DNA from: an uncultured virus (IMG/VR IMGVR_UViG_3300025889_000100)
Lineage: Duplodnaviria > Heunggongvirae > Uroviricota > Caudoviricetes
Virus record (IMG/VR): IMGVR_UViG_3300025889_000100
Length of the DNA: 64,000 nucleotides
Strand: one strand, 5' to 3'
Part shown: in pieces, positions 1 to 64,000 of the stretch
Layout: the number at the start of each line of letters is the position of its first letter
How positions within the stretch are numbered: the stretch's first letter is position 1
Translations under genes and position numbers: made by a program
The notes under the pieces: model-generated
The model's input: the letters and a program-made list of their open reading frames with translations, nothing else
The model's database searches: none
Told to the model about the DNA's origin: nothing

Positions 1-71
1 TATTTCATGCACTTTGAACATTATATTGCCTCCAGTGATAATATTATATTATTGGAACTATAATGGAAAAA

Positions 72-89
72 TGCCAAAGCATATGGTAA
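72..89 (-). promoter_or_regulatory. Repeated upstream element TGCCAAAGCATATGGTAA, copy 1
   Basis: Identical 18-mer at 1127-1144 and a variant at 1533-1546; each lies next to a TATA-like tract read on the minus strand. Confidence 0.55.
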
Positions 90-471
90 TGATAAGCGAT
101 GGAAATAACGTCAAGTATATCGCGTTTTATACGCAGTATAAATATCATTACCTCAAAAATAAAAAAATTGAGGGCATCCACCCAACAGAACCTACTAAGG
201 CAGACGCTTTTACTTGATTAGACATTAACTAGTATTGCCTTTCTATCTATAACGTGTGCATGTTCGTGAACTGCGGGTTTCAGCCCCTAATGGTTTCTTA
301 TGGCCAATTATACGCCATTGGAGATTAAAGGACAGGTAAGGGGGAATGCTTCAGTTATTGAATCAACTTGCACCACGCCAAACGGCTCTTGTTTTTGTGG
401 CGAATCAATTTTTCACATTCCCCCCTTCCATTGTATCATATTCAATGATACTTGATGAATAGGGCGACAAA

Positions 472-1085
472 AGCGGTTTCAAACCAAAATCAACCTTGTG
501 TGTCCTCCACGTTAAATGAAGGCATATCGTTTTCTCCCCATGACAAAGTTTCATTGTCATGGTGCGAGCGCACACGATTTCGTGCCTTTTCTACGAGGTT
601 ATGTTCAAGACATGCCTCAATAGATGCGTAGCCGTCGTTTTTGCTTGGGCTTCGAGGCATAGCCATCAAAGCGTCAGCAAGACGAGAATCCTCATGGTTT
701 TGGATTGATTCAGCCAATACACCGAGAATGATGGTAAAAATACCATCCCATGTAGCCATACTTGGCCCATAGTCTTTTTTTGGTTGTCCTTGAGATGGAA
801 CATCGAGGTCTAATTCTCTTGCGATTGGGGAAACATTCCGCCAATACTTTGCAAGTTCCTTAGAATCTGCGTTGCTCATATCAGACTGATGCCAGTCATC
901 AAGGGTTAGTTGCATGATTTGTGCCTTAATCGCCAAGTTAGATGGGATAAGGTCACTATCACGCTTTGTTTGAAGAGATGACTCGATTCGGGCCATCCTG
1001 TCCGTTAGTGTTTCAATTGTTAGTTCTGTTGCCATACTTTTTCCTCCTGTGTTAAAAGAAGGTCAAAATTTGATTTGAAACCGCT
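472..1085. repeat. Inverted repeat pair (472-490 / 1067-1085) enclosing ORF 490-1035
   Basis: AGCGGTTTCAAA (472-483) is the exact reverse complement of TTTGAAACCGCT (1074-1085); the match extends to 17 of 19 nt. Confidence 0.75.
490..1035 (-). CDS. Hypothetical protein (181 aa), probable early gene
   Basis: Clean ORF with GGAGG RBS upstream and a TATA-like tract plus repeated element further upstream. Confidence 0.75.
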   Translation of the reverse strand: MATELTIETLTDRMARIESSLQTKRDSDLIPSNLAIKAQIMQLTLDDWHQSDMSNADSKELAKYWRNVSPIARELDLDVPSQGQPKKDYGPSMATWDGIFTIILGVLAESIQNHEDSRLADALMAMPRSPSKNDGYASIEACLEHNLVEKARNRVRSHHDNETLSWGENDMPSFNVEDTQG

Positions 1086-1110
1086 AATGCCAACTATCCT
1101 ATGCCTTTGG

Positions 1111-1144
1111 ATATATAATGGGATTTTGCCAAAGCATATGGTAA
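1111..1144 (-). promoter_or_regulatory. Putative promoter: repeated element plus TATA box (TTATATA on minus strand)
   Basis: Minus strand reads CCATATGCTTTGGCAAAATCCCATTATATA, upstream of ORF 490-1035. Confidence 0.55.
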
Positions 1145-1200
1145 GATAAAAAGTTCTCCAGTAAATAACGCACTAAAGTATTGAACTTGACTCTTACCCT

Positions 1201-1223
1201 AAAAAAACAGGGCCAAAGCCCTG
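1201..1223 (-). terminator. Hairpin plus U-tract terminator
   Basis: CAGGGC-CAAA-GCCCTG stem (1208-1223) followed on the minus strand by a T-run, just downstream of ORF 1255-1497. Confidence 0.55.
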
Positions 1224-1254
1224 AATTTTCATCCTTTATTCCAGTAGAATTGAT

Positions 1255-1497
1255 TTAATCATGTAATGTTGGAGAAAATGGGTCTTGTCCACCTACATTT
1301 TTTCCAGCATCACAAGTTGGGCAAGTGAGAAACATAACTCCATTATCCCAGCCACTATGAATTTCATCTCCACAATCTGCACATAATCCCATTGTTGCAC
1401 AATTCTCTTGATGGTCATAACATGGGTTACAGTAAAGGGTTTCAATTCCCAGAACTGTGCAGGTTTGGTTATTACAGTCTTTTGTTTTGCATTTCAT
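1255..1497 (-). CDS. Small Cys-rich (Zn-binding) protein
   Basis: CxxxxC and several CxxC pairs (CNPC, CADC, CPTC). A TATA tract about 20 nt upstream of the ATG suggests a leaderless mRNA. Confidence 0.7.
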   Translation of the reverse strand: MKCKTKDCNNQTCTVLGIETLYCNPCYDHQENCATMGLCADCGDEIHSGWDNGVMFLTCPTCDAGKNVGGQDPFSPTLHD

Positions 1498-1517
1498 GAT
1501 AATACTGTATCTTTGAG

Positions 1518-1546
1518 TATATAGTATAAAATTGTCAAAGCATATG
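1518..1546 (-). promoter_or_regulatory. Putative promoter: repeated element variant plus TATA box
   Basis: Minus strand reads CATATGCTTTGACAATTTTATACTATATA, then 20 nt, then the ATG at 1497. Confidence 0.55.
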
Positions 1547-1710
1547 ATTGTAAATTTATGGTTTACCCAACCATATGGCTTTGTTGCAAATTTTTATTTA
1601 TTATTTATTTTAAAGAATAAACGGCTTATTAGTTAAGATTACATCACTTGGGCTAACATATTATTACAGAAGACCCGCTACACTTATAATATGAACGAAC
1701 TTAGAACAAA

Positions 1711-1947
1711 ATGAGCCTGATGAGTAGTTCAGATACTCTTGAACAACAGATAAATAGAAATGTAGATACCATTAAATCACAATTAGAAGATATATTAGGT
1801 ATCATTAAAGATAATACAGACAAAACATTATCTGAGAAAGAATTAAAAATACTTAAGAATATTCAAAGTAAGATACAAATACTTAAGAAACAAATAACTG
1901 ATGTATTAAATATTAAAACAAATACTAAACAAACAAAATTATTTTAA
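1711..1947 (+). CDS. Hypothetical coiled-coil protein
   Basis: 78-aa ORF with heptad pattern; CTTATAATAT TATA-like box upstream. Confidence 0.6.
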   Translation: MSLMSSSDTLEQQINRNVDTIKSQLEDILGIIKDNTDKTLSEKELKILKNIQSKIQILKKQITDVLNIKTNTKQTKLF

Positions 1948-2067
1948 AAGAAAATAATAAATAAATAAAACATTTTTATTCTGGTTATACATAAAAAATA
2001 AAAAATAAAAAAACGCAAGTGCCAAAAAAATTCCAGCCCAAATTTTGAGAAAAAAGAGATGATTAAC

Positions 2068-2448
2068 ATGAATTGGCAAAATATTCTTAAAAATACTAAA
2101 AAAGATATTTTAGAGGGCCTTCATATTCTACAACAAAATATTACTCCAGACATTCTAGAAAAACATACAATGGAAAGAGGCATACATATGTTTAATATAA
2201 AAAAGAAAAATGATAGTTTTTATTTTGGTCGTGTTAATCTGCGAATAAACGAACCTAAACCTGCTGGTTTTGGTTCTTCAAAAAATATCAAAAAACCTAA
2301 AGAAAAAATTGTTTCTATAATTAAAGAACTTAAAGAAAGCAATTTGAAAAATTATTCCGATGAGAATGGAAAACTTAGGGCATTATTCGTAGTGATTACT
2401 CCAAACGTTGATGAACAATACCTAGAGATAGATATGAAGCGTAAATAA
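2068..2448 (+). CDS. Hypothetical protein with WxxILK leader (MNWQNILK)
   Basis: ORF track; start moved to the ATG after the GATGA RBS-like sequence. Confidence 0.75.
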   Translation: MNWQNILKNTKKDILEGLHILQQNITPDILEKHTMERGIHMFNIKKKNDSFYFGRVNLRINEPKPAGFGSSKNIKKPKEKIVSIIKELKESNLKNYSDENGKLRALFVVITPNVDEQYLEIDMKRK

Positions 2449-2485
2449 AAATTCCAGCCCAAATTTTGAGAAAAACGTGATTACT

Positions 2486-2704
2486 ATGTGGAAAGACGAA
2501 ATTATTAAACGACAACCAAGAGATGTGCAACTAGAAAAGAATATTAATAGATTTATCAAAGAAATTGAAAATATGGAAAACAGATTATCAACAATGGATA
2601 TGTATATTCCTTTACCTCAAAAAGCAGAAAGACCAATTAAAAAGGCTCTTAAGGCTTTAGAAGAGGCAGAAGAGGCACTAAGAGATGTTCTCGATGAAGT
2701 TTGA
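2486..2704 (+). CDS. Hypothetical protein with leader (MWKDEIIK)
   Basis: ORF track; ATG follows a GTGA RBS. Confidence 0.75.
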   Translation: MWKDEIIKRQPRDVQLEKNINRFIKEIENMENRLSTMDMYIPLPQKAERPIKKALKALEEAEEALRDVLDEV

Positions 2705-2745
2705 AAAAAAATTCCAGCCCAAAATTTGAGAAAAGGTGATTAAAG

Positions 2746-3006
2746 ATGAAATGGGAAGATATATTAAAAGACACCAATACAGCAATAGCGAAGATTCTAA
2801 GTAAAATATTTGTAAAAGAGTATATTCAAGAACTCTTAGCAAAGCCTAATCCGAAACAAGCGACTATTGAAGTATTAGAAAGTGAAATTAAATATACAAA
2901 ACGAACTATGGAAACCATAGTTCCTTATAAAATCCTAATAGAAGAACATCGAAAAAAGATTGCTAAATATGAAGAGGCTATTGAGAAAATAAAGAATTTA
3001 AAGTGA
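2746..3006 (+). CDS. Hypothetical protein with leader (MKWEDILK)
   Basis: ORF track; GGTGA RBS. Confidence 0.8.
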   Translation: MKWEDILKDTNTAIAKILSKIFVKEYIQELLAKPNPKQATIEVLESEIKYTKRTMETIVPYKILIEEHRKKIAKYEEAIEKIKNLK

Positions 3007-3010
3007 TATT

Positions 3011-3250
3011 ATGTGGAAAGACACTCTAAAGAAAAGAAAAACTAACTTAGGAAGAGGTTCTGGAGGCATGACTCCAGAAGAACTTAAAGAGGCTAAAGAA
3101 AGACTTAGAAGAAAAGAAAGAAGAAAAATACCTCTCAGCGAATTAAGAGAACAAGAAAACGACCCAGAATTTAGAGCAAAACAAGAAAGGGCAAGAAGAA
3201 GCGTCAAAGATAAAAAAAGTGATTATTATGACATGGGAAGAAATACTTAA
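3011..3250 (+). CDS. Basic hypothetical protein with leader (MWKDTLK)
   Basis: ORF track; K/R-rich. Confidence 0.75.
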   Translation: MWKDTLKKRKTNLGRGSGGMTPEELKEAKERLRRKERRKIPLSELREQENDPEFRAKQERARRSVKDKKSDYYDMGRNT

Positions 3251-3542
3251 AGAAAAATCCATATTTATAAAATTTCGTGAAGAATTAAATAATCTCCTGC
3301 GCCAAGCAGATATTCTTGTGGGAAAAAAGTATAGCACTAGAGAAAAACAGTATGGTACTAGAGAAGAAGCATTTTTAAGGAAAGTTGATGCATTTTTGAA
3401 CAAGTTGAAAGATAACGATATTACTGCTAAAACGGATAAAGGTCAAATTTTCTTTGATGCAAAAACAACAAAGAATCTAAAGGAATTGATTGAATTAGCA
3501 AAATACTACAATGCTGGTAAAAGCGGAAAAGGTGATTTTTAA
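3228..3542 (+). CDS. Hypothetical protein with leader (MTWEEILK)
   Basis: ORF track; ATG follows an AGTGA RBS. Confidence 0.75.
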   Translation: MTWEEILKEKSIFIKFREELNNLLRQADILVGKKYSTREKQYGTREEAFLRKVDAFLNKLKDNDITAKTDKGQIFFDAKTTKNLKELIELAKYYNAGKSGKGDF

Positions 3543-3557
3543 AAAAAAGTGATTAAT

Positions 3558-3785
3558 ATGTGGAAAGATGAAATAATTAGAAAAAGGTCATTTACTCGAC
3601 TTTATAGTAGAAATGAAAAAAGAGAAGCAATCAAAGAAGTAATGGATAGTTTAGAAGAAACTATCAAAATTGCTGAGAAAAATAATGAGCAGATGAAGTT
3701 GATGATTCTTCAAAGTTTAACATCGGCACGATTTGAATTACAAAAAAGATATGACACCATACAAGGCGATAGACCTTATCAATAA
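3558..3785 (+). CDS. Hypothetical protein with leader (MWKDEIIRK)
   Basis: ORF track; leader DNA nearly identical to that of the 2486 gene. Confidence 0.75.
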   Translation: MWKDEIIRKRSFTRLYSRNEKREAIKEVMDSLEETIKIAEKNNEQMKLMILQSLTSARFELQKRYDTIQGDRPYQ

Positions 3786-3797
3786 AAAAGTGATTAA

Positions 3798-4031
3798 ATG
3801 TCAGAAGTTCCCATATTGTACTTGACTTCAACTGATACGTTAGAATTATTACAGAATTTAACAACTTTGCATAAAGACATCATACCCGATTTGGTGGAAA
3901 ACATTTATAGGTATTCAGAAGATAAGTTGGAACTAGAGGACTTTGAGGATATGATAAAGGCTTTTCTTTACTTTACAAGTGAGGCATTAGATTCATTAGT
4001 TAGATTAAATACGTTATTGCACAATCAATAG
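3798..4031 (+). CDS. Hypothetical acidic helical protein (no leader)
   Basis: ORF track; AGTGA RBS. Confidence 0.7.
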   Translation: MSEVPILYLTSTDTLELLQNLTTLHKDIIPDLVENIYRYSEDKLELEDFEDMIKAFLYFTSEALDSLVRLNTLLHNQ

Positions 4032-4039
4032 GTGATATT

Positions 4040-4456
4040 ATGTGGAAAGGAATTGTTAAAAAACAAATTAGAAAAGGCGCAAGTTACGAAGAAGATTTCG
4101 TAAGTAAACATAAAGGTAAGCAGGATGATTTCGGTATTTATGTTCGTTCACCTGAAAATGTTAGCATTATTAAAGAAGAAGCAACATTAGAATGGACAGG
4201 TTCTATTGAAGTTTATTCTGCTGGCTTTGGTGCATTGAGTTCTTCATCCAATAAATTAACACTAGAAATAGAATATGTTAAAATGGGGGATGACGACGAG
4301 AAAGAAATAACTAAAGAGTTCGTTTTTACTGGTAATTTTGAAGATGATGGAGGCGGTAATCCTGAAGATATTACAGTTGATATGGATTTTTCGGATTTTA
4401 ACAATCCAAAGATTACAAAAGTGAAAGTAGCATATGAGGGGCGATTTAATGAGTGA
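4040..4456 (+). CDS. Acidic beta-rich protein with leader (MWKGIVK)
   Basis: ORF track; GGTGA RBS. Confidence 0.8.
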   Translation: MWKGIVKKQIRKGASYEEDFVSKHKGKQDDFGIYVRSPENVSIIKEEATLEWTGSIEVYSAGFGALSSSSNKLTLEIEYVKMGDDDEKEITKEFVFTGNFEDDGGGNPEDITVDMDFSDFNNPKITKVKVAYEGRFNE

Positions 4457-4604
4457 TTGGTCAAAACTTCTTAAAAATCAGAAAGAAGCGTCAAGCGCAC
4501 AAAGCCTCGCTACTTTACAACAAAATCTAAAAGATGCACCAAGATATATTAAAATTGCATTAAATGAAATAGAAAGATACCTAATGGGTGAGAAAAATGT
4601 ATAA
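4449..4604 (+). CDS. 51-aa protein with leader (MSDWSKLLK), missing from ORF track
   Basis: Translated by hand; fills the gap between its neighbours and overlaps both by 8 nt. Confidence 0.7.
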   Translation: MSDWSKLLKNQKEASSAQSLATLQQNLKDAPRYIKIALNEIERYLMGEKNV

Positions 4605-5391
4605 GGACATATTGAAGAGAGATAGAATGCCAAAGCCAAAAAGGGGCAAAGGCCGTCGTAGACAAACTGCTGAAAAAGACCGTAAAAAAGATGAATTTGG
4701 CGGTATGCAAATTAGTGGTGATGTTGAAGCAATTATTGGAAATAAAGAAGAGCGTGATAAAAGAGATGAAAGAGAAGCAGCCGATAAAAAATCTGGAAGG
4801 GTAAATCCCTTTGAAATAACTGCTGATTTTGCTCAAGCCACAGATGTTTTTGAAAAAGACTTTAATGACTTTGAAATATTTGATGAAATGAAAAAGCGAG
4901 TTAATGGGCTTTTTAAAGAGGCTGAGTTTTATTTTAAGCAAGGTGAAAAAAGGCAAAAGCAATTAGATACTGAATTTAAAGAAGCACTTAAGCGAAAACA
5001 AGGTATTGCTAGAGTAAGAAAAACTATTGAAACTTCAAACTATTATAGTCTTAAGAAATTCAATGAAAAACTAAAAAGCGAGAACATGAAAATTGGCAAA
5101 AAGAATTATCCAGTTATTGAAGTTTTAGCAGCAATTGTGGTTGTTACTATTCAGGGTGATGATAAAGAAGCAACTGTTAGAGAAACATTTAATGACGCAG
5201 CCGATTACTTAGAAAGAAGGAATTTTGACCTTCTTACTCAAGGAGCGAATGGTTATAAGTTTTTGATAGATTTGGCTGAAAGATTAGGAATAGATGAATA
5301 TGATAGGCCACGCATGGTAGTAGGAAGAACAGGTAAATTTTATCTTGAAGAAGGACAAGCCACATATTTTGATTTAGACGATGTTCTTTGA
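4597..5391 (+). CDS. Hypothetical protein with Tyr-variant leader (MYKDILK)
   Basis: ORF track; GGTGA RBS precedes the ATG at 4597. Confidence 0.8.
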   Translation: MYKDILKRDRMPKPKRGKGRRRQTAEKDRKKDEFGGMQISGDVEAIIGNKEERDKRDEREAADKKSGRVNPFEITADFAQATDVFEKDFNDFEIFDEMKKRVNGLFKEAEFYFKQGEKRQKQLDTEFKEALKRKQGIARVRKTIETSNYYSLKKFNEKLKSENMKIGKKNYPVIEVLAAIVVVTIQGDDKEATVRETFNDAADYLERRNFDLLTQGANGYKFLIDLAERLGIDEYDRPRMVVGRTGKFYLEEGQATYFDLDDVL

Positions 5392-5403
5392 ATAGGTGAT
5401 TCT

Positions 5404-5814
5404 ATGAACTGGTTTGAAGTATTGAAAAAAACAATGAACGCTTTAGAGTTCATTGAATATTTTCAAGAAAAGTTGGGAGGAAAACCAACTTATCCTAGTA
5501 CTGCTAGTTTAAGAATACCTGAGAATAAACTCACAAGACCTATCGTTTACAAATTAGATTATCCAAATGGCTACATTAAAGTAACGATGGGTAAAAAAGG
5601 AGAAAAGCACGTTAATGTAAATGGCGTAGTTGTGGCAAATGTTTTTAACCTAAAGGATGCAGTAGAAGAAGTAGAAGAGGCCGTTGGCTCAGATACCTTT
5701 GAAAAGAAAGCAGGTGGAGTATCATTTGGTGGTCATGGAACAAATCCAGAACTATTCAATATAAAATACGGAGGTGGAAAAGGTGGCAAAAAACGTAAGA
5801 AAGAAGACGAGTAA
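5404..5814 (+). CDS. Hypothetical protein with leader (MNWFEVLK)
   Basis: ORF track; GGTGA RBS. Confidence 0.8.
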   Translation: MNWFEVLKKTMNALEFIEYFQEKLGGKPTYPSTASLRIPENKLTRPIVYKLDYPNGYIKVTMGKKGEKHVNVNGVVVANVFNLKDAVEEVEEAVGSDTFEKKAGGVSFGGHGTNPELFNIKYGGGKGGKKRKKEDE

Positions 5815-6865
5815 ATATAATAAACAGTCTATTACGCAAACCTTTGAAGGTTCTGATTTTCAAAAAGATTACAATGATTGGGAAAATCATTGTGATAGTA
5901 TTGACAAAGATGAGTTACAAGTTCAAAATGGAACGCTTTTGGACTTTTTAGTTCAACACGTTGATGAAGCAAGAGATGGCACATCAAGAAATGGTGCGAG
6001 ATTGCCAATCAAAGAAATACGTGAGATTTTAAATTCAGATATTATTACTAAGCCCGCTATTCAAAAAGTAAAAGATATGCGTAAGCATATTTCAGAAATG
6101 AAGAATAGCAAAGGTAAGGGTGGATTAGACCCAGCATTCATTTCATTTACAGATAGAGCCTATGATAAAAGAAACAAGTTTAGGTCAAAGCGAACTGTTT
6201 ATGGACATTACATGACTCAGAATTATGTTAATAGAAAGACGTTTAAGGATAAAAATTTCAAAGGTGAACCTGTTGATGGAGATTGGCTTACAGGAAAAAA
6301 TCCTCCGCATCTTGCATTATTCTCGGAAACAGAAGGAGATTACAGTAAGCCCTTTGGTTTGTTAAAAATTCTCGATAATGCCATTGATTCATTTAAAGAA
6401 ATCACAGTTCAGCCTATTATTGATAGTATCACTAGAGCGAATGCTATGAAACTTGATAGTATTTACCCGATTGAAAAGTTCTTCGACAATGTTGTAAAAA
6501 CAGATGGTTATTGGAAAGCAAGCGGGGAATTGAAAACTTCTTCTGTTGCTTCTGAATTCAAAGCAACACAATTTGATGTAAAGCCAAGTGGTGCAAGAAT
6601 CATACAAAGGCTTACAAATTTAGAAGATGTTGCGGGAAAAATTACTGCTTTTAAGATTAAAGCGACAATACCAATTAATTATTTGGTTGGTGAAGCACTT
6701 AAGAGAAAGAATAAGAAAAACGCACCTGCTGGAGAAAAGAACCGAGCATGGGCAAAATCAGGTTTTGATTACAGAAAGACTCGAAAAGAAGTATATGGCA
6801 AAGATACAAAGAGTCCAGACAAAAAGGTAATAAGTAAGTCATGGCAAGAAGTCATAAGGGCGTGA
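5774..6865 (+). CDS. Basic hypothetical protein with C-terminal motif (KSWQEVIRA)
   Basis: 363-aa ORF; start codon uncertain. Confidence 0.8.
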   Translation: MEKVAKNVRKKTSKYNKQSITQTFEGSDFQKDYNDWENHCDSIDKDELQVQNGTLLDFLVQHVDEARDGTSRNGARLPIKEIREILNSDIITKPAIQKVKDMRKHISEMKNSKGKGGLDPAFISFTDRAYDKRNKFRSKRTVYGHYMTQNYVNRKTFKDKNFKGEPVDGDWLTGKNPPHLALFSETEGDYSKPFGLLKILDNAIDSFKEITVQPIIDSITRANAMKLDSIYPIEKFFDNVVKTDGYWKASGELKTSSVASEFKATQFDVKPSGARIIQRLTNLEDVAGKITAFKIKATIPINYLVGEALKRKNKKNAPAGEKNRAWAKSGFDYRKTRKEVYGKDTKSPDKKVISKSWQEVIRA

Positions 6866-6870
6866 TGCAT

Positions 6871-7152
6871 ATGTGGAAAGCCATATTGAAGGATGAAAGG
6901 TTTGATGCCTTTAGACAAAATATGTCGAGTATGCACGAAGATATGCTAAGAGCAGAAAAAGGTTCAGTAATTTCAAGAGCCGAAAGTATGATAGAATCCT
7001 TGTTAGATTACAAAGAAGACTTGATGGAAAAGAAGGAAAATAAAAGACTAGATAGATTTATTGATGACAATTTTCCTATAAGGCAAATAGATAGTCTAAT
7101 CGCATCGTTAAGAAAATTTAAAGAAAGTATGGAAAAAAAATTAGGTGTTTAG
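6871..7152 (+). CDS. Hypothetical protein with leader (MWKAILK)
   Basis: ORF track; start moved to the ATG after GTGA. Confidence 0.75.
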   Translation: MWKAILKDERFDAFRQNMSSMHEDMLRAEKGSVISRAESMIESLLDYKEDLMEKKENKRLDRFIDDNFPIRQIDSLIASLRKFKESMEKKLGV

Positions 7153-7153
7153 T

Positions 7154-7489
7154 ATGTGGAAGAACGAAATTAAAAAGAATAGACGCAATTTGTCAAGAGA
7201 TGACATTAAAAGATATTGGCCTGAACCTAGTGAATGGTATAAAGATTTAGAAGAAGTTCGGGGATTTGGTCAAATGTTTGAAGATTTTTTTAATCTCGGA
7301 GTAGGAGGCGGGGAAACTATTTGGTATTATTGGGAAAAACCATGGAAATGGAATCCTGAATATAAAATCCTATATGATGCAGGAATTAAATTAGGCTTAG
7401 ACCCTGAAGATTTAAAAGAATATATGTATGATAATAATATTTATTCTTTACAAGATTTAAAGAAACACATAGAGAAAAAGGATGATTAG
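7154..7489 (+). CDS. Trp/Tyr-rich hypothetical protein with leader (MWKNEIK)
   Basis: ORF track; AGGTG RBS. Confidence 0.75.
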   Translation: MWKNEIKKNRRNLSRDDIKRYWPEPSEWYKDLEEVRGFGQMFEDFFNLGVGGGETIWYYWEKPWKWNPEYKILYDAGIKLGLDPEDLKEYMYDNNIYSLQDLKKHIEKKDD

Positions 7490-7490
7490 T

Positions 7491-7973
7491 ATGTGGAAAG
7501 ATATTTTAAAAGGCGAAGAAGTTCATCCTAGCGTAAAAGGTTTCATTGGTAGAAGAATGTCAAAAATTCGTCAAGCGATGATTAAAGAACAAAAAGAAAT
7601 AGAAGAAGCGGAAGAGTTTATGCAAGGTAAACTTTATGCAAGTTACCCCTTTAAAATAAAAGACCAAGTAGAAAGGGGCATAAAAGAGCAAAAAGAAAAA
7701 ATAGAAAAATTAGGTAAAATAATAGGTGCTAAATTTAGTCCACAACATGATAAATTCCCTATGACCCCTTCACAAAGATTAAGCCCATCTACTAAAAAAT
7801 TAAAAGTTAAAAGAATGGAAAGACCAAGTGCGTTTAGTTATAATCCTAAAGATACTTTTGATTCAAATGTTATGAGAAGATTTAATATTTCTGAGAAAGA
7901 CTTTAATGCGATGAGTAGAGAAAGAAAGGATGGTTTTAGAGAAGGCTATAAATTATTAGAAGGGGATAAATAA
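7491..7973 (+). CDS. Hypothetical protein with leader (MWKDILK)
   Basis: ORF track; GGATGA RBS. Confidence 0.75.
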   Translation: MWKDILKGEEVHPSVKGFIGRRMSKIRQAMIKEQKEIEEAEEFMQGKLYASYPFKIKDQVERGIKEQKEKIEKLGKIIGAKFSPQHDKFPMTPSQRLSPSTKKLKVKRMERPSAFSYNPKDTFDSNVMRRFNISEKDFNAMSRERKDGFREGYKLLEGDK

Positions 7974-7974
7974 A

Positions 7975-8631
7975 ATGGTTACTCGTAAGCGTTGTGGTTT
8001 TTGCCAACATGAAAATAGGGAAGAACTTGAATCCTTGTTAGAAACAGGGCAAGCAAGTTGTGATGCCCTAGATTTGCAGAATGATTGGAGAAGTGGAACT
8101 TCCTCCCAACATCAAAGAAATCACATGGGGAACTATGAAATGGCTTCTAATCCTCGTTGTGTGCTATGCACAGACCCGATGAGAAAACACTATGAGATTG
8201 CGCTTTCGGAAGGTAATATCACAAGTGAAGCAGTTTCTGAGGCTCTAAACGTGTCGAAAGAACAGGTGCAACGGCACATGAAGCACCACTTGTCGCCATT
8301 GGTACAGAAATCTGCGGCCTCCTTGATAGCGAAAAAGGAGGTAAATGAAGTTGATTTGTTATCAGCGAATGTTCAGCGATTAGATATGAAATTAGATGAT
8401 GTATTCGCTATGGATGATTTAGACCCAAAGGTGATTGATAGTCTCACCAAACTCGCTAGAGAGATTCGTGAATCATTAAAGTACCTTATGGAGTTTAAAG
8501 GCAAATTGGTTCATAAAAGACAAGATACAGTTATTTTCGCACAGATGCAAATTGTTCAAGAAGTGCTTGCACAGAACAATCCTGAGATTTGGCTTGACAT
8601 TAAAAAAGAAATGCAGGAGAGATTACAATGA
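7975..8631 (+). CDS. Tandem CxxC...HxxxH Zn/HTH protein with C-terminal helices; candidate terminase small subunit
   Basis: Two repeats (CGFC...HQRNH; CVLC...HMKHH) followed by oligomerisation-type helices. The TerS role is inference. Confidence 0.55.
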   Translation: MVTRKRCGFCQHENREELESLLETGQASCDALDLQNDWRSGTSSQHQRNHMGNYEMASNPRCVLCTDPMRKHYEIALSEGNITSEAVSEALNVSKEQVQRHMKHHLSPLVQKSAASLIAKKEVNEVDLLSANVQRLDMKLDDVFAMDDLDPKVIDSLTKLAREIRESLKYLMEFKGKLVHKRQDTVIFAQMQIVQEVLAQNNPEIWLDIKKEMQERLQ

Positions 8632-8925
8632 GTTGGGAAGATATAATTAAAAAAGAAAATGAATTACCCAAACCATTCAAAGATGTCATAAAATGGAAAG
8701 GCAAATATTATAAACACTATGATACTAAAACAAGTGATTATGCACCTTTAGGAATTTATTATATATATTTTCCATCTGATAAAGATGGTAATTTAGTCGG
8801 TAATTCTCTAACTCATGAAATTAAAGAACTTGCTTTAGATTCGGATAGTGTAGATGCTAAGATAATTGAAGGCGATTTTGGCTATGTTGGTGTTGATTAA
8901 AAATATACAGGAGAGATTACAATGA
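8614..8925 (+). repeat. 18-bp direct repeat CAGGAGAGATTACAATGA (8614-8631, 8908-8925) flanking gene 8628-8900
   Basis: Exact match read from the sequence. Confidence 0.9.
8628..8900 (+). CDS. Hypothetical protein with leader (MSWEDIIK)
   Basis: ORF track. Confidence 0.8.
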   Translation: MSWEDIIKKENELPKPFKDVIKWKGKYYKHYDTKTSDYAPLGIYYIYFPSDKDGNLVGNSLTHEIKELALDSDSVDAKIIEGDFGYVGVD

Positions 8926-9029
8926 CACGCTGTAAATTACTTGACCAATGGTTTGATTCAAAGTCTAAAGAATTAGATAAGGAAGAAAATAAGCAGAAAA
9001 AAGATTTAATTACTGGACAAAAGAAGTGA
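8922..9029 (+). CDS. 35-aa hypothetical protein (MTRCKLLDQWF...), missing from ORF track
   Basis: GGAGA RBS; fills the gap before 9034. Confidence 0.55.
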   Translation: MTRCKLLDQWFDSKSKELDKEENKQKKDLITGQKK

Positions 9030-9033
9030 TTTT

Positions 9034-10953
9034 ATGTCAGAAATCAAAACTTTTCTGGAAACTGCGAAGAAGGGTAAAACCTTGCGTAGTCTTTTACAAT
9101 TTTTATTAGTCAAAGATATTACAGAAGAGTTCAAAGGTGCAAACTTATCTAGTTCAATCAGTAAAACATTTGAAATGTTAAATTCAGGTAGTTTAGATAA
9201 TGAAGTTGAGAATATCCTCAACGAAACAATATTCAAAGGGAAAAAAGATGAAGTTCTTTCTCGATTAAATTCACTAAAAGAAGCATTTCTCTCTAAAGGA
9301 ACAGGAACTGCATCAAGAACAAAAGAGTTCAACGACAAAATTAAACCAAAACTTTCTAAATTAAGAGAACTTTCGCAAAAATTAAGAGAAAATAAGGATA
9401 ATGAAGCCGTATTTTCTAAAATAAAAGGTGAATCAGAAGAGTTAGTTACTGAATTAAACGAAGAAATAGAAAAATTTACCGAAAAATTTGGAAGAGAAGG
9501 CGGATTTAGAGATACTCCTAAGATTAAAGAGTTAATGGATGCCACAAAAAAGACAATTTCTGAATTTAAAGAGTTATTTTTAACAAAAGACGTTTCTTCT
9601 GATGCAGGTTACTACGATTCTATCATTCAAGATAATATTTCTTTCGTTTTAGAGAGAGATATTAAGAGTTTTACCTCAGATGACGTTGAAAATTACATCA
9701 CAGCAGTAAATAATGCTGTCGGAAAGGCTTCAACAGGCAAATTTAGGCCATTATACATAGACCATGAAGAAAACGGTGTTCAAATTAACTCAAGTTTTCC
9801 AAAAAGACTCTACAAAGGTAAAAGAGCAACACTAGTAAAGCCCCTAAAGTTCTTAATTAACAGCGATTTTGGTCAAGATTGGTGGAAACAATGGTCTAAA
9901 GGACAAACTCGTAAAGGAGTCATAACTGCATCCGAAATTAGAGAAAGAATTGTTAAGCAATTGTTTTATGGTGGTTTAACTTTTAGAGAACATTTTAATT
10001 TTAGAGCAGGTAGCGATACTGATAATGAAAAAATTATAAGAAATAATGAAAAATTGGATATAATTGAAGAAAAAGATGAAGCGGGAAATAAGACAAAACG
10101 TCTTAAGTTAGACGATACGTTAAATAAAACAATAGGTAATGCAGTTAGCGGGGAATCCTTAGAAAAAATATTTAGTTCATTTTATACAGAAACATTAGGT
10201 AAAAATTACAACCCCACAGAAAATCACAATAAATTACTTATTGAATTAATTAAAAAATACAGACAGCCTGTTGAAAAGTTCCAAAATTTTCTTAAAAAAG
10301 AGTATAGTGACCTAATTGATAAACTAATTAAAAAAGTCCGAACAGATAAATCAAAACTAGGGACAGTTATTAGGATTGAAAATGTAGAATTGCCGAAGGG
10401 TCTTGAGTATGACGAAAAAGAAAACACTTTTATTGACGAAGAGGAAGATACTCTCACTTTAGAAGAAGTAAGAGAGATATATGAAGGTGATGAATTAGCC
10501 ACAATCAATCAATACATAAAAAATATAAACACACCTATGGAAGAACCCGATACTTTCTTTGATTTCTTAAATAGTAAAGAAGATATCGAAGCATATTTTA
10601 ATAAAATTGCAACTAATCAACTAATTAGCCCAAATGTAGACAATTTGCTAGGTGTTTTGTTTGAATTAAGCGAAATGGCTGAAAGAGAAGGCAATTATGA
10701 GGTATTAGAAGAAGAAATTCAATCAATTATGACCAATAAAGCCTTCGATTCTAATGAAAAAAGGGAACAAATTGAGAAAATTGAGAGGGCTATTGTTGAT
10801 AAATTAAAGAATTATAGTAGGTTAATTAAGAGAGGATTTGCCCAAAAAGCAAAGGATTTCATAGAAAATCACCGTAATTATAGTACAAGTGCCGATGTAA
10901 GAGGGAAACTTTTAAGGCAACTGGAAGAACAGAACGTAATTAGGAGGGGATGA
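9034..10953 (+). CDS. Large charged alpha-helical protein (639 aa)
   Basis: Long ORF, E/K-rich, no motif recognised. Confidence 0.85.
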   Translation: MSEIKTFLETAKKGKTLRSLLQFLLVKDITEEFKGANLSSSISKTFEMLNSGSLDNEVENILNETIFKGKKDEVLSRLNSLKEAFLSKGTGTASRTKEFNDKIKPKLSKLRELSQKLRENKDNEAVFSKIKGESEELVTELNEEIEKFTEKFGREGGFRDTPKIKELMDATKKTISEFKELFLTKDVSSDAGYYDSIIQDNISFVLERDIKSFTSDDVENYITAVNNAVGKASTGKFRPLYIDHEENGVQINSSFPKRLYKGKRATLVKPLKFLINSDFGQDWWKQWSKGQTRKGVITASEIRERIVKQLFYGGLTFREHFNFRAGSDTDNEKIIRNNEKLDIIEEKDEAGNKTKRLKLDDTLNKTIGNAVSGESLEKIFSSFYTETLGKNYNPTENHNKLLIELIKKYRQPVEKFQNFLKKEYSDLIDKLIKKVRTDKSKLGTVIRIENVELPKGLEYDEKENTFIDEEEDTLTLEEVREIYEGDELATINQYIKNINTPMEEPDTFFDFLNSKEDIEAYFNKIATNQLISPNVDNLLGVLFELSEMAEREGNYEVLEEEIQSIMTNKAFDSNEKREQIEKIERAIVDKLKNYSRLIKRGFAQKAKDFIENHRNYSTSADVRGKLLRQLEEQNVIRRG

Positions 10954-13751
10954 GTATGTCTGAGGTTATTAAAGCAAAAAGAGAAGCCAAAGTTTTAGAA
11001 AAAATCCCTCAAGATTTATTTAATGAAATTGTCGGTGCAATGCCAGAAAGCGAAGCACCTGCACTAAATAGTTTATTGTTAGAATTGAACAAGGAAACGA
11101 AGCAATTTGACGAAAATATGTCAAGAATCGAAAAGAAGAGAAAAAAGAAAGAAATAAGAAATAAAATTGAAAATTTCTTTTCAGAAGTAGAATCAAGAGC
11201 AAGTAAGCCAAATGAAGCAATTAGAGAACAGATTAAAGAAGTTCAAGAAAAATTCAAAAAAGATTCTGCTGAAACAACAAAAAAGTTTAGCGAAGAAAGA
11301 AAGAAAAAAATGAAAAATTTAGAAGGTAAGCAACCATCAGAAAAAATTAGACAAGAAGTTGCTGATATTGCTTCTAAGAGAAATTCTGAACTTCAAGAAT
11401 TAGCAAGGCAAAGAGATGCAGATGTAGAAAAATTAGAAAGAGAACTTACGGCAAGTGTGGAGTCTATTGAAATAGATAGAAGATTAATCGGTAAATTGGC
11501 TAATAAATTCTTTACTGTAAAAGTAGATAAATTAGAGAATCTAATAAATAAAATTAAAATACAAAGAGATGGAGAGTCATATCCTAACAAAGTATTTATC
11601 AACTTAGATGCTGATAGTTTAGACAAATATGATTTTACTTTTACAAATGTAGAGTCTGTTGATATTTCACAACTTAAGGAACTAAAAAAGACTTCTGAAA
11701 AGAAAGCACATATTCAACTTATTATTGACACAATTAAGAAAAAAGAAAAAATTTCTACAAAGAAGTTCACAGGCTTCGGTATAGATTCAGATGAACTAAT
11801 TGCAGGATTTAATCTTACAAAGTCAAATGAAAGAGAAGCGATTTATAAGTTTTGGGAAAAGGTTTCAGAAAAAGAAACTGAATTCGTTGAAGCCACTAGA
11901 ACCTTTATTCAAGAATTAGAAAACTTACAAGATGAAGTTAAGTCCAAAGAAATAAAATCTTTTATCAGCAAATATAAAAATAGTATCAGCAAAGGAGAAT
12001 TATTTTACTTAATGCCATTCCCATCACAACTTAAAAGAATACCAGAACCATTGGGTATTTTAATTAACATTATTGCATTCAAAGAAAAATTCTATGAAGA
12101 AGTAGAGGTTTCCTTTGAAGAAGATAATTCTGATGAATTACAAGGTTTTATGTCAGATTTTGCCGCTTATGTCCCATCGGATGAAAGAGGTGGCGGTGGA
12201 GGAACTAAAGCATCTTTTGATGTTTACAAGCCAAACTTACTTGAAGAACTTAATTCTGATTTAACAGGTGAACTCAAAAACGTTGAAGAAGACTTAGGCA
12301 CGATAGACCCGCTACTATTATACGATATGGTAGTTAATGGAACTATTGCCTTAGTTAAGAAAGAAATTTCAGAATTTAACGAAGAGTTAGATGAATTTAT
12401 TGATTCTGATTCATTTGATTATATTTCAGGAGTACTTGGTGAGATAAGCGTAAAGGATGCTATTTTACCTGAAGATGACTTTGAAGAATTACAAGATTTA
12501 GTAGATGCTTTACAAGATACCTTTGCAATTGAAGGAGATAGTTTTACTTTACCTGTCTTTATGCTTTACGATGAAAAATTTGAAAGAGCATATGAAGGAA
12601 AAGAAATAGAATATAGAGAGAACCTTGAAACCAAAAATCCAAAAGAAATTGATGATAAAATTCAGGAGTTCTTAAAAGATGTTATTTCTTTGGTTGATAT
12701 TGATTTCCAATTTGCTATTAAAGAAGGAAAAGCAGCAGAAAAAACTTTAGGCTATGAACCTGATAGAACAATCACTTCTTGGGCGAGGGATAGAGATAGA
12801 GTAACTATTGACAGATTAGAACAAAGTCAAGTTTCTACCCTAAGAGGAAAAAAGGCTGAAAAAAGAATTGAAGAAGACCTTAAAGAAACTATGACTCCTT
12901 TCTTAACTGCAATTTCAGAATATTATTATAAACCATTCTTTAGAAATAGAGATATTGGAACAAAACCAAAATATCTTTCTAACAATACTGGAAGAGGAAT
13001 TGTTTTATTGGCTAATGAATTAAAAGTAGATACTATTCTTGGTTCATCTTACAAAAAATTACTAAGAGGAACACAATCACAAAGAAGACAATTAAGACCA
13101 AAACTATTCAAAGACATTCTAGCATTTTTACAACTTACAAGAAACCCATCAAACTTACAACAATTGATAGATATGGGAGAAAGTGCCGTTCAAGGACTTA
13201 ATAAAATTTTCCCAAAAACAGAAGAAAGAAACAGAAATCATATTGCAAAGATTATTTCATCTCTAGCGGATAAAATGAAAACTAAAGATACGGTAGATAG
13301 AAAAACAATCAAAGGAAAAACAATCAAGCAAAGAGCCTTAGAATACGATAAGCAAGTTTCACAAGGATTAGAAATGCCCCTCTTCGCTTTGCCATATTGG
13401 ATTACTGTAAATAAAAGAAGTTTCAATAATAAAACTCATGAGAAAGCATTTTCTCAATTAGAAAATTTCTTCAATAGAGGACAGAATGTTCCGCTTGTTC
13501 TGACAAAGATGCTAATGGCTCACGATGAAATTAGAAAGATGTTGGGTAAAGATGTAGTATATGGGTTCTATAATTTAGAATACAATGACATTGATGAGTT
13601 TATTCTCAAGATACACGATGAGAATAAATTAGATTTAAGCCACATGGAAGTTACTGAAATCGTAAAGTCATATGATTCCCATGAGAATATCTCAAAAGAA
13701 TACGGAATTAGTTCTGACGAAGTATATTTAATCAAGGCAAACTTTAGGTGA
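10950..13751 (+). CDS. Large charged alpha-helical protein (933 aa) with HTH-like C-terminus
   Basis: Coiled-coil N-terminal part; ends SHENISKEYGISSDEVYLIKANFR. Confidence 0.85.
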   Translation: MSMSEVIKAKREAKVLEKIPQDLFNEIVGAMPESEAPALNSLLLELNKETKQFDENMSRIEKKRKKKEIRNKIENFFSEVESRASKPNEAIREQIKEVQEKFKKDSAETTKKFSEERKKKMKNLEGKQPSEKIRQEVADIASKRNSELQELARQRDADVEKLERELTASVESIEIDRRLIGKLANKFFTVKVDKLENLINKIKIQRDGESYPNKVFINLDADSLDKYDFTFTNVESVDISQLKELKKTSEKKAHIQLIIDTIKKKEKISTKKFTGFGIDSDELIAGFNLTKSNEREAIYKFWEKVSEKETEFVEATRTFIQELENLQDEVKSKEIKSFISKYKNSISKGELFYLMPFPSQLKRIPEPLGILINIIAFKEKFYEEVEVSFEEDNSDELQGFMSDFAAYVPSDERGGGGGTKASFDVYKPNLLEELNSDLTGELKNVEEDLGTIDPLLLYDMVVNGTIALVKKEISEFNEELDEFIDSDSFDYISGVLGEISVKDAILPEDDFEELQDLVDALQDTFAIEGDSFTLPVFMLYDEKFERAYEGKEIEYRENLETKNPKEIDDKIQEFLKDVISLVDIDFQFAIKEGKAAEKTLGYEPDRTITSWARDRDRVTIDRLEQSQVSTLRGKKAEKRIEEDLKETMTPFLTAISEYYYKPFFRNRDIGTKPKYLSNNTGRGIVLLANELKVDTILGSSYKKLLRGTQSQRRQLRPKLFKDILAFLQLTRNPSNLQQLIDMGESAVQGLNKIFPKTEERNRNHIAKIISSLADKMKTKDTVDRKTIKGKTIKQRALEYDKQVSQGLEMPLFALPYWITVNKRSFNNKTHEKAFSQLENFFNRGQNVPLVLTKMLMAHDEIRKMLGKDVVYGFYNLEYNDIDEFILKIHDENKLDLSHMEVTEIVKSYDSHENISKEYGISSDEVYLIKANFR

Positions 13752-13755
13752 TATT

Positions 13756-14373
13756 ATGGTAGAAAAGTATTCTAAAGATGACATTGAATTTAAAGAAATG
13801 TCAGAAGATGAAGCAGTTGCTACATTCGTTAAAGATGGCTATGATAAATATGTTAAAAGAAGCGTAAGATATGGGAGTAATCTTTCTCCAGATTCAGAAT
13901 GGGCAAAAAGCCCAGCAAAAATGTTTGTTGCTTTTTATGAAGATAAACCAGTTGGTGTCATGGGATTTTCAGAATACAAGGGAGTTCTTCTAGGTGCAGG
14001 TATTCATATTCGTGAAGATGAAAGAAAAAAAGGCTTATTTGGAATTTTAGTAGATAAAATTCTTTCTGAGAAAGGAAGTAAGACTCTTTACATTAACGTA
14101 GCAAAAGAAGGATTAGGTGCTGCATTTCGGAAAAAGGGGTTTAAAGATATGAAAAAGGATGAACTCCCTCAAGACATACAAGAAGACCTTCAGGGAACTA
14201 AGTATTCAGACCAAGTTCAAAAGTGGATGAAATTAAAGGCTAAAGATATGGCAGAAGACAAGCCTATGCCACAAATTACTACTCGTATAAAAGGAAAAAC
14301 AGAAAAGACAAAGGATAGAACCTATTCTGGTAAAAACTTCCCCGAATGGAAAAAGATTCTTAGGGGTGATTAA
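13756..14373 (+). CDS. GNAT-family N-acetyltransferase with C-terminal WKKILR motif
   Basis: FVAFYEDKPVG strand, motif A-like IHIREDERKKGLF and motif B-like AAFRKKGF. Confidence 0.7.
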   Translation: MVEKYSKDDIEFKEMSEDEAVATFVKDGYDKYVKRSVRYGSNLSPDSEWAKSPAKMFVAFYEDKPVGVMGFSEYKGVLLGAGIHIREDERKKGLFGILVDKILSEKGSKTLYINVAKEGLGAAFRKKGFKDMKKDELPQDIQEDLQGTKYSDQVQKWMKLKAKDMAEDKPMPQITTRIKGKTEKTKDRTYSGKNFPEWKKILRGD

Positions 14374-15183
14374 ATGGGATGGAAAGATATTCTAAAGGTA
14401 TTACCTCCTAGTGATTGGGAAGCATATCCATATCCAGAATTAGAAGCAGTAAGTGGTGATTATCAAGCCAAAGCCAAAGATATAGGTTCTACTAGATTTA
14501 TCGTCAGACCTCACTATTTAGATAGGCTTTATAACGTAACTCCTAAAGGACACGGCACAAGAAAAAGAAATACAGATGATTTGAATAAGTGGGCAAATGG
14601 TGCTAAAAATTTACCAACAGGCAAATACTGGATGTATGCTAATGAGGATGAAAATGATTTAGATGTAATTATTTTAAATGTTATTGGAAAAGGGCAACCA
14701 TTTCCAGGCCATGCTAATAAAAAGAAATTAGATAGAAGCATTACCAATTCTGAAACAGGAGAACAAATAACGAAAGTTGTTTTCTTTACTAACTACTTCG
14801 GAGTAAAGGGAATAAGACAACGAGTTGCTAGTAAATTTAAAGCGACTCGTTTTGATTATCTTTATACTGGATTAAAGCCTAATCACAAACAAAGAGATGT
14901 AAGTGATGCTAAGGTTAAAAGAAAGGTAAAATCAATTAGTATAGATGATTTGAGTTCTCCACAACAAACAAAACCTGATGCTACTCCAGAAAAACCAAAG
15001 AAAGAATATGGTAAATTAGTTAGTGAATATTTAAAGGATGTTAAAGGATTTAATATTGATTTACCCATAAATACTCTTAAAGAAATGATTACTGAAAAAG
15101 GTAAAACCACTTGGCCCTTGCTTGGAAGAAGAGAACGAAGAGATTTAATAGACGATGCTAAAGCCTATCATAAATTAAGGTGA
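14374..15183 (+). CDS. Hypothetical protein with leader (MGWKDILK)
   Basis: ORF track; GGTGA RBS. Confidence 0.8.
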   Translation: MGWKDILKVLPPSDWEAYPYPELEAVSGDYQAKAKDIGSTRFIVRPHYLDRLYNVTPKGHGTRKRNTDDLNKWANGAKNLPTGKYWMYANEDENDLDVIILNVIGKGQPFPGHANKKKLDRSITNSETGEQITKVVFFTNYFGVKGIRQRVASKFKATRFDYLYTGLKPNHKQRDVSDAKVKRKVKSISIDDLSSPQQTKPDATPEKPKKEYGKLVSEYLKDVKGFNIDLPINTLKEMITEKGKTTWPLLGRRERRDLIDDAKAYHKLR

Positions 15184-15187
15184 TTAG

Positions 15188-16618
15188 ATGGAAATAGAAG
15201 AATTTAATCTAGAACATCAAATGGATATGGAGTTATCAAAGAACTCCTTTCCATATTTTTTCCAACACGTTCTAGGTTTTGACTTTCCAACATACATACA
15301 AGAATGGTATGGCTTGATGAATGATACACAAAGAACTGTTATTATTTGTAGCCGTGACCACGGAAAATCTGTATTTATGCATTCATGGGTTGTTTGGAAT
15401 TTAGTGTTTAGACCTCCGCCATATCAAATGCTTTACATCTCATCTAACCAAAAACAGACAATGGTTCACATGAGAGATATTGATAAGATGTTTCAGCACC
15501 CATTACTTAAAAAATTCAAACCCTCTAGAGGTTGGGCTATTGGAAACATTACATTAACAAACGGTAATCAAATTCTTGAGCGTTCCGTTGGTTCACAGAT
15601 TCGTGGTTTGCACCCACAAGAAATTATTATTGACGACCCCTTGAAAGAATTTAGCGTAAGCGGTATTCAAAAGGTTACAGACTGGTTTTACGGGGATATG
15701 ATTCCTACTCTTCACCATACTGCATCTTTGAGAGTTATCGGAACTCCGTTCAGTTATACGGATATTTACCGACAACTTGAAGAAAATGCCGCATATACTG
15801 TTAGAACCTATCCTTGTTTAAATGCTCTCAATGAACCCCTTTGGCCTGACCGTTGGGACTATGATGCTTTAATGTCAAGAAAGGCTGAAATTGGTTCACT
15901 TAAATTTACAAGAGAATATATGTGTGTTCCTATTTCAACTGGTACTTCTCTCTTTAATCCAGAATATTTAGACCTTGCAAAGAATAAGAACTTAGTTTTG
16001 AAACCTAGTAGAAGAGAAGGATATAAGTATTATGTGGGAGTTGACCCAGCAATTTCAACAGATGGCGACTATAACGTAATTACTGTATTAGAAGTTGATG
16101 AAGATGACAATAAAAACATTGTATATATTGACCGTTCTAAAAACGTAGAGTTTAGAGAAAACATCAATAAAGTTAAACTTATTGGTAAAATATTCAATCC
16201 AGAAGTAATCCTTTTTGAAACAAATACATTCGCAAAGTCATTTACTCAGGAACTTCGCAACGTCGCAGATTTAAATGTTCATGACTTTAACACTACTCGA
16301 AAGAAAAAAGAAGAAATTATCTTAAATTTGCAAATGACCTTAGAAAACCAAAAGATGAATTTTCCTTATGGTAATGAAGAAAGTCGAAGAGTTACTTCTG
16401 CTTTGGTAGAAGAACTGTCTATGTTTGCTATTACAGAACGTGGAAGATTTGAGGGAATCGGGGCGCACGACGACATGGTGATGAGCCTAGCACTAGCCAA
16501 TTCAGCGACGTTTCAGATGACGGATAACTTCATACTCTTAGATGACATGGAGATATTCGGGAGTTCTAAACCGTCTAACAATCGAGTTAAAACACCTTTC
16601 TTGGGGTTGAATTTTTAA
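15188..16618 (+). CDS. terL: Terminase large subunit
   Basis: Walker A SRDHGKS, IRGLHP/IIIDD Walker B, GTP coupling motif, nuclease VGVDPA and HDDMVMSLALA. Confidence 0.95.
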   Translation: MEIEEFNLEHQMDMELSKNSFPYFFQHVLGFDFPTYIQEWYGLMNDTQRTVIICSRDHGKSVFMHSWVVWNLVFRPPPYQMLYISSNQKQTMVHMRDIDKMFQHPLLKKFKPSRGWAIGNITLTNGNQILERSVGSQIRGLHPQEIIIDDPLKEFSVSGIQKVTDWFYGDMIPTLHHTASLRVIGTPFSYTDIYRQLEENAAYTVRTYPCLNALNEPLWPDRWDYDALMSRKAEIGSLKFTREYMCVPISTGTSLFNPEYLDLAKNKNLVLKPSRREGYKYYVGVDPAISTDGDYNVITVLEVDEDDNKNIVYIDRSKNVEFRENINKVKLIGKIFNPEVILFETNTFAKSFTQELRNVADLNVHDFNTTRKKKEEIILNLQMTLENQKMNFPYGNEESRRVTSALVEELSMFAITERGRFEGIGAHDDMVMSLALANSATFQMTDNFILLDDMEIFGSSKPSNNRVKTPFLGLNF

Positions 16619-16944
16619 TGTGGGAAGATATTCTTAAAAGAAAAAAATCTTACACTGGTAAGTTAAAAGACCTTGTTAATGAAGTTTATACTGGTAAAAT
16701 AGTGGGTGCTGATTTTAAAAAGGTAAAACAACTCTTAGCAGATGAAGACTTCGATATTAGATTTCACGTTGAGTTACAAGTAAAGCGTGGAGAATTTGTT
16801 CACTTTTTTACATTTGCAGCGAGAACTTTTATGGATTTCTTGACAGGATTATCAACAACTATTGTAGGCATGAAGATACCATCTTTGGGTAGAGAATTCA
16901 ATAAAAATAGAGATATTATCAGAATATATTCAGATGACGTTTAG
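16618..16944 (+). CDS. Hypothetical protein with leader (MWEDILK)
   Basis: ORF track; TAATG coupling to terL. Confidence 0.8.
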   Translation: MWEDILKRKKSYTGKLKDLVNEVYTGKIVGADFKKVKQLLADEDFDIRFHVELQVKRGEFVHFFTFAARTFMDFLTGLSTTIVGMKIPSLGREFNKNRDIIRIYSDDV

Positions 16945-16952
16945 GTGATATT

Positions 16953-18323
16953 ATGGCAACAGCAGAAGAAATGAGAGAGGCTTCCGATAAATTACAGGAA
17001 CTTGCTAGAATTTCTGAAGAAGAAGAGGGTTTAAAGGAAGAACTCTCAGAAACGATAGGTGATGATATTAAACTATCCTTTCTAAGTACAGGCCACGTTT
17101 TATCAGAATATGAAGAAATTCAACAAATCTCAAAAAATCTAAATATGAATCTAACTGATGCAAGAAAACAATTAACTTATCCTAACGAATATTCTATTGA
17201 TGGTCAATCAATTCCAGACTTAGTAAAGAAAATGCGTTTGGCTCGAAGAGAACTAAAAGGAGAACAGAAAGATAAAATGTCAAAGGCAATTGACAATATC
17301 ATTGATGCTTATTCAGACCATGTTATGAAGTGTATTGATTCTATTCATTGGCTTAAGCCATATAAATATCCATTACTCAAAATGAACTTTAATGAAAAGC
17401 ATTTGAGAAAAATGGAAAAAATGAAATCATTAGAAGAAAGAAGAAGCATTGTAGATACTCTTTGCAAGTTCTGGGAAAAGGATTTACAAATACAAGACAT
17501 GGCATATTCTGAAGAATATGCAAAAATTTCAAAAGAAATGAAAATAACTAAAAAACAATTTAGAGATACTATCGCTAAAATTAATGTTCAAAAAATTACG
17601 AAGAGTAAAAGAGAACTTGTTCAAGAATTCGTTTTAAAATCTATTTGTGAGAATAGAGGTATAGGAGCAAAAAGAATACATGATATGATGCCTAATAATC
17701 TTTACAAGCATACTAATTCAAATATGATTTCAAAAATGGTTAGAAGCATGGATGTTATCAATGACAACGGTTCTTATTACAAAGCACCGTCATTAATGAA
17801 GAAAAACATTTGGGCTTATTGTGCTGCATTTATTGATTCAGATGGATATATTACATTAGACCGCAACATGAATCCTAGAGTCGGAATGGTTGCTACGGGC
17901 CAAAGAGGTAGAGTATTTATGGAAGAAATGCACAAGTCTATTGGTTTTGGTCGTATGCATCTTGACCAGAAATCACCACAAAATACTCGATTAATTAATC
18001 GTTTAAATTTCTATTCACAAGATGACGTTACAAATATTTTAACAAAGTGCTTGCCTCATTTCAGATTAAAGAAGGGTAATGCTAATTTATTGCTCGAACT
18101 TATTCGCATGAAGAAATCATATAAGAAAGCCGATTGGTATAAAGACCGTTGCGATGAAATTTTCAAGTTAATGAAATGGGAGAACCATAAAGACCATGTT
18201 GGTTTTGATTGGGCTAAAGAAAATATTTACTTAGATGATATTGCAAAGTTACAAGGTAATTGTAAAATGAGTCTTATGGATGAATTGGAGAATGTCGGTG
18301 GTATTGTTCTTAAGGAGGTTTAA
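16953..18323 (+). CDS. Protein with a C-terminal LAGLIDADG endonuclease-like domain
   Basis: WAYCAAFIDSDGYITL motif and downstream LPHFRLKK; long helical N-terminal region. Confidence 0.8.
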   Translation: MATAEEMREASDKLQELARISEEEEGLKEELSETIGDDIKLSFLSTGHVLSEYEEIQQISKNLNMNLTDARKQLTYPNEYSIDGQSIPDLVKKMRLARRELKGEQKDKMSKAIDNIIDAYSDHVMKCIDSIHWLKPYKYPLLKMNFNEKHLRKMEKMKSLEERRSIVDTLCKFWEKDLQIQDMAYSEEYAKISKEMKITKKQFRDTIAKINVQKITKSKRELVQEFVLKSICENRGIGAKRIHDMMPNNLYKHTNSNMISKMVRSMDVINDNGSYYKAPSLMKKNIWAYCAAFIDSDGYITLDRNMNPRVGMVATGQRGRVFMEEMHKSIGFGRMHLDQKSPQNTRLINRLNFYSQDDVTNILTKCLPHFRLKKGNANLLLELIRMKKSYKKADWYKDRCDEIFKLMKWENHKDHVGFDWAKENIYLDDIAKLQGNCKMSLMDELENVGGIVLKEV

Positions 18324-18325
18324 TT

Positions 18326-18787
18326 ATGAACTGGATGAATATATTGAAGAGAAAAGTAGATACTTACGAAGAATACAAGAAAGAGCGTGAAAGATTACTT
18401 CAAGAACAGAAGAGGGAACAACAAAAGATATTGGATTCTCTATTTGATGAAAATGGTAAAAGAAAGAGATTTCTTAACAATGAAGAAATGAAAGAAATGG
18501 GGAAAATAAACGAACCTCTTAATAATTTTGATGATATAAATGAAGAATATTATGACAGAATGATTAGCGATGAAAAATTTGCAGAAGAAAATGAAAAGAG
18601 AATCAAAAGAGAAAGAGAACGAAAGGCACAGATGCAAGAAAGAGGATTAAAAGGCCGCAGACACGGTGGAAGAAAGAAAAATAAAAAGCGAAAAGGTCAA
18701 TTTCAAGTTCAAAGAGGTTCAGGTCAATCTAAATCACAAAGAAGAAGTGGTGGAAGAGATGACTCAAGACGATTCAGAAAATTATAG
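18326..18787 (+). CDS. Highly charged protein with leader (MNWMNILK) and basic tail
   Basis: ORF track; GGAGG RBS. Confidence 0.8.
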   Translation: MNWMNILKRKVDTYEEYKKERERLLQEQKREQQKILDSLFDENGKRKRFLNNEEMKEMGKINEPLNNFDDINEEYYDRMISDEKFAEENEKRIKRERERKAQMQERGLKGRRHGGRKKNKKRKGQFQVQRGSGQSKSQRRSGGRDDSRRFRKL

Positions 18788-18795
18788 GGATATTT

Positions 18796-18918
18796 ATGAA
18801 TATAGGAAACCATAATTTCATGTATTGTGGCATTTGCTACATTGAAGGAGAAAAACCATTCAGTTTCTGCGACTTATGCTGGATTGCTCATGGAAAACCA
18901 AAGGGGATGAATGAATGA
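18796..18918 (+). CDS. 40-aa Zn-finger peptide (CGIC...CDLC), missing from ORF track
   Basis: Translated by hand; ATGA overlap with the next gene. Confidence 0.55.
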   Translation: MNIGNHNFMYCGICYIEGEKPFSFCDLCWIAHGKPKGMNE

Positions 18919-19181
18919 GTTGGAAAGAAATCTTAAAATTTAAAAGGCGATTTAAAAAAGTCTACAAAAATAAAAAAACAGGTAGAACTAATACTGTCAA
19001 ATATGGACAGGCTGGGAAGGCTAAAGATGGAAAAGACCGAATAAGGCCAGGAACTTCTAAAGGAGACGCTTATTGTGCAAGGTCAAATAAAATCAAAGGT
19101 AATTGGAGAAATGACCCAAATAGCCCTAATAATCTAAGTAGAAAGAACTGGAAATGTCATGGTAATAAATCTAGAAGGTGA
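18915..19181 (+). CDS. Small basic protein with leader (MSWKEILK) and YCARS...WKC domain
   Basis: Resembles a small basic domain common in marine viruses (recalled, not searched). Confidence 0.75.
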   Translation: MSWKEILKFKRRFKKVYKNKKTGRTNTVKYGQAGKAKDGKDRIRPGTSKGDAYCARSNKIKGNWRNDPNSPNNLSRKNWKCHGNKSRR

Positions 19182-19185
19182 TATT

Positions 19186-19425
19186 ATGAATTGGCAAGAG
19201 GTTCTTAAGAAAGACCCACGACGCACTAAAAAGGCTCGTAAAAAAAGAAAGAAGGCTAAATCTTCACCATATGCAAATCCTAAATTAAGAGCAAGTGTTG
19301 TTCAAGCCGCTAAAAATAAGATATTTGGAGATGGTAAAGGCGGAAACGCTAGAGGCAAATGGTCTGGAAGAAAGGCTCAATGGGCTGCAAGAGAATATAA
19401 AGAGCGTGGAGGGAAATATAAATGA
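19186..19425 (+). CDS. Basic protein with leader (MNWQEVLK); DUF5872-like N-terminal half
   Basis: KGG...GKWSGRKAQ...EYKERGGKY motif. Confidence 0.7.
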   Translation: MNWQEVLKKDPRRTKKARKKRKKAKSSPYANPKLRASVVQAAKNKIFGDGKGGNARGKWSGRKAQWAAREYKERGGKYK

Positions 19426-19730
19426 GTTGGCGAGATATTCTCAAGGCTAAGACCGAAGAACAACAAGATTTAGACGAATGGACTGATGAGGATTGGGGAA
19501 CTAAAACAGAACATAGCGCAAAAGAAAAAGGTAAAACTCCTAGAAAAGTAAAAACAAGAGGCAGATATATGCCTTATAAAACTTATAAGAAAACTCCTAA
19601 AGGCACTTTAAATTATCAAGACAAAAAGAAAAGACAAGGATTAAAGTCTGGTAAAACTGTTACTCCAACTGGTAAAAAATTCAGTCAAAAGAGAAGTCGT
19701 GGAAGAGGATTTACAGGTGATTTAAAATGA
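19422..19730 (+). CDS. Basic protein with leader (MSWRDILK); DUF5872-like C-terminal half
   Basis: QQDLDEWTDEDWGTK...RYMP...KKRQG motif. Confidence 0.7.
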   Translation: MSWRDILKAKTEEQQDLDEWTDEDWGTKTEHSAKEKGKTPRKVKTRGRYMPYKTYKKTPKGTLNYQDKKKRQGLKSGKTVTPTGKKFSQKRSRGRGFTGDLK

Positions 19731-20095
19731 AATGGGAAGAAATTATTAAAAGAAACTGTGGTTGTGGAAAGAATCCTTGTGAAAAATATGGAGAAATACA
19801 GAAAGGTAAAGGAGAAAGGCATTTTTTCATTGAAGGAGAAAAACCTGTTCAATGGGTTGGCCCAACTCATAAACATCCCGATGGTACATTAATGTCAGGA
19901 AAAGAACATACTGATAAAAGTAAAAAACTATATCACTTTTATGACTTAGAAGAGAAATACCTAAAACATTTAAGTAAAGATACAACTGTAATCAAACTTT
20001 CACCAAAGCAAAAGAAAATCGCAGAATTAAAGCCACCAAAGGATAAAATTGATGCTGATGACCTTGCCGAGTTAAGAAGTAGAGAAAACCCTTAA
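19727..20095 (+). CDS. Protein with leader (MKWEEIIK) and small modules (CGCGKNPC; HKHPDGTLMSG; LSPKQKKIA)
   Basis: ORF track; GGTGA RBS. Confidence 0.8.
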   Translation: MKWEEIIKRNCGCGKNPCEKYGEIQKGKGERHFFIEGEKPVQWVGPTHKHPDGTLMSGKEHTDKSKKLYHFYDLEEKYLKHLSKDTTVIKLSPKQKKIAELKPPKDKIDADDLAELRSRENP

Positions 20096-20136
20096 TAGGT
20101 GCATCTATTATAGTCAAATATCGGGAGGCGTAGCGT

Positions 20137-21774
20137 ATGGTGGAAGAGAAACGAAGATTCTCCATTACTAACTTGTTTAGACGTTCTACTCCCAAACCTG
20201 CCGATAGGCAAATTTTTAACATTGGTATTCAAGAAAGAAGAAACCAACAAATGATGACAGCACCAATCATTTATTCAATGGTGCAACAGTCTGTTATTGT
20301 GAGAACTTGTGTTACTCAATTAAAGCAAGAAATCTTCAGAAGAGGATATGTTTGGGAAAAGGCATATGAAGCACTTTGTCAAAGTTGTGGTAAAAAACAT
20401 AAAAAACCTGTTACAGAATGTTCTCGATGTAATTCAACAGAATTGAGATTACCAGACCCAAAACAATTAGAATACATAGAAAAATTCTTAGATAGATACG
20501 TTAATAAATCTGAACAATTATTTATTGATGTTCTTCGAGAACTTGAAGATGATTTGAATACAATGGATGATGCATACATTGTAATGGTAAAGGAATATTT
20601 CTTAGACGGAAACGGTAAAATAAGAATGCATCGAGTTAAAGAATTATATCGGGGCGACCCAGTAACTATGTATATTTATGCTGATGAGAATGGCGTAAGA
20701 GGAACTAAAGGTTTTACTTGCGTAAATCATCGTTCAATTATTGCCACTGAGCCACATGAAATGTGTGAAGCCTGTAATAGTAATTTATTTCCTATTCATT
20801 ATGTAAATAGAGTTGGAGGGGAAGACCAATACTTCTTAGAGGGAGAAGTTCTTCACTTTAGCAAATACAGTCCATCTCGACTTTACGGATTATCTCCGAT
20901 TTTAACTCTCTATAATCATATTATGACATTGATTGCTATGGAGAATTACGTCAATTCATCTTATACAAAGAGCAGAATGCCGAGAGGTTTGTTAGCAGTA
21001 CAGACAAGAAACATGGAGTCTATGCGCTCTTTTTGGAGGTCTGTTAAAGAAAAGATGGAACAAGACCCGCACTTCATTCCTGTCATGGGAATCGAGGCTG
21101 AGAACGGTAAAGGGGCAGTTGAATGGATTAAGTTCATGGATAGTCTGAAAGAGATGGACTACGTTTCAGTGAAGGATGATTTGAGAGATAGAATTTCAGC
21201 ATTCTATGGTGTCAGTAAAGTATTTATGGCTGATAATACTACCAGTGGTGGATTAAACAACGAAGGTATGCAAATTCTTGTAACAAATAGAGCAGTTCAA
21301 ATGGCTCAAAATGTCTACAATAATTATGTATTCCCGTTTTTGGTCAAACAATTCGGTATTACTGATTGGGAATTAAAACTACCACCAAGCGAAGAAGAAG
21401 ATGAAATTGCAGTATTGCGTAAAAGAGAAATTGAAGTTAATATTGCGGCATCAATTAAGAATTTAGGATTTGAAATAGATATGGATGAAGATGGAAACTT
21501 TACCTATACTAAACCAGAACCCGAAGAACCTGAACAAACAGAAGAAGGTGAAGATGTGGAGAAAGACCCATTAGCAGGTTCTAATTTAGACCAAAGAGAT
21601 ATTGATGAACAAAATAGACAATTCGCAGAAGGTGGAAGTAAACCTCAAGAAAATCCACCTGCTACAAGAAATAAGCCATCAATGAGTACTGGCCCAGATA
21701 AAAGATTTCAAGGATTACCTGAAGATGCAGGTAATCAAAACGTAGATAGAAGAAGTGAAAGGAGAGTTGGTTAA
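20137..21774 (+). CDS. Portal protein with Zn-ribbon insertions
   Basis: YGLSPIL, PRGLL and RISAFYGVSK portal-type segments; position between terL and the protease; CxxC pairs. Confidence 0.9.
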   Translation: MVEEKRRFSITNLFRRSTPKPADRQIFNIGIQERRNQQMMTAPIIYSMVQQSVIVRTCVTQLKQEIFRRGYVWEKAYEALCQSCGKKHKKPVTECSRCNSTELRLPDPKQLEYIEKFLDRYVNKSEQLFIDVLRELEDDLNTMDDAYIVMVKEYFLDGNGKIRMHRVKELYRGDPVTMYIYADENGVRGTKGFTCVNHRSIIATEPHEMCEACNSNLFPIHYVNRVGGEDQYFLEGEVLHFSKYSPSRLYGLSPILTLYNHIMTLIAMENYVNSSYTKSRMPRGLLAVQTRNMESMRSFWRSVKEKMEQDPHFIPVMGIEAENGKGAVEWIKFMDSLKEMDYVSVKDDLRDRISAFYGVSKVFMADNTTSGGLNNEGMQILVTNRAVQMAQNVYNNYVFPFLVKQFGITDWELKLPPSEEEDEIAVLRKREIEVNIAASIKNLGFEIDMDEDGNFTYTKPEPEEPEQTEEGEDVEKDPLAGSNLDQRDIDEQNRQFAEGGSKPQENPPATRNKPSMSTGPDKRFQGLPEDAGNQNVDRRSERRVG

Positions 21775-21775
21775 T

Positions 21776-22003
21776 ATGAAAGAAGATAACAAACAAAAAG
21801 AAATTAGGCTAAGAAAAGAATTAACAAAGGTAAAGGCGCAAAATGCAAGTGAATCAAGAAAGATTACAAAGAACCGTGATTTTTCTGTTGGTGGCATTCC
21901 ACCAGATACTACGCATAAGCGCACAAATACATCAAATGATGTTCCTGATGCAATTCTCTTGCCATCGAAGCGAAGAGGAAAGAAAGAAAACATTCCATTT
22001 TGA
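21776..22003 (+). CDS. Small hypothetical head-region protein
   Basis: ORF track; start moved to ATG 21776. Confidence 0.7.
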   Translation: MKEDNKQKEIRLRKELTKVKAQNASESRKITKNRDFSVGGIPPDTTHKRTNTSNDVPDAILLPSKRRGKKENIPF

Positions 22004-22013
22004 GGCGATATAA

Positions 22014-24839
22014 GTGTCTTATTCTGAAATTCTTAGAAAGAGAACAGATGATGACCAGCGACAGCAAGATGAGAGAATGTTAGACCAAGCCTCTAAAGAA
22101 CAACAAGATAAAGTTAAAACTGAATTTAGAGATATAAAAAATAAATATGCTAGATTACAAGAATTATATAATGATATTGAGCCAGTTTTAAAAACTATTA
22201 ATTTTACTTTGGGAAGAAGAAACAAAATTCAAAGTTTTTATCGTAATATAGAAATTCAAGATGTAATGTCAAAAAAATCATTTGATTATCTTTTGTCTGA
22301 AATATTTAATATGAAGGATAAAGATGCAGACTATTATCAAAAACAATTGTCTAATTCTATTGGTAGATTTGCTATGAGTACTCCCGATGGCAGTTTTACT
22401 CTTGATGGTACTGATGAATCTACTGTTAGTGTAGGAGAATTAGGTAAAAACTTAAAAGAATTAGCAAACAGTGAAATTGATGGAGTACCTTTTGAAAAAG
22501 CAATTAGTTTTATTTATAGAAAAACTTTTGGTCAGCAACTAATTAGAAGTAGAGAAGAGTTGCGTGAAAAAAGACAGAATTTAAAAGATATGAAAAAACT
22601 TGTTGGTGAAATTGGAAAAACAAGAAGAACAGGTAGAAGATTACCTAAAGATTTTAAAGATGTTGATATAAGAGCAACTAAAGGCGATACATATGCTCAT
22701 AAAACAGAAAAAGACAAAGATGGCAGACCCAAAGAAATTTCTGAAAAAGAATATAAAAATTTAAATGAAGAACAACAACAAGAATACAAGAGAAAGGATT
22801 ATCTTGAAGGAGATGTTGCAGAATTAGATGATAAGTTTGCAATATCTACTGCTAAGAAATTAGTAGAACAAATTGAAAAGAACTTTGCTCCTACGACTTA
22901 CAAAGGTTTTGAAGAATTTAACCTTCTTGGAGCATTACCAGAAAATCCTGAAGAATACATCAGAAAGAAGTTTAACAATCTAAGAGACACTTTAGAGTCG
23001 GAAATTCAAAGTTTTTTATTAAATACAATAGAAACATCCAAAACAATCAAAAAAGAAAGAAAAGTTAAAATTTTAACATATCTTTCTACATTCACTGATA
23101 GATTTAATATTAGTGAAATCGAAACACAAAGTGTAGATAAAATAGTAGATAAAATAAACTTTGATGATTTAATAGTACAAGCCAAGAAAAATAGACAAGA
23201 GTGGTTAAAACCCAAAAAAAGCGGAAAGGTTTCCAAAGTCATTAAGCAATATGAAAAAGTAGTAAATTCAATAGTTGATAAAAAAATAATGCCGACTAAC
23301 GCAGACCTATTAAGCGATAAAATAAGAAAAAGTAATGAAGAGTCTTCTGATGTGTTAATAAAAGCAATTGCTAAAGTATTTGAAGAAATACCAAAAAGAA
23401 ACGAACTAGAAAAAATTCTTGGAGGTAAAAGTGCTTCACCTCTTGAAAAAGCAACAAGTTTAGTTACAAAGTCGAAAAAGAATTTTGGTAGATTTATGCT
23501 TATGTATAATGCTTTTAATTCTTCGGATATTATAGATTATTATGAAAACTTTCAAGAACAGGTAGATGAACTTCTTTCTAAAATAAAAGAAGAAATTGAA
23601 CTGTTTCCTTCTGGAAAGGAACAAACAGATGCTCTTGTTTCTGTATTAGATGAAGACTTTATAGAAGATTTTTTGAATACAATAAGAGATAATGCGGTGG
23701 AATCCATAGAAGAAGTATTAAGACTTGAAAAGGAAAGATACCTCAACAAAGATAAATATTCTCCCAGTGAATTAAGAAAGAACATTTCTTATTTAAGAGA
23801 AAACATAGAAGATGATGGCATCAAAAAACAATTAGATGATATTCTTGCTTCTGAGGTATTTAGAATGTTTTTATCATCTAGAGTAAAATCACCTGATTCC
23901 AAAGGTAGAAGAGAACAAATTAAAGAGTCATTTGAAAGGACAATTTCTGAATACAAGAAATATGAACTTTCTCAAGATGAAAAAATTAAAAAGGCTAGGA
24001 AACTTCTAAAAGATATGTTTTCTCAACCTAATGATGATGACCCTGAATTTAAACAAAACTCAGAAGTTGCGATTAAAGTTAGAGAATACGAAGAAAAATT
24101 CATTGGAGTATTAGAAGCATACAATGAATTAATTGTAAACAACGATGTTGCTGAGATTGCTACTGTTAAAGATACACTTAAGCAACTAAGTATTTTTGTG
24201 AAAGACCCTAGAGAAATTGAACTTAAACCATTAAATGAAAAAATGTTCACCTATGATAAAGAAAAGGTCTTAAGAAAAATTATTACAAAAATTAATGCAA
24301 TTACTGATACTACTGGATTAGTTGGAAGAAAATCATATAGAACAAGTGAAACTGTTTCAGAAAAGAGAATCAATCCAAAAAAGAGATACAACTATTCTCT
24401 TAATTTCTCACAAAAAGTATTCGATACAATGTTCGACAAAGACAACTTTGAAGAACAAATAATTAATCATTTAGAAGGCAAAGTATTCACAACAGGAATA
24501 TTTCCATCACTTAAGCCAACTGCTGATGCTTTAGTTAGACAAGTTAAGGAATTAGTAGAATATGACATTCAAGAAAGAATCCCGTTAGGCCCACTAAGAG
24601 AAGGAGAGGAACGAGATTTAAATTTAAATGAACAAATTAAGGGTGTAATTCGTAGGGCAATCGAAAGAACCAAAGAAGGAATTACAAAATTAGAAAATAA
24701 AAATACTGATGATATAGAAAGGCTATCAAAGGGAGAAGGTATAGAAAGAGCAATAAGAAACGTTATCGCCTCAAGAAATAACCTTATCTCTCAATTTGTA
24801 AAAGACATCGAAGAACTAGAAAAATACATAGGAGAATGA
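22014..24839 (+). CDS. Large charged helical protein (941 aa) with Tyr-variant leader (MSYSEILRK)
   Basis: Long ORF with a GTG start. Confidence 0.85.
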   Translation: MSYSEILRKRTDDDQRQQDERMLDQASKEQQDKVKTEFRDIKNKYARLQELYNDIEPVLKTINFTLGRRNKIQSFYRNIEIQDVMSKKSFDYLLSEIFNMKDKDADYYQKQLSNSIGRFAMSTPDGSFTLDGTDESTVSVGELGKNLKELANSEIDGVPFEKAISFIYRKTFGQQLIRSREELREKRQNLKDMKKLVGEIGKTRRTGRRLPKDFKDVDIRATKGDTYAHKTEKDKDGRPKEISEKEYKNLNEEQQQEYKRKDYLEGDVAELDDKFAISTAKKLVEQIEKNFAPTTYKGFEEFNLLGALPENPEEYIRKKFNNLRDTLESEIQSFLLNTIETSKTIKKERKVKILTYLSTFTDRFNISEIETQSVDKIVDKINFDDLIVQAKKNRQEWLKPKKSGKVSKVIKQYEKVVNSIVDKKIMPTNADLLSDKIRKSNEESSDVLIKAIAKVFEEIPKRNELEKILGGKSASPLEKATSLVTKSKKNFGRFMLMYNAFNSSDIIDYYENFQEQVDELLSKIKEEIELFPSGKEQTDALVSVLDEDFIEDFLNTIRDNAVESIEEVLRLEKERYLNKDKYSPSELRKNISYLRENIEDDGIKKQLDDILASEVFRMFLSSRVKSPDSKGRREQIKESFERTISEYKKYELSQDEKIKKARKLLKDMFSQPNDDDPEFKQNSEVAIKVREYEEKFIGVLEAYNELIVNNDVAEIATVKDTLKQLSIFVKDPREIELKPLNEKMFTYDKEKVLRKIITKINAITDTTGLVGRKSYRTSETVSEKRINPKKRYNYSLNFSQKVFDTMFDKDNFEEQIINHLEGKVFTTGIFPSLKPTADALVRQVKELVEYDIQERIPLGPLREGEERDLNLNEQIKGVIRRAIERTKEGITKLENKNTDDIERLSKGEGIERAIRNVIASRNNLISQFVKDIEELEKYIGE

Positions 24840-25207
24840 ATAAAATGACATGGGATTTTTATGAAACTGGAGAGGAATTTATCCTCAAAGAAAAAGAAGT
24901 AAAGAAAGAACTTTTGGACACATTAAGCCCAAAAGAAAAAAAGCGCATTAAGAAGATTTTACAGTCAGCACAGCCGACTGAATTTTTTGGTCAAGACTTT
25001 ACGAAGTTAGGTGAGTTAGTCGGTGAACTTAAATCATTAAACTTCATTAAATCAGATGACAAACTAAAGAAGAAAATGAAAGGCATGGATGAGCGCAATG
25101 TAGATATAGTAGCCTCCGCATCCAAACTTCGTAAGGAGTATGAATTGCTCTATCGTCAATTGCGAGATTTAATCTATCCTAAAGGTAAAAAGGAGGAAAA
25201 GAAATGA
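24836..25207 (+). CDS. Hypothetical head-region protein
   Basis: ORF track. Confidence 0.75.
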   Translation: MNKMTWDFYETGEEFILKEKEVKKELLDTLSPKEKKRIKKILQSAQPTEFFGQDFTKLGELVGELKSLNFIKSDDKLKKKMKGMDERNVDIVASASKLRKEYELLYRQLRDLIYPKGKKEEKK

Positions 25208-25446
25208 CAGAAGAAAACAAGGTAAGTAACGACATTTTGGCTATATTGAAAGCCCTAACAGATAAAATTGAATCATTAGAGAGAACAGTTTATGCAAAGG
25301 ATAATTTGCTAATGAAATCTGGTCTTGTTGTTTCTGAAAGCCCTACTCCAACAATGGATAATAAGATTGCTTCACCCGTTGGTGATGTAGCAAACATGGA
25401 ATGGTCTGAAATTCACAAAATGGTAGAAAAGGTAGGAGGTCAATAA
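25204..25446 (+). CDS. Mini scaffold-like protein: coiled coil plus C-terminal MEWSEIHKMV
   Basis: C-terminus matches the protease/scaffold C-terminus MDWSDIHKMV. Confidence 0.75.
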   Translation: MTEENKVSNDILAILKALTDKIESLERTVYAKDNLLMKSGLVVSESPTPTMDNKIASPVGDVANMEWSEIHKMVEKVGGQ

Positions 25447-25447
25447 T

Positions 25448-25978
25448 ATGCCCGAAAGAGTAACAAAAGAAGAAAGAATGGTTACTTTAGCCATTGAGAA
25501 AGCAAGAAAGACAATTGAAACATTAAGGGAATCAACTCAAGTTATTCCCGTTGATACAGAAGTAGAAGTTCAAAAGATTAAGCGACCTAAAGTTCAAGAT
25601 GCTTCAAAGATTACAAATCAAACCCAAGACAAAGAAGGTTATGGTTTAGCAGGTGAATCTTTAAAAAAGGCAAAATTTCAAGGGCCACCTAGAAAAAACA
25701 TAGGTAGTAAGTATCAAGATACAGTATTGACAATAAAACTAAAAGATACTGTGCAAAACATTAATAGCATATTAAAGGGGTCAGAATCTATTAATAACAT
25801 TGATGCTTTGAAGAGAATAATTAAACGCGCTCAGAAAGAATTAGATAAAATTGATGAAGTTCTCTTAGATGCGGCAAAATATGGAAAAGGCAACCCCCGA
25901 ACCGTTACTGATAGAACAGATAGTAAAAATTTATCAATAGCAGGTGCTAAATACGACAAAAATAGAAGTTTTGAGTGA
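25448..25978 (+). CDS. Hypothetical head-region protein
   Basis: ORF track; GGAGG RBS. Confidence 0.75.
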   Translation: MPERVTKEERMVTLAIEKARKTIETLRESTQVIPVDTEVEVQKIKRPKVQDASKITNQTQDKEGYGLAGESLKKAKFQGPPRKNIGSKYQDTVLTIKLKDTVQNINSILKGSESINNIDALKRIIKRAQKELDKIDEVLLDAAKYGKGNPRTVTDRTDSKNLSIAGAKYDKNRSFE

Positions 25979-25984
25979 TAATTC

Positions 25985-28498
25985 ATGCCTCTTCTCATTG
26001 AAAAGGATAAGGACTCTTCTGAAAAGATTATACGTCTTTTCGAGAAAACAAGAGTCGCTTATCTATCTGCTCGCACCGACCCCAAAGAATATGGGAATAG
26101 GTGGCGTAAAGCAATTGATGACATTAGAGAACTCTATGAAGAACTCAATGAATTTAGCAAGGAATTAAAACAATTCATACAAGAAGATGAATTAGAAAAC
26201 AAAGAAGCAAAAGACCCAACAAGTAATATCGCTGAAAAGATTTACAACGGTATTAAAGAAATGCGTTTTGGTTCTGAATTAATTGAAGACCCTTTTGCTA
26301 AAAACTTCAAAGGCGATGTTCTTGAAGCATTACTTGAATCTCCAGAAACTATGATTAAATTTGTCCACTATGCTCTAAGGGCTGACAATAAATCCCTACC
26401 AAAAGAGATTTGGAGCATTAAAGATATGCAACCCGACACGATAACTGAGGGTCTAACGGGACTTGACCTAGATGAAGACGATATTGCTCTCTACATTATC
26501 GAACAGTATGGGGATGAAAAAGACTCAAAGAAGGTTGAAAGCAAAGTTAAATCAGCCTTAGAGATGTTAGAAACTTTATTCTTCTCCAAGTATAGTGAAG
26601 AAGAATTCGATGAACTGAAAGACATTGAAGGTATTGAGAAGGCTGAAAAATCAGAAGACGAAAAGGCTGAATCAGACTTCCTTATTCCAAACAAACCTAT
26701 GTATCGAATCTTTGAGATTGACGATATGAAGGAATTAAAAGGTTTTAGTGGAGAATATATTATACAAGAAAAATACGATGGTATGAGAATACAGTTACAT
26801 AAGATAGATGATAACGTAAAGGTATTCTCATACAATGGTAACAATATTTCAGATAAGTGCCAAGAACAAATCAAAGAATTAAAGAAAAAGAAATACGGAG
26901 ATTGCATTCTTGATGCAGAATTGATTCTATTTGATGGAGATGAAGCCCTACATCGGGCCGATACAATTGCACATATCTTTAAAGGTAAATATCCTGATGC
27001 AAAGGTAAGAGCGCACGTTTTTGATATTATGCGACACAACGAACAAAATCTTGTTGAAGAAGAATTAAAAGACAGAATCACTATTCTATTCAACAATTAT
27101 GCATCACATTCCACAGAATCAATAGAGTTCCCTTCAAAGAAAGATACTCGAACTGCTGATAATTTAAAAGATGTTGAAGAATATTCAAAAGAAATTATGG
27201 AGATGCCGACATCAGAAGGAGTAGTAATTAAAGACTCTACATCAACATATTTTATAGGAACAAAAAAGAATCCTAAGTGGATTAAATGGAAGAAGTTTGT
27301 TGATTTAGATTTAGTTGTTCTTGATAAGAAAACTACAAAATCCAATCTCAATTCTTATACTTTAGGCGCAGGGCCAGCAGAAGGAGAAGGTAAATTCTTT
27401 ACTGAAATAGAAGGAAAAACCTACATGAATGTTGGAAAGGCTCTCAATACAAAAATAGAAGTAGACGTTGGAGATATTATTCGAGTTAAGGTTGATGAAG
27501 TCAAAAAGAATGGAGATAGATATACTTTGTTTTCTGCGAAGGTTATTGAAGTTCCTGAAGTTGAATATCCAGATAAACTTGTAACATTAGAGATGCTTTC
27601 ACAAGATACTAAGAAGTCATTAAATTATGACGTAAAGGCATTAGAAAAAGGAATTAGAATCACAGACCACATACACGGTGAAGCAGATATTATTGTAAAA
27701 TCAGATTTAGATGGTTTTACAATTTATGGTTTTGATGAAAGCAATCTAATGTCTAAGAATGCTATAATTGATATGGATATGTGGAAGTCAAAAGTCGAAG
27801 AGATTATGAAGACTAAGCAATCTAAATTGACTCAAATTGTCTTCAATTACCTAAAAAACATGGGTTCAAAAGAACCAAAAGAAATTCACAATTTCCTAAC
27901 AAAGAAACATAGTTCAGTTTATGAGGATATTCTTGAAGGAAAAATGTCAAGAGTCAAAGATTGGTTTGAAAATAGAGATGGCATTGGCTATGATACAAAA
28001 ACCAAAAAACTCTTTGCTGAAGAAGATAAAATTATCAAAGAACCTGAATTACTAAAAGCATATAAAACTCCAGAAAAATATAGAGAAGGGGAGTTTAAAG
28101 TATATCTTAGAAAAGATGATAACCTAAACATTGCCATGAAACTAGATGACGAAACAATCAACTGGTTTGTAAAATTAGAAAGTGATGATAATATATTTGA
28201 TTTGTTTGGTAAAGCAGGTAAATATCCAGCAGAAGTAGCAAAGACTTCTTCAAGAGAAAAGGTAGTTGATTCTGGTTCTGTGAAATTAGGTGTCCAAAAA
28301 GAAGGCTATCATGAATATTTCTTAAATGGTAATAAATTCCAAACTAAAATTCACTTTAGAGTTGTAGAGAGTAAAGGTGATAAAATGTGGATTGCTTGGA
28401 CTGGCTACAAACAAGAACCTGCTGACGACGATGAGGACAAGGGATTGTGGAATATCTATGAAGATAGGTATAACTCCTTGACCATACCGACTGAATAA
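25985..28498 (+). CDS. lig: ATP-dependent DNA ligase with extra N- and C-terminal domains
   Basis: Motif I EKYDGMR, III LDAEL, IIIa HVFDI, IV EGVVIK, V KWIKWK; OB domain. Confidence 0.9.
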   Translation: MPLLIEKDKDSSEKIIRLFEKTRVAYLSARTDPKEYGNRWRKAIDDIRELYEELNEFSKELKQFIQEDELENKEAKDPTSNIAEKIYNGIKEMRFGSELIEDPFAKNFKGDVLEALLESPETMIKFVHYALRADNKSLPKEIWSIKDMQPDTITEGLTGLDLDEDDIALYIIEQYGDEKDSKKVESKVKSALEMLETLFFSKYSEEEFDELKDIEGIEKAEKSEDEKAESDFLIPNKPMYRIFEIDDMKELKGFSGEYIIQEKYDGMRIQLHKIDDNVKVFSYNGNNISDKCQEQIKELKKKKYGDCILDAELILFDGDEALHRADTIAHIFKGKYPDAKVRAHVFDIMRHNEQNLVEEELKDRITILFNNYASHSTESIEFPSKKDTRTADNLKDVEEYSKEIMEMPTSEGVVIKDSTSTYFIGTKKNPKWIKWKKFVDLDLVVLDKKTTKSNLNSYTLGAGPAEGEGKFFTEIEGKTYMNVGKALNTKIEVDVGDIIRVKVDEVKKNGDRYTLFSAKVIEVPEVEYPDKLVTLEMLSQDTKKSLNYDVKALEKGIRITDHIHGEADIIVKSDLDGFTIYGFDESNLMSKNAIIDMDMWKSKVEEIMKTKQSKLTQIVFNYLKNMGSKEPKEIHNFLTKKHSSVYEDILEGKMSRVKDWFENRDGIGYDTKTKKLFAEEDKIIKEPELLKAYKTPEKYREGEFKVYLRKDDNLNIAMKLDDETINWFVKLESDDNIFDLFGKAGKYPAEVAKTSSREKVVDSGSVKLGVQKEGYHEYFLNGNKFQTKIHFRVVESKGDKMWIAWTGYKQEPADDDEDKGLWNIYEDRYNSLTIPTE

Positions 28499-28544
28499 TG
28501 CGTGGGTATTATATACTCAAATCAGATAAACTGGTTTGAACGAC

Positions 28545-29744
28545 ATGAGCATCAGTATTAGTGCATCCAGAAATGATGATTTTCTCATCATTAAAAGCGA
28601 TGAACTGATGATTGGTGGTTATGCTTCAATTGAAATTGTTGATAAGCAAAATGACTTAATCACGCTTAAAGCATTAAACGAAGCAGTTCAAAAATTTATG
28701 TCAAAGTCTGAATATAGAAATGTAATGACAAATCATTCAAATGTTCAAGTCGGAGAGGTAGTAGATTCATATAGAGATAAAACAGGGAGATTGTGGAAAA
28801 CTGAAGTTGATGACGTTGGTTTCTTTGTTGTAATTAAATTAAGAGATGATATAGAAAAAGCCAAAGAAGTTGGTAGAAACATTCGCAAAGGGTCATTAAG
28901 GTCTTTTAGCATTGGTGGACAGGCATTAAAAAAGTCTAAGAAAAACCACGACGAATTAGGAGAATATAACGAAATTAGTAAGTTAGAACTCCATGAAGTA
29001 ACAATATGCGAAAAAGGAATTAATCCCGAAGCGAGATTCGATATTCTAAAACAGGATAAAGGAAGTGAAAAAATGTCTGATAAACTAGAAAAAGCATTGG
29101 AAGAATTAGACGCATTGATGGAAGAAGTCAATACGTTGAGAAAGGAAGAAGAAGAAGAAGGAAAGGAAGCATTAGAAATGGCTGACCCTAAAACGGAAGA
29201 AATGGAAATGTCTGATGAAAGTGAAGAAGAAATGGAATCTTCTGAATATGCTGATTTTGAAAGCGCAGATAAGGCATACCTCCGCACATTAGATGGTGCT
29301 GGTAATCAAATCGGTGAACCTGCTGATAGAATCGTCATTAACAATGGTCGCCCGACATCTTCGGATATGCCTGTTGTTAAGGCATTCGGAAACAATGAGT
29401 TAGAAACTCTTGATTTGTCCGTTGGCAACATTGAGAAGGCTTACGAGGCTTTCCGACAAGAACAACTTGAAAAGTTGGCTTATGATAACTTGCAAAAGTC
29501 TTTTGAAGACCGATTTGCAAGAGAAAAGAATGTAAGAGAGAATACTCTCGCAAAGTCGCAATATGACGCACAAAGCGAAATTGCTTCTCTAAAGGATGAA
29601 TTTACAGCATTGAGAAAGTCCTTAACTGCTGAAAAGGAAACAATCCTAAAGGCTCAAGAAGAGGCTAAGGTTGAACTCCCAAGTATTGATGATTTGGCCG
29701 AAATGGATTGGTCAGACATTCACAAGATGGTAGGAGGTTATTAA
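28545..29744 (+). CDS. HK97-type prohead protease fused to a C-terminal scaffold region
   Basis: GYAS...VDKQND, TNHSN, SFSIGG and LHEVTIC...INPEA motifs; acidic coiled-coil C-terminal half; directly upstream of the MCP. Confidence 0.92.
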   Translation: MSISISASRNDDFLIIKSDELMIGGYASIEIVDKQNDLITLKALNEAVQKFMSKSEYRNVMTNHSNVQVGEVVDSYRDKTGRLWKTEVDDVGFFVVIKLRDDIEKAKEVGRNIRKGSLRSFSIGGQALKKSKKNHDELGEYNEISKLELHEVTICEKGINPEARFDILKQDKGSEKMSDKLEKALEELDALMEEVNTLRKEEEEEGKEALEMADPKTEEMEMSDESEEEMESSEYADFESADKAYLRTLDGAGNQIGEPADRIVINNGRPTSSDMPVVKAFGNNELETLDLSVGNIEKAYEAFRQEQLEKLAYDNLQKSFEDRFAREKNVRENTLAKSQYDAQSEIASLKDEFTALRKSLTAEKETILKAQEEAKVELPSIDDLAEMDWSDIHKMVGGY

Positions 29745-29745
29745 G

Positions 29746-31080
29746 ATGACTGGATATATTAACACAATTGCAGATTTAGAAGCACAAACATACGGAACAG
29801 GCACTTTTGCTGGCAATTCTTTGCTTAAGCAAGCAGGAATGGTTGGTGGCATTCATACAGGACATGATGGTGGCCCATCTTTTAGCGGTTCAGCCGTTTC
29901 AGATGTTTCAGCCCTATACAACGTCGTTTACGGACAAAAAGTTTGGTCTATGTTGAATAGAGAAGTAAATGCTCTTTCAATGATTTCAAAGCGACCATAC
30001 TCTTCTAGCGGTTGGAGAGTTCTAAAGTCAAGACCTGCGGGTGGAAGCGGTAATCTATTTACTGTTGATACTTCGGGAACTGCTTCTTTAGGAGAATTAG
30101 GTTCTGATGACCCAAGAGCAGATTTAATTGGTGGTGTTCCTGAAAACGCTGCATTGTCTACATCAGCAGATGGTTTAGGCCCAATTGCACCAACATATGC
30201 TCAATTGAACATGAGTCCAAAGGTTATTGCTCATCAATTCGATTTCAGCGAATTGGCTATGGAAATGGCTCAGATTGACGATGGAATTGGCGATATTAGA
30301 GCGCAAATGCGTGAAGATATGGGCAAGCACCACGCAGAAGTTCAAAACAAGATGTTAGTTATGCCTTTGGAACATTTCGGTGAATCTGCGGCTATGCCTA
30401 ACATTACTAACAACTATACCTCATTAAACAAGGTTATCTCTTCAAGAGCAGAATTGTTGGCTATTGATGGTGGAGTTATCGCTACTGATACTACTTCTGC
30501 TTCTAACGCATTAGGACAGATTTACGGTAGTGAGAGATTTACTGCCGCATCTTTCCTAGATTCTGAAGTTGATTTTGGTTCGGGATATGCTTCTGGAAAT
30601 GTTCGTTCTTTGACTCTAACTCGTCTTAATGACATGATTAGAAACCTAAGACTTGCAGGTGGTTCACCAAAGGTTATTTTAACTGGATATGATACCATTC
30701 AAGCACTTGCTGACCTATTGCAAAGCCAAGAAAGATTTATGGACAGAAAGGAGATTGTTCCTACTGTAAATGGTGTTCGTGGAACAAAGGGTCAAGAAGT
30801 TGGATTTAGAGTTGCAACATACTATGATATTCCATTGATTCCTGTTAAGGACATGGCTACAACGGGTAATGCTTCAACAAAGTTATCTGACCTATTATTC
30901 CTCGATACTGACCATCTATGGCTTTCTGTTATGAAGCCAACTCAATACTTTGAGGATGGTATTGCGAATGGAAACCCATTTGGTGTTGGAACTCTCGGAA
31001 ACCGAGCATTGTATCGAACAATTGGTGAAGTCGGATGTTCCTTCTTTAAGGGTCAAGGTAAGATTACTAACATTCAATGA
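29746..31080 (+). CDS. Major capsid protein (HK97 fold)
   Basis: Position after the protease; 444 aa; halovirus-like segments (YGQKVWSMLNREVN, YYDIPLIP, LFLDTDHL). Confidence 0.9.
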   Translation: MTGYINTIADLEAQTYGTGTFAGNSLLKQAGMVGGIHTGHDGGPSFSGSAVSDVSALYNVVYGQKVWSMLNREVNALSMISKRPYSSSGWRVLKSRPAGGSGNLFTVDTSGTASLGELGSDDPRADLIGGVPENAALSTSADGLGPIAPTYAQLNMSPKVIAHQFDFSELAMEMAQIDDGIGDIRAQMREDMGKHHAEVQNKMLVMPLEHFGESAAMPNITNNYTSLNKVISSRAELLAIDGGVIATDTTSASNALGQIYGSERFTAASFLDSEVDFGSGYASGNVRSLTLTRLNDMIRNLRLAGGSPKVILTGYDTIQALADLLQSQERFMDRKEIVPTVNGVRGTKGQEVGFRVATYYDIPLIPVKDMATTGNASTKLSDLLFLDTDHLWLSVMKPTQYFEDGIANGNPFGVGTLGNRALYRTIGEVGCSFFKGQGKITNIQ

Positions 31081-31111
31081 GGAAAGGAAAAGAAAAAGGA
31101 GATGATTTATT

Positions 31112-31375
31112 ATGGCATGGACAACAACAGTTTTATTTGAAATGAATGTAGAAGGAAACCGAAAAATGGTATTTGGTAAGACAACAACCGATAGCGCAGA
31201 TGATGATGTAGCAACGGGCTTAAGCCGTGTTGATTCATTTCTGTTCTCCCATTCAGGTTCGGCAGTAGAAGGCGATTCCGCAGTAATTAAGGAAACATTA
31301 CCAAATACAGATGGAAACATCAATGTTATTTGCACATCAGGTGATGTTCTTTATTGGCTTGCAATTGGTCTTTGA
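31112..31375 (+). CDS. Small virion protein (head decoration/minor capsid candidate)
   Basis: Beta-rich, ends YWLAIGL, follows the MCP. Confidence 0.6.
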   Translation: MAWTTTVLFEMNVEGNRKMVFGKTTTDSADDDVATGLSRVDSFLFSHSGSAVEGDSAVIKETLPNTDGNINVICTSGDVLYWLAIGL

Positions 31376-31385
31376 GGTGATTTAA

Positions 31386-31739
31386 TTGGCAAATACAGTT
31401 ACATTATTAGCCGACCATAAGGGTTATACTAGACCTAGAGTTATGGGCGATGAATATATGGTTGATGCATCAATTGATATTCAAACATATAGCGCACCTG
31501 AAGTAGTTACTGCTGCTTCTTTAGGATTAAGCAGAATTAATAGGGCTGTTATTACGAGAATAGGCGGAGGACAACAAAAACATAGTTTTAACCTTGTTGG
31601 TGGGTCTGATAACCTAAACAACCTTTACTTAGAAGTAAATGTTGAAGATGGCACTAGCGGTATAGAAGCAGAATTGGCAGGTTCAAATACTTCCTTAGAT
31701 GGAACGCCTATTATTGTTAGAGTTTACGGTCTTATTTGA
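31386..31739 (+). CDS. Small virion protein (decoration candidate)
   Basis: TTG start after GAGGTGA; beta-rich. Confidence 0.6.
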   Translation: MANTVTLLADHKGYTRPRVMGDEYMVDASIDIQTYSAPEVVTAASLGLSRINRAVITRIGGGQQKHSFNLVGGSDNLNNLYLEVNVEDGTSGIEAELAGSNTSLDGTPIIVRVYGLI

Positions 31740-31749
31740 GGTGATTTGA

Positions 31750-32112
31750 ATGGTTACTGTTAAATTGACAGAAAGTAGTCAATTAGGTGGTAGGTATGTT
31801 ATTGAAGGATTAGAAGGGAGGACTGAGATTACTCGGAATGATTCTACTTCTGTTCCTTTACGCAGGGCTATTGTTGCTTTATCTGATTCAAACCTTATGT
31901 TTGAGTTTGATGAGTCAGATAGAGAAGGTCTGCTTAATCTTTCTGAAAAACTTTTAGAAATTGGTCTTAAAGAAATCGGAAAAGAAAGTGGAACTGCACA
32001 AGATTTGTGCGATGTTCTTCTTCCTAAGAAAGCAACCTCTAAACCTAAGAGCAAACCTAAGCCAAAGAAAACTTCAACAACGGCTAAAAAGTCTGCTTTA
32101 AGTGAAGATTGA
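31750..32112 (+). CDS. Hypothetical protein with Lys-rich tail
   Basis: ORF track; GAGGTGA RBS. Confidence 0.7.
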   Translation: MVTVKLTESSQLGGRYVIEGLEGRTEITRNDSTSVPLRRAIVALSDSNLMFEFDESDREGLLNLSEKLLEIGLKEIGKESGTAQDLCDVLLPKKATSKPKSKPKPKKTSTTAKKSALSED

Positions 32113-32163
32113 AACCGAAGTCTTAAGTAGGGAATCCTCCCTGCTCGTATTGAAGGTGATAAC

Positions 32164-32466
32164 ATGGCAAATCAGGTATGTCGTTCAAGTGGTGTTTTAG
32201 GTTCTGATGGAATTGTTAATAGGGAACAATCTCTATTGATTAGCATTCATGCAAACTTAATTATTGCAGGTAACGCTTTAGTTACAGTTAAGGTGTTTGA
32301 TGGAACAAGTGCAAGTGGAACAGAAATAGCGAGAATTACTCATTCTGTAACAGGTCATTATAACATTGAATATGATATGCATGGAGTATTATGCAGAAAT
32401 GGTATCTTTGTTCAGATTGTCGAGAACGGTTCTTCAACAGCAGAAGTTTCTGTTGAATTCGCTTGA
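32164..32466 (+). CDS. Small beta-sandwich virion protein candidate
   Basis: VKVFDGTSASGT...NGIFV pattern; preceded by a TATA-like CTTAAGTA box. Confidence 0.6.
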   Translation: MANQVCRSSGVLGSDGIVNREQSLLISIHANLIIAGNALVTVKVFDGTSASGTEIARITHSVTGHYNIEYDMHGVLCRNGIFVQIVENGSSTAEVSVEFA

Positions 32467-32475
32467 GGTGATAAA

Positions 32476-32874
32476 ATGCCAGCATTAAACACAGATACTC
32501 GTTTAGTTATGACTATTCTCTTTGTTGGAACAGTAAGCGGTGCTAATGTTTTCTTTTATGCAACTTATGGGACTACTTTCCCATATACGCCTTTAGCACA
32601 TTCTGTTCTCTTTGGTTTAATTACTGTTGGAACAATCATGGTTATGAAAGCCCTCTTTGATATTTCACTTAACGATAAGATTGAATTATGGTTATTAGAC
32701 CGTAAGATTAGTGCTTATTGGGCTAGAATGGCAAGAGATGAAGAACAAAGAAAGAAACTTCAAGATACTGCTAAATCATACAATCTTTCTCCCTATGCGG
32801 GATTAGCACCTATGGCACAGTCTTATGAATCAGAAAATACAGTTTCTTCTGATTTCTTGACTACGCTACAATAG
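32476..32874 (+). CDS. Membrane protein (2 predicted TM helices plus coiled coil)
   Basis: Two hydrophobic stretches (LVMTILFVGTVSGANVFFY; VLFGLITVGTIMVM). Confidence 0.75.
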   Translation: MPALNTDTRLVMTILFVGTVSGANVFFYATYGTTFPYTPLAHSVLFGLITVGTIMVMKALFDISLNDKIELWLLDRKISAYWARMARDEEQRKKLQDTAKSYNLSPYAGLAPMAQSYESENTVSSDFLTTLQ

Positions 32875-32882
32875 GTGAGTAA

Positions 32883-33101
32883 ATGGTTGTATCGGATTGG
32901 TTAGGTTTTAGCGATTCTGATTATGCGTATAATCAGCAAAGAGCGCATTCAGCAGACATTCTCTTTCTAAAAATGAGAATGTGGTTTTGGGCTAGTTGCG
33001 CTACGCTTTCAGCATTTTTAATTGGAAACATCATGGGTGTTTTTGATATTAATGTAATGGGTTGGTTATTTGATAACCTTCTCGGTGGGTGGGGTCATTA
33101 A
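32883..33101 (+). CDS. Small membrane protein
   Basis: Hydrophobic MWFWASCATLSAFLIGNIMGVF; TAATG-coupled to the GTPase. Confidence 0.7.
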   Translation: MVVSDWLGFSDSDYAYNQQRAHSADILFLKMRMWFWASCATLSAFLIGNIMGVFDINVMGWLFDNLLGGWGH

Positions 33102-33763
33102 TGTCATTAATGACAGGCTTTGCTATTTTAGTCGGAGAAGCAATATTAGGTTTTTACAAAAAAGTTCATGCAATTAATTTTGGAGTATATGGTGCAACAA
33201 TGGTTGGTAAAACTACATTACATCATCAATTAAGAACAAGAGGTGAAGTTCCGACAATACAGAAAAGAACTGTTGGTCGTCATCGAGCAACTAGAAAATC
33301 TATTAAATTAGATGGAGAAATGAATACTCTTAGAACATCAGATATTGGCGGAGAAGCAATGTATTGGAAAGAATGGGCTAAAGATATGCAAATGAGAAAA
33401 GTAAAATATGTTATATTTATGATTGACCATAGGCATTTAGATAAAGGCGGTAATTTAGACCATCAGGTAGCATGGAAATTCTTAGTTGATACAATTACAA
33501 ACGATAGGTGGCCTAGCGGTAAAAAGAAGAAAGAAGCAGATTATCCAATGGCAGTTGCTATTTGGGCAAACAAATATGATGTTTGGGGAGATAAATACAA
33601 GAGCGATGCACCGATTGACAAGCATCCAATTTTTGAACCTTTTAAATATGGTATGCAAAAATTAAATAATGTAGGAATACCGACGCATAAATATATTGTA
33701 TCGGCAAAATCCCAACCCGAAGCAGTTTATCAAGGAATATTTACGATGATTAAGGATTATTGA
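33101..33763 (+). CDS. Small GTPase, Arf/Sar1-like
   Basis: G1 GATMVGKTT, G3 DIGG, IFMID strand, G4 NKYD, G5 SAK; hydrophobic N-terminal helix. Confidence 0.85.
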   Translation: MSLMTGFAILVGEAILGFYKKVHAINFGVYGATMVGKTTLHHQLRTRGEVPTIQKRTVGRHRATRKSIKLDGEMNTLRTSDIGGEAMYWKEWAKDMQMRKVKYVIFMIDHRHLDKGGNLDHQVAWKFLVDTITNDRWPSGKKKKEADYPMAVAIWANKYDVWGDKYKSDAPIDKHPIFEPFKYGMQKLNNVGIPTHKYIVSAKSQPEAVYQGIFTMIKDY

Positions 33764-34193
33764 TTATTATGTGGTTTACAATTCTTAAGAAACCTTCTTG
33801 GTATAAAGAAAGTAATCCATATAAACCAAAAAAAGATAAAAAATTTCAATACATGGCAGATTTAACTCCTGATTGGGATGACATTCTAACATGGGAATCA
33901 AAGGATAAAAAAGCAAGAGGCGAGGCTACTTACCACGAATCATTTGAAACAGGTGAGTATATGTGGAATATTAGAGTCTTTACTATAAAAGAAGGAAATC
34001 AAGGAAAAGGAAATGCTAGAAAATATTTAAAAGAGTTTATTGAAGAATTAGATTCGCTAGAATATACAAACTCTCCCCCTTCTGTTTCAAAAATTAAAAA
34101 CCATGCATTAGGTTTTTGGGAAAAAATGAAAGAAGAAGGTTTAGTTTCAGATTTACAAAAATAATAAAAGGGACTATTGATTATTATGTGGTT
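33758..34193 (+). repeat. 19-bp direct repeat TATTGATTATTATGTGGTT (33758-33776, 34175-34193)
   Basis: Exact match spanning the start of two adjacent leader-motif genes. Confidence 0.9.
33769..34164 (+). CDS. GNAT-like acetyltransferase with leader (MWFTILK)
   Basis: NQGKGNARKYL motif A and ALGFWEKM motif B. Confidence 0.7.
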   Translation: MWFTILKKPSWYKESNPYKPKKDKKFQYMADLTPDWDDILTWESKDKKARGEATYHESFETGEYMWNIRVFTIKEGNQGKGNARKYLKEFIEELDSLEYTNSPPSVSKIKNHALGFWEKMKEEGLVSDLQK

Positions 34194-34743
34194 CGATATT
34201 CTTAAAAGTTTAAGACGTTATGCTCTTTCAGATAGTGATAAAATAAATAAAAAAGAAAGGCCAACAGGAACAGGAAGTAAGCCTAGAGGATTATGGTATT
34301 CTTTTTCACTAGGACAGGGATGGCTAAAATTTATGCAAGAAGAAAGACATTATAATTTGCAAGGAAAGATGGATTCATATAAGTATATTTTAGAACTTGA
34401 TACGTCTAGTGTTAATATTTTAAAAATAAATACTAAAAAGAAATTAGATTCCTTTATTAAAATCTACAAAATAAATCCTTCAGATGATATGGATGCTAAA
34501 TTTTGGTGGCCTTTGGTTGCTCTAAGGTATGATGGAATAGAATTTTCTAACGGTATGTATGCTAAACATGATACTATAAGAAGAAATTGGGATATGGATT
34601 CTGGTTGTATTTGGAACACCACTTCATTAAAAATAAAAAAAGTTAAACCATTAGAAGAAAGACAAAAAACTTATGTAAACCCTAGTATGAGAGAATACTA
34701 TAAAATGAGAGAAGAAGAGATGAAACGAAGGGAGAAAGATTAG
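34186..34743 (+). CDS. Protein with leader (MWFDILK) and KPRGLWYS...YDGIE...WDMDSGCIW domain
   Basis: Conserved-looking viral domain; an ADP-ribosyltransferase-like fold is only an inference. Confidence 0.7.
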   Translation: MWFDILKSLRRYALSDSDKINKKERPTGTGSKPRGLWYSFSLGQGWLKFMQEERHYNLQGKMDSYKYILELDTSSVNILKINTKKKLDSFIKIYKINPSDDMDAKFWWPLVALRYDGIEFSNGMYAKHDTIRRNWDMDSGCIWNTTSLKIKKVKPLEERQKTYVNPSMREYYKMREEEMKRREKD

Positions 34744-35406
34744 ATGTATCAAAACAACATTATACAACAAGTAGGAACAAATGGCGCACCTGTCGGCAAT
34801 ACTGTTAATCAGAATGTGCCGAATAGATTTTTGCCTAAATTACAACAGGCAAGAGCAAGTGGGCCAATCGAAGAATATAAGTTTAATAACTTTAAACCAA
34901 AGAAGAAACTAAAAGAATTAAGAAAGGTATTACTACCAGAAAAGAAGAAGTTTCTCTTTGTAAAATTCGGATATAAATTTAATCTCAAAGAAAGGTGTGT
35001 AGTTTGTGGAATGCATCATATTTGGGAAGCAGGAGATTATTTACGACCTCCTATTCCATTAGATAGAGTAGAGCGTGGAAGGCCATTAAGAGGAACTTAT
35101 TGTCCTAAACATGCCGCACACCATAAACAATTTGAAATGCTACAACAAGAAATTATTGCAGATGAACATGGATTAGATTTCAAAAGATTTATTCCTACTC
35201 CAAAAATGCCTAAAATGATGAAAGCAGGGCCAATTTATAATCTCACTAATGAGGATATTGTTGCCCTCTCATCAGTCGGATATGTTATAAAGCCCCCAGT
35301 CATATCACAAGATGAGTCGAAAGAGAGCGAAGTATTACGCTTAACATCGGAGTTAAAAACGATTAGTCAAAGACTTGATGTATTACTAAAAATTAAGGAG
35401 GAATAA
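34744..35406 (+). CDS. Zn-finger protein (CVVC...CPKH) with C-terminal coiled coil
   Basis: ORF track motifs. Confidence 0.75.
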   Translation: MYQNNIIQQVGTNGAPVGNTVNQNVPNRFLPKLQQARASGPIEEYKFNNFKPKKKLKELRKVLLPEKKKFLFVKFGYKFNLKERCVVCGMHHIWEAGDYLRPPIPLDRVERGRPLRGTYCPKHAAHHKQFEMLQQEIIADEHGLDFKRFIPTPKMPKMMKAGPIYNLTNEDIVALSSVGYVIKPPVISQDESKESEVLRLTSELKTISQRLDVLLKIKEE

Positions 35407-35408
35407 AC

Positions 35409-36065
35409 ATGGGAATGTTCGGAACAAGTAATGGAACTGTATTAAATGCAGTTCAACAACAATCAGATTCAAACTTTAAAACAGTTAATAACTTACTATC
35501 ATTACAAGAAAATCACGTTGAAGAGTTCTTTCAGTATCATGGAGAACTTTTCTTAAAGTCATTGGAAAAGTTGATGGAAGACGTTATTGAAAGAGTAATG
35601 AGTCAAATGCTAGGAAAGTTAGCATTTGTTCAAGACTCCACAACAAACAGAATGAAAATTGATTCAGATGCTATGCGTGAGTTTGAGCGCATTACACAAG
35701 AGAATATTGATTTAGATTTAAAGAATCTCTTAGATACCGCAATTAATACAGAAATTATTAATCAACGAAAACTTGCAAAACAGCAGTACCTAGAATCTCA
35801 AGGGTTCTCGGCAGGTGCAGGGCAAGTTTCAGCAGGTATGGCATTAGCAAACGTAACAGGAAATACTCAACAATTTAACCAAATGCAGGGTGCTATGAAC
35901 AATGGTTCAGGTTATCCCGTTCCTCCAAATGGAACGGATGGATATGGTCGCCCATATTGGATTGACCCACAAACAGGACAAATGAGTTATGAGCCACCAA
36001 CTTCAGGATTGGGCTTAGGTTCAGCAATTCAAAAAGGTGCGGCATGGGCAAAATGGTTAATGTGA
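35409..36065 (+). CDS. Helical protein with Q/G-rich region and amphipathic C-terminus
   Basis: Ends LGLGSAIQKGAAWAKWLM; contains GRPYWIDPQTGQ. Confidence 0.8.
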   Translation: MGMFGTSNGTVLNAVQQQSDSNFKTVNNLLSLQENHVEEFFQYHGELFLKSLEKLMEDVIERVMSQMLGKLAFVQDSTTNRMKIDSDAMREFERITQENIDLDLKNLLDTAINTEIINQRKLAKQQYLESQGFSAGAGQVSAGMALANVTGNTQQFNQMQGAMNNGSGYPVPPNGTDGYGRPYWIDPQTGQMSYEPPTSGLGLGSAIQKGAAWAKWLM

Positions 36066-36076
36066 GCGTGAATTAA

Positions 36077-37633
36077 ATGGTTAGTTTCTTATGGCGGGAA
36101 TATCCCACTATTACCAAAGATGAAACTAAGGTTAAAATTCAAAATGCTTTTTATGATGTATTAAAAGGAGTTTCTAAAGTTGATAATTTCACTTCAGAAA
36201 TTGATGCTTCTTTAAATAGCATTAAAGAAGGAACAAAAGAAGAACTTATAAATTTTATTCAGAATGCAATAGATGAAAAGATGGAAGATACTACTATTGA
36301 GAAGGCTTTTCATGATGCTGGAATTTTAGAAATTTATAAAGGGTTAAGCAAAGGTTCTGAGAAGTCGCAAGATATGGGATATATTAAAAGAATTATGAAA
36401 AACTTTGATAAGTCTTTGAAAGATTTAGAGAGTAGTTCTTCTTTGCAAAGACAGATTGAATTAAGAAGTAAAGATGTTAAACCTGATTCTATTGATTTGA
36501 TGAGTTCTAATTTTGGAGAAGATAGACTTAAAGATGTTCTTCTTCAGTTTTCAACAGAAAAAGGTGAAAGCGGTCAAGGGCTTCCATTTGTATCTACTAA
36601 AAATATGAAAACTGCTGAGGATTTAATTCGATTTCAAAGACTTGACCCCAACAAAGAAGGAGAAGAAATGATTAGACTTAAAAATGCTATTATTTTTAAG
36701 ACAAAAAAAGATTTCATTGATTGGCAAGAACTCACAAAGAAAAATCTATTATTAGAAGAAGGAGTTTTTTCGTCTTCCAGAAAGTCAAATAGAAAGGACA
36801 AAAAAGAAATAGATAATTTAATTTTAAAAGAATTAGATATTGAAAGCAACGTATATAAAAATCGTAAAGAATTAGAAGAAAAATTTCAAAGCGGGAACAA
36901 GGAGGAAAAAAACAGGGCATTGACGGAATTAGTATTTAACGTAATCCGAGAAAATGAATTAATCATTAGAGAATACTTAACTCCTATATTAAACAACCCT
37001 TATTTGATTTCAGAAATTATTTTGAAAATTACTCCTAGTCTTAAAAAACCGACATTAAGCGTTCTAGAACTAACCAATACTGATATGACAATTATTTTTA
37101 AATATTTAACGTCGGGTAAACTAACAAATTCAGACTTAAAAGATGTTACAAAGGAAAAATTTATTCAACCTTTATTTGAAAGTGTTGATGGAAAAATGCA
37201 ACCGATTAGAGAATTACCAGAAAATAAAAGAGAAGAATTCTTAGAAGAAAATTTTGGAAAGAATGAATTTGTTGATAGGGTCTTAGCAAAAGTAGAAAGT
37301 AGTCCACCTAAAAACATAGATAGAATGAAAGATGATTTTAGAATAATTATAAATGAATTAAAAAAGGAAGGAAAACCAGTTAAATTACAAGTATATGGAA
37401 AAGGATTCTCAATAGAAGAACCCGTAAAAGCAGGATTTAAGCGTTCAGAAGAAAAAGGAATCAAAGAAAGCGACATTCTTTCTAACTTAACCGTAGATAT
37501 TACAATAGAATTTAAACATGAAAAAATATTACGAATCGAACCTACAACATTAAAATCAGAAGATTCAAATAAAGTAGAAGCGTTTATGGATAAACTAGCA
37601 GATATAGTTGATGAACTAGAAGACTTAAGGTGA
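36077..37633 (+). CDS. Charged hypothetical protein (518 aa)
   Basis: Long ORF. Confidence 0.8.
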   Translation: MVSFLWREYPTITKDETKVKIQNAFYDVLKGVSKVDNFTSEIDASLNSIKEGTKEELINFIQNAIDEKMEDTTIEKAFHDAGILEIYKGLSKGSEKSQDMGYIKRIMKNFDKSLKDLESSSSLQRQIELRSKDVKPDSIDLMSSNFGEDRLKDVLLQFSTEKGESGQGLPFVSTKNMKTAEDLIRFQRLDPNKEGEEMIRLKNAIIFKTKKDFIDWQELTKKNLLLEEGVFSSSRKSNRKDKKEIDNLILKELDIESNVYKNRKELEEKFQSGNKEEKNRALTELVFNVIRENELIIREYLTPILNNPYLISEIILKITPSLKKPTLSVLELTNTDMTIIFKYLTSGKLTNSDLKDVTKEKFIQPLFESVDGKMQPIRELPENKREEFLEENFGKNEFVDRVLAKVESSPPKNIDRMKDDFRIIINELKKEGKPVKLQVYGKGFSIEEPVKAGFKRSEEKGIKESDILSNLTVDITIEFKHEKILRIEPTTLKSEDSNKVEAFMDKLADIVDELEDLR

Positions 37634-37638
37634 TACAA

Positions 37639-38943
37639 ATGGGAACAGTTCGCTCGCCAAGTGATTATACCACAATCAATGTAGATTATTCTACTGGAAG
37701 TGGTTTTTATACAGACAAGGGAGCAGTTTCTGATTTGCTTCAAGTTTCAGCATTTTCCGCCTCCACAAACCCCACGCAAGCGCAGGTCGGTTCTATCATT
37801 AAGAGGGTCGAGGGAATCATAGATGACAAAGTTAAGAGGTCGTTTCGCCCGATTATTACTCAACATGAATATCATAACTTTGAATTCATTAGGCATCCCG
37901 CTAGAGCATACTATGGTGGCTATGTTGGATATGTTCAACTTTCTATGATGAAAGTAAGAAAGATTGTTTCTCTTCAGGTATGGCAGGGAAGTAGTTATAT
38001 TGAATTGGCATCAGCACAAGCAAAAATCGAACTACTTGAGAATTATAGAGACATTTATTCAATAGTATTGCAATTGCCAAATAGCGGAACAGAATTTGAA
38101 ATGCTTTCAGAAGATACAGGTTCTCTACAAAAAACAGAATTTAATACATCTTTTGGAGAAAAGACAACTGCTAATGAATTAGTTGCTTTAATCAATGAAC
38201 AGTTCCCATCGCCAACTGCACAATTTACAGGTGCAACAGAAGCAAAAGAATTACATGTTAGTAATAGAAATATTTCAGATTTCTTTTACGCACAAAAGAA
38301 TACAGAAAATTCAAAGGAAGTATTTATTTCTTCACTATTGGCTGGTGAAGATGGTTCTGATTGCACAATTAAAGTAAAGACTCAACAAGCAATAACTCAT
38401 ACAAATGGAAGTTTTAATCTTGTTGTTGCTGATTCATCTAAATTAGTTGTGGGTATGGAGATTGAAGATAATCATATTCCAAGTGGAACTACAATTACTG
38501 CTATTGTAGATTCAACTAATGTTACTATGTCTGCATCAGCAACAAATACTGGTTCAAGCACAGGAACATTTATCGCAACAAATACTTCTATTCCAACAAT
38601 TTGCACAGTAACTCAATTTACAGATAAACAAGATGTAAGAAGATTAGGTTCTTTTTGGAATATCGGAGAAGAAGGTAAAATTTTCTTCTTGCAGGATTAT
38701 CCATATCATACTCAGAATTCTATTATTGTTTCGTATATTGCAGGAGATAATAGAGTACCTGCGGCTATTCACGAAGCAGCCACAAAATTAGTTGCGGCAG
38801 AAATACTGCGACATGATGACCAAACTATCCTTATTGCTGATACTGGGGGCAATATATCAACCAAGGAAAAGTATGATATACTGCGAAAGGAAGGCATGGA
38901 TATACTCAAAGGCAAGGGAGATTTAGTTTATTTCTTAGGGTGA
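37639..38943 (+). CDS. Head-tail adaptor with inserted beta domains
   Basis: N-terminal helix IIKRVEGIIDD and C-terminal VSYIAG...VPAAIHEAATKLVA typical of gp15/gp6-like adaptors; position. Confidence 0.7.
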   Translation: MGTVRSPSDYTTINVDYSTGSGFYTDKGAVSDLLQVSAFSASTNPTQAQVGSIIKRVEGIIDDKVKRSFRPIITQHEYHNFEFIRHPARAYYGGYVGYVQLSMMKVRKIVSLQVWQGSSYIELASAQAKIELLENYRDIYSIVLQLPNSGTEFEMLSEDTGSLQKTEFNTSFGEKTTANELVALINEQFPSPTAQFTGATEAKELHVSNRNISDFFYAQKNTENSKEVFISSLLAGEDGSDCTIKVKTQQAITHTNGSFNLVVADSSKLVVGMEIEDNHIPSGTTITAIVDSTNVTMSASATNTGSSTGTFIATNTSIPTICTVTQFTDKQDVRRLGSFWNIGEEGKIFFLQDYPYHTQNSIIVSYIAGDNRVPAAIHEAATKLVAAEILRHDDQTILIADTGGNISTKEKYDILRKEGMDILKGKGDLVYFLG

Positions 38944-38949
38944 TTAAAG

Positions 38950-39723
38950 ATGTATGATGATATTATGAAAGCGGAAACTTATGCAGAAACTTACGTTGCT
39001 ATTTCTAAAATGAGCAACGAAGAAGTAAATAATTTATTGAGAGATTTAGTAGGGCCAAATAAAGATAATGTTCCAAATGCTCCTAATTTACCCTTGACTC
39101 CACAAGAAATGGAAAGAATAAATCAAATGAGACGAGCAGGTAAAGATATGCCTTTAACTATCCAAGATAAAAAATTCTTAACTGATGCAGTTAGAAATGC
39201 AAAGAAAAGAAAAGTAAATAAAAAAAGAACTGCATTTCAACAAGCGTTAAATAAACCAAGAAAAGTTGAAAATCCAGTAAAAAGGGCTAAAAGATTAGGT
39301 CAAACACAACAACCTGCCCAAACTTCATTAAATCCGAAACAGCAACAGGCTATGGAAATGTTTAATCAGGTTCAAGAAAATAAAAGAAGAAGATTAGCCC
39401 AACAACAACAAGTTCCTTTACCACAAAAAAACGTTCCATTACCTAAAACACCAAGAACAATGTCTAACGAGGAAATGCAACGAAGAATGAAAGCAAGAAG
39501 AAAAAGAGAACAATCTCAACAACAACCTCAGCAACAACCCCAAACAACACAACAACAGCCATTTCCACCAGCACCTCCAAGAGAGATTCCTTTTCCGCCA
39601 CCATCTCAACAACCTCAACAAACACAACGAGAGTTACCACCAAGAGTTAAATCACTTTTACAAAGAAAACCAAGAAGAGTAATTAGAAGAAAGCAACCAG
39701 TTACAGTAAATCCCAAAGCGTGA
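38950..39723 (+). CDS. Q/P-rich low-complexity protein with variant leader (MYDDIMK)
   Basis: ORF track. Confidence 0.75.
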   Translation: MYDDIMKAETYAETYVAISKMSNEEVNNLLRDLVGPNKDNVPNAPNLPLTPQEMERINQMRRAGKDMPLTIQDKKFLTDAVRNAKKRKVNKKRTAFQQALNKPRKVENPVKRAKRLGQTQQPAQTSLNPKQQQAMEMFNQVQENKRRRLAQQQQVPLPQKNVPLPKTPRTMSNEEMQRRMKARRKREQSQQQPQQQPQTTQQQPFPPAPPREIPFPPPSQQPQQTQRELPPRVKSLLQRKPRRVIRRKQPVTVNPKA

Positions 39724-39727
39724 TTAA

Positions 39728-39922
39728 ATGAATAGCCTAAAAATATTCAAAGAGATGCTAAATCTTGAAAAAGAAAGACAATTAGCAACTCAGGAATTAT
39801 CACAATTATTAGGAATAGATATATCATTTAGCGATGAAGAAGTAATTAAAAATGCCGAAGAACAAACGGTAAAACATATCGAAAAGAAACTCGCTGAAAA
39901 AATAAATAACATGGTGAAGTAA
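39728..39922 (+). CDS. Small hypothetical neck-region protein
   Basis: ORF track. Confidence 0.65.
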   Translation: MNSLKIFKEMLNLEKERQLATQELSQLLGIDISFSDEEVIKNAEEQTVKHIEKKLAEKINNMVK

Positions 39923-40432
39923 ATGGATGAAGTAAGTCTGCTTATTGATTTAGTTTCGTCGAATTGGTCAAGTTCGGCAACTACTTTACAAAGTGCAGGA
40001 ACTATTTCAGCAGACCATGTAGCAACTCCAAACTTTGTTGATGTTAGAACATTAGAAAGAGGAAAGGGAGTTAGATATGATTTGTCATCTAAAGATGTTA
40101 TTATCTTTTTTGAAGATGGACAAAATCTAGAATACCCAACAGTTCACTTTGACGTTAGAAATGAAACATACACATTTACTATGCATATAAGAACAGTTCA
40201 CGACGAAAGGGCGGGAACAGATACGAATTTCGGGCGTGATAGGCTAAGGGCTTTATACTTGGTCGCCCGTCATGCACTTGAGCGAGGTCGAAGAGGCTAT
40301 ACTGCAAGTGATGGGTCTAAATTCAATCAAATCTTTGTAGGTTCAAGAAGCGAATCAAATGACCGAGCAAAGAGATTATTTGGATATAAATTAAGTATAG
40401 AAGCAAAAAGATTCGCATTAAGTATTCCCTAG
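39923..40432 (+). CDS. Tail terminator/completion protein candidate
   Basis: Size, alpha/beta pattern and position immediately before the tail tube gene. Confidence 0.55.
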   Translation: MDEVSLLIDLVSSNWSSSATTLQSAGTISADHVATPNFVDVRTLERGKGVRYDLSSKDVIIFFEDGQNLEYPTVHFDVRNETYTFTMHIRTVHDERAGTDTNFGRDRLRALYLVARHALERGRRGYTASDGSKFNQIFVGSRSESNDRAKRLFGYKLSIEAKRFALSIP

Positions 40433-40461
40433 TAAGTAAGTAAAGGAAGGGGAGATTAAAG

Positions 40462-42105
40462 ATGGCAGTAAATACAGACATATTTTTAGGCAGTGGCGCA
40501 ACTTTGACTATGATTCCAGAATTGGATTTAAAAGTCATATTAGATACAACAAGCACAAGCACAAGTTTAGTTGCTGATGCTCTTTGGTCAGATAATGTAA
40601 GAATGGTAGAAAATCTCTACGTTGGTTGCGTTATTGATTTATTTGATGCATCTGTTTCACCAACAGAAGCCCATTCTACTCACGTTATTACTGCTAATGA
40701 TGCTACATCTTTTACAATTTCTCCAGCCCATAATTTAGGAACTTTACAAGATGCAACAGATTTCATTGTTATTAGAGGATATGGCGCACCTGCTCCAACA
40801 ACCCTAACAGGTTCTATTGCACGATTAAGTGCAGATAACTGGTTAGGTATTTTAGAAAGTGCTACTTTCCCAAATCTTGAAGTGGAAATGAAACAATTTA
40901 ATATTTCATTAGGTGGAACAAGAAACTTTTCTCATCAATTTAAAGGAATTGAAACTGCAAGCGGGGCAAGTTTAAATATCATTAATAATCAAGGAACATG
41001 GCTTTATTATGCTTTAGGTAAATGTACACAAATTAACGCAACCTTTACTGGAAGTTCTTCATTAGACCCAGCAACTCCACCATATATTGCCCATGCAAAC
41101 AATGTTCATTATCTAGATATTGGAGAAAATGCAGCCGCAAAAGCATTTAGTGATAACATTACAGGCTTTACATCAACAGGGCCAATCTTTTATAGAACTG
41201 CAAAGGATTCTACTTTTATGATTCCTCCAGTAGCAAATCAAGATACTGCAACACATATGGCACTATTGACATTACCATCATACAATGCAAGTGGTGTTCT
41301 AACAAACCCAATTAAATATACATTTGGAGAAGCAAATGGTGAAGAATTGCCTTCTTTTGGATTAGAACAAAACATGAGTAAATTAGAAACATCAAATCCA
41401 CACAGAACAGGAGATACTACATTAGCAACAGAATCTCATAATTTTGTTCGTATTGCAAGAGGTAATCGAGTAAATACTTTAACAATGACAGCAAATGAGA
41501 ATGAAGAAGTTAAGATGACTCTTGATTTAAATACAAGAACTGTTCACAAACTTAAGACTGATGAAGCATATGAAGGTCGTGCGGGTGTTGATGACAATGC
41601 TGATTTGTTTAACTTTGGAAGTGGTTCAAATACATTAACAGCGACAGGAGAAGAATCTCTTGAACCTTTCTTCTTTTCAAGTGGTGCTTTCACTATCTTC
41701 GGACAACAATTCCTTAAGATTACAAATATGACATTAACTATCAATAATAATCTACAAGACAAGAGATTCGTAGGAATTGGCAACAAATCCGTTAAGTCTG
41801 CTATTCCTGCACAAAGAACTTATGAAATTTCGTTTACTGCTATGGTTACAGATAATCAACTATTTGAAGAACTTCTTGACCAAACAGAAGAAGGCACAAG
41901 CAATCTTATTACTCTACAATTTGATAAGAATGCTCCTGATGGAACCCTCAATGAACAAATTCTATTAAAGTTCCAAGATTACTTCTTAAGTTCAGCAAAC
42001 ATTACAATTCCAGATGATAAAGGGCCAATTACTATCGAAGGAACAGTAATGCCAAGAAATCTAAACACTTGTGAAGTTAGAACTCACTGGGTTTTACAGG
42101 GGTGA
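40462..42105 (+). CDS. Major tail (tube) protein with extra domains
   Basis: C-terminal tube-like segment ITNMTLTINNNLQ...RTYEISFT; lies upstream of the chaperone and tape measure genes. Confidence 0.75.
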   Translation: MAVNTDIFLGSGATLTMIPELDLKVILDTTSTSTSLVADALWSDNVRMVENLYVGCVIDLFDASVSPTEAHSTHVITANDATSFTISPAHNLGTLQDATDFIVIRGYGAPAPTTLTGSIARLSADNWLGILESATFPNLEVEMKQFNISLGGTRNFSHQFKGIETASGASLNIINNQGTWLYYALGKCTQINATFTGSSSLDPATPPYIAHANNVHYLDIGENAAAKAFSDNITGFTSTGPIFYRTAKDSTFMIPPVANQDTATHMALLTLPSYNASGVLTNPIKYTFGEANGEELPSFGLEQNMSKLETSNPHRTGDTTLATESHNFVRIARGNRVNTLTMTANENEEVKMTLDLNTRTVHKLKTDEAYEGRAGVDDNADLFNFGSGSNTLTATGEESLEPFFFSSGAFTIFGQQFLKITNMTLTINNNLQDKRFVGIGNKSVKSAIPAQRTYEISFTAMVTDNQLFEELLDQTEEGTSNLITLQFDKNAPDGTLNEQILLKFQDYFLSSANITIPDDKGPITIEGTVMPRNLNTCEVRTHWVLQG

Positions 42106-42109
42106 TTAT

Positions 42110-42214
42110 ATGGATAAGTATGATAAACTACGCCTTAAGGAACAATTGGCTAAGAAGCCAAAAGAAACTAAAAAGGAAACTCCAAAAAAGACTACAAGTA
42201 AATTACAAGAATAA
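42110..42214 (+). CDS. 34-aa Lys-rich peptide, missing from ORF track
   Basis: GGTGA RBS; translated by hand. Confidence 0.5.
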   Translation: MDKYDKLRLKEQLAKKPKETKKETPKKTTSKLQE

Positions 42215-42263
42215 TATTCCACCAACACCGTTTGTTTGTTTGTTGGTATAGAAGGTGGATGAA

Positions 42264-42632
42264 ATGTTAAACGAAAAAAAAGTTGTTACAGATAAGAGTG
42301 TATTATTTGCACTAACCGAGCCTACGCTACATTATATTAAAGTAGCACCCGAAAGTAATGAATATCTCAAGGTGTGGGTAAAAGAACCTACTTGGCTTGA
42401 AGCCGAAAAAGCCTTGAATAGTGTGATGAAGATTGATTCTCGCACACAATCGTTAGACCTCGACTTAAATGCGATGTATCGCTATATGGTTGAGAATTTC
42501 ATCTCAAAAACAGAACCTTCATTATCAACAATTGATATGCTTAAATTAAGCCCCTATGTTGGTAATCAGATAAAAGAAATTCTTCCTAATCCAATGAGTA
42601 TGGTGCAGGAGGATGAAGAAAAAAACGATTAA
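42264..42632 (+). CDS. Tail assembly chaperone (gpG-like)
   Basis: Position before the tape measure gene; ends in a slippery heptamer. Confidence 0.75.
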   Translation: MLNEKKVVTDKSVLFALTEPTLHYIKVAPESNEYLKVWVKEPTWLEAEKALNSVMKIDSRTQSLDLDLNAMYRYMVENFISKTEPSLSTIDMLKLSPYVGNQIKEILPNPMSMVQEDEEKND

Positions 42633-42838
42633 TTAAAGAAGCAGTAAGAGGTCGAGGAAATGACCATAAAACTGCTTCTTTAGTCGTCGTTTATATGCTT
42701 TCAAAAGCATTGGCAATTAGCCCATTAGAGATTTACAAAATGCCAGTTTCTTTAGTTAAAGACTTACTTAGTGTTCATATGCACGTTGAAGAAGTTAAAG
42801 CCGAAGAGTTAGAAAAACATAAAAGAAACATAAAGTGA
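42620..42838 (+). other. Programmed -1 frameshift site (A AAA AAC, 42620-42626) and gpT-like extension
   Basis: The -1 frame is open to TGA 42836-42838 and encodes ...LAISPLEIYKMPVSLV... Confidence 0.8.
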
Positions 42839-42842
42839 TACA

Positions 42843-44867
42843 ATGTCAAAAATAGATGAAGCAAAGGTAGGAGTTACTGAATTAAGTGATTCTTTAAAAA
42901 GCCTAGAAGATGCATCATTTAAGGCAGGTATCGAGTTTCAAGGAATGTTAGGCAGTTTAACAAAGGCTGCATACAGTTTAAATGATGCTGGTAAAGGTTG
43001 GACTACATTTAGCCGATTAGTTTCAGGAAGCCCACTTTGGGCAATTCAAAATAAATTTAGAGCATATTTGTCTATTCTTGCTTCATTTGAACAAAGGTCA
43101 AAAAATAATACTAATGCTCAAATAGAACAAAGAAAAAGAGTATTAGATAACTTTGAAGCAACAAAGAAATTAAATGAAAGTGTTAAGGACTTAAGTAAAA
43201 TTAAAAGAATGGAAGTTAATCTAATTGAACAGGAAATAAAATTGAATGACCAGTTAGAAAAACAACAGAAAAGAAAAAATGAGTTACTAGACCTAGAAGC
43301 GGCATTAAAGGCAGAAGGGCTAGATAAAGGTCCTGAATTAATCAAAGACTTAGAAAAAAGAGATAAGGCTATAAAGGAACTTACAGAAAGAATAACTAAA
43401 TTAAATAGAGGAATAGGAGATAGTTCTAAAGAAATAATGGAAGAAGTCAAAAGCCTAGATATTTACAAATATACTTTAGCCGCAACAGGTAGTGAAGAAA
43501 AGGCATTTATTAGAGCCAAAGCAGAATTAATAGAAAAACAAAAAGAAGCAAATAAACAACTTAAGCAAGGAGAAAGGGCTTTAAAAGAACAATTTGCTTT
43601 TGATAAGAAAAGACTAGAATTTCAAATGAAAGCGGCTGAAAAAGAGGCAAAAAGACAAGGATTAACAGGAAGAGCAAGAAAAAAATTCCTCAAAGAACAA
43701 AGGCAACTTGGTCAAAGAAAAATGAAAGAAGACCAAAAAGAGGCAATTAAAACTGTTAAAAAAGAAAACCTCAGAACAGAAAGTAAAACATCTTCCAATG
43801 AAGGAATTAAAGAAGACTTTAAGGGAATGAAACTCGCTCTTGCTCCTTTTTTGCCACTTATAGGAGTTTATAGATTAGCAAAAAACCAAAGAAAAATTGC
43901 ATTAAAAGCGCAAAAATTTAGGGCTTCTATGATTCCTGTTTTAAATTTAGCATTTAAGTTCTTTGTCTTTGGCATTATGGGTATTCTTGCATTCTTGTTA
44001 TTTATCAAAGGTGCTTACGAAGTTTTCAAGATTTTAAAGGAAATGGGGCTAATCGAGGAAATAAAAGAATTTTTCTTTGCCGCTTGGGAGATAGCACTAG
44101 GATTTATAGGAGTAATAAGTACATTTATTTCTGGAGACTTTAAGAAAGCATTTAAAGATTTAGGGCCACTTTTAGATAAAGTATTTATTCTTGCCTTAAA
44201 TGGTTTAGGTTTATTTATTAAGGTAGCATGGGAAACAATTGTTGCTACATTTTATGTAATGATTCAGTTTTTCCATGACTTAGTTCGTGACCCCGACTTA
44301 CAGGCAAGAGCAATTAGTATAGGATTAAAAATAGGAAAAATTATATTAGGTGCTTATTTGGTCAAAACTCTTGCATTAATGGCATTACAATTAGTTGCTG
44401 CTTATGCTGCACCAATTCTTCTAGGAGTATTTATTCTAGCAGGTCTTTATGCTTTGGCTAAATTTGTATTTGATAGATATGCCTTAGCAATTGTAAAACC
44501 TTTCCATATGTTTTTTGACTTTATTACAGATATAGGCGCATTTGTTAGAGATGCATTAATTGATATAAAAGACTTCGTTAAGGACTTAAGCCCATTTTCT
44601 GAAGGAGGAAGAGTCAATTCTAATTTTCAATTAGTTGGAGAAAAAGGCCCAGAAATTGTAAAAATGCCGAGAGGCTCTACTGTTTATTCAAATGCAGTAA
44701 GTAAGCAAATGATTTCAAGAGGTTCTAATACAGTAGTCAATAATATGAGCATTACAATAAATGCTAGAGATACTTCTGATGCAGAACTAAGACGCATTGC
44801 AGATAAAATAGGAAACATGGTTAATAACAAAATTAACAGAAGAACATCTTCAAGAACATTAGGGTGA
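42843..44867 (+). CDS. Tail tape measure protein
   Basis: Coiled coil, hydrophobic helical region, C-terminal GG...VGEKGPEIV motif. Confidence 0.85.
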   Translation: MSKIDEAKVGVTELSDSLKSLEDASFKAGIEFQGMLGSLTKAAYSLNDAGKGWTTFSRLVSGSPLWAIQNKFRAYLSILASFEQRSKNNTNAQIEQRKRVLDNFEATKKLNESVKDLSKIKRMEVNLIEQEIKLNDQLEKQQKRKNELLDLEAALKAEGLDKGPELIKDLEKRDKAIKELTERITKLNRGIGDSSKEIMEEVKSLDIYKYTLAATGSEEKAFIRAKAELIEKQKEANKQLKQGERALKEQFAFDKKRLEFQMKAAEKEAKRQGLTGRARKKFLKEQRQLGQRKMKEDQKEAIKTVKKENLRTESKTSSNEGIKEDFKGMKLALAPFLPLIGVYRLAKNQRKIALKAQKFRASMIPVLNLAFKFFVFGIMGILAFLLFIKGAYEVFKILKEMGLIEEIKEFFFAAWEIALGFIGVISTFISGDFKKAFKDLGPLLDKVFILALNGLGLFIKVAWETIVATFYVMIQFFHDLVRDPDLQARAISIGLKIGKIILGAYLVKTLALMALQLVAAYAAPILLGVFILAGLYALAKFVFDRYALAIVKPFHMFFDFITDIGAFVRDALIDIKDFVKDLSPFSEGGRVNSNFQLVGEKGPEIVKMPRGSTVYSNAVSKQMISRGSNTVVNNMSITINARDTSDAELRRIADKIGNMVNNKINRRTSSRTLG

Positions 44868-44871
44868 TTAA

Positions 44872-45576
44872 ATGGCAGACTATCACGTTTATCTTAAACT
44901 GCAAAGTTATGCAGGTAATATTCAACAAAATACTATTCCTTTAAGAGCAACAGGTGTTTCTATTTCAGTTTCTAAAACTATTCCAGCGTTTCCTGTTCCT
45001 TTATCTGGTATTGCAACAGGTGAATCTATTACTGCGGCATTAGATTTAGGGATGGCTACAAAAAATGTATCGGTTAATGGATATATTATTGACGATACAA
45101 TTACTAAAGTTTTTGATGGAACTGCTACAACAAGAAAATTTACTGCTCATGAAATTGCACAAATGATTGCATCAGGTGTAGATTCAACAGGTTTAGCAAA
45201 AAATCAAGCGTTTTCAGAATTGGTTGTTCTTATGCCATCTTTTGTTGCGAGCGACTACAATTATCGAGGAACTTGTAGTATTGCTACTCATAAAAATAAA
45301 ACAAATTGCGAAGAAGCAGGTGGAACTTGGACACAAACAATAGATGAAAATTCCAATAGAGAAGATGGAATCAGTGTTCCTTTAATGTTTGGTTCAAGAG
45401 GAAATGCTCTTAGTTTAGATAATGCAAGAGTTCCATTACCATTAACGACATTTCCAGACAGTGATACAGAAACAGGAATTACAGGATTTGTAAGAAGTTT
45501 TTCATATGAATTAAATGCAGACACCTTTGAAATTACATTCAGTTTAGAATTTGAAGCGGCAAACATCTTCCCTTGA
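44872..45576 (+). CDS. Distal tail protein candidate
   Basis: Follows the tape measure gene; beta-rich; small CSIATH...CEEAGGTW insert. Confidence 0.55.
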   Translation: MADYHVYLKLQSYAGNIQQNTIPLRATGVSISVSKTIPAFPVPLSGIATGESITAALDLGMATKNVSVNGYIIDDTITKVFDGTATTRKFTAHEIAQMIASGVDSTGLAKNQAFSELVVLMPSFVASDYNYRGTCSIATHKNKTNCEEAGGTWTQTIDENSNREDGISVPLMFGSRGNALSLDNARVPLPLTTFPDSDTETGITGFVRSFSYELNADTFEITFSLEFEAANIFP

Positions 45577-45586
45577 GGTGAATTAA

Positions 45587-46714
45587 ATGTATAATACATT
45601 AATAGGAGAAAAAAGAAGTCTTGTCTTCCCTGTTATGTGTAATGCTCATGTTAAATTATCTTATGCAGATAACATACCCGATACGAACTCAAACACAGAT
45701 ACTTCTGATGATATTGCTTATGGTCTTTGGGCGCATGAAGGTTCTTTTACCTTTGAAAGTATAATTACTCCTTATGATGTAAATGGATATGGTAAATTTT
45801 CAACAGGAGGAACAATACCAACCTTTACTCCATCTAAGAAAATAATGCCTTCAAATCATCATCAAAGTTCTCCAAATGACTATGAAAGCCAACTATATTT
45901 ACCAGTTGCAGGAGGAAGACTAACTCATGAAATGAGAATATTTGATAATGATAACTTTAAAATATCTTTGTTAAATTCTACATTATTAAACGAGAATCAA
46001 CCTGCTGAATATAAAATAAAAGCAGAATTAACCATTGGGACGACTACTGAAACATTTACATCTGATAAAGTAATCCTTCCTAATTTTTCATATTATAATG
46101 AATATGAAACAAATCAGAACCATGTAAATAAAGAAGGATTTGCTCAATATAGATATGTAGGGGCTTCTATTATTGGAAATCATTCAGCAGGTGATACGGT
46201 CATTAACGTATTCGTGAACACCTTTGCGGTAGGTCAGGAGTTGTTCGTTTTTGATACTACAAATGGCTTTAGGTCAATCGGTACGATAGCCTCCGTAGGC
46301 GGAAGTAACATTACGCTATCAAGCGGTCTTCCCTTCGATGTCGCCTCCCTAAGCCGTGTGTTTTTCAAAGGCTTTGCAAACCCTTCTTACATAAATAATA
46401 CATACCATGTAGCCTTTGTTCTTAATGATAATGGCAATTCTGTAAATATATTCCTTAATGGTAGAATTGTCTTATCGTCTTCTCATAGCGTAAAGACAGC
46501 ATTTAGTTTCGCTAGAACAGATACATTTTTAGGTGCTAATGGGACACTATCAAAAGGAACGAGTTCAGCGATTACAAATAAACAATTTATGGGAGAGTTT
46601 CATGAATTATCAATTATTGATATTCCTAAATTAAAATTTCCAAATGTAAATACGCTATTACCTTCTTTAGATGAAACGCTTCTATATTTAAGATTTGAGG
46701 AGATTGATTTATAA
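45587..46714 (+). CDS. Tail protein with LamG/concanavalin-like domain
   Basis: FTFESII, YHVAFV...IFLNG, FLGA and FMGEFHELSI segments. Confidence 0.7.
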   Translation: MYNTLIGEKRSLVFPVMCNAHVKLSYADNIPDTNSNTDTSDDIAYGLWAHEGSFTFESIITPYDVNGYGKFSTGGTIPTFTPSKKIMPSNHHQSSPNDYESQLYLPVAGGRLTHEMRIFDNDNFKISLLNSTLLNENQPAEYKIKAELTIGTTTETFTSDKVILPNFSYYNEYETNQNHVNKEGFAQYRYVGASIIGNHSAGDTVINVFVNTFAVGQELFVFDTTNGFRSIGTIASVGGSNITLSSGLPFDVASLSRVFFKGFANPSYINNTYHVAFVLNDNGNSVNIFLNGRIVLSSSHSVKTAFSFARTDTFLGANGTLSKGTSSAITNKQFMGEFHELSIIDIPKLKFPNVNTLLPSLDETLLYLRFEEIDL

Positions 46715-49700
46715 TGGCGCAAAATCTTAAGGTATTTGGGATAGGCGAAACTGCTGTTGATACTCAAAGTAGTGACCAATATAATGTACCAACTAATCCT
46801 AAATTTACTGCCGAAGGTACTTTTTCCTCATCTTTGAGAGCATCTGATAATGTTGAACAAACTAGGTTATATTCTTTAATATATCCTAGCCATCTGACAA
46901 GTGGTGTTGCAAGTGGAGAATTTACAGAAGTTGGAACATCTACTGCAAATACGATAAGATTTAATTTAGCAACGACAAATGGTTCTAGAATTAAATGCTA
47001 TGATGAGAATACTGGAACTGGCGTAAAACTAGACTCTACAAATTATGATTCAGACCATCATTATTTTGTATTAATACACGCCAAAAATCATTTAAAGCAT
47101 CATTTTGCTAGAGTAACTAAAGTTTTGACAGAAGATACAGAAGGAGATGCTTTTTCATTTGAACCAGCGTTAGGTAATGAAATTGAATTAAATACTGATT
47201 TTATGTTGTTTAAAGGCCCACATAAAACATCTACTGCTGTTGCCTTTTCAGCAGGAATTAAACAAGACTTACAGAATAGTTTAGTTTGCTCAAAACCTTT
47301 ATTTTACTTTTTAAAAACTAATGAAAAACACTTTACTGCTAATTTAAGTAGCGGAAGTGCTTTGATAGCAATTTCTACTTTAAGTGGGATAGAATCTGGA
47401 AATTTACAGGTTGGTATGAAAATATCTGGAAAAAATATTCCTGCAAATACGACAATTTCTTTGATAACTACAACTCATATTACAATGAGTAATAATGCAA
47501 GTGCATCTTCTACTGGAGAATTAATCACCATAGAAAACTATAATGAAGACTATACTCTAGATAAAGATGACCAGTTAGACCACAATATAAAATACACTGC
47601 GGCCATTTCAACAACAAATACAAGTGGAGCAATAAATACTTTCTACCTTTCTGTATTTGGAACAATGCAAGACTTTAGTAACAAAATTGTAGATTATAGT
47701 AAATATTCTATGAAACTTGAATTAGTTGATAAATTAAGAGAATTGGATGAAAACCATGCTAAAGGTATAGGTAGCGGAACAGCGAATAGCAACGAAGACA
47801 CATCATTATCTGCTTATAATTATACTGACTACACTGAAACTTTATTAAATTCTAGAAGGTCTTTAGCCGACGCAAAACAGTCTACTTCTAGCGATAAAAG
47901 TGGCCCGATTAGATATGTCCATTATGACTATTCTCCCAAAAAGGTAAATATTATTTCTAATGTTTTAGATTTGGAATTAGAACAATCTTATGCTCCTAGA
48001 GGCAGTTTTGCTTCTTCAAAAGTCATTGATAATAGTAAAATGCTGGGAGTTAAAATAAATGATTTTGAAAAGTATAGAATTAGGCATAGGGTCTTTAGAG
48101 GGGATTTATCTGAATTTGTAGATATTCCCGCAAAGGTTAATGCATTTAATAGCAGTAGAGAATATTCATTTCATACAGATTTTGAATTATATAATTATTT
48201 AAATGTTGGTGATGAAGTAAAAATAGGAGATTATATTTTATTTGTGGAGGCTTTACCGACAAATGGCATTAGTTTTTCTGATTTAATAAGAACTGAAAAT
48301 TCGCAGCAATTTAAAACAGCAAGCCAATTAGGATTATCTTGGTCTAGTTTATTGACAGCAGACCAGCAACTTAAAAGAAGAGCATTTAACTTTAAAGACA
48401 GGACTTTATTATCTTCTTTTAATATTGTAGAAAATAGAGAAAAAGAACTTTTTGTTAGCATAGTTTCCAAAGACTTTGAATACTTAGAAGCAGAAGTAGT
48501 AGTATCAAATTCTAAATTAGGATTACTTTATTTAAAATTCGGTGAAAAAGCATACTCTAATACAGAAACATCAATGAGATATGCCACAGGTATCTTTAAC
48601 ATCGAAATAGAAAGATTTACAGGAAAGATTGAAAAAATAGAAGCATTCAAAGAAAATCAACAAAATTTTATTAAAATTGAAGGAAGAGATGAATTTAGTC
48701 AATTGCTTGGCCCTATTGTAAATAGAAATACTGCTTTCTCAGAAGATATTATTTATAGCACAAATAGTCCATATAATACTTTAACTAGTCTTTCTTCTAA
48801 TGGTGATTTTAGTTTTAATAGTGTAAATATTACAAATACATCCAGCATCAGTTTAACTGCTGGAGATAGAATATTTGCAGAGATAAATGACCACTTTATT
48901 TTCGTTGGTGTAATTAAGAATAATACCTCAAGTGCCACAACTCATGAATTAGAAGAAAAAGCATTCGCAAAGTCAACAGGTAAAGCACTATACAAAGCAT
49001 CAACAAAAAATTATATGCTAACTAAGGCATTGTCTTCTAATCCATTAGTTTCTTCTGAAACATCTTTAAAGGGTTCAGCAGATAAAGGTATTTTCTTTTC
49101 TGGTGGAGCAATAGTTGATTCTAACGAAAATGCTTCAGAAGGTACATCTTTAATAGGTACAAGTTCTAGTAATAATGAAAAAGGAGTAGGTTATTTTATT
49201 CACCAACCTAAAGGAATATCTTCAGATAATTATTTTCAGTGTCGTTTAACTAATAACGATAATAGTGCTTTTCAATCATTTGATACAGTCAATACTTTGT
49301 TGGATTTTGAAATATTAAATATAAGTGAAGAAAATGGAAATAAAGTTTTAGAAGTAGCACCATATATGCCTTTATCGTTGGGTCGTGTAGAATTAAATTA
49401 TGCAAATACAAGAAATACAACATTTACAGATATAGGTAATCCTACTGCTACTTCTAACAAAAATTATTTTGATATTACTGTGACTCATGGACATAATTTT
49501 TTATCTTCCACATCTGATAAAAGAAATCATCATGGAAAACCAGTGTTTAAAAATGGAGAATTTTTAGGATTTATTACTTTTGCTTATTTACGGACAGATT
49601 ACTCAACAGTAAGAGTATTTGTTGATAGAATAATTACTACTGCAACTTCAGATACTATACAGTTATTAACTTATGCTAGTGCAAGAAATACAAGCAGTAA

Positions 49701-52700
49701 ATTAACTCAAGAATTACATTTGCTAAATGGCGGTCACTTATGGAATGGTAAAATTATCTCATTACTAAATCCTAATACTACACAAAATGGAAAAGTCTTT
49801 TCATTAGATTATCCTAAACATTATAATAGCGGTCTAAGTAGTTCATATTGTTCTGCATTCGGTACGCCATACTATAATATATACAATTTAGAAAAAGGAA
49901 ACATTAATTCAAGGCAAATTAGAAACCATATAAGTTCTATCGAAAGACCAAATGTTTTTGAGTTTTATTCTGAAATTCCTAGCAAAATTAAATATTATGC
50001 GAGTACGAATAAATTTGGACTAGGGAATACATATTCAGGTGCTACTTTAGTAGATGATATTATTGGAACAGATAAATATATTTCTTCTAGTTTCCCAAAC
50101 ACTTTAGCAGAAGCAAGAGGCTTTGTCCCAAGTCAAGGTTCTAAATTTTATGATACTACTATACATAAAAGCGGAGGAAGTGCAGATATTGTTGCATTAG
50201 ACCAAGACCAAATAGAAGCATCTAATACAGTTTCTATTTCAAGTAGTGACTATTTGAGAAGCAACCCTCTTTTCTTGAAAGATTATTTTGGGCATATTGA
50301 TGCTAAGATAGCAAGAATGTTTTTATTTAGTAATAGTGATTTAGAACCGTATAGTAGTTTACGGGAAGACAGTCTTATGTATTTTAGTGTTGATACTGAC
50401 GGTGTTTCTCATTTCAAGGATATTACAAACTACAAACTATTTGCTAAAAGAAAATCAATAGAAACTACAAATTCTGATACTAAATCTTTAACGACAGGAC
50501 AGACTGTTTCTGTTAAGAATAATGATGAGGATTATATATCTTGCGACATTATTTCAGCAGATAAGACACTATCAAGTCTAACTAGATTTTCTATTATGAG
50601 ATTAACAGAACTTTGTCTAGATTGGTCTTTTAATCAGTTTGACCCTGAAAATATTCCTAGTAAAGATAAAATGATGCCGCCAATAGGCTTAGAACAAAAT
50701 ATTCTTAGTGTGACAAATACTGCAAATATTACTGCATATGATACTAGTACAAATACTGTAACAACCAATACAACTGTTACTGTCGGTGGTTCAGGTCTTT
50801 CTAATGGAGATATTTTATATGATTTGCAAGGAAGATTAATTGGAACGGTTGATAGCCAAAGTTCTACTACTATTACATTTGATAGCGACCCTATCAAAAC
50901 AAACGGTACTTCCAATACTTGTGCTTTAGGATATGTTATTACTAGTGGAAATAGAAACCATGACTTATTTTCTGGAAATGGAAAAGGAGATACCTTTATT
51001 GACTTTGGTAAAGAAATACATATGTTAAAAGGATTGGCTACCCAAACTTCACATGAAAGCGATGGTTGGGGGAGTACAAAAGGGGGAGCAACTGACGATA
51101 GATGGCGTACCTCTTATAGTGCTTCATTTGGCCCACTTTTTTCAGCAAATAATAAAATTCATCTGGTTTTACCATTTGCTTACAATATAAGACACAGTAC
51201 AACGACGATAGAAAAAGCAGTTAAGTTATTTGACATATTTAGAAATATGATTGATATTGATGACACAGGTTCAAATAATGATGCTAATGAATATGCTGAT
51301 AATTTAATTCCTATATTTTTAGATAGATATGGAGTAGAGGATGGAGAAGAATTAGCATCAGAAGGTATGGCAGGTCAAGATATTATTGAAGCACACGTTA
51401 ATAATGGTTCAGGTGCAACAAATAAAGACACTATTACTATGGCTTGTACTACTGCACCTTTCAATAATAATACTGATGAAGATATTAATGCTGATTATGA
51501 TGATACTGCTGATGGGGTATTCTTAGGATTCAAGCCTAAATTAATTTTAAACTATTCTAACTTAACTGCAAGAGTAACAAAGGGAGGAGAAAACGTTTAT
51601 GAAATAGATGTTGCTTCAAGTGGTGGAAATGTTTTCTTAGATTTTGTTGATTTAACTGGCTGTTATTTGGTTTCTGAAGCAGGTTTATTTTTAGATTCAG
51701 ACGGTGATTTAACGGCCAATGTTGGTTCATTAGATGACGCAAAACCAGACCATATATGCTATGTTATCTCTCATGAACTAGATGCTAGTAATTCAACAAA
51801 AACTCATAGATTAATTTTAGATAATGATTTTGGTTCAGGCTCAGATAGAATTTTTAGAATTATGCAACCTAATCATACTTGTTTTCACAGTTTTTCTCCT
51901 AAAGAAATAAAACTCCAGATGACAAGTTCTCGATATACAAAGATGCCTTCTAGTAATCAATGCTATAATGGTATCAATTCTTTCTTTAATAGAAATTCCA
52001 AGGGTGGTAGGGACATAAAAGGAAACAACGAAGGAATACTCTCAATGTATGTTTTAGTTGATTGTGATAATCAAAATAATAATACAAGTGAAAAACACAC
52101 AGTTATTAGGCATCATAGTAGTTATGCAAACATTTTACCATCTCAAGCCACTACTGTTAATGTTTCAGATGGCGATAATAACTTAAAAACAGAAATAGAA
52201 TACTTTTCTGGAATTACAGGATTAAGTTCTTCTGTAAACGAAATATTAACTTTTGCACAAATGAAAGAAATGCTAGGAGTTGTTTCAGTTTCAGAAATTT
52301 TAAACATTACAGTAAATGCCGAAATTGATTCTGACTTTACTAGGGCTTGTATTGGCTCAACACTTACAGTAGCAAATGAAACAGATAAACTTATTGACAA
52401 TCTATTAAAAGATAATAATATAGAAGTGGATGTTACTGATAGCAACTATCCTTTGTTCTTAGCACCTAATTTTCAAGGAGTTGATTTATTTTCAGCAGTT
52501 AATTTCTTATTAGAAAGAAAGGATAAAAGTATTTTATATGAATATGATAAGTTTAAGGTTTTGGATAAAAAGGATAACCAATTTTATAGCGAAGTAATTC
52601 TTGAAGAGAATGGAGATTTGCAGATATATGATTTACAAAAAGAATCAAATATGTTTAACGTATATAATGAAATTGTAGTATATGGAAAAAATCATAGAGG

Positions 52701-53286
52701 AATTCGTAAAAGAAATAAAAGTATTAAAAAAATTGGTATTAAAACACTAGAAGTCCATGAACCCGAACTTACTTCACAAGAAGAAGTTGATAGAAGGGCT
52801 AGAGTATTGAGAGAGGTTCATTCAGAAGATAGTAATAATAGATTATTTAAGGTAACTATCGGCCATTCAGGAATTTCTCAATTAAGAGGCGGCGATTTAA
52901 TTAGATTGAATGTCCCTAGAGAAAATATTGAAAATGAACAAGTTATTGTATTACAGATAAAACATCTACTTAATGGTTTAATGGAATTGCAATTAGGTAA
53001 ATTTAGCAGATTGCTAGAAGATATATTTGCAGAATTACAAATTAAAAATAAAACAGTTGATGCTAATTTAAGAAAGCAACAATATGGAGAAGAAAACATC
53101 ATTAAGATAGACATTGAAGATAAATTTAAAATTAAACAACTTAGACTATTTGTGAGAAAAAGAACCTCTTCTGGTTCATTTAAGTTAGGTTTTGGAACAG
53201 CATTAAATACAGGAACAAACACGCTTGGCTATGGGGTCGGCACAGGCATTACATTCACTACTTTGATAGATGAGGAATTAATATGA
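46714..53286 (+). CDS. Very large tail tip/baseplate hub protein (2190 aa)
   Basis: S/T/N-rich beta domains; hub-like KIEGRD, YNEIVVYG and LRGGDLIRL segments. Confidence 0.75.
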   Translation: MAQNLKVFGIGETAVDTQSSDQYNVPTNPKFTAEGTFSSSLRASDNVEQTRLYSLIYPSHLTSGVASGEFTEVGTSTANTIRFNLATTNGSRIKCYDENTGTGVKLDSTNYDSDHHYFVLIHAKNHLKHHFARVTKVLTEDTEGDAFSFEPALGNEIELNTDFMLFKGPHKTSTAVAFSAGIKQDLQNSLVCSKPLFYFLKTNEKHFTANLSSGSALIAISTLSGIESGNLQVGMKISGKNIPANTTISLITTTHITMSNNASASSTGELITIENYNEDYTLDKDDQLDHNIKYTAAISTTNTSGAINTFYLSVFGTMQDFSNKIVDYSKYSMKLELVDKLRELDENHAKGIGSGTANSNEDTSLSAYNYTDYTETLLNSRRSLADAKQSTSSDKSGPIRYVHYDYSPKKVNIISNVLDLELEQSYAPRGSFASSKVIDNSKMLGVKINDFEKYRIRHRVFRGDLSEFVDIPAKVNAFNSSREYSFHTDFELYNYLNVGDEVKIGDYILFVEALPTNGISFSDLIRTENSQQFKTASQLGLSWSSLLTADQQLKRRAFNFKDRTLLSSFNIVENREKELFVSIVSKDFEYLEAEVVVSNSKLGLLYLKFGEKAYSNTETSMRYATGIFNIEIERFTGKIEKIEAFKENQQNFIKIEGRDEFSQLLGPIVNRNTAFSEDIIYSTNSPYNTLTSLSSNGDFSFNSVNITNTSSISLTAGDRIFAEINDHFIFVGVIKNNTSSATTHELEEKAFAKSTGKALYKASTKNYMLTKALSSNPLVSSETSLKGSADKGIFFSGGAIVDSNENASEGTSLIGTSSSNNEKGVGYFIHQPKGISSDNYFQCRLTNNDNSAFQSFDTVNTLLDFEILNISEENGNKVLEVAPYMPLSLGRVELNYANTRNTTFTDIGNPTATSNKNYFDITVTHGHNFLSSTSDKRNHHGKPVFKNGEFLGFITFAYLRTDYSTVRVFVDRIITTATSDTIQLLTYASARNTSSKLTQELHLLNGGHLWNGKIISLLNPNTTQNGKVFSLDYPKHYNSGLSSSYCSAFGTPYYNIYNLEKGNINSRQIRNHISSIERPNVFEFYSEIPSKIKYYASTNKFGLGNTYSGATLVDDIIGTDKYISSSFPNTLAEARGFVPSQGSKFYDTTIHKSGGSADIVALDQDQIEASNTVSISSSDYLRSNPLFLKDYFGHIDAKIARMFLFSNSDLEPYSSLREDSLMYFSVDTDGVSHFKDITNYKLFAKRKSIETTNSDTKSLTTGQTVSVKNNDEDYISCDIISADKTLSSLTRFSIMRLTELCLDWSFNQFDPENIPSKDKMMPPIGLEQNILSVTNTANITAYDTSTNTVTTNTTVTVGGSGLSNGDILYDLQGRLIGTVDSQSSTTITFDSDPIKTNGTSNTCALGYVITSGNRNHDLFSGNGKGDTFIDFGKEIHMLKGLATQTSHESDGWGSTKGGATDDRWRTSYSASFGPLFSANNKIHLVLPFAYNIRHSTTTIEKAVKLFDIFRNMIDIDDTGSNNDANEYADNLIPIFLDRYGVEDGEELASEGMAGQDIIEAHVNNGSGATNKDTITMACTTAPFNNNTDEDINADYDDTADGVFLGFKPKLILNYSNLTARVTKGGENVYEIDVASSGGNVFLDFVDLTGCYLVSEAGLFLDSDGDLTANVGSLDDAKPDHICYVISHELDASNSTKTHRLILDNDFGSGSDRIFRIMQPNHTCFHSFSPKEIKLQMTSSRYTKMPSSNQCYNGINSFFNRNSKGGRDIKGNNEGILSMYVLVDCDNQNNNTSEKHTVIRHHSSYANILPSQATTVNVSDGDNNLKTEIEYFSGITGLSSSVNEILTFAQMKEMLGVVSVSEILNITVNAEIDSDFTRACIGSTLTVANETDKLIDNLLKDNNIEVDVTDSNYPLFLAPNFQGVDLFSAVNFLLERKDKSILYEYDKFKVLDKKDNQFYSEVILEENGDLQIYDLQKESNMFNVYNEIVVYGKNHRGIRKRNKSIKKIGIKTLEVHEPELTSQEEVDRRARVLREVHSEDSNNRLFKVTIGHSGISQLRGGDLIRLNVPRENIENEQVIVLQIKHLLNGLMELQLGKFSRLLEDIFAELQIKNKTVDANLRKQQYGEENIIKIDIEDKFKIKQLRLFVRKRTSSGSFKLGFGTALNTGTNTLGYGVGTGITFTTLIDEELI

Positions 53287-53633
53287 TAACAGAAAAAACA
53301 AAAGAATTGATTGCAACATACTTAGCAGGTCTTGTAAATACTCCTAATAAATTTGATATTGGATTAGGTGGGAATGCAACTAGTCCAGCATCAACTACTT
53401 TAGATGTACCCCTTACAACAATACCAATAACTACTGGTGCAGTAACGGCTGATAATGTAATTGAATTCCAAGCAATCTTTGATGGTGCTGATTCTACAAT
53501 GACAGGAAATGTTATTCGTGAGTTTGGAATAACAGACGGAACTAATCTTCTAGCAAGAGTTAATTTTAATGGAGTTGGCCCATTTGCATCAAATGAAGAT
53601 TTAGAAATTTTTTATACAATAGAGGTGGAATGA
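53283..53633 (+). CDS. Small tail/baseplate protein
   Basis: IGLG...IREFGI...LLARV pattern typical of fibre-collar-like proteins. Confidence 0.6.
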   Translation: MITEKTKELIATYLAGLVNTPNKFDIGLGGNATSPASTTLDVPLTTIPITTGAVTADNVIEFQAIFDGADSTMTGNVIREFGITDGTNLLARVNFNGVGPFASNEDLEIFYTIEVE

Positions 53634-53634
53634 T

Positions 53635-55065
53635 ATGGCAGACGAAAACCCGCACCAATTTAGCACACAGACAACAGGCGTAACTTTTGGTCAAATAACT
53701 GATGATACTGATTTTCCTCACACTGGTTTAATTAAATCATTAAGTCTTATGGCTAAAGGAAATATGGCTGTAAAAGGTTCAGCAACAGATTTTGATATTA
53801 CCCAAGCAAGTTCTGGGAATGTTATTCAAGTTGCCGCAGGTAGAATATTTAAAGATAATAAATTTACTGCTCAAGTAGCCGCCAAAAACTTTACTTCTAG
53901 CGCATTTGATACAACAACAGGAAATAGTTTTTATCATTTACTTGTTGTTGATGCTTCAAATGTTTTACAAGTTAGAAAGCATGGTAGTTCTACTGCAAAT
54001 AAAGTTCCAGAATATACAGAAGGAGATACTATTATTGCAGTAATTATGTTTAACTCTTCTACTGCTGCTTTAGGAAGTATGCAGATTCAATTCTTAACAA
54101 CAGGTAAAGTTGAGAATAGTTTAAGTATTGGTTATGATGATAGTGGATATACAGAAGCGGGTTCTTTAACAGGAACTTCTGATGGTATTACTATGACAGG
54201 ATTATACAAACTAGATACTTTACCTACTGCTACTGTTGCAACAGATGATAAATTAATTATTCAAGACACAAATGATTCTGATAAAATTAAAACTGTAACT
54301 GCCCAATCAATTGCAAATTTGGCTAGTTATAGTGATTCTAATGCTATTTCAGCAGTAGAAGGTGAAGCAACATTAGATTTAACTGGGGATGTAACAATTG
54401 CCGCAGGTAAGGATTTAACCGTTGATACTAACACATTACACGTTGATTCTGCAAATAATAGAGTAGGTATTGGAACAACTTCTCCTGATATGTCTTTAGA
54501 TGTAATACAATCAGGAACAACTATTGCAAGAGTAGCAAGCACAGGTTCACACGCTAATTTGCGCTTTGGTCGGGCTAATTCATCTTATGATGCGGCTATG
54601 TTATTTTATGACGATATGGCTACTACTCCTTCATTACAATGGCGTATTCAAATGACAAGTGGCGGAAGTGATTTATCCATTCGTGACGAAGATGGAAGCC
54701 CTGATGGTCAAGAAATAATGAAATTTAAAGATGGTGGCGGTATTGATATTAATTGTGATGTAGAAATGCCAGTCGCACATAAATTAAGAACGGGAGAAAT
54801 AGAAATTGAAGGCGATTTAAACCATGATGGTTCAAATGTCGGTTTCTTTGGAACTGCTGTTGCTTCTCGTCAAAATGTAGGTAATGGTTCTTTTGTAACT
54901 AATCCAGTTAATTTTGGCCGACCAGTTCCTGACCCGTCTGCAAATCCTGGATTTGAGCCTAATGTAGATAATTACATCGCTCAACTTGAAAATGAAATAG
55001 TTACTATTTCAACTAAGTTAAACGATTTAATAGACGCTTTACAGTTGTATGGTTTAATTTTGTGA
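53635..55065 (+). CDS. Tail fibre protein
   Basis: TNTLHVDSANNRVGIGTTSP fibre repeat; C-terminal coiled coil. Confidence 0.75.
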   Translation: MADENPHQFSTQTTGVTFGQITDDTDFPHTGLIKSLSLMAKGNMAVKGSATDFDITQASSGNVIQVAAGRIFKDNKFTAQVAAKNFTSSAFDTTTGNSFYHLLVVDASNVLQVRKHGSSTANKVPEYTEGDTIIAVIMFNSSTAALGSMQIQFLTTGKVENSLSIGYDDSGYTEAGSLTGTSDGITMTGLYKLDTLPTATVATDDKLIIQDTNDSDKIKTVTAQSIANLASYSDSNAISAVEGEATLDLTGDVTIAAGKDLTVDTNTLHVDSANNRVGIGTTSPDMSLDVIQSGTTIARVASTGSHANLRFGRANSSYDAAMLFYDDMATTPSLQWRIQMTSGGSDLSIRDEDGSPDGQEIMKFKDGGGIDINCDVEMPVAHKLRTGEIEIEGDLNHDGSNVGFFGTAVASRQNVGNGSFVTNPVNFGRPVPDPSANPGFEPNVDNYIAQLENEIVTISTKLNDLIDALQLYGLIL

Positions 55066-55069
55066 TTAT

Positions 55070-55153
55070 ATGAAATTATTCATATTGGCTATAATAGCCT
55101 TTGCTGTAGGTTTTCTATCTACATGGCTTGCAACAATTGATGAAAAATGGTAA
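55070..55153 (+). CDS. 27-aa single-TM peptide, missing from ORF track
   Basis: MKLFILAIIAFAVGFLSTWLATIDEKW; GTGA RBS. Confidence 0.55.
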   Translation: MKLFILAIIAFAVGFLSTWLATIDEKW

Positions 55154-55165
55154 ATTCCAAAAGCC

Positions 55166-55207
55166 AAAAAAAAGAGGGAAGGCGACCCAAAAGAGCCACC
55201 TTCCCTC
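55166..55207 (-). terminator. Hairpin terminator between the convergent gene blocks
   Basis: GAGGGAAGG (55174-55182) / CCTTCCCTC (55199-55207) stem followed by T8 on the minus strand. Confidence 0.7.
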
Positions 55208-55349
55208 AAATAGTCTTAATTGACCAAATTTTCTGACATTCCCGACATTCCCACAACTTTACCTGTTCGGGAGAACCTACATAAAAACCCAATAGACGCT
55301 TCGCTAACGTCTTATTGCCACAATACGGGCATTGTTGCTTCAATCCCAT
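55206..55349 (-). CDS. 47-aa Zn-ribbon protein (CPYC-x24-CREC-x3-W), missing from ORF track
   Basis: Translated by hand; TAATG-coupled to the upstream gene. Confidence 0.7.
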   Translation of the reverse strand: MGLKQQCPYCGNKTLAKRLLGFYVGSPEQVKLWECRECQKIWSIKTI

Positions 55350-55498
55350 TACTGTCCATCTTCCTTGTTTCTCATCAATCTTCTCATATAATCTTCAACG
55401 CTGTCATCGGTGATATTTGTTCCACCAAATGCAGCGAAAAAGAGCAATAAGAGAACTGTTAAGAAAACAAGAAGAAAGAACCAATCCCAGCCTTCCAT
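55349..55498 (-). CDS. 49-aa membrane peptide, missing from ORF track
   Basis: MEGWDWFFLLVFLTVLLLLFFAAFGG...; coupled to both neighbours. Confidence 0.7.
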   Translation of the reverse strand: MEGWDWFFLLVFLTVLLLLFFAAFGGTNITDDSVEDYMRRLMRNKEDGQ

Positions 55499-56091
55499 TA
55501 CCATTTCACCTCTAATTCTACAAACTTTTCTTTATCGACAGAAAATGCTTTGACAATCCCATTGTCTTGACCATATTTCCAAAGGTCATACACTAGTTGA
55601 GTATCTTTCATACAATACTCAACGACTTCATCATATTGACCAGCCTTCCATAACTTAGGAGCATCAGCACTATCCATGAGTTTAAAATCATTCATTGTGC
55701 ATTTAACTAAGTTACTTAATGGGAATCTTTCACCATGTTCTTTGGTTAAGATTCTGCTAGTATCAATATATCTTTTATCTTCTAGATATTGTTTAATACA
55801 ATAAATATCCATAGAGTCTTTCAGAATAGGCAAATCAAATGCGGCAATATTATGTCCTAATAATACTCCACCTTTCTGAAAATGCTCATCTAAATCATAC
55901 TTTAGTTCTCTTAAAGACTTTACAATATGACCAGACTTAGCAAAAGAATCAACGGGTTCATCAACATAAACAGTTCCAGTATTTCCATCCCATGTAGCAA
56001 CGGTTGATACTTGAAACATATGCGTATTACCAAAACCGCCTATGTCATACGACATATTTTTTGTTTCGATATCAAGAGCCATTACTGACAT
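55498..56091 (-). CDS. DEDD/DnaQ-like 3'-5' exonuclease (RNase H fold)
   Basis: ExoI ALDIET, ExoII GHNIAAFD, ExoIII YCMKD. Confidence 0.85.
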   Translation of the reverse strand: MSVMALDIETKNMSYDIGGFGNTHMFQVSTVATWDGNTGTVYVDEPVDSFAKSGHIVKSLRELKYDLDEHFQKGGVLLGHNIAAFDLPILKDSMDIYCIKQYLEDKRYIDTSRILTKEHGERFPLSNLVKCTMNDFKLMDSADAPKLWKAGQYDEVVEYCMKDTQLVYDLWKYGQDNGIVKAFSVDKEKFVELEVKW

Positions 56092-56096
56092 TTAAC

Positions 56097-56321
56097 TCAA
56101 TCCTGCGACCAAAGTTTAGAAATCTTTTCTGTTTCTTTATCCACTTTAGGTTCTTCATCAACATCAATTCTTCGCTTTAAGAAGCAAACAATGTTACTGC
56201 CCGCTACTGTTAGCATAGAACAACATTCCCAGCCATCAGCACCATATGTATCTAATGATTCTATAATTACTTTTGGCCCTTTTGATACTTCAAACACTAG
56301 GTATGTATTTTCCCATTTCAT
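56097..56321 (-). CDS. DUF4177-like small protein
   Basis: KWE...LDTYGADGWE pattern. Confidence 0.6.
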   Translation of the reverse strand: MKWENTYLVFEVSKGPKVIIESLDTYGADGWECCSMLTVAGSNIVCFLKRRIDVDEEPKVDKETEKISKLWSQD

Positions 56322-57820
56322 TTCTTTTCCTCTCCTTTAAATTTAATAAATACTGCTCGGCCTTGTTTTTCTATTTCAAATAGGTTTTCAATTGATTTGA
56401 AGTAGTTGTAAACACTAGCCTGACTTTTCTTGCTTTCTCTTTTCACTTCTGATAAGAAATCTTTTTTACTTATGAATCCGTCTTCATCTTTTTCCATAGC
56501 AACATAAACAGTCTTAAATGTGCTTAACATTGATTTTTCAGTAACCGAAGTTCGACGGACACGGAGGCTACGTTCAAGCCATGCGACAAGGGTTATATAA
56601 CACTTTTCTGCAATCTGTCCTGCTTGTTCGACGTTTTTACCTGTAACAATGAATCTCTTATCTTTATCTCTAATGCTTCTTGCTTGAGATATAGAACATA
56701 AAACTGCCATCTTTTTAAGATTTTGATTCAGACGAGTAATAAATACATCAAGAATTTCCTTTACTTCCTTTCTTGAATCTGAAATATAGTTATCCATTTT
56801 ATCATATTCATAGAGTAATCTATCTCTTGCTTCTTGAGTATAAGTCATTGTTTTCAACGGGTCGCAACCTACTTCAACAAATCTCTCTTTTACAAGATTG
56901 TAGATTTCAAATATATTATTTGCAAATCTTTCTGTTGGTGGTTCTTCTCTTTCAGTTATTACACCAAACTGACTAATTAATTCTCTTCTAATTTTATCTT
57001 GAACGAAAGAAGGAACATCATGAACATACATAACCATTCTTGGTAATACACCTGTTGTAGCCATAATCTCTTGTAGGTTTCTAGGAGGATATGTCATAGC
57101 AACTACTGTTCTTTGACAATAGCAATTAACTACTCCACCCTCTTTTAATTGTTTATTAATTACCCAAGATTCTCCAGTTAAAGAATTCATTAAGGTATTC
57201 AAATATACAATAGAATTACCTTTGTGTTGGCTTTCCTTGAAGATACCCGAATACTCAAATTCATCCCAGTGGGCTATTCCGTTTCCTTCCAATGCCCCTG
57301 CAACTCTTTCATAATAAACATCTCCTATTTGTTCTCCATGTAATTCTGCTTCTTCATCATTTCTAATGATTTTCTTATCCATATAACCAATTAATGCAGC
57401 ATCAGTATAATCAACTAAAGAGAAAACATCAAAGAAAGTATCTGCTATTTCTCCAGCATCTCTTAATTGTGGAGGATGTGTTCCTGTTTCGTTAATCTTT
57501 TTAAATACTGACTTAGTAATTGGGCCTACAAATCTCCAAAGTGTTGATTTACCTGTACCTGAAGTTTGAATCCAACACAAATGTATTCTAATATCATCAG
57601 TTAAATCACCGTCAGGTATATGCACAAAGTCTTTACATACTGCACTTAATAAATTATAATACATTAATAGTGCAGGAGTATCGTTATGCTTTGAGTAACT
57701 AGTTGCAGTATCAGCCCATGCTTTCATAATAGCAGGTAGTTCCGTTTTACTTACTGCGCCCATATCTTCTGTAAATTGCGCCCAGTAATCTTCTTCATTC
57801 ATTTCATATTCATCTATCAT
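56318..57820 (-). CDS. MCM-like AAA+ replicative helicase
   Basis: Walker A SGTGKST, GAL...AHWDEF Walker B, LPRM arginine finger, C-terminal winged helix. Confidence 0.8.
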   Translation of the reverse strand: MIDEYEMNEEDYWAQFTEDMGAVSKTELPAIMKAWADTATSYSKHNDTPALLMYYNLLSAVCKDFVHIPDGDLTDDIRIHLCWIQTSGTGKSTLWRFVGPITKSVFKKINETGTHPPQLRDAGEIADTFFDVFSLVDYTDAALIGYMDKKIIRNDEEAELHGEQIGDVYYERVAGALEGNGIAHWDEFEYSGIFKESQHKGNSIVYLNTLMNSLTGESWVINKQLKEGGVVNCYCQRTVVAMTYPPRNLQEIMATTGVLPRMVMYVHDVPSFVQDKIRRELISQFGVITEREEPPTERFANNIFEIYNLVKERFVEVGCDPLKTMTYTQEARDRLLYEYDKMDNYISDSRKEVKEILDVFITRLNQNLKKMAVLCSISQARSIRDKDKRFIVTGKNVEQAGQIAEKCYITLVAWLERSLRVRRTSVTEKSMLSTFKTVYVAMEKDEDGFISKKDFLSEVKRESKKSQASVYNYFKSIENLFEIEKQGRAVFIKFKGEEKK

Positions 57821-58512
57821 AGTTTCACCTTATCTTCTGAATTTAATACGTTAAGTATTCTGTCTGCTAATACTTTTCCAAACCCATCTAGTTTTTGTAT
57901 GTCAAAACTAGTTTGTTCTCCTATTTCCATAACAGACCCAAAAGTATCAATTAATACCTTTGCTTTTTTATAGGATACGCCTTTGATGCTAGTTAAAATA
58001 TCAAGTCTTAAATCGTCGGTGCTTATTCTCTTAAATACTTGTGGTCTTATAACTTCTCTTTCTATTGGTTGCATTTTACAAATCGCTGTAATTATCAATG
58101 ACGCTTCTTCTTCGCTCTTTACCCAAAAGGGTTTTATATCCGTGTCTAATACAATTCTACCTATTGCTCCTAGAAATTTATTTGATAACATAATCTTTCT
58201 AGAAGCGATAGGTAATTTGCTTTTACTGTGTTCAATAATATTGTATATTCCTTCTGATAAATCTCCATAGATAATTACAACATTGTTCTTGTAATGTCTA
58301 TCCATATTATCTAATTGAGTCCATAATCTTTTAGACATTACAGACCCAATAAAATCTACAACAGACTTTGCTTCAAAGCATACATCAGCAAAAACATAAT
58401 CTCCTATTTCTAGCCATTTCTTTTCTGTTTGTATATTTAGAATTCTCGCTCGTTCTTCAACGAGTTTGACAATTTTAGAACCTTCTTTTTCTCTACTATC
58501 AATTATTAACAT
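57817..58512 (-). CDS. ERCC4/XPF-family nuclease with HhH motifs
   Basis: IIDSRE, LEIGDY, EAKS..DF, IKGVS and LDGFG. Confidence 0.9.
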   Translation of the reverse strand: MLIIDSREKEGSKIVKLVEERARILNIQTEKKWLEIGDYVFADVCFEAKSVVDFIGSVMSKRLWTQLDNMDRHYKNNVVIIYGDLSEGIYNIIEHSKSKLPIASRKIMLSNKFLGAIGRIVLDTDIKPFWVKSEEEASLIITAICKMQPIEREVIRPQVFKRISTDDLRLDILTSIKGVSYKKAKVLIDTFGSVMEIGEQTSFDIQKLDGFGKVLADRILNVLNSEDKVKL

Positions 58513-59539
58513 TTGGAAACCTCCAACATTTACCTATACAATATCCTTCTGAAATAAGTTTATCACAAGAAGGAGTTTTGTAATTACCATGCACCGTAAA
58601 ACGTGCGTGTTTTCGTGTTTGTCCTTCATCCCAGTCTAACCAGACTTCATCATTATTTTCAGCAATAGATTTAATCTCTTCAACAACCATATCTAAAACT
58701 TTATTCTTTTCTTCCAATGAAGTGAGATTAGTTCGCAAAGTTAATAAATCCCGATACCAAGATACAAGATATGCTCTCGCTAAATGCGAAGGATTCTCCG
58801 TCATCACTGCGTTATGCAAACACGGCAACATTGGAAGTTTTCCTTCATAGAACGGAACGCTAACTTCTCCTTCAACTGCTTCAATGGGGGGTTGTTCGGG
58901 AAACTTGACCCTGCTATTACCAACCTTTCTAAAAGGAATACTTCTTGACTTAGATGCTAACAGAATAATATCTTCAAGACTTAAACTAAGGTCATCATAT
59001 AGCAAAGGAATACAGAAAAGAGAATTACCGTTCTTATCTGAAGATGACATATTAACAGTATTCGGAACTCTTCTTAAACGAGTCGTTTGCCCGACCCTAT
59101 CATCTAATGTATTATCATCTCCTACCTTTTCTTTTAAGATATTCTTGACCACTTTAAAATAAGCCTGTATATCTCGAATGTCCTGAGTTTCTTCACCATC
59201 TAAAAATAGATGAAAACCTCTTCCAGAAAAGAATAAAGTATGCATAATATCATTCTCCATAACCCAATTCATAATTATCTTAACATCACGATATGCTTTA
59301 TCGAGGTCATCATTATGGCCGTCAAAATCTAAAAATATTCTGTTTAGAATTACAGAAGAATCAATCTGTGCTGTTTCACTAAAATGCTCAAAATCATATA
59401 CAGTTGTATATACATTCATCTTATTGTTGTAGTCCTTAACGAATTTAATATAATCATTCTTCGTTAGAACTATTTTTCTTTTCATCTGTCTTGCGTTTTT
59501 CAGGTGGCTTCCCGCCCAAACTGCTCTCGGAAATTTCAT
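58499..59539 (-). CDS. Archaeo-eukaryotic primase, PriS fused to PriL-like Fe-S domain
   Basis: FLDFD, FSGRGFH, RLRRVPNT; C-terminal LPC...PSC...C...C. Confidence 0.88.
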   Translation of the reverse strand: MKFPRAVWAGSHLKNARQMKRKIVLTKNDYIKFVKDYNNKMNVYTTVYDFEHFSETAQIDSSVILNRIFLDFDGHNDDLDKAYRDVKIIMNWVMENDIMHTLFFSGRGFHLFLDGEETQDIRDIQAYFKVVKNILKEKVGDDNTLDDRVGQTTRLRRVPNTVNMSSSDKNGNSLFCIPLLYDDLSLSLEDIILLASKSRSIPFRKVGNSRVKFPEQPPIEAVEGEVSVPFYEGKLPMLPCLHNAVMTENPSHLARAYLVSWYRDLLTLRTNLTSLEEKNKVLDMVVEEIKSIAENNDEVWLDWDEGQTRKHARFTVHGNYKTPSCDKLISEGYCIGKCWRFPNVNN

Positions 59540-59825
59540 TTTTTATTCCTCCAAAATTTACTGTTGCTGTGTTCAGCATATTTTTTATTGTTCCTGCTAC
59601 TTCTGCTTTAATGTGTGTAAGGCACATCTCTCTCAATATATCAGCATAGTAGTAGCCAACCATACTATCATTGATTTTTGTCTCTTTAACCATATCAAAT
59701 CTTTCTATTAAATTCATTTCAGAATAGATTTCATTTGATAGGTCTTCAATCGTTACCATGAGATTTGATATTTCATTAAATGTCCAAGGTCTTGCCTTTA
59801 CTTTTAATTCAATTACTTCTTTCAT
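59454..59825 (-). CDS. Hypothetical protein
   Basis: ORF track; GGAGG RBS; 3' end overlaps the primase gene. Confidence 0.65.
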   Translation of the reverse strand: MKEVIELKVKARPWTFNEISNLMVTIEDLSNEIYSEMNLIERFDMVKETKINDSMVGYYYADILREMCLTHIKAEVAGTIKNMLNTATVNFGGIKNEISESSLGGKPPEKRKTDEKKNSSNEE

Positions 59826-59973
59826 TTTCTTCCTCCATAGTCATTATCTTCATAATAAGAAACTCATTAAAAGACAATGGGGGTTGATAATTGAACTTTA
59901 TTTTGTCATACAACTCTTTTAGTTCGGCTTTGTGATTTGTAATCTTCTCTCTTTTAACTAATATTTTTCTCAT
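59809..59973 (-). CDS. Small hypothetical protein (MRKILVKR...)
   Basis: Start moved to ATG 59973 after GTGA. Confidence 0.6.
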   Translation of the reverse strand: MRKILVKREKITNHKAELKELYDKIKFNYQPPLSFNEFLIMKIMTMEEENERSN

Positions 59974-59977
59974 ATTA

Positions 59978-60883
59978 TCACACCCATGAATCTTCTTGTG
60001 CCGCATCACAAATACCAAAGTAAGAGCAATGAGCGCAAGTCTTGTAAAAGAACTTTGTAGGAAATGTATTTCTTTCATAGTGATGAATCAACTTAGCGAT
60101 ATTATTCATTACAGAAGTCATAGACCTTTTCTTTCTCTCTTCTGCATAAATGTAATTTGATGCTGGATAGTACCAACCCCAATGTGTTACTTTATCATTT
60201 GGGTCAAGACCATTCTTAATCATAACTTCATCGGTTGCATTCTCGATAAGTAATTCATAAAACGCCATTTCTTTTCTCATTGAAGTTGTTTTCCAATCTT
60301 TCCAAAGACCTGTTTTATATTCAAAAGGAACAAGACCCCCATTCTCTCTAAAAATTCGGTCAATGATTCCTTGAATGTGAATTACATAATCTCTTTGAAG
60401 AGGAAACTTTGGATTGATGTTTGCAGGGATTGTAATTTCAGCATCAAACTTTCCTTCATTACAAACTGGCAAGTATTCTTGTATCTTATCTTCTGACTTC
60501 GCTTCAATAAATCGTTGTGCTTCGAGCGATGCCACTGTTACTGAAATATCATAGTATTCATCAACAGGCATTAGTCCAGTGCAGTATTCCAAAATCTCAC
60601 TATTGTTCATCTTTGAAGCCTTCTCAATATCAAAGTTATTGAAAAAGTCTTCTCTATGATTGTGTAATATTGTTCCTTTAAGCATAGCCTCCGTTTGGTC
60701 TTGAGGCATTCGCTGGATATAAGAAAAGTCATATTTCTTCGGACACCAATCGAAAGAACCCAAAGAAGACTTCGTTATTTTCAAGATTGGTTGTGAAGGG
60801 TCATCATAATTTTCAGGCTTCCATTGGTAAGTGAACTCCCTCATCGAGGAAATCACCGCATTATATTTTTCATCGTTATTCAT
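59978..60883 (-). CDS. Cas4/AddB-like PD-(D/E)xK nuclease with Fe-S cluster
   Basis: CPKK, GTILH, GIIDR, EYKTG and CAHCSYFGIC. Confidence 0.85.
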   Translation of the reverse strand: MNNDEKYNAVISSMREFTYQWKPENYDDPSQPILKITKSSLGSFDWCPKKYDFSYIQRMPQDQTEAMLKGTILHNHREDFFNNFDIEKASKMNNSEILEYCTGLMPVDEYYDISVTVASLEAQRFIEAKSEDKIQEYLPVCNEGKFDAEITIPANINPKFPLQRDYVIHIQGIIDRIFRENGGLVPFEYKTGLWKDWKTTSMRKEMAFYELLIENATDEVMIKNGLDPNDKVTHWGWYYPASNYIYAEERKKRSMTSVMNNIAKLIHHYERNTFPTKFFYKTCAHCSYFGICDAAQEDSWV

Positions 60884-60884
60884 T

Positions 60885-61772
60885 TTACCACCATTCGTCT
60901 AATTTCATTTGTAGTTTTCCTGTCCGTATTGAAGAAATGTCCCATTCCATTGCCTTGTAAATTGGCTTCGCTTTGTTTATCACTTCTTCTGCGTAGTGTT
61001 TGTAGTTGGGAATGTAATCATTAAAATCTTCATACACTGTTCCCGAAACAAAATCTACTTGTCTTTTTTCTTTTGTGAGAGGGTGGGTGTAGGTATCATT
61101 AACACCCTGTACTTTCATAAACAAGTATGAATCATCAAAAGTTTTGTCTTCTTTTTCCCAAGCATACAGAACCCCTGCGATACCTGAACCGATTGTGGGT
61201 TTCTTGTATTTAGTTGTTAAGAAGAATTTGGTTTCAGTTCCGCATTTATCACACCATTTAATCTTAAGGCATTCAGTTAAGTGGTGTTGCTTTTTGCATT
61301 CTGGACATTTAACCTCAAATCTTTCTTTACGCAAACGACTTCTCTTGATAATCTCTTTGTTTTCGATTTCACCATTGATAACATCATTGTATTTTTCATG
61401 TAAATACTTGTTGATTTCTTTCATATCTTTCTGTTCCACCCACATTCTCAATACATTTGTTTGTACTTCTTTTGCGAGTTTAGTTTCACTAACACGCTTT
61501 GCAGTAAAACCAGTCATTGTGAATTTAGGTTCATCAAGCCAAACTCCATCCTCCCAAGATACTAAACCTGCGTTTCTATTCTTTGTTGTGCCAACACCTA
61601 ATGCCGAAAAATACTTTTCAAATTCAAGAACAACAGGATGTTGTTCAAGATTTAATACATTAGGAAAGTGTTCACGAACTGAATCTTCAATCTCTTTGAT
61701 TGCTGATTCAGCCTTTTCAATAGATTCAATCTGAACATAGATTGAATCCGTATGTCCATAAACTACTTTCAT
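60885..61772 (-). CDS. polB: Family B DNA polymerase, C-terminal part (motif C, thumb) with Zn-finger insert
   Basis: YGHTDS, LEFEK, KNRNAG; start moved to ATG 61772 after GGTGA. Confidence 0.88.
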   Translation of the reverse strand: MKVVYGHTDSIYVQIESIEKAESAIKEIEDSVREHFPNVLNLEQHPVVLEFEKYFSALGVGTTKNRNAGLVSWEDGVWLDEPKFTMTGFTAKRVSETKLAKEVQTNVLRMWVEQKDMKEINKYLHEKYNDVINGEIENKEIIKRSRLRKERFEVKCPECKKQHHLTECLKIKWCDKCGTETKFFLTTKYKKPTIGSGIAGVLYAWEKEDKTFDDSYLFMKVQGVNDTYTHPLTKEKRQVDFVSGTVYEDFNDYIPNYKHYAEEVINKAKPIYKAMEWDISSIRTGKLQMKLDEWW

Positions 61773-61776
61773 AGTA

Positions 61777-61971
61777 TCACCATGCGTTTTCAAAATAGAG
61801 TTTGCCATCAGTATATTGCATCAATTCCTGCTTGATTGTTTTAATGTCCTTTAATAAATCTGCAAACGTAGTATTCTCTTCATAGAGAATACCCAACTCG
61901 TTTTCAAGTCTCTTTACTGTTTGCTTTAGATTTGCTACTTCTGCTTTTAATTCTTTAATTTCTTTACTCAT
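61777..61971 (-). CDS. Small coiled-coil protein
   Basis: ORF track; GGTGA RBS. Confidence 0.7.
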   Translation of the reverse strand: MSKEIKELKAEVANLKQTVKRLENELGILYEENTTFADLLKDIKTIKQELMQYTDGKLYFENAW

Positions 61972-62099
61972 ACTATCACCGTTACGATTGTTATAATGGT
62001 TATTATATTTACGATATTTACCATCATCAATATCTTATTGCTTTTTGCTATCATAGCAAGAAGTTCTTCGAGAAGTTCATTGGTTTTGTCCATCATCAT
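61968..62099 (-). CDS. 43-aa peptide with C-terminal TM anchor, missing from ORF track
   Basis: MMMDKTNELLEELL...IVNIITIITIVTVIV; ATGA overlap with the next gene. Confidence 0.6.
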   Translation of the reverse strand: MMMDKTNELLEELLAMIAKSNKILMMVNIVNIITIITIVTVIV

Positions 62100-62241
62100 T
62101 CTCTTCACTTATCCTTGTAATAATAGCGTTCCTTTTTAGATTATTCATCATTTGAAATAATTCCTTTACTTCTTGTAAAGTAATATCCCATGTTTCTTCT
62201 GTATCATAAGATACTTCAACAGTTACAATTCTCTTCTTCAT
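62077..62241 (-). CDS. 54-aa hypothetical protein, missing from ORF track
   Basis: GGAGG RBS; MKKRIVTVEVSYD... Confidence 0.6.
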   Translation of the reverse strand: MKKRIVTVEVSYDTEETWDITLQEVKELFQMMNNLKRNAIITRISEENDDGQNQ

Positions 62242-62473
62242 ATAAATGCCTCCATTGTTCTTTAATTACCCAATGTCTGTTTCTTCTTGTTCCTACTGCA
62301 AAGGCATAAGGTTTCAATAATGACGCTAAACGATTAGCCTTATAAACTGTTCCGTGTTCTTTTTCATAGAAAGAAACTATTTCTTCTAAATAGAAATTAT
62401 CTGGATTTTCTATCTGTTTCAATGAATCAATTAACTTCTTTTTTATTCTGTAATTTCCTGAACTTCTTCCCAT
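62216..62473 (-). CDS. Small winged-helix-like protein
   Basis: ORF track; helix-helix-beta-hairpin pattern. Confidence 0.6.
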   Translation of the reverse strand: MGRSSGNYRIKKKLIDSLKQIENPDNFYLEEIVSFYEKEHGTVYKANRLASLLKPYAFAVGTRRNRHWVIKEQWRHLYEEENCNC

Positions 62474-64000
62474 TTATTCCATCTCCTTTGCTTTAAATGC
62501 GGCTAAACGAATTGCTTCTCTTGCACTAGCAGTAATACTAGCGGCTAAATCTACATCAGCCCAACCAAATCCTTGAAAGGCAACAATGCCATAGAACGAT
62601 GCCATTAATCTTTTTACTGCCATTTGATTGTTATACCACTTGACATATTCATTTTTGTTATCATTCTCTCTTGCTTCTTTCATAAGACGCTTATATTCAT
62701 TTCTTAATTCTTTTAATTCAAGAACTGCTCTCGGTAAAAGGCCGAGATTATCTGTCTTATAATAGAGCATTTGTTCTCTATCAGTAATACTGAAATCTCT
62801 CGGTGTTAAAATATTTACACCAAATTCTGTTGGTTCTTCTGACTTAGTTTCCCATGAAATGTTTCTAGCAATCATCATACTAGGATAAAGACCAGCAAAA
62901 TCAAAAGCAGCAACATTAAGATGTAATCCATTTGTTTCTTCACTTAATGGGTCATAAATCATAGCACCGTCATATTCTTGACGCTTCTCTACTTTTTCAC
63001 CTGTTGGTGCAATCCATGTAGCATTACGCATAAAATAAATTGAACCCATATGACTAGCATAAAAACAAGCATCGAATGGTGCAATCAATAATCTTTGTAG
63101 TGCGATAATTGCCTCACTACAATAATTTAATTCATCCAATTCTACCATTAGTTCAACATCAACTAAAGCATACTTCAAATATGTATCAGTATCTTCTAAC
63201 CATGCTCTACGATAAAACTCGTTAGGGTCTGGAAACTTTTCTGAAACTAGTTTCTTTCGATTAAGAACTAATTCAGATACATAATCTAAACTCAATGAAG
63301 GTAAAGTTCCTCTTTGTGAATCATTCCATTGACGTTCAAAGGCCATGTCTAAATTGAGGGTAATGCGCCCCTTGATGGGCTGTTCGATACTTCCGAACCC
63401 CTTTTCACCATAAAGGAATTTGTAGCCGTTCTTCGTTGAAACAACGCCCTTTACTTGGCTTACAGGAGATATTACTAAGGGATTCAGACCCAAAGCACAC
63501 GCTCGCTCAAGTAGTTTCGGAACATCAGCAAAATTACCAAACCATGAAATAAGCATATCTGGATTTTTGTCCTGAATTGTTTGCATAAAATTTTCAAGCA
63601 TATCTTTTTCTGAATCATACTGAAATAACGATACTTCATGATTATTATAATTGCTATATATTTCTTCATTGATATGAGTATCAGGAAACCATACCCATTG
63701 GTAATAAGTTTCATCATAATTATCATACATTACAATAGTAGTAATACAATCGTGATATTGTCCACCTTGTTGCCATTCCATATCCCAATACCATTTACGC
63801 ATTTTATATTCAGGCAAAGAACCTAAAGTATCAACTGCATATCTAAATGATAAAGGAACATCTGCTTCATATGTCTGAAGAAAACTCTTCTTTGCTATTT
63901 TAATATCTTTGGCAGATTCAACATATACACGAATAAGTTTTGTTCCTTCAAGATTATACCAATTTCCTTCTTCATAAACAAAATCTCTTTCAATAAACTT
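62474..64000 (-). CDS. polB: Family B DNA polymerase, N-terminal part (exonuclease, motifs A and B); 5' end lies beyond the window
   Basis: Frame is open to the window end (YEADVP..R); ExoI WDME, motif A FDFAGLYPS, motif B KRLMASFYG. Confidence 0.92.
   Translation of the reverse strand, partial: KFIERDFVYEEGNWYNLEGTKLIRVYVESAKDIKIAKKSFLQTYEADVPLSFRYAVDTLGSLPEYKMRKWYWDMEWQQGGQYHDCITTIVMYDNYDETYYQWVWFPDTHINEEIYSNYNNHEVSLFQYDSEKDMLENFMQTIQDKNPDMLISWFGNFADVPKLLERACALGLNPLVISPVSQVKGVVSTKNGYKFLYGEKGFGSIEQPIKGRITLNLDMAFERQWNDSQRGTLPSLSLDYVSELVLNRKKLVSEKFPDPNEFYRRAWLEDTDTYLKYALVDVELMVELDELNYCSEAIIALQRLLIAPFDACFYASHMGSIYFMRNATWIAPTGEKVEKRQEYDGAMIYDPLSEETNGLHLNVAAFDFAGLYPSMMIARNISWETKSEEPTEFGVNILTPRDFSITDREQMLYYKTDNLGLLPRAVLELKELRNEYKRLMKEARENDNKNEYVKWYNNQMAVKRLMASFYGIVAFQGFGWADVDLAASITASAREAIRLAAFKAKEME

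Follow-up and report, generated by a model that had tools for sequence, protein, structure and literature searches.

A six-residue terminal tag on unrelated, fast-changing magrovirus proteins: a candidate capsid-loading signal

Why do some 25 proteins with no other evident relationship, encoded among the head genes of a single ocean virus, begin with nearly the same few residues? The initial annotation of this DNA, a stretch of 64,000 nucleotides that we call the window, proposed that the shared leader loads its carriers into the virion. We followed up that proposal within the window and in related genomes.

Magroviruses, which infect Marine Group II archaea, have not been cultured and occur in abundance worldwide. 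They rank with the most abundant archaeal viruses in surface seawater, and the majority of their genes lack a known function. Gene content and sequence profiles assign the window to a 93-kb group-B-like magrovirus. Its major capsid protein (MCP) matches HK97-type families (Pfam SU10_MCP, 26.0 bits with a cut-off of 24.1; PHROG major head protein, 5e-22) and its protease matches Pfam Peptidase_S78. By tblastn, in which the MCP was the sole protein compared, it is 24-25% identical to the MCPs of HVTV-1, HCTV-1 and HCTV-5, and kinship of the MCP, portal and protease with those of haloarchaeal tailed viruses is given as a magrovirus trait in passages of PMC5434244. The genome also carries a split family-B DNA polymerase, a ribonucleotide reductase, a chaperonin, two ATP-dependent ligases (one within the structural module) and, in the same module, a putative homing-endonuclease gene recognized by a weak PHROG match (1.3e-4) and a FIDSDGY motif seen by eye. 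This set of polymerase, ligase, endonuclease, reductase and chaperonin agrees with the group B-like magroviruses as passages of PMC5434244 describe them. A ThiF-like gene is encoded as well.

A leader repeated among the head genes

When the sequence was re-checked, all 25 ORF starts listed in the initial annotation yielded the leader peptides reported there, 18 of them strict and seven variant (Table 1). Strict starts of the form M-x(0-2)-W-x-x-[ILV]-[ILV]-K occur in 18 of the 78 genes on our curated list (64 on the plus strand and 14 on the minus strand), whereas composition predicts 0.009, and across 2000 within-protein shuffles the number of matching genes averaged 0.013 and never exceeded 2. 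The remaining seven comprise four loose variants and three that are shifted by one residue, and roughly one gene in three of the window is tagged. Core-motif matches within annotated proteins are N-terminal in 18 of 18 cases. A six-frame scan for W..[ILV][ILV][KR] found 28 occurrences; 25 lie on the plus strand, 18 of these at ORF starts and two at ORF ends. The recurrence of the tag in the window is real and far beyond chance.

The core motif comprises six residues, W-x-x-[IV]-[LI]-[KR]. Its usual N-terminal form is M-[STN]-W-[KEQF]-[DEN]-I-L-K, and other copies lie 1-7 residues from the C-terminus. Two C-terminal copies, at 5774-6865 and 13756-14373, were absent from the earlier list.

Tagged genes share a strand with the terminase, portal, scaffold and capsid genes and lie tightly packed among them (median gap, 4 nt). 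By gene class, tags are confined to this capsid-building strand: as had been claimed, none occurs on the recognized tail genes of the window or on its 14 minus-strand (replication) genes. With the leader masked, the 18 strict proteins fall into 18 separate BLAST families, in agreement with the earlier statement that they share nothing beyond it. Pfam and PHROG searches of the window's own tagged proteins returned nothing above cut-off except GNAT.

Table 1. Tagged genes, untagged head genes and a putative endonuclease gene of the window
Feature	Position	Strand	Tag or terminal peptide	Remark
Tagged ORF	2068..2448	+	MNWQNILK	strict
Tagged ORF	2486..2704	+	MWKDEIIK	shifted variant
Tagged ORF	2746..3006	+	MKWEDILK	strict
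Tagged ORF	3011..3250	+	MWKDTLK	loose variant
Tagged ORF	3228..3542	+	MTWEEILK	strict
Tagged ORF	3558..3785	+	MWKDEIIR	shifted variant
Tagged ORF	4040..4456	+	MWKGIVK	strict
Tagged ORF, 51 aa	4449..4604	+	MSDWSKLLK	strict
Tagged ORF	4597..5391	+	MYKDILKR	loose (Tyr) variant
Tagged ORF	5404..5814	+	MNWFEVLK	strict
C-terminally tagged protein	5774..6865	+	...SWQEVIRA	start codon uncertain
Tagged ORF	6871..7152	+	MWKAILK	strict
Tagged ORF	7154..7489	+	MWKNEIKK	shifted variant
Tagged ORF	7491..7973	+	MWKDILK	strict
Tagged ORF	8628..8900	+	MSWEDIIK	strict
Predicted GNAT-fold acetyltransferase	13756..14373	+	EWKKILRGD (C-terminal)	disordered tail 167-196 precedes tag
Tagged ORF, 269 aa	14374..15183	+	MGWKDILK	strict set
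Terminase large subunit	15188..16618	+		untagged
Tagged ORF	16618..16944	+	MWEDILK	strict
Putative homing-endonuclease gene	16953..18323
Tagged ORF	18326..18787	+	MNWMNILK	very basic
Tagged ORF	18915..19181	+	MSWKEILK	pI 11.0
Tagged ORF	19186..19425	+	MNWQEVLK	tag, variable basic linker, conserved domain
Tagged ORF	19422..19730	+	MSWRDILK
Tagged ORF	19727..20095	+	MKWEEIIK
Portal protein	20137..21774	+		untagged
941-aa protein directly after portal gene	22014..24839	+	SYSEILRK	loose (Tyr) variant, GTG start
Core protein	24836..25207	+	M-T-W-DFYETGEEF-I-L-K	split tag
Scaffold-like protein, 80 aa	25204..25446	+	...MEWSEIHKMVEKVGGQ (C-terminus)
S78 prohead protease	28536..29744	+	...MDWSDIHKMVGGY (C-terminus)	long C-terminal scaffold-like part
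Major capsid protein	29746..31080	+		HK97-type families
Tagged ORF	33769..34164	+	MWFTILK	tag, 30-aa linker, probable truncated GNAT core
Tagged ORF	34186..34743	+	MWFDILK
Tagged ORF	38950..39723	+	MYDDIMK	loose (Tyr) variant, pI 11.2

Retention of the peptide and turnover of its carriers

Relatives with MCP identity as low as 48% still carry the tag, which also persists across a shift in GC from 33% to 44%; it is missing from relatives at 33-41% MCP identity. At the DNA level, 12 related records show its pattern in a strand-specific manner, and in other records it lies near the reversed-control level; a 3-Mb bacterial MAG, used as a cellular control, gave 129 matches versus 102 for the reversed control. 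A scan of genome contigs yielded just three, which look viral and belong to bacterial MAGs. Homologues that were found with the leader masked retain the W, two aliphatic residues and the K and differ at the x positions, as judged by eye from their N-termini with non-ATG starts and cut segments included. Across seven genomes, 92 tagged proteins make up 71 unrelated families. Pfam and PHROG searches of 72 tagged proteins from the other genomes returned only DUF6321, DUF6943 and weak, chance-level matches.

The codons vary where the peptide is retained. In the window, the I position uses ATT 9 times, ATA 5, ATC once and other codons 3 times; the L position uses CTT 7 times, TTA 3 and TTG 3, followed by CTA, CTC and others; and the K position uses AAA 12 times and AAG 6. 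Judged from these sequences, the tag is a module that is selected as a peptide and confined to one virus clade, which upholds the initial annotation's claims of selection on the peptide and of portability among unrelated proteins. That annotation knew of no earlier description, and likewise no mention of the tag was found in the magrovirus literature searched.

The carriers themselves change rapidly. In a genome whose MCP is 98% identical (G004), a homologue is present for 5 of 25 tagged genes versus 44 of 49 untagged genes (Fisher p = 3e-9). The tagged genes are hypervariable accessory genes packed among head genes. For the 269-aa ORF at 14374-15183, a set of 5.8 billion clusters holds only 7 relatives. 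The gene is thus accessory rather than a core part of packaging, and its candidacy as a small terminase was rejected on these grounds.

Such turnover would also be expected if the shared start were a by-product of gene birth or shuffling, in which a cassette of ribosome-binding site and first codons is reused and the encoded peptide has no function. Recombination near the leader does happen, since P0296 and P0297 share only the tag and a basic linker with the 19186 family. However, the codons differ at every tag position, the tag outlasts both the GC shift and MCP divergence to 48% identity, and the key residues stay invariant while the linkers change. Moreover, SD-like sites are no commoner upstream of tagged genes (17/25) than of untagged genes (23/39), and conserved C-terminal copies cannot be start cassettes. 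We consider this origin quite improbable. We give even less credence to selection of the first residues for translation, through an effect of the nascent peptide or of the codons on initiation or on the first steps of elongation. The tag does directly follow the start codon in most cases (one residue separates M from W in 78 of 92 tags), but C-terminal copies occur, highly expressed structural proteins lack the tag, Trp, which has a single codon, is invariant, and one family holds W and ILK 9 residues apart.

C-terminal copies, linkers and putative acetyltransferase carriers

To score tags independently of the window, we used a PSSM built from 74 leaders of other genomes, under which tags score 7-21 bits. 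The two C-terminal copies rank 15th and 16th of 326 Trp positions, behind 14 N-terminal leaders, and they are kept in homologues. Homologues of the 5774-6865 protein in three complete genomes (G011-G013) retain a C-terminal W-x-x-I-[VML]-K; an ESM Atlas search with this protein returned no family. The protein at the position of the 22014 gene in G011-G013 begins MSFMDILRK, and in the 24836-25207 family, where a 9-residue insert separates W from ILK and both are retained, the sister clade has a canonical MSWQxILK.

Linkers between tag and domain differ in length or are disordered. The 13756-14373 protein is, by its model, a GNAT-fold acetyltransferase: its Pfam score of 20.4-21.5 bits lies around the 20.7 cut-off, and its AF2 model (pLDDT 68) matches 170 PDB chains at E <= 0.001, the best chains among the matches listed being nearly all acetyltransferases. 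Residues 167-205 fall below pLDDT 50, and within this stretch DSSP places a short helix of low confidence over the tag (197-202). The 33769-34164 protein is probably a truncated GNAT core behind tag and linker. Its ESM Atlas neighbours score 0.94-0.95 and carry PF00583, and its best Foldseek rows are nearly all acetyltransferases, yet all have E >= 0.01. Two predicted GNAT-type acetyltransferases among the tagged proteins fit an address tag.

A candidate address for the virus head

Our preferred reading, with a probability of roughly 0.45, is that W-x-x-[IV]-[LI]-[KR] is a portable address tag that loads its carriers into the virus head. The tag, on a free protein end and often behind a flexible linker, would dock each carrier onto one common partner during head assembly. 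The partner would most likely be the inner face of the procapsid, either the N-arm region of the MCP or the scaffold core. A fast-changing set of small soluble proteins, the two predicted acetyltransferases included, would thereby be enclosed in the magrovirus head, where the S78 prohead protease may remove tags after the Lys, and would enter the next host cell along with the DNA. The C-terminal copies, flexible linkers, extreme turnover and GNAT carriers are consistent with such an address.

Several observations weigh against loading. About 25 cargo proteins, about a fifth of the genes, would be unusually many for a 93-kb virus. The two AF2 models disagree on the shape of the tag, which is a helix in the 13756-14373 protein and a strand in the 33769-34164 protein. 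The basic charge of the window's tagged proteins (median pI 9.3 versus 5.35) is not general across seven genomes, where the tagged median is 7.8 and 49% versus 47% lie above pI 8, and we dropped it as a mark of DNA-associated internal proteins.

Precedents for loading exist. In the portions of PMC3012670 that treat T-even phages, internal proteins have only the capsid-targeting sequence (CTS) in common. The T4 CTS, found on IPI-III and Alt, is likewise a short N-terminal peptide on otherwise unrelated proteins, and the internal-protein loci are highly diverse between related phages according to the same portions of PMC3012670; the cargo includes enzymes, namely Alt in T4 and, as candidate cargo, the predicted GNATs of the magrovirus, and the prohead protease gene adjoins the capsid gene, as passages of PMC3012670 and PMC5694885 relate. 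The magrovirus tag differs in having six defined residues, versus 10-20 for the T4 CTS, in occurring also at the C-terminus, and in its roughly 25 carriers per genome, versus a handful in T4. The magrovirus also infects archaea, and its protease belongs to family S78 and not to the T4 gp21 type, which presumably goes under another family name. Encapsulins, as PMC10960027 and PMC8049743 describe them, share an HK97-type shell, assigned here from sequence profiles, and target unrelated cargo through a short terminal peptide on a flexible linker. Their cargo is one or a few metabolic enzymes, in contrast to dozens of hypervariable candidate virion proteins here. In the giant phages phiKZ and SPN3US, many head-internal proteins are targeted and are processed by the prohead protease (passages of PMC5694885). 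Their propeptides, unlike the tag, are family-specific, span 80-160 residues and have no shared 6-residue motif.

The HK97 protease and the P22 scaffold have C-terminal capsid-binding tails. Similarly, the magrovirus protease/scaffold has a conserved C-terminal tail with a Trp, as does the 80-aa protein, here the weaker motif M-[DE]-W-S-[DE]-I-H-K, and M-[DES]-W-[SGD]-[DE]-I-[HNR] ends scaffold and protease in 7/7 genomes and in L212. Tag and tail have in common the W, an acidic residue at +2 and an Ile at +3. This sequence likeness is modest: the tails score 5.2 and 3.6 bits under the tag PSSM (ranks 27 and 29 of 326), equal to an internal MCP Trp. The tail motif is also older than the tags because it is present in G015 (MCP 34-41%), which lacks them; thus, the two are not strictly coupled, and G015 counts against loading. 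G007 and G008 (MCP 33-37%) have neither. Tag-bearing MCPs, including that of L212, carry an insertion, about 20 aa long, behind the conserved LLK of the N-arm, and the aligned distant MCPs, including P0128, the MCP of G015, lack it. The tail motif and the insertion are weak pointers to the capsid, and the co-occurrences of tag, tail and insertion amount to about one evolutionary event, too few for a co-evolution argument. Separately, the ...GGQ ending of the 80-aa protein and the ThiF-like gene of the virus prompted a reading of that protein as ubiquitin-like, which was dropped, as the GG is not kept in homologues.

This weak link between tag and capsid leaves room for a rather unlikely but substantial alternative, in which the tag is a short linear motif for another hub and its carriers never enter the virion. 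The hub might be viral or of host origin, for instance an unfoldase, a protease, a factor of replication or transcription, or a scaffold of the virus factory, and the motif might serve localisation, timed turnover or assembly. Like this tag, motifs that bind hubs typically sit at either protein terminus, are flexibly tethered and recur on many unrelated carriers, and phage host-takeover genes that are not packaged are likewise small, hypervariable and accessory. However, no candidate hub was found, and the tagged genes lie inside head-gene operons and not in a separate early region. The viral chaperonin cannot be an obligatory hub, as the complete tag-bearing genomes G011-G013 lack it.

The protease raises a further alternative, that the tag is mainly a recognition and cleavage site for it, cut after [IL]-[LI]-K, or a degron. 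The virus encodes the S78 enzyme, LLK-QAG is conserved in the MCP N-arm, ILK-A occurs in scaffold proteins, and Ala or Gln follows the tag Lys in 20 of 92 tags (background 0.089, p = 1.5e-4). Nevertheless, ILK-like triplets abound in a proteome this rich in K, I and L, the scaffold sites vary between clades (I-[LARK]-K), and cutting after a C-terminal tag would take off merely 1-7 residues. We regard a processing mark as improbable.

Returning to capsid loading, a more specific and more tentative form of it holds that the tag, at either end, docks in the procapsid, perhaps through the clade-specific insertion in the N-arm and by mimicking the scaffold tail, and that the carriers reach the next host as effectors. 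At least 71 cargo families in seven genomes, exchanged almost completely between strains with near-identical capsids, suggest that the cargo set would then be the main arena of the virus-host arms race.

Should the tag prove to be a packaging signal, archaeal viruses would gain their first described capsid-targeting system, which would also be among the shortest known. The tag would then offer a natural, minimal and programmable packaging signal for HK97-type shells, and its presence at either terminus would make it attractive for loading such shells with chosen proteins. For the magroviruses themselves, one portable tag of this kind would offer a shared functional handle on about a fifth of each genome, and it would mark the fastest-evolving, probably host-directed, part of their gene set.

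Genomic setting and occurrence of the WxxILK tag

The window spans positions 7397-71396 of G001, a 93,195-bp viral record that is rated 100% complete and whose gene traits agree with those of the group B/B1 magroviruses of Marine Group II archaea, according to the account of that group in PMC5434244. Its major capsid protein (MCP) shares 24-25% identity with the MCPs of HVTV-1, HCTV-1, and HCTV-5, tailed viruses of haloarchaea. The MCP belongs to a very large family, given that a relative is encoded in 596 of 599 candidate stretches from IMG/VR and that 838 protein clusters match it at E <= 1e-5. Among cellular genome records, MCP relatives occur solely in bacterial MAGs that carry the labels Maricaulis and Altibacter, on contigs L210, L211, and L212, which have the appearance of magrovirus-like DNA binned in error; L212 bears leaders, the scaffold tail considered below, and head genes. 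Outside the window, G001 also encodes a second ligase, a clamp loader, a UvrD-like helicase, and a ribonucleotide reductase. Among the products of its replication arm that are listed in the table, the ThiF-like and TFIIB-like proteins are retained in all six compared genomes, and the chaperonin in the closer three only. The 2190-aa ORF lies 3' of baseplate-like genes, is 23-37% identical across relatives, has no match in Pfam or PHROG, and presumably encodes a giant fibre or adhesin.

Features of the window and of the surrounding viral record G001 (L097, sequence handle of G001; other positions are those of the window)
Feature	Position	Strand	Remarks
Terminase large subunit	15188-16618	+	
Portal protein	20137-21774	+	
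Scaffold-like 80-aa protein	25204-25446		
S78 prohead protease	28536-29744	+	Long scaffold-like C-terminal part
Major capsid protein (MCP)	29746-31080	+	
MCP N-arm insertion	about 29830-29900	+	MCP residues about 29-52
Tail tube and tape measure proteins	window	+	
ATP-dependent ligase	window	+	Embedded among head genes
Split family-B DNA polymerase, nucleases, ERCC4-type endonuclease	window	-	
2190-aa ORF	46714-53286	+	
25-nt element	2029-2053, 2450-2474, 2710-2734	+	Three copies
Cys-x-x-Cys gene	7975-8631	+	
C-terminally tagged carrier	5774-6865		
GNAT carrier	13756-14373		C-terminal tag, 14344-14364
Basic-linker carrier	19186-19425		
Split-tag carrier	24836-25207		
Short GNAT-like carrier	33769-34164		N-terminal tag, 33769-33790
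PC4-like protein	L097:8198-8419	-	Outside window
Cpn60/TCP-1 chaperonin	L097:9489-11030	-	Outside window
ThiF-like (E1-like) protein	L097:12886-13443	-	Outside window
TFIIB-like zinc-ribbon protein	L097:13604-14455	-	Outside window

The initial annotation named 25 start coordinates for leader-bearing genes, and all 25 encode the peptides it gave. In a list of 78 genes of the window, 18 begin with M-x(0-2)-W-x-x-[ILV]-[ILV]-K, four are loose variants in which Thr takes the place of the first aliphatic residue or Tyr that of Trp, and three have one additional residue separating W from the aliphatic pair. The number of strict leaders expected by chance from composition is 0.009 genes, and 2000 within-protein shuffles produced a mean of 0.013 tagged genes and a maximum of 2. 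All 18 core matches in the annotated window proteins are N-terminal. At the DNA level, a degenerate pattern for W-x-x-I-L-K matches the + strand of G001 13 times, compared to once for the reversed control. We collected 94 regular-expression matches from seven genomes and removed two shadow ORFs within the capsid region of the related genome G002, leaving 92 carriers. Their consensus, with residue counts, is M-[S 30, N 19, T 16]-W-[K 26, E 22, Q 20, F 15]-[D 37, E 18, N 12]-[I 65, V 16, L 11]-[L 71, I 13, V 7]-[K 89, R 3], and one residue separates M from W in 78 of them.

The Ile, Leu, and Lys codons differ freely among tagged genes, which bears out the earlier claim that selection acts on the peptide rather than on the DNA. 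The tag is retained in the three sister-clade genomes G011, G012, and G013 (10, 8, and 8 carriers, respectively), which have MCP identities of 57-64% and a GC content of 42-44% as compared to 33% here, and also in L212, with 48% MCP identity. The pattern is not enriched in the distant relatives G007 and G008 (1 and 3 matches; MCP identity 33-37%, 45-47% GC) or in a 3-Mb bacterial MAG used as a cellular control (129 matches versus 102 reversed). G015, a 69-kb record of another distant relative (MCP identity 34-41%, 30% GC), has no matches, versus 8 for the reversed control. No such tag, in the sense of an N-terminal motif or leader, was found by term search in the magrovirus papers PMC5434244, PMC11706807, and PMC10160649. 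Literature searches on magrovirus N-terminal motifs likewise returned nothing on such a tag, nor did searches on archaeal-virus targeting and packaged internal proteins among the best 12 of 37 matches.

Turnover and modular architecture of the carriers

The carriers of the window all lie on the capsid-building strand and are densely packed, with a median gap of 4 nt, among and around the terminase, portal, scaffold, capsid, and head-tail genes. The sister clade has ATG-started tagged ORFs on the minus strand, in G012 at 94331 (MSWFSILK, 235 aa) and in G013 at 32867 (MTWEDVLK, 102 aa), indicating that the one-strand restriction is not absolute. As had been proposed, the tag is absent from tail and replication genes: no carriers occur among the recognised structural, tail, and replication proteins of the window. 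Tagged genes have a median length of 124 aa, versus 201 aa for untagged genes, and nearly all carriers lack a family assignment in Pfam and PHROG, the exceptions being two acetyltransferases. The fold of the GNAT carrier is matched by 170 PDB chains at E <= 0.001, and among the matches listed the top chains are nearly all acetyltransferases. The short GNAT-like carrier, for which all Foldseek rows have E values of at least 0.01, is probably a truncated GNAT core.

The carriers are hypervariable. Although the MCP of the related genome G004 is 98% identical, only 5 of 25 tagged genes have a homologue there, with a median identity of 44%; for untagged genes the count is 44 of 49 and the median identity 84% (Fisher p = 3e-9). 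For a 269-aa carrier adjoining the terminase gene, a set of 5.8 billion protein clusters contains only 7 relatives. The sole well conserved gene within the hypervariable tagged block is the Cys-x-x-Cys gene (58-91% identity in six of six compared genomes), which is named for Cys-x-x-Cys pairs close to its N-terminus; it has no family match, and its product may be a regulator or packaging factor. The 25-nt element, AATTCCAGCCCAAA[T/A]TTTGAGAAAA, ends 14-15 nt 5' of the start codons of the first three tagged genes. It was expected 0 times on the basis of 100 shuffles, its 12-nt core has two copies in G004, and it may serve the hypervariable block as a promoter or a processing site.

With the leader masked, the 18 strict carriers of the window fall into 18 BLAST families, upholding the claim that they share nothing beyond it, and the 92 carriers from seven genomes fall into 71. 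The linker between tag and domain ranges from 0 to 30 residues in the family of the short GNAT-like carrier and from 0 to 45 in the GNAT family. In the family of the basic-linker carrier, W and L of the tag are invariant, K is at least 90% conserved, and the basic linker that follows is either deleted or lengthened. The database proteins P0296 and P0297 have only the tag and basic linker in common with this carrier (91% identity over 14% of the query) and diverge past the linker, indicating that recombination just behind the leader makes new tagged proteins. The AF2 model of the GNAT carrier (mean pLDDT 68) places a GNAT-like domain at residues 1-165, followed by residues 167-205 at pLDDT < 50, with the C-terminal tag forming a short low-confidence helix (197-202 by DSSP). 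In the model of the short GNAT-like carrier, the N-terminal tag is a beta-strand packed on the domain (pLDDT 69 for the first 10 residues). The two predicted shapes differ, and the tag, when free, is probably without a fixed structure.

The motif also occurs 1-7 residues from the C-terminus in 3-4 proteins per genome. We trained a PSSM on 74 leaders from other genomes only and used it to score all 326 Trp positions in G001 proteins. The top 14 positions are N-terminal leaders, ranks 15 and 16 are the C-terminal copies of the GNAT carrier and of the C-terminally tagged carrier, and further N-terminal leaders fall below rank 16. These C-terminal copies are conserved: homologues of the C-terminally tagged carrier in G011-G013 (24-26% identity) end in DWRTIMK.., DWREIVK.., and SWEEILK., and those of the GNAT carrier end in KWMEVLK.. 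in G004 and KWFYVLR.. in G002. Arg occupies the last tag position in 7 of 12 C-terminal copies listed, versus 3 of 92 N-terminal ones. The core family of the split-tag carrier has a canonical MSWQxILK in the sister clade; in the window's clade, a 9-residue insert separates M-T-W from I-L-K.

Two further explanations are difficult to reconcile with the split tag, the variation in codons, and the conservation of C-terminal copies. That it is a gene-start cassette reused neutrally is quite improbable, and that it exerts a translation effect is more improbable still. A Shine-Dalgarno-like GGTGAT precedes 17 of 25 tagged versus 23 of 39 untagged + strand genes, and is a general trait of genes here.

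Candidate partners of the tag

A tag that needs a free, tethered end on many unrelated proteins would serve as an address that points them to a single shared partner. The initial annotation proposed that it loads variable proteins into the virus head. In their genomic setting and gene turnover, the tagged genes resemble those of the T4 internal proteins, described in PMC3012670 as defence proteins of great diversity with only a capsid targeting sequence in common. PMC5694885 gives this sequence as a propeptide of 10-20 residues that is enough to package foreign proteins. The enzymes among the carriers are reminiscent of the packaged T4 enzyme Alt.

The C-termini of the protease/scaffold protein and its 80-aa scaffold-like paralogue carry M-[DES]-W-[SGD]-[DE]-I-[HNR], a motif present in all seven genomes, L212, and G015. 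Tail and tag agree in Trp and in positions +2 (acidic) and +3 (Ile). The likeness is modest: scored against the tag PSSM, the two tails reach 5.2 and 3.6 bits, which places them 27th and 29th among the 326 Trp positions and on a par with a Trp internal to the MCP. The N-arm region of capsid proteins usually faces scaffolds. Here the MCP N-arm has an insertion of ~20 aa (QAG-x-V-G-G-I-H-T-G-H-D...) with conserved His residues, directly after a conserved LLK; it is present in tag-bearing lineages, L212 included, and absent from aligned distant MCPs, including P0128, the MCP of G015. These four capsid arguments (T4 parallel, scaffold tail, N-arm insertion, and enzymes) are weak, given the modest tail scores, the presence of the tail motif without tags in G015, and co-occurrences that amount to about one evolutionary event.

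The tag may be cut off its carriers. Ala or Gln directly follows the tag Lys in 20 of 92 carriers, above expectation (p = 1.5e-4). The same residues follow Lys in the MCP N-arm (LLK-Q) and in scaffold proteins (ILK-A), but the scaffold sites vary among clades. That the tag is purely a processing mark or a degron seems improbable to us. A different hub partner, with carriers that are never encapsidated, is a rather unlikely but serious alternative; the viral chaperonin is ruled out as an obligatory hub by its absence from complete genomes that bear the tag. On circumstantial evidence, the procapsid interior is the best candidate for the common partner, to which the tag would direct its variable carriers much as the T4 capsid targeting sequence does.
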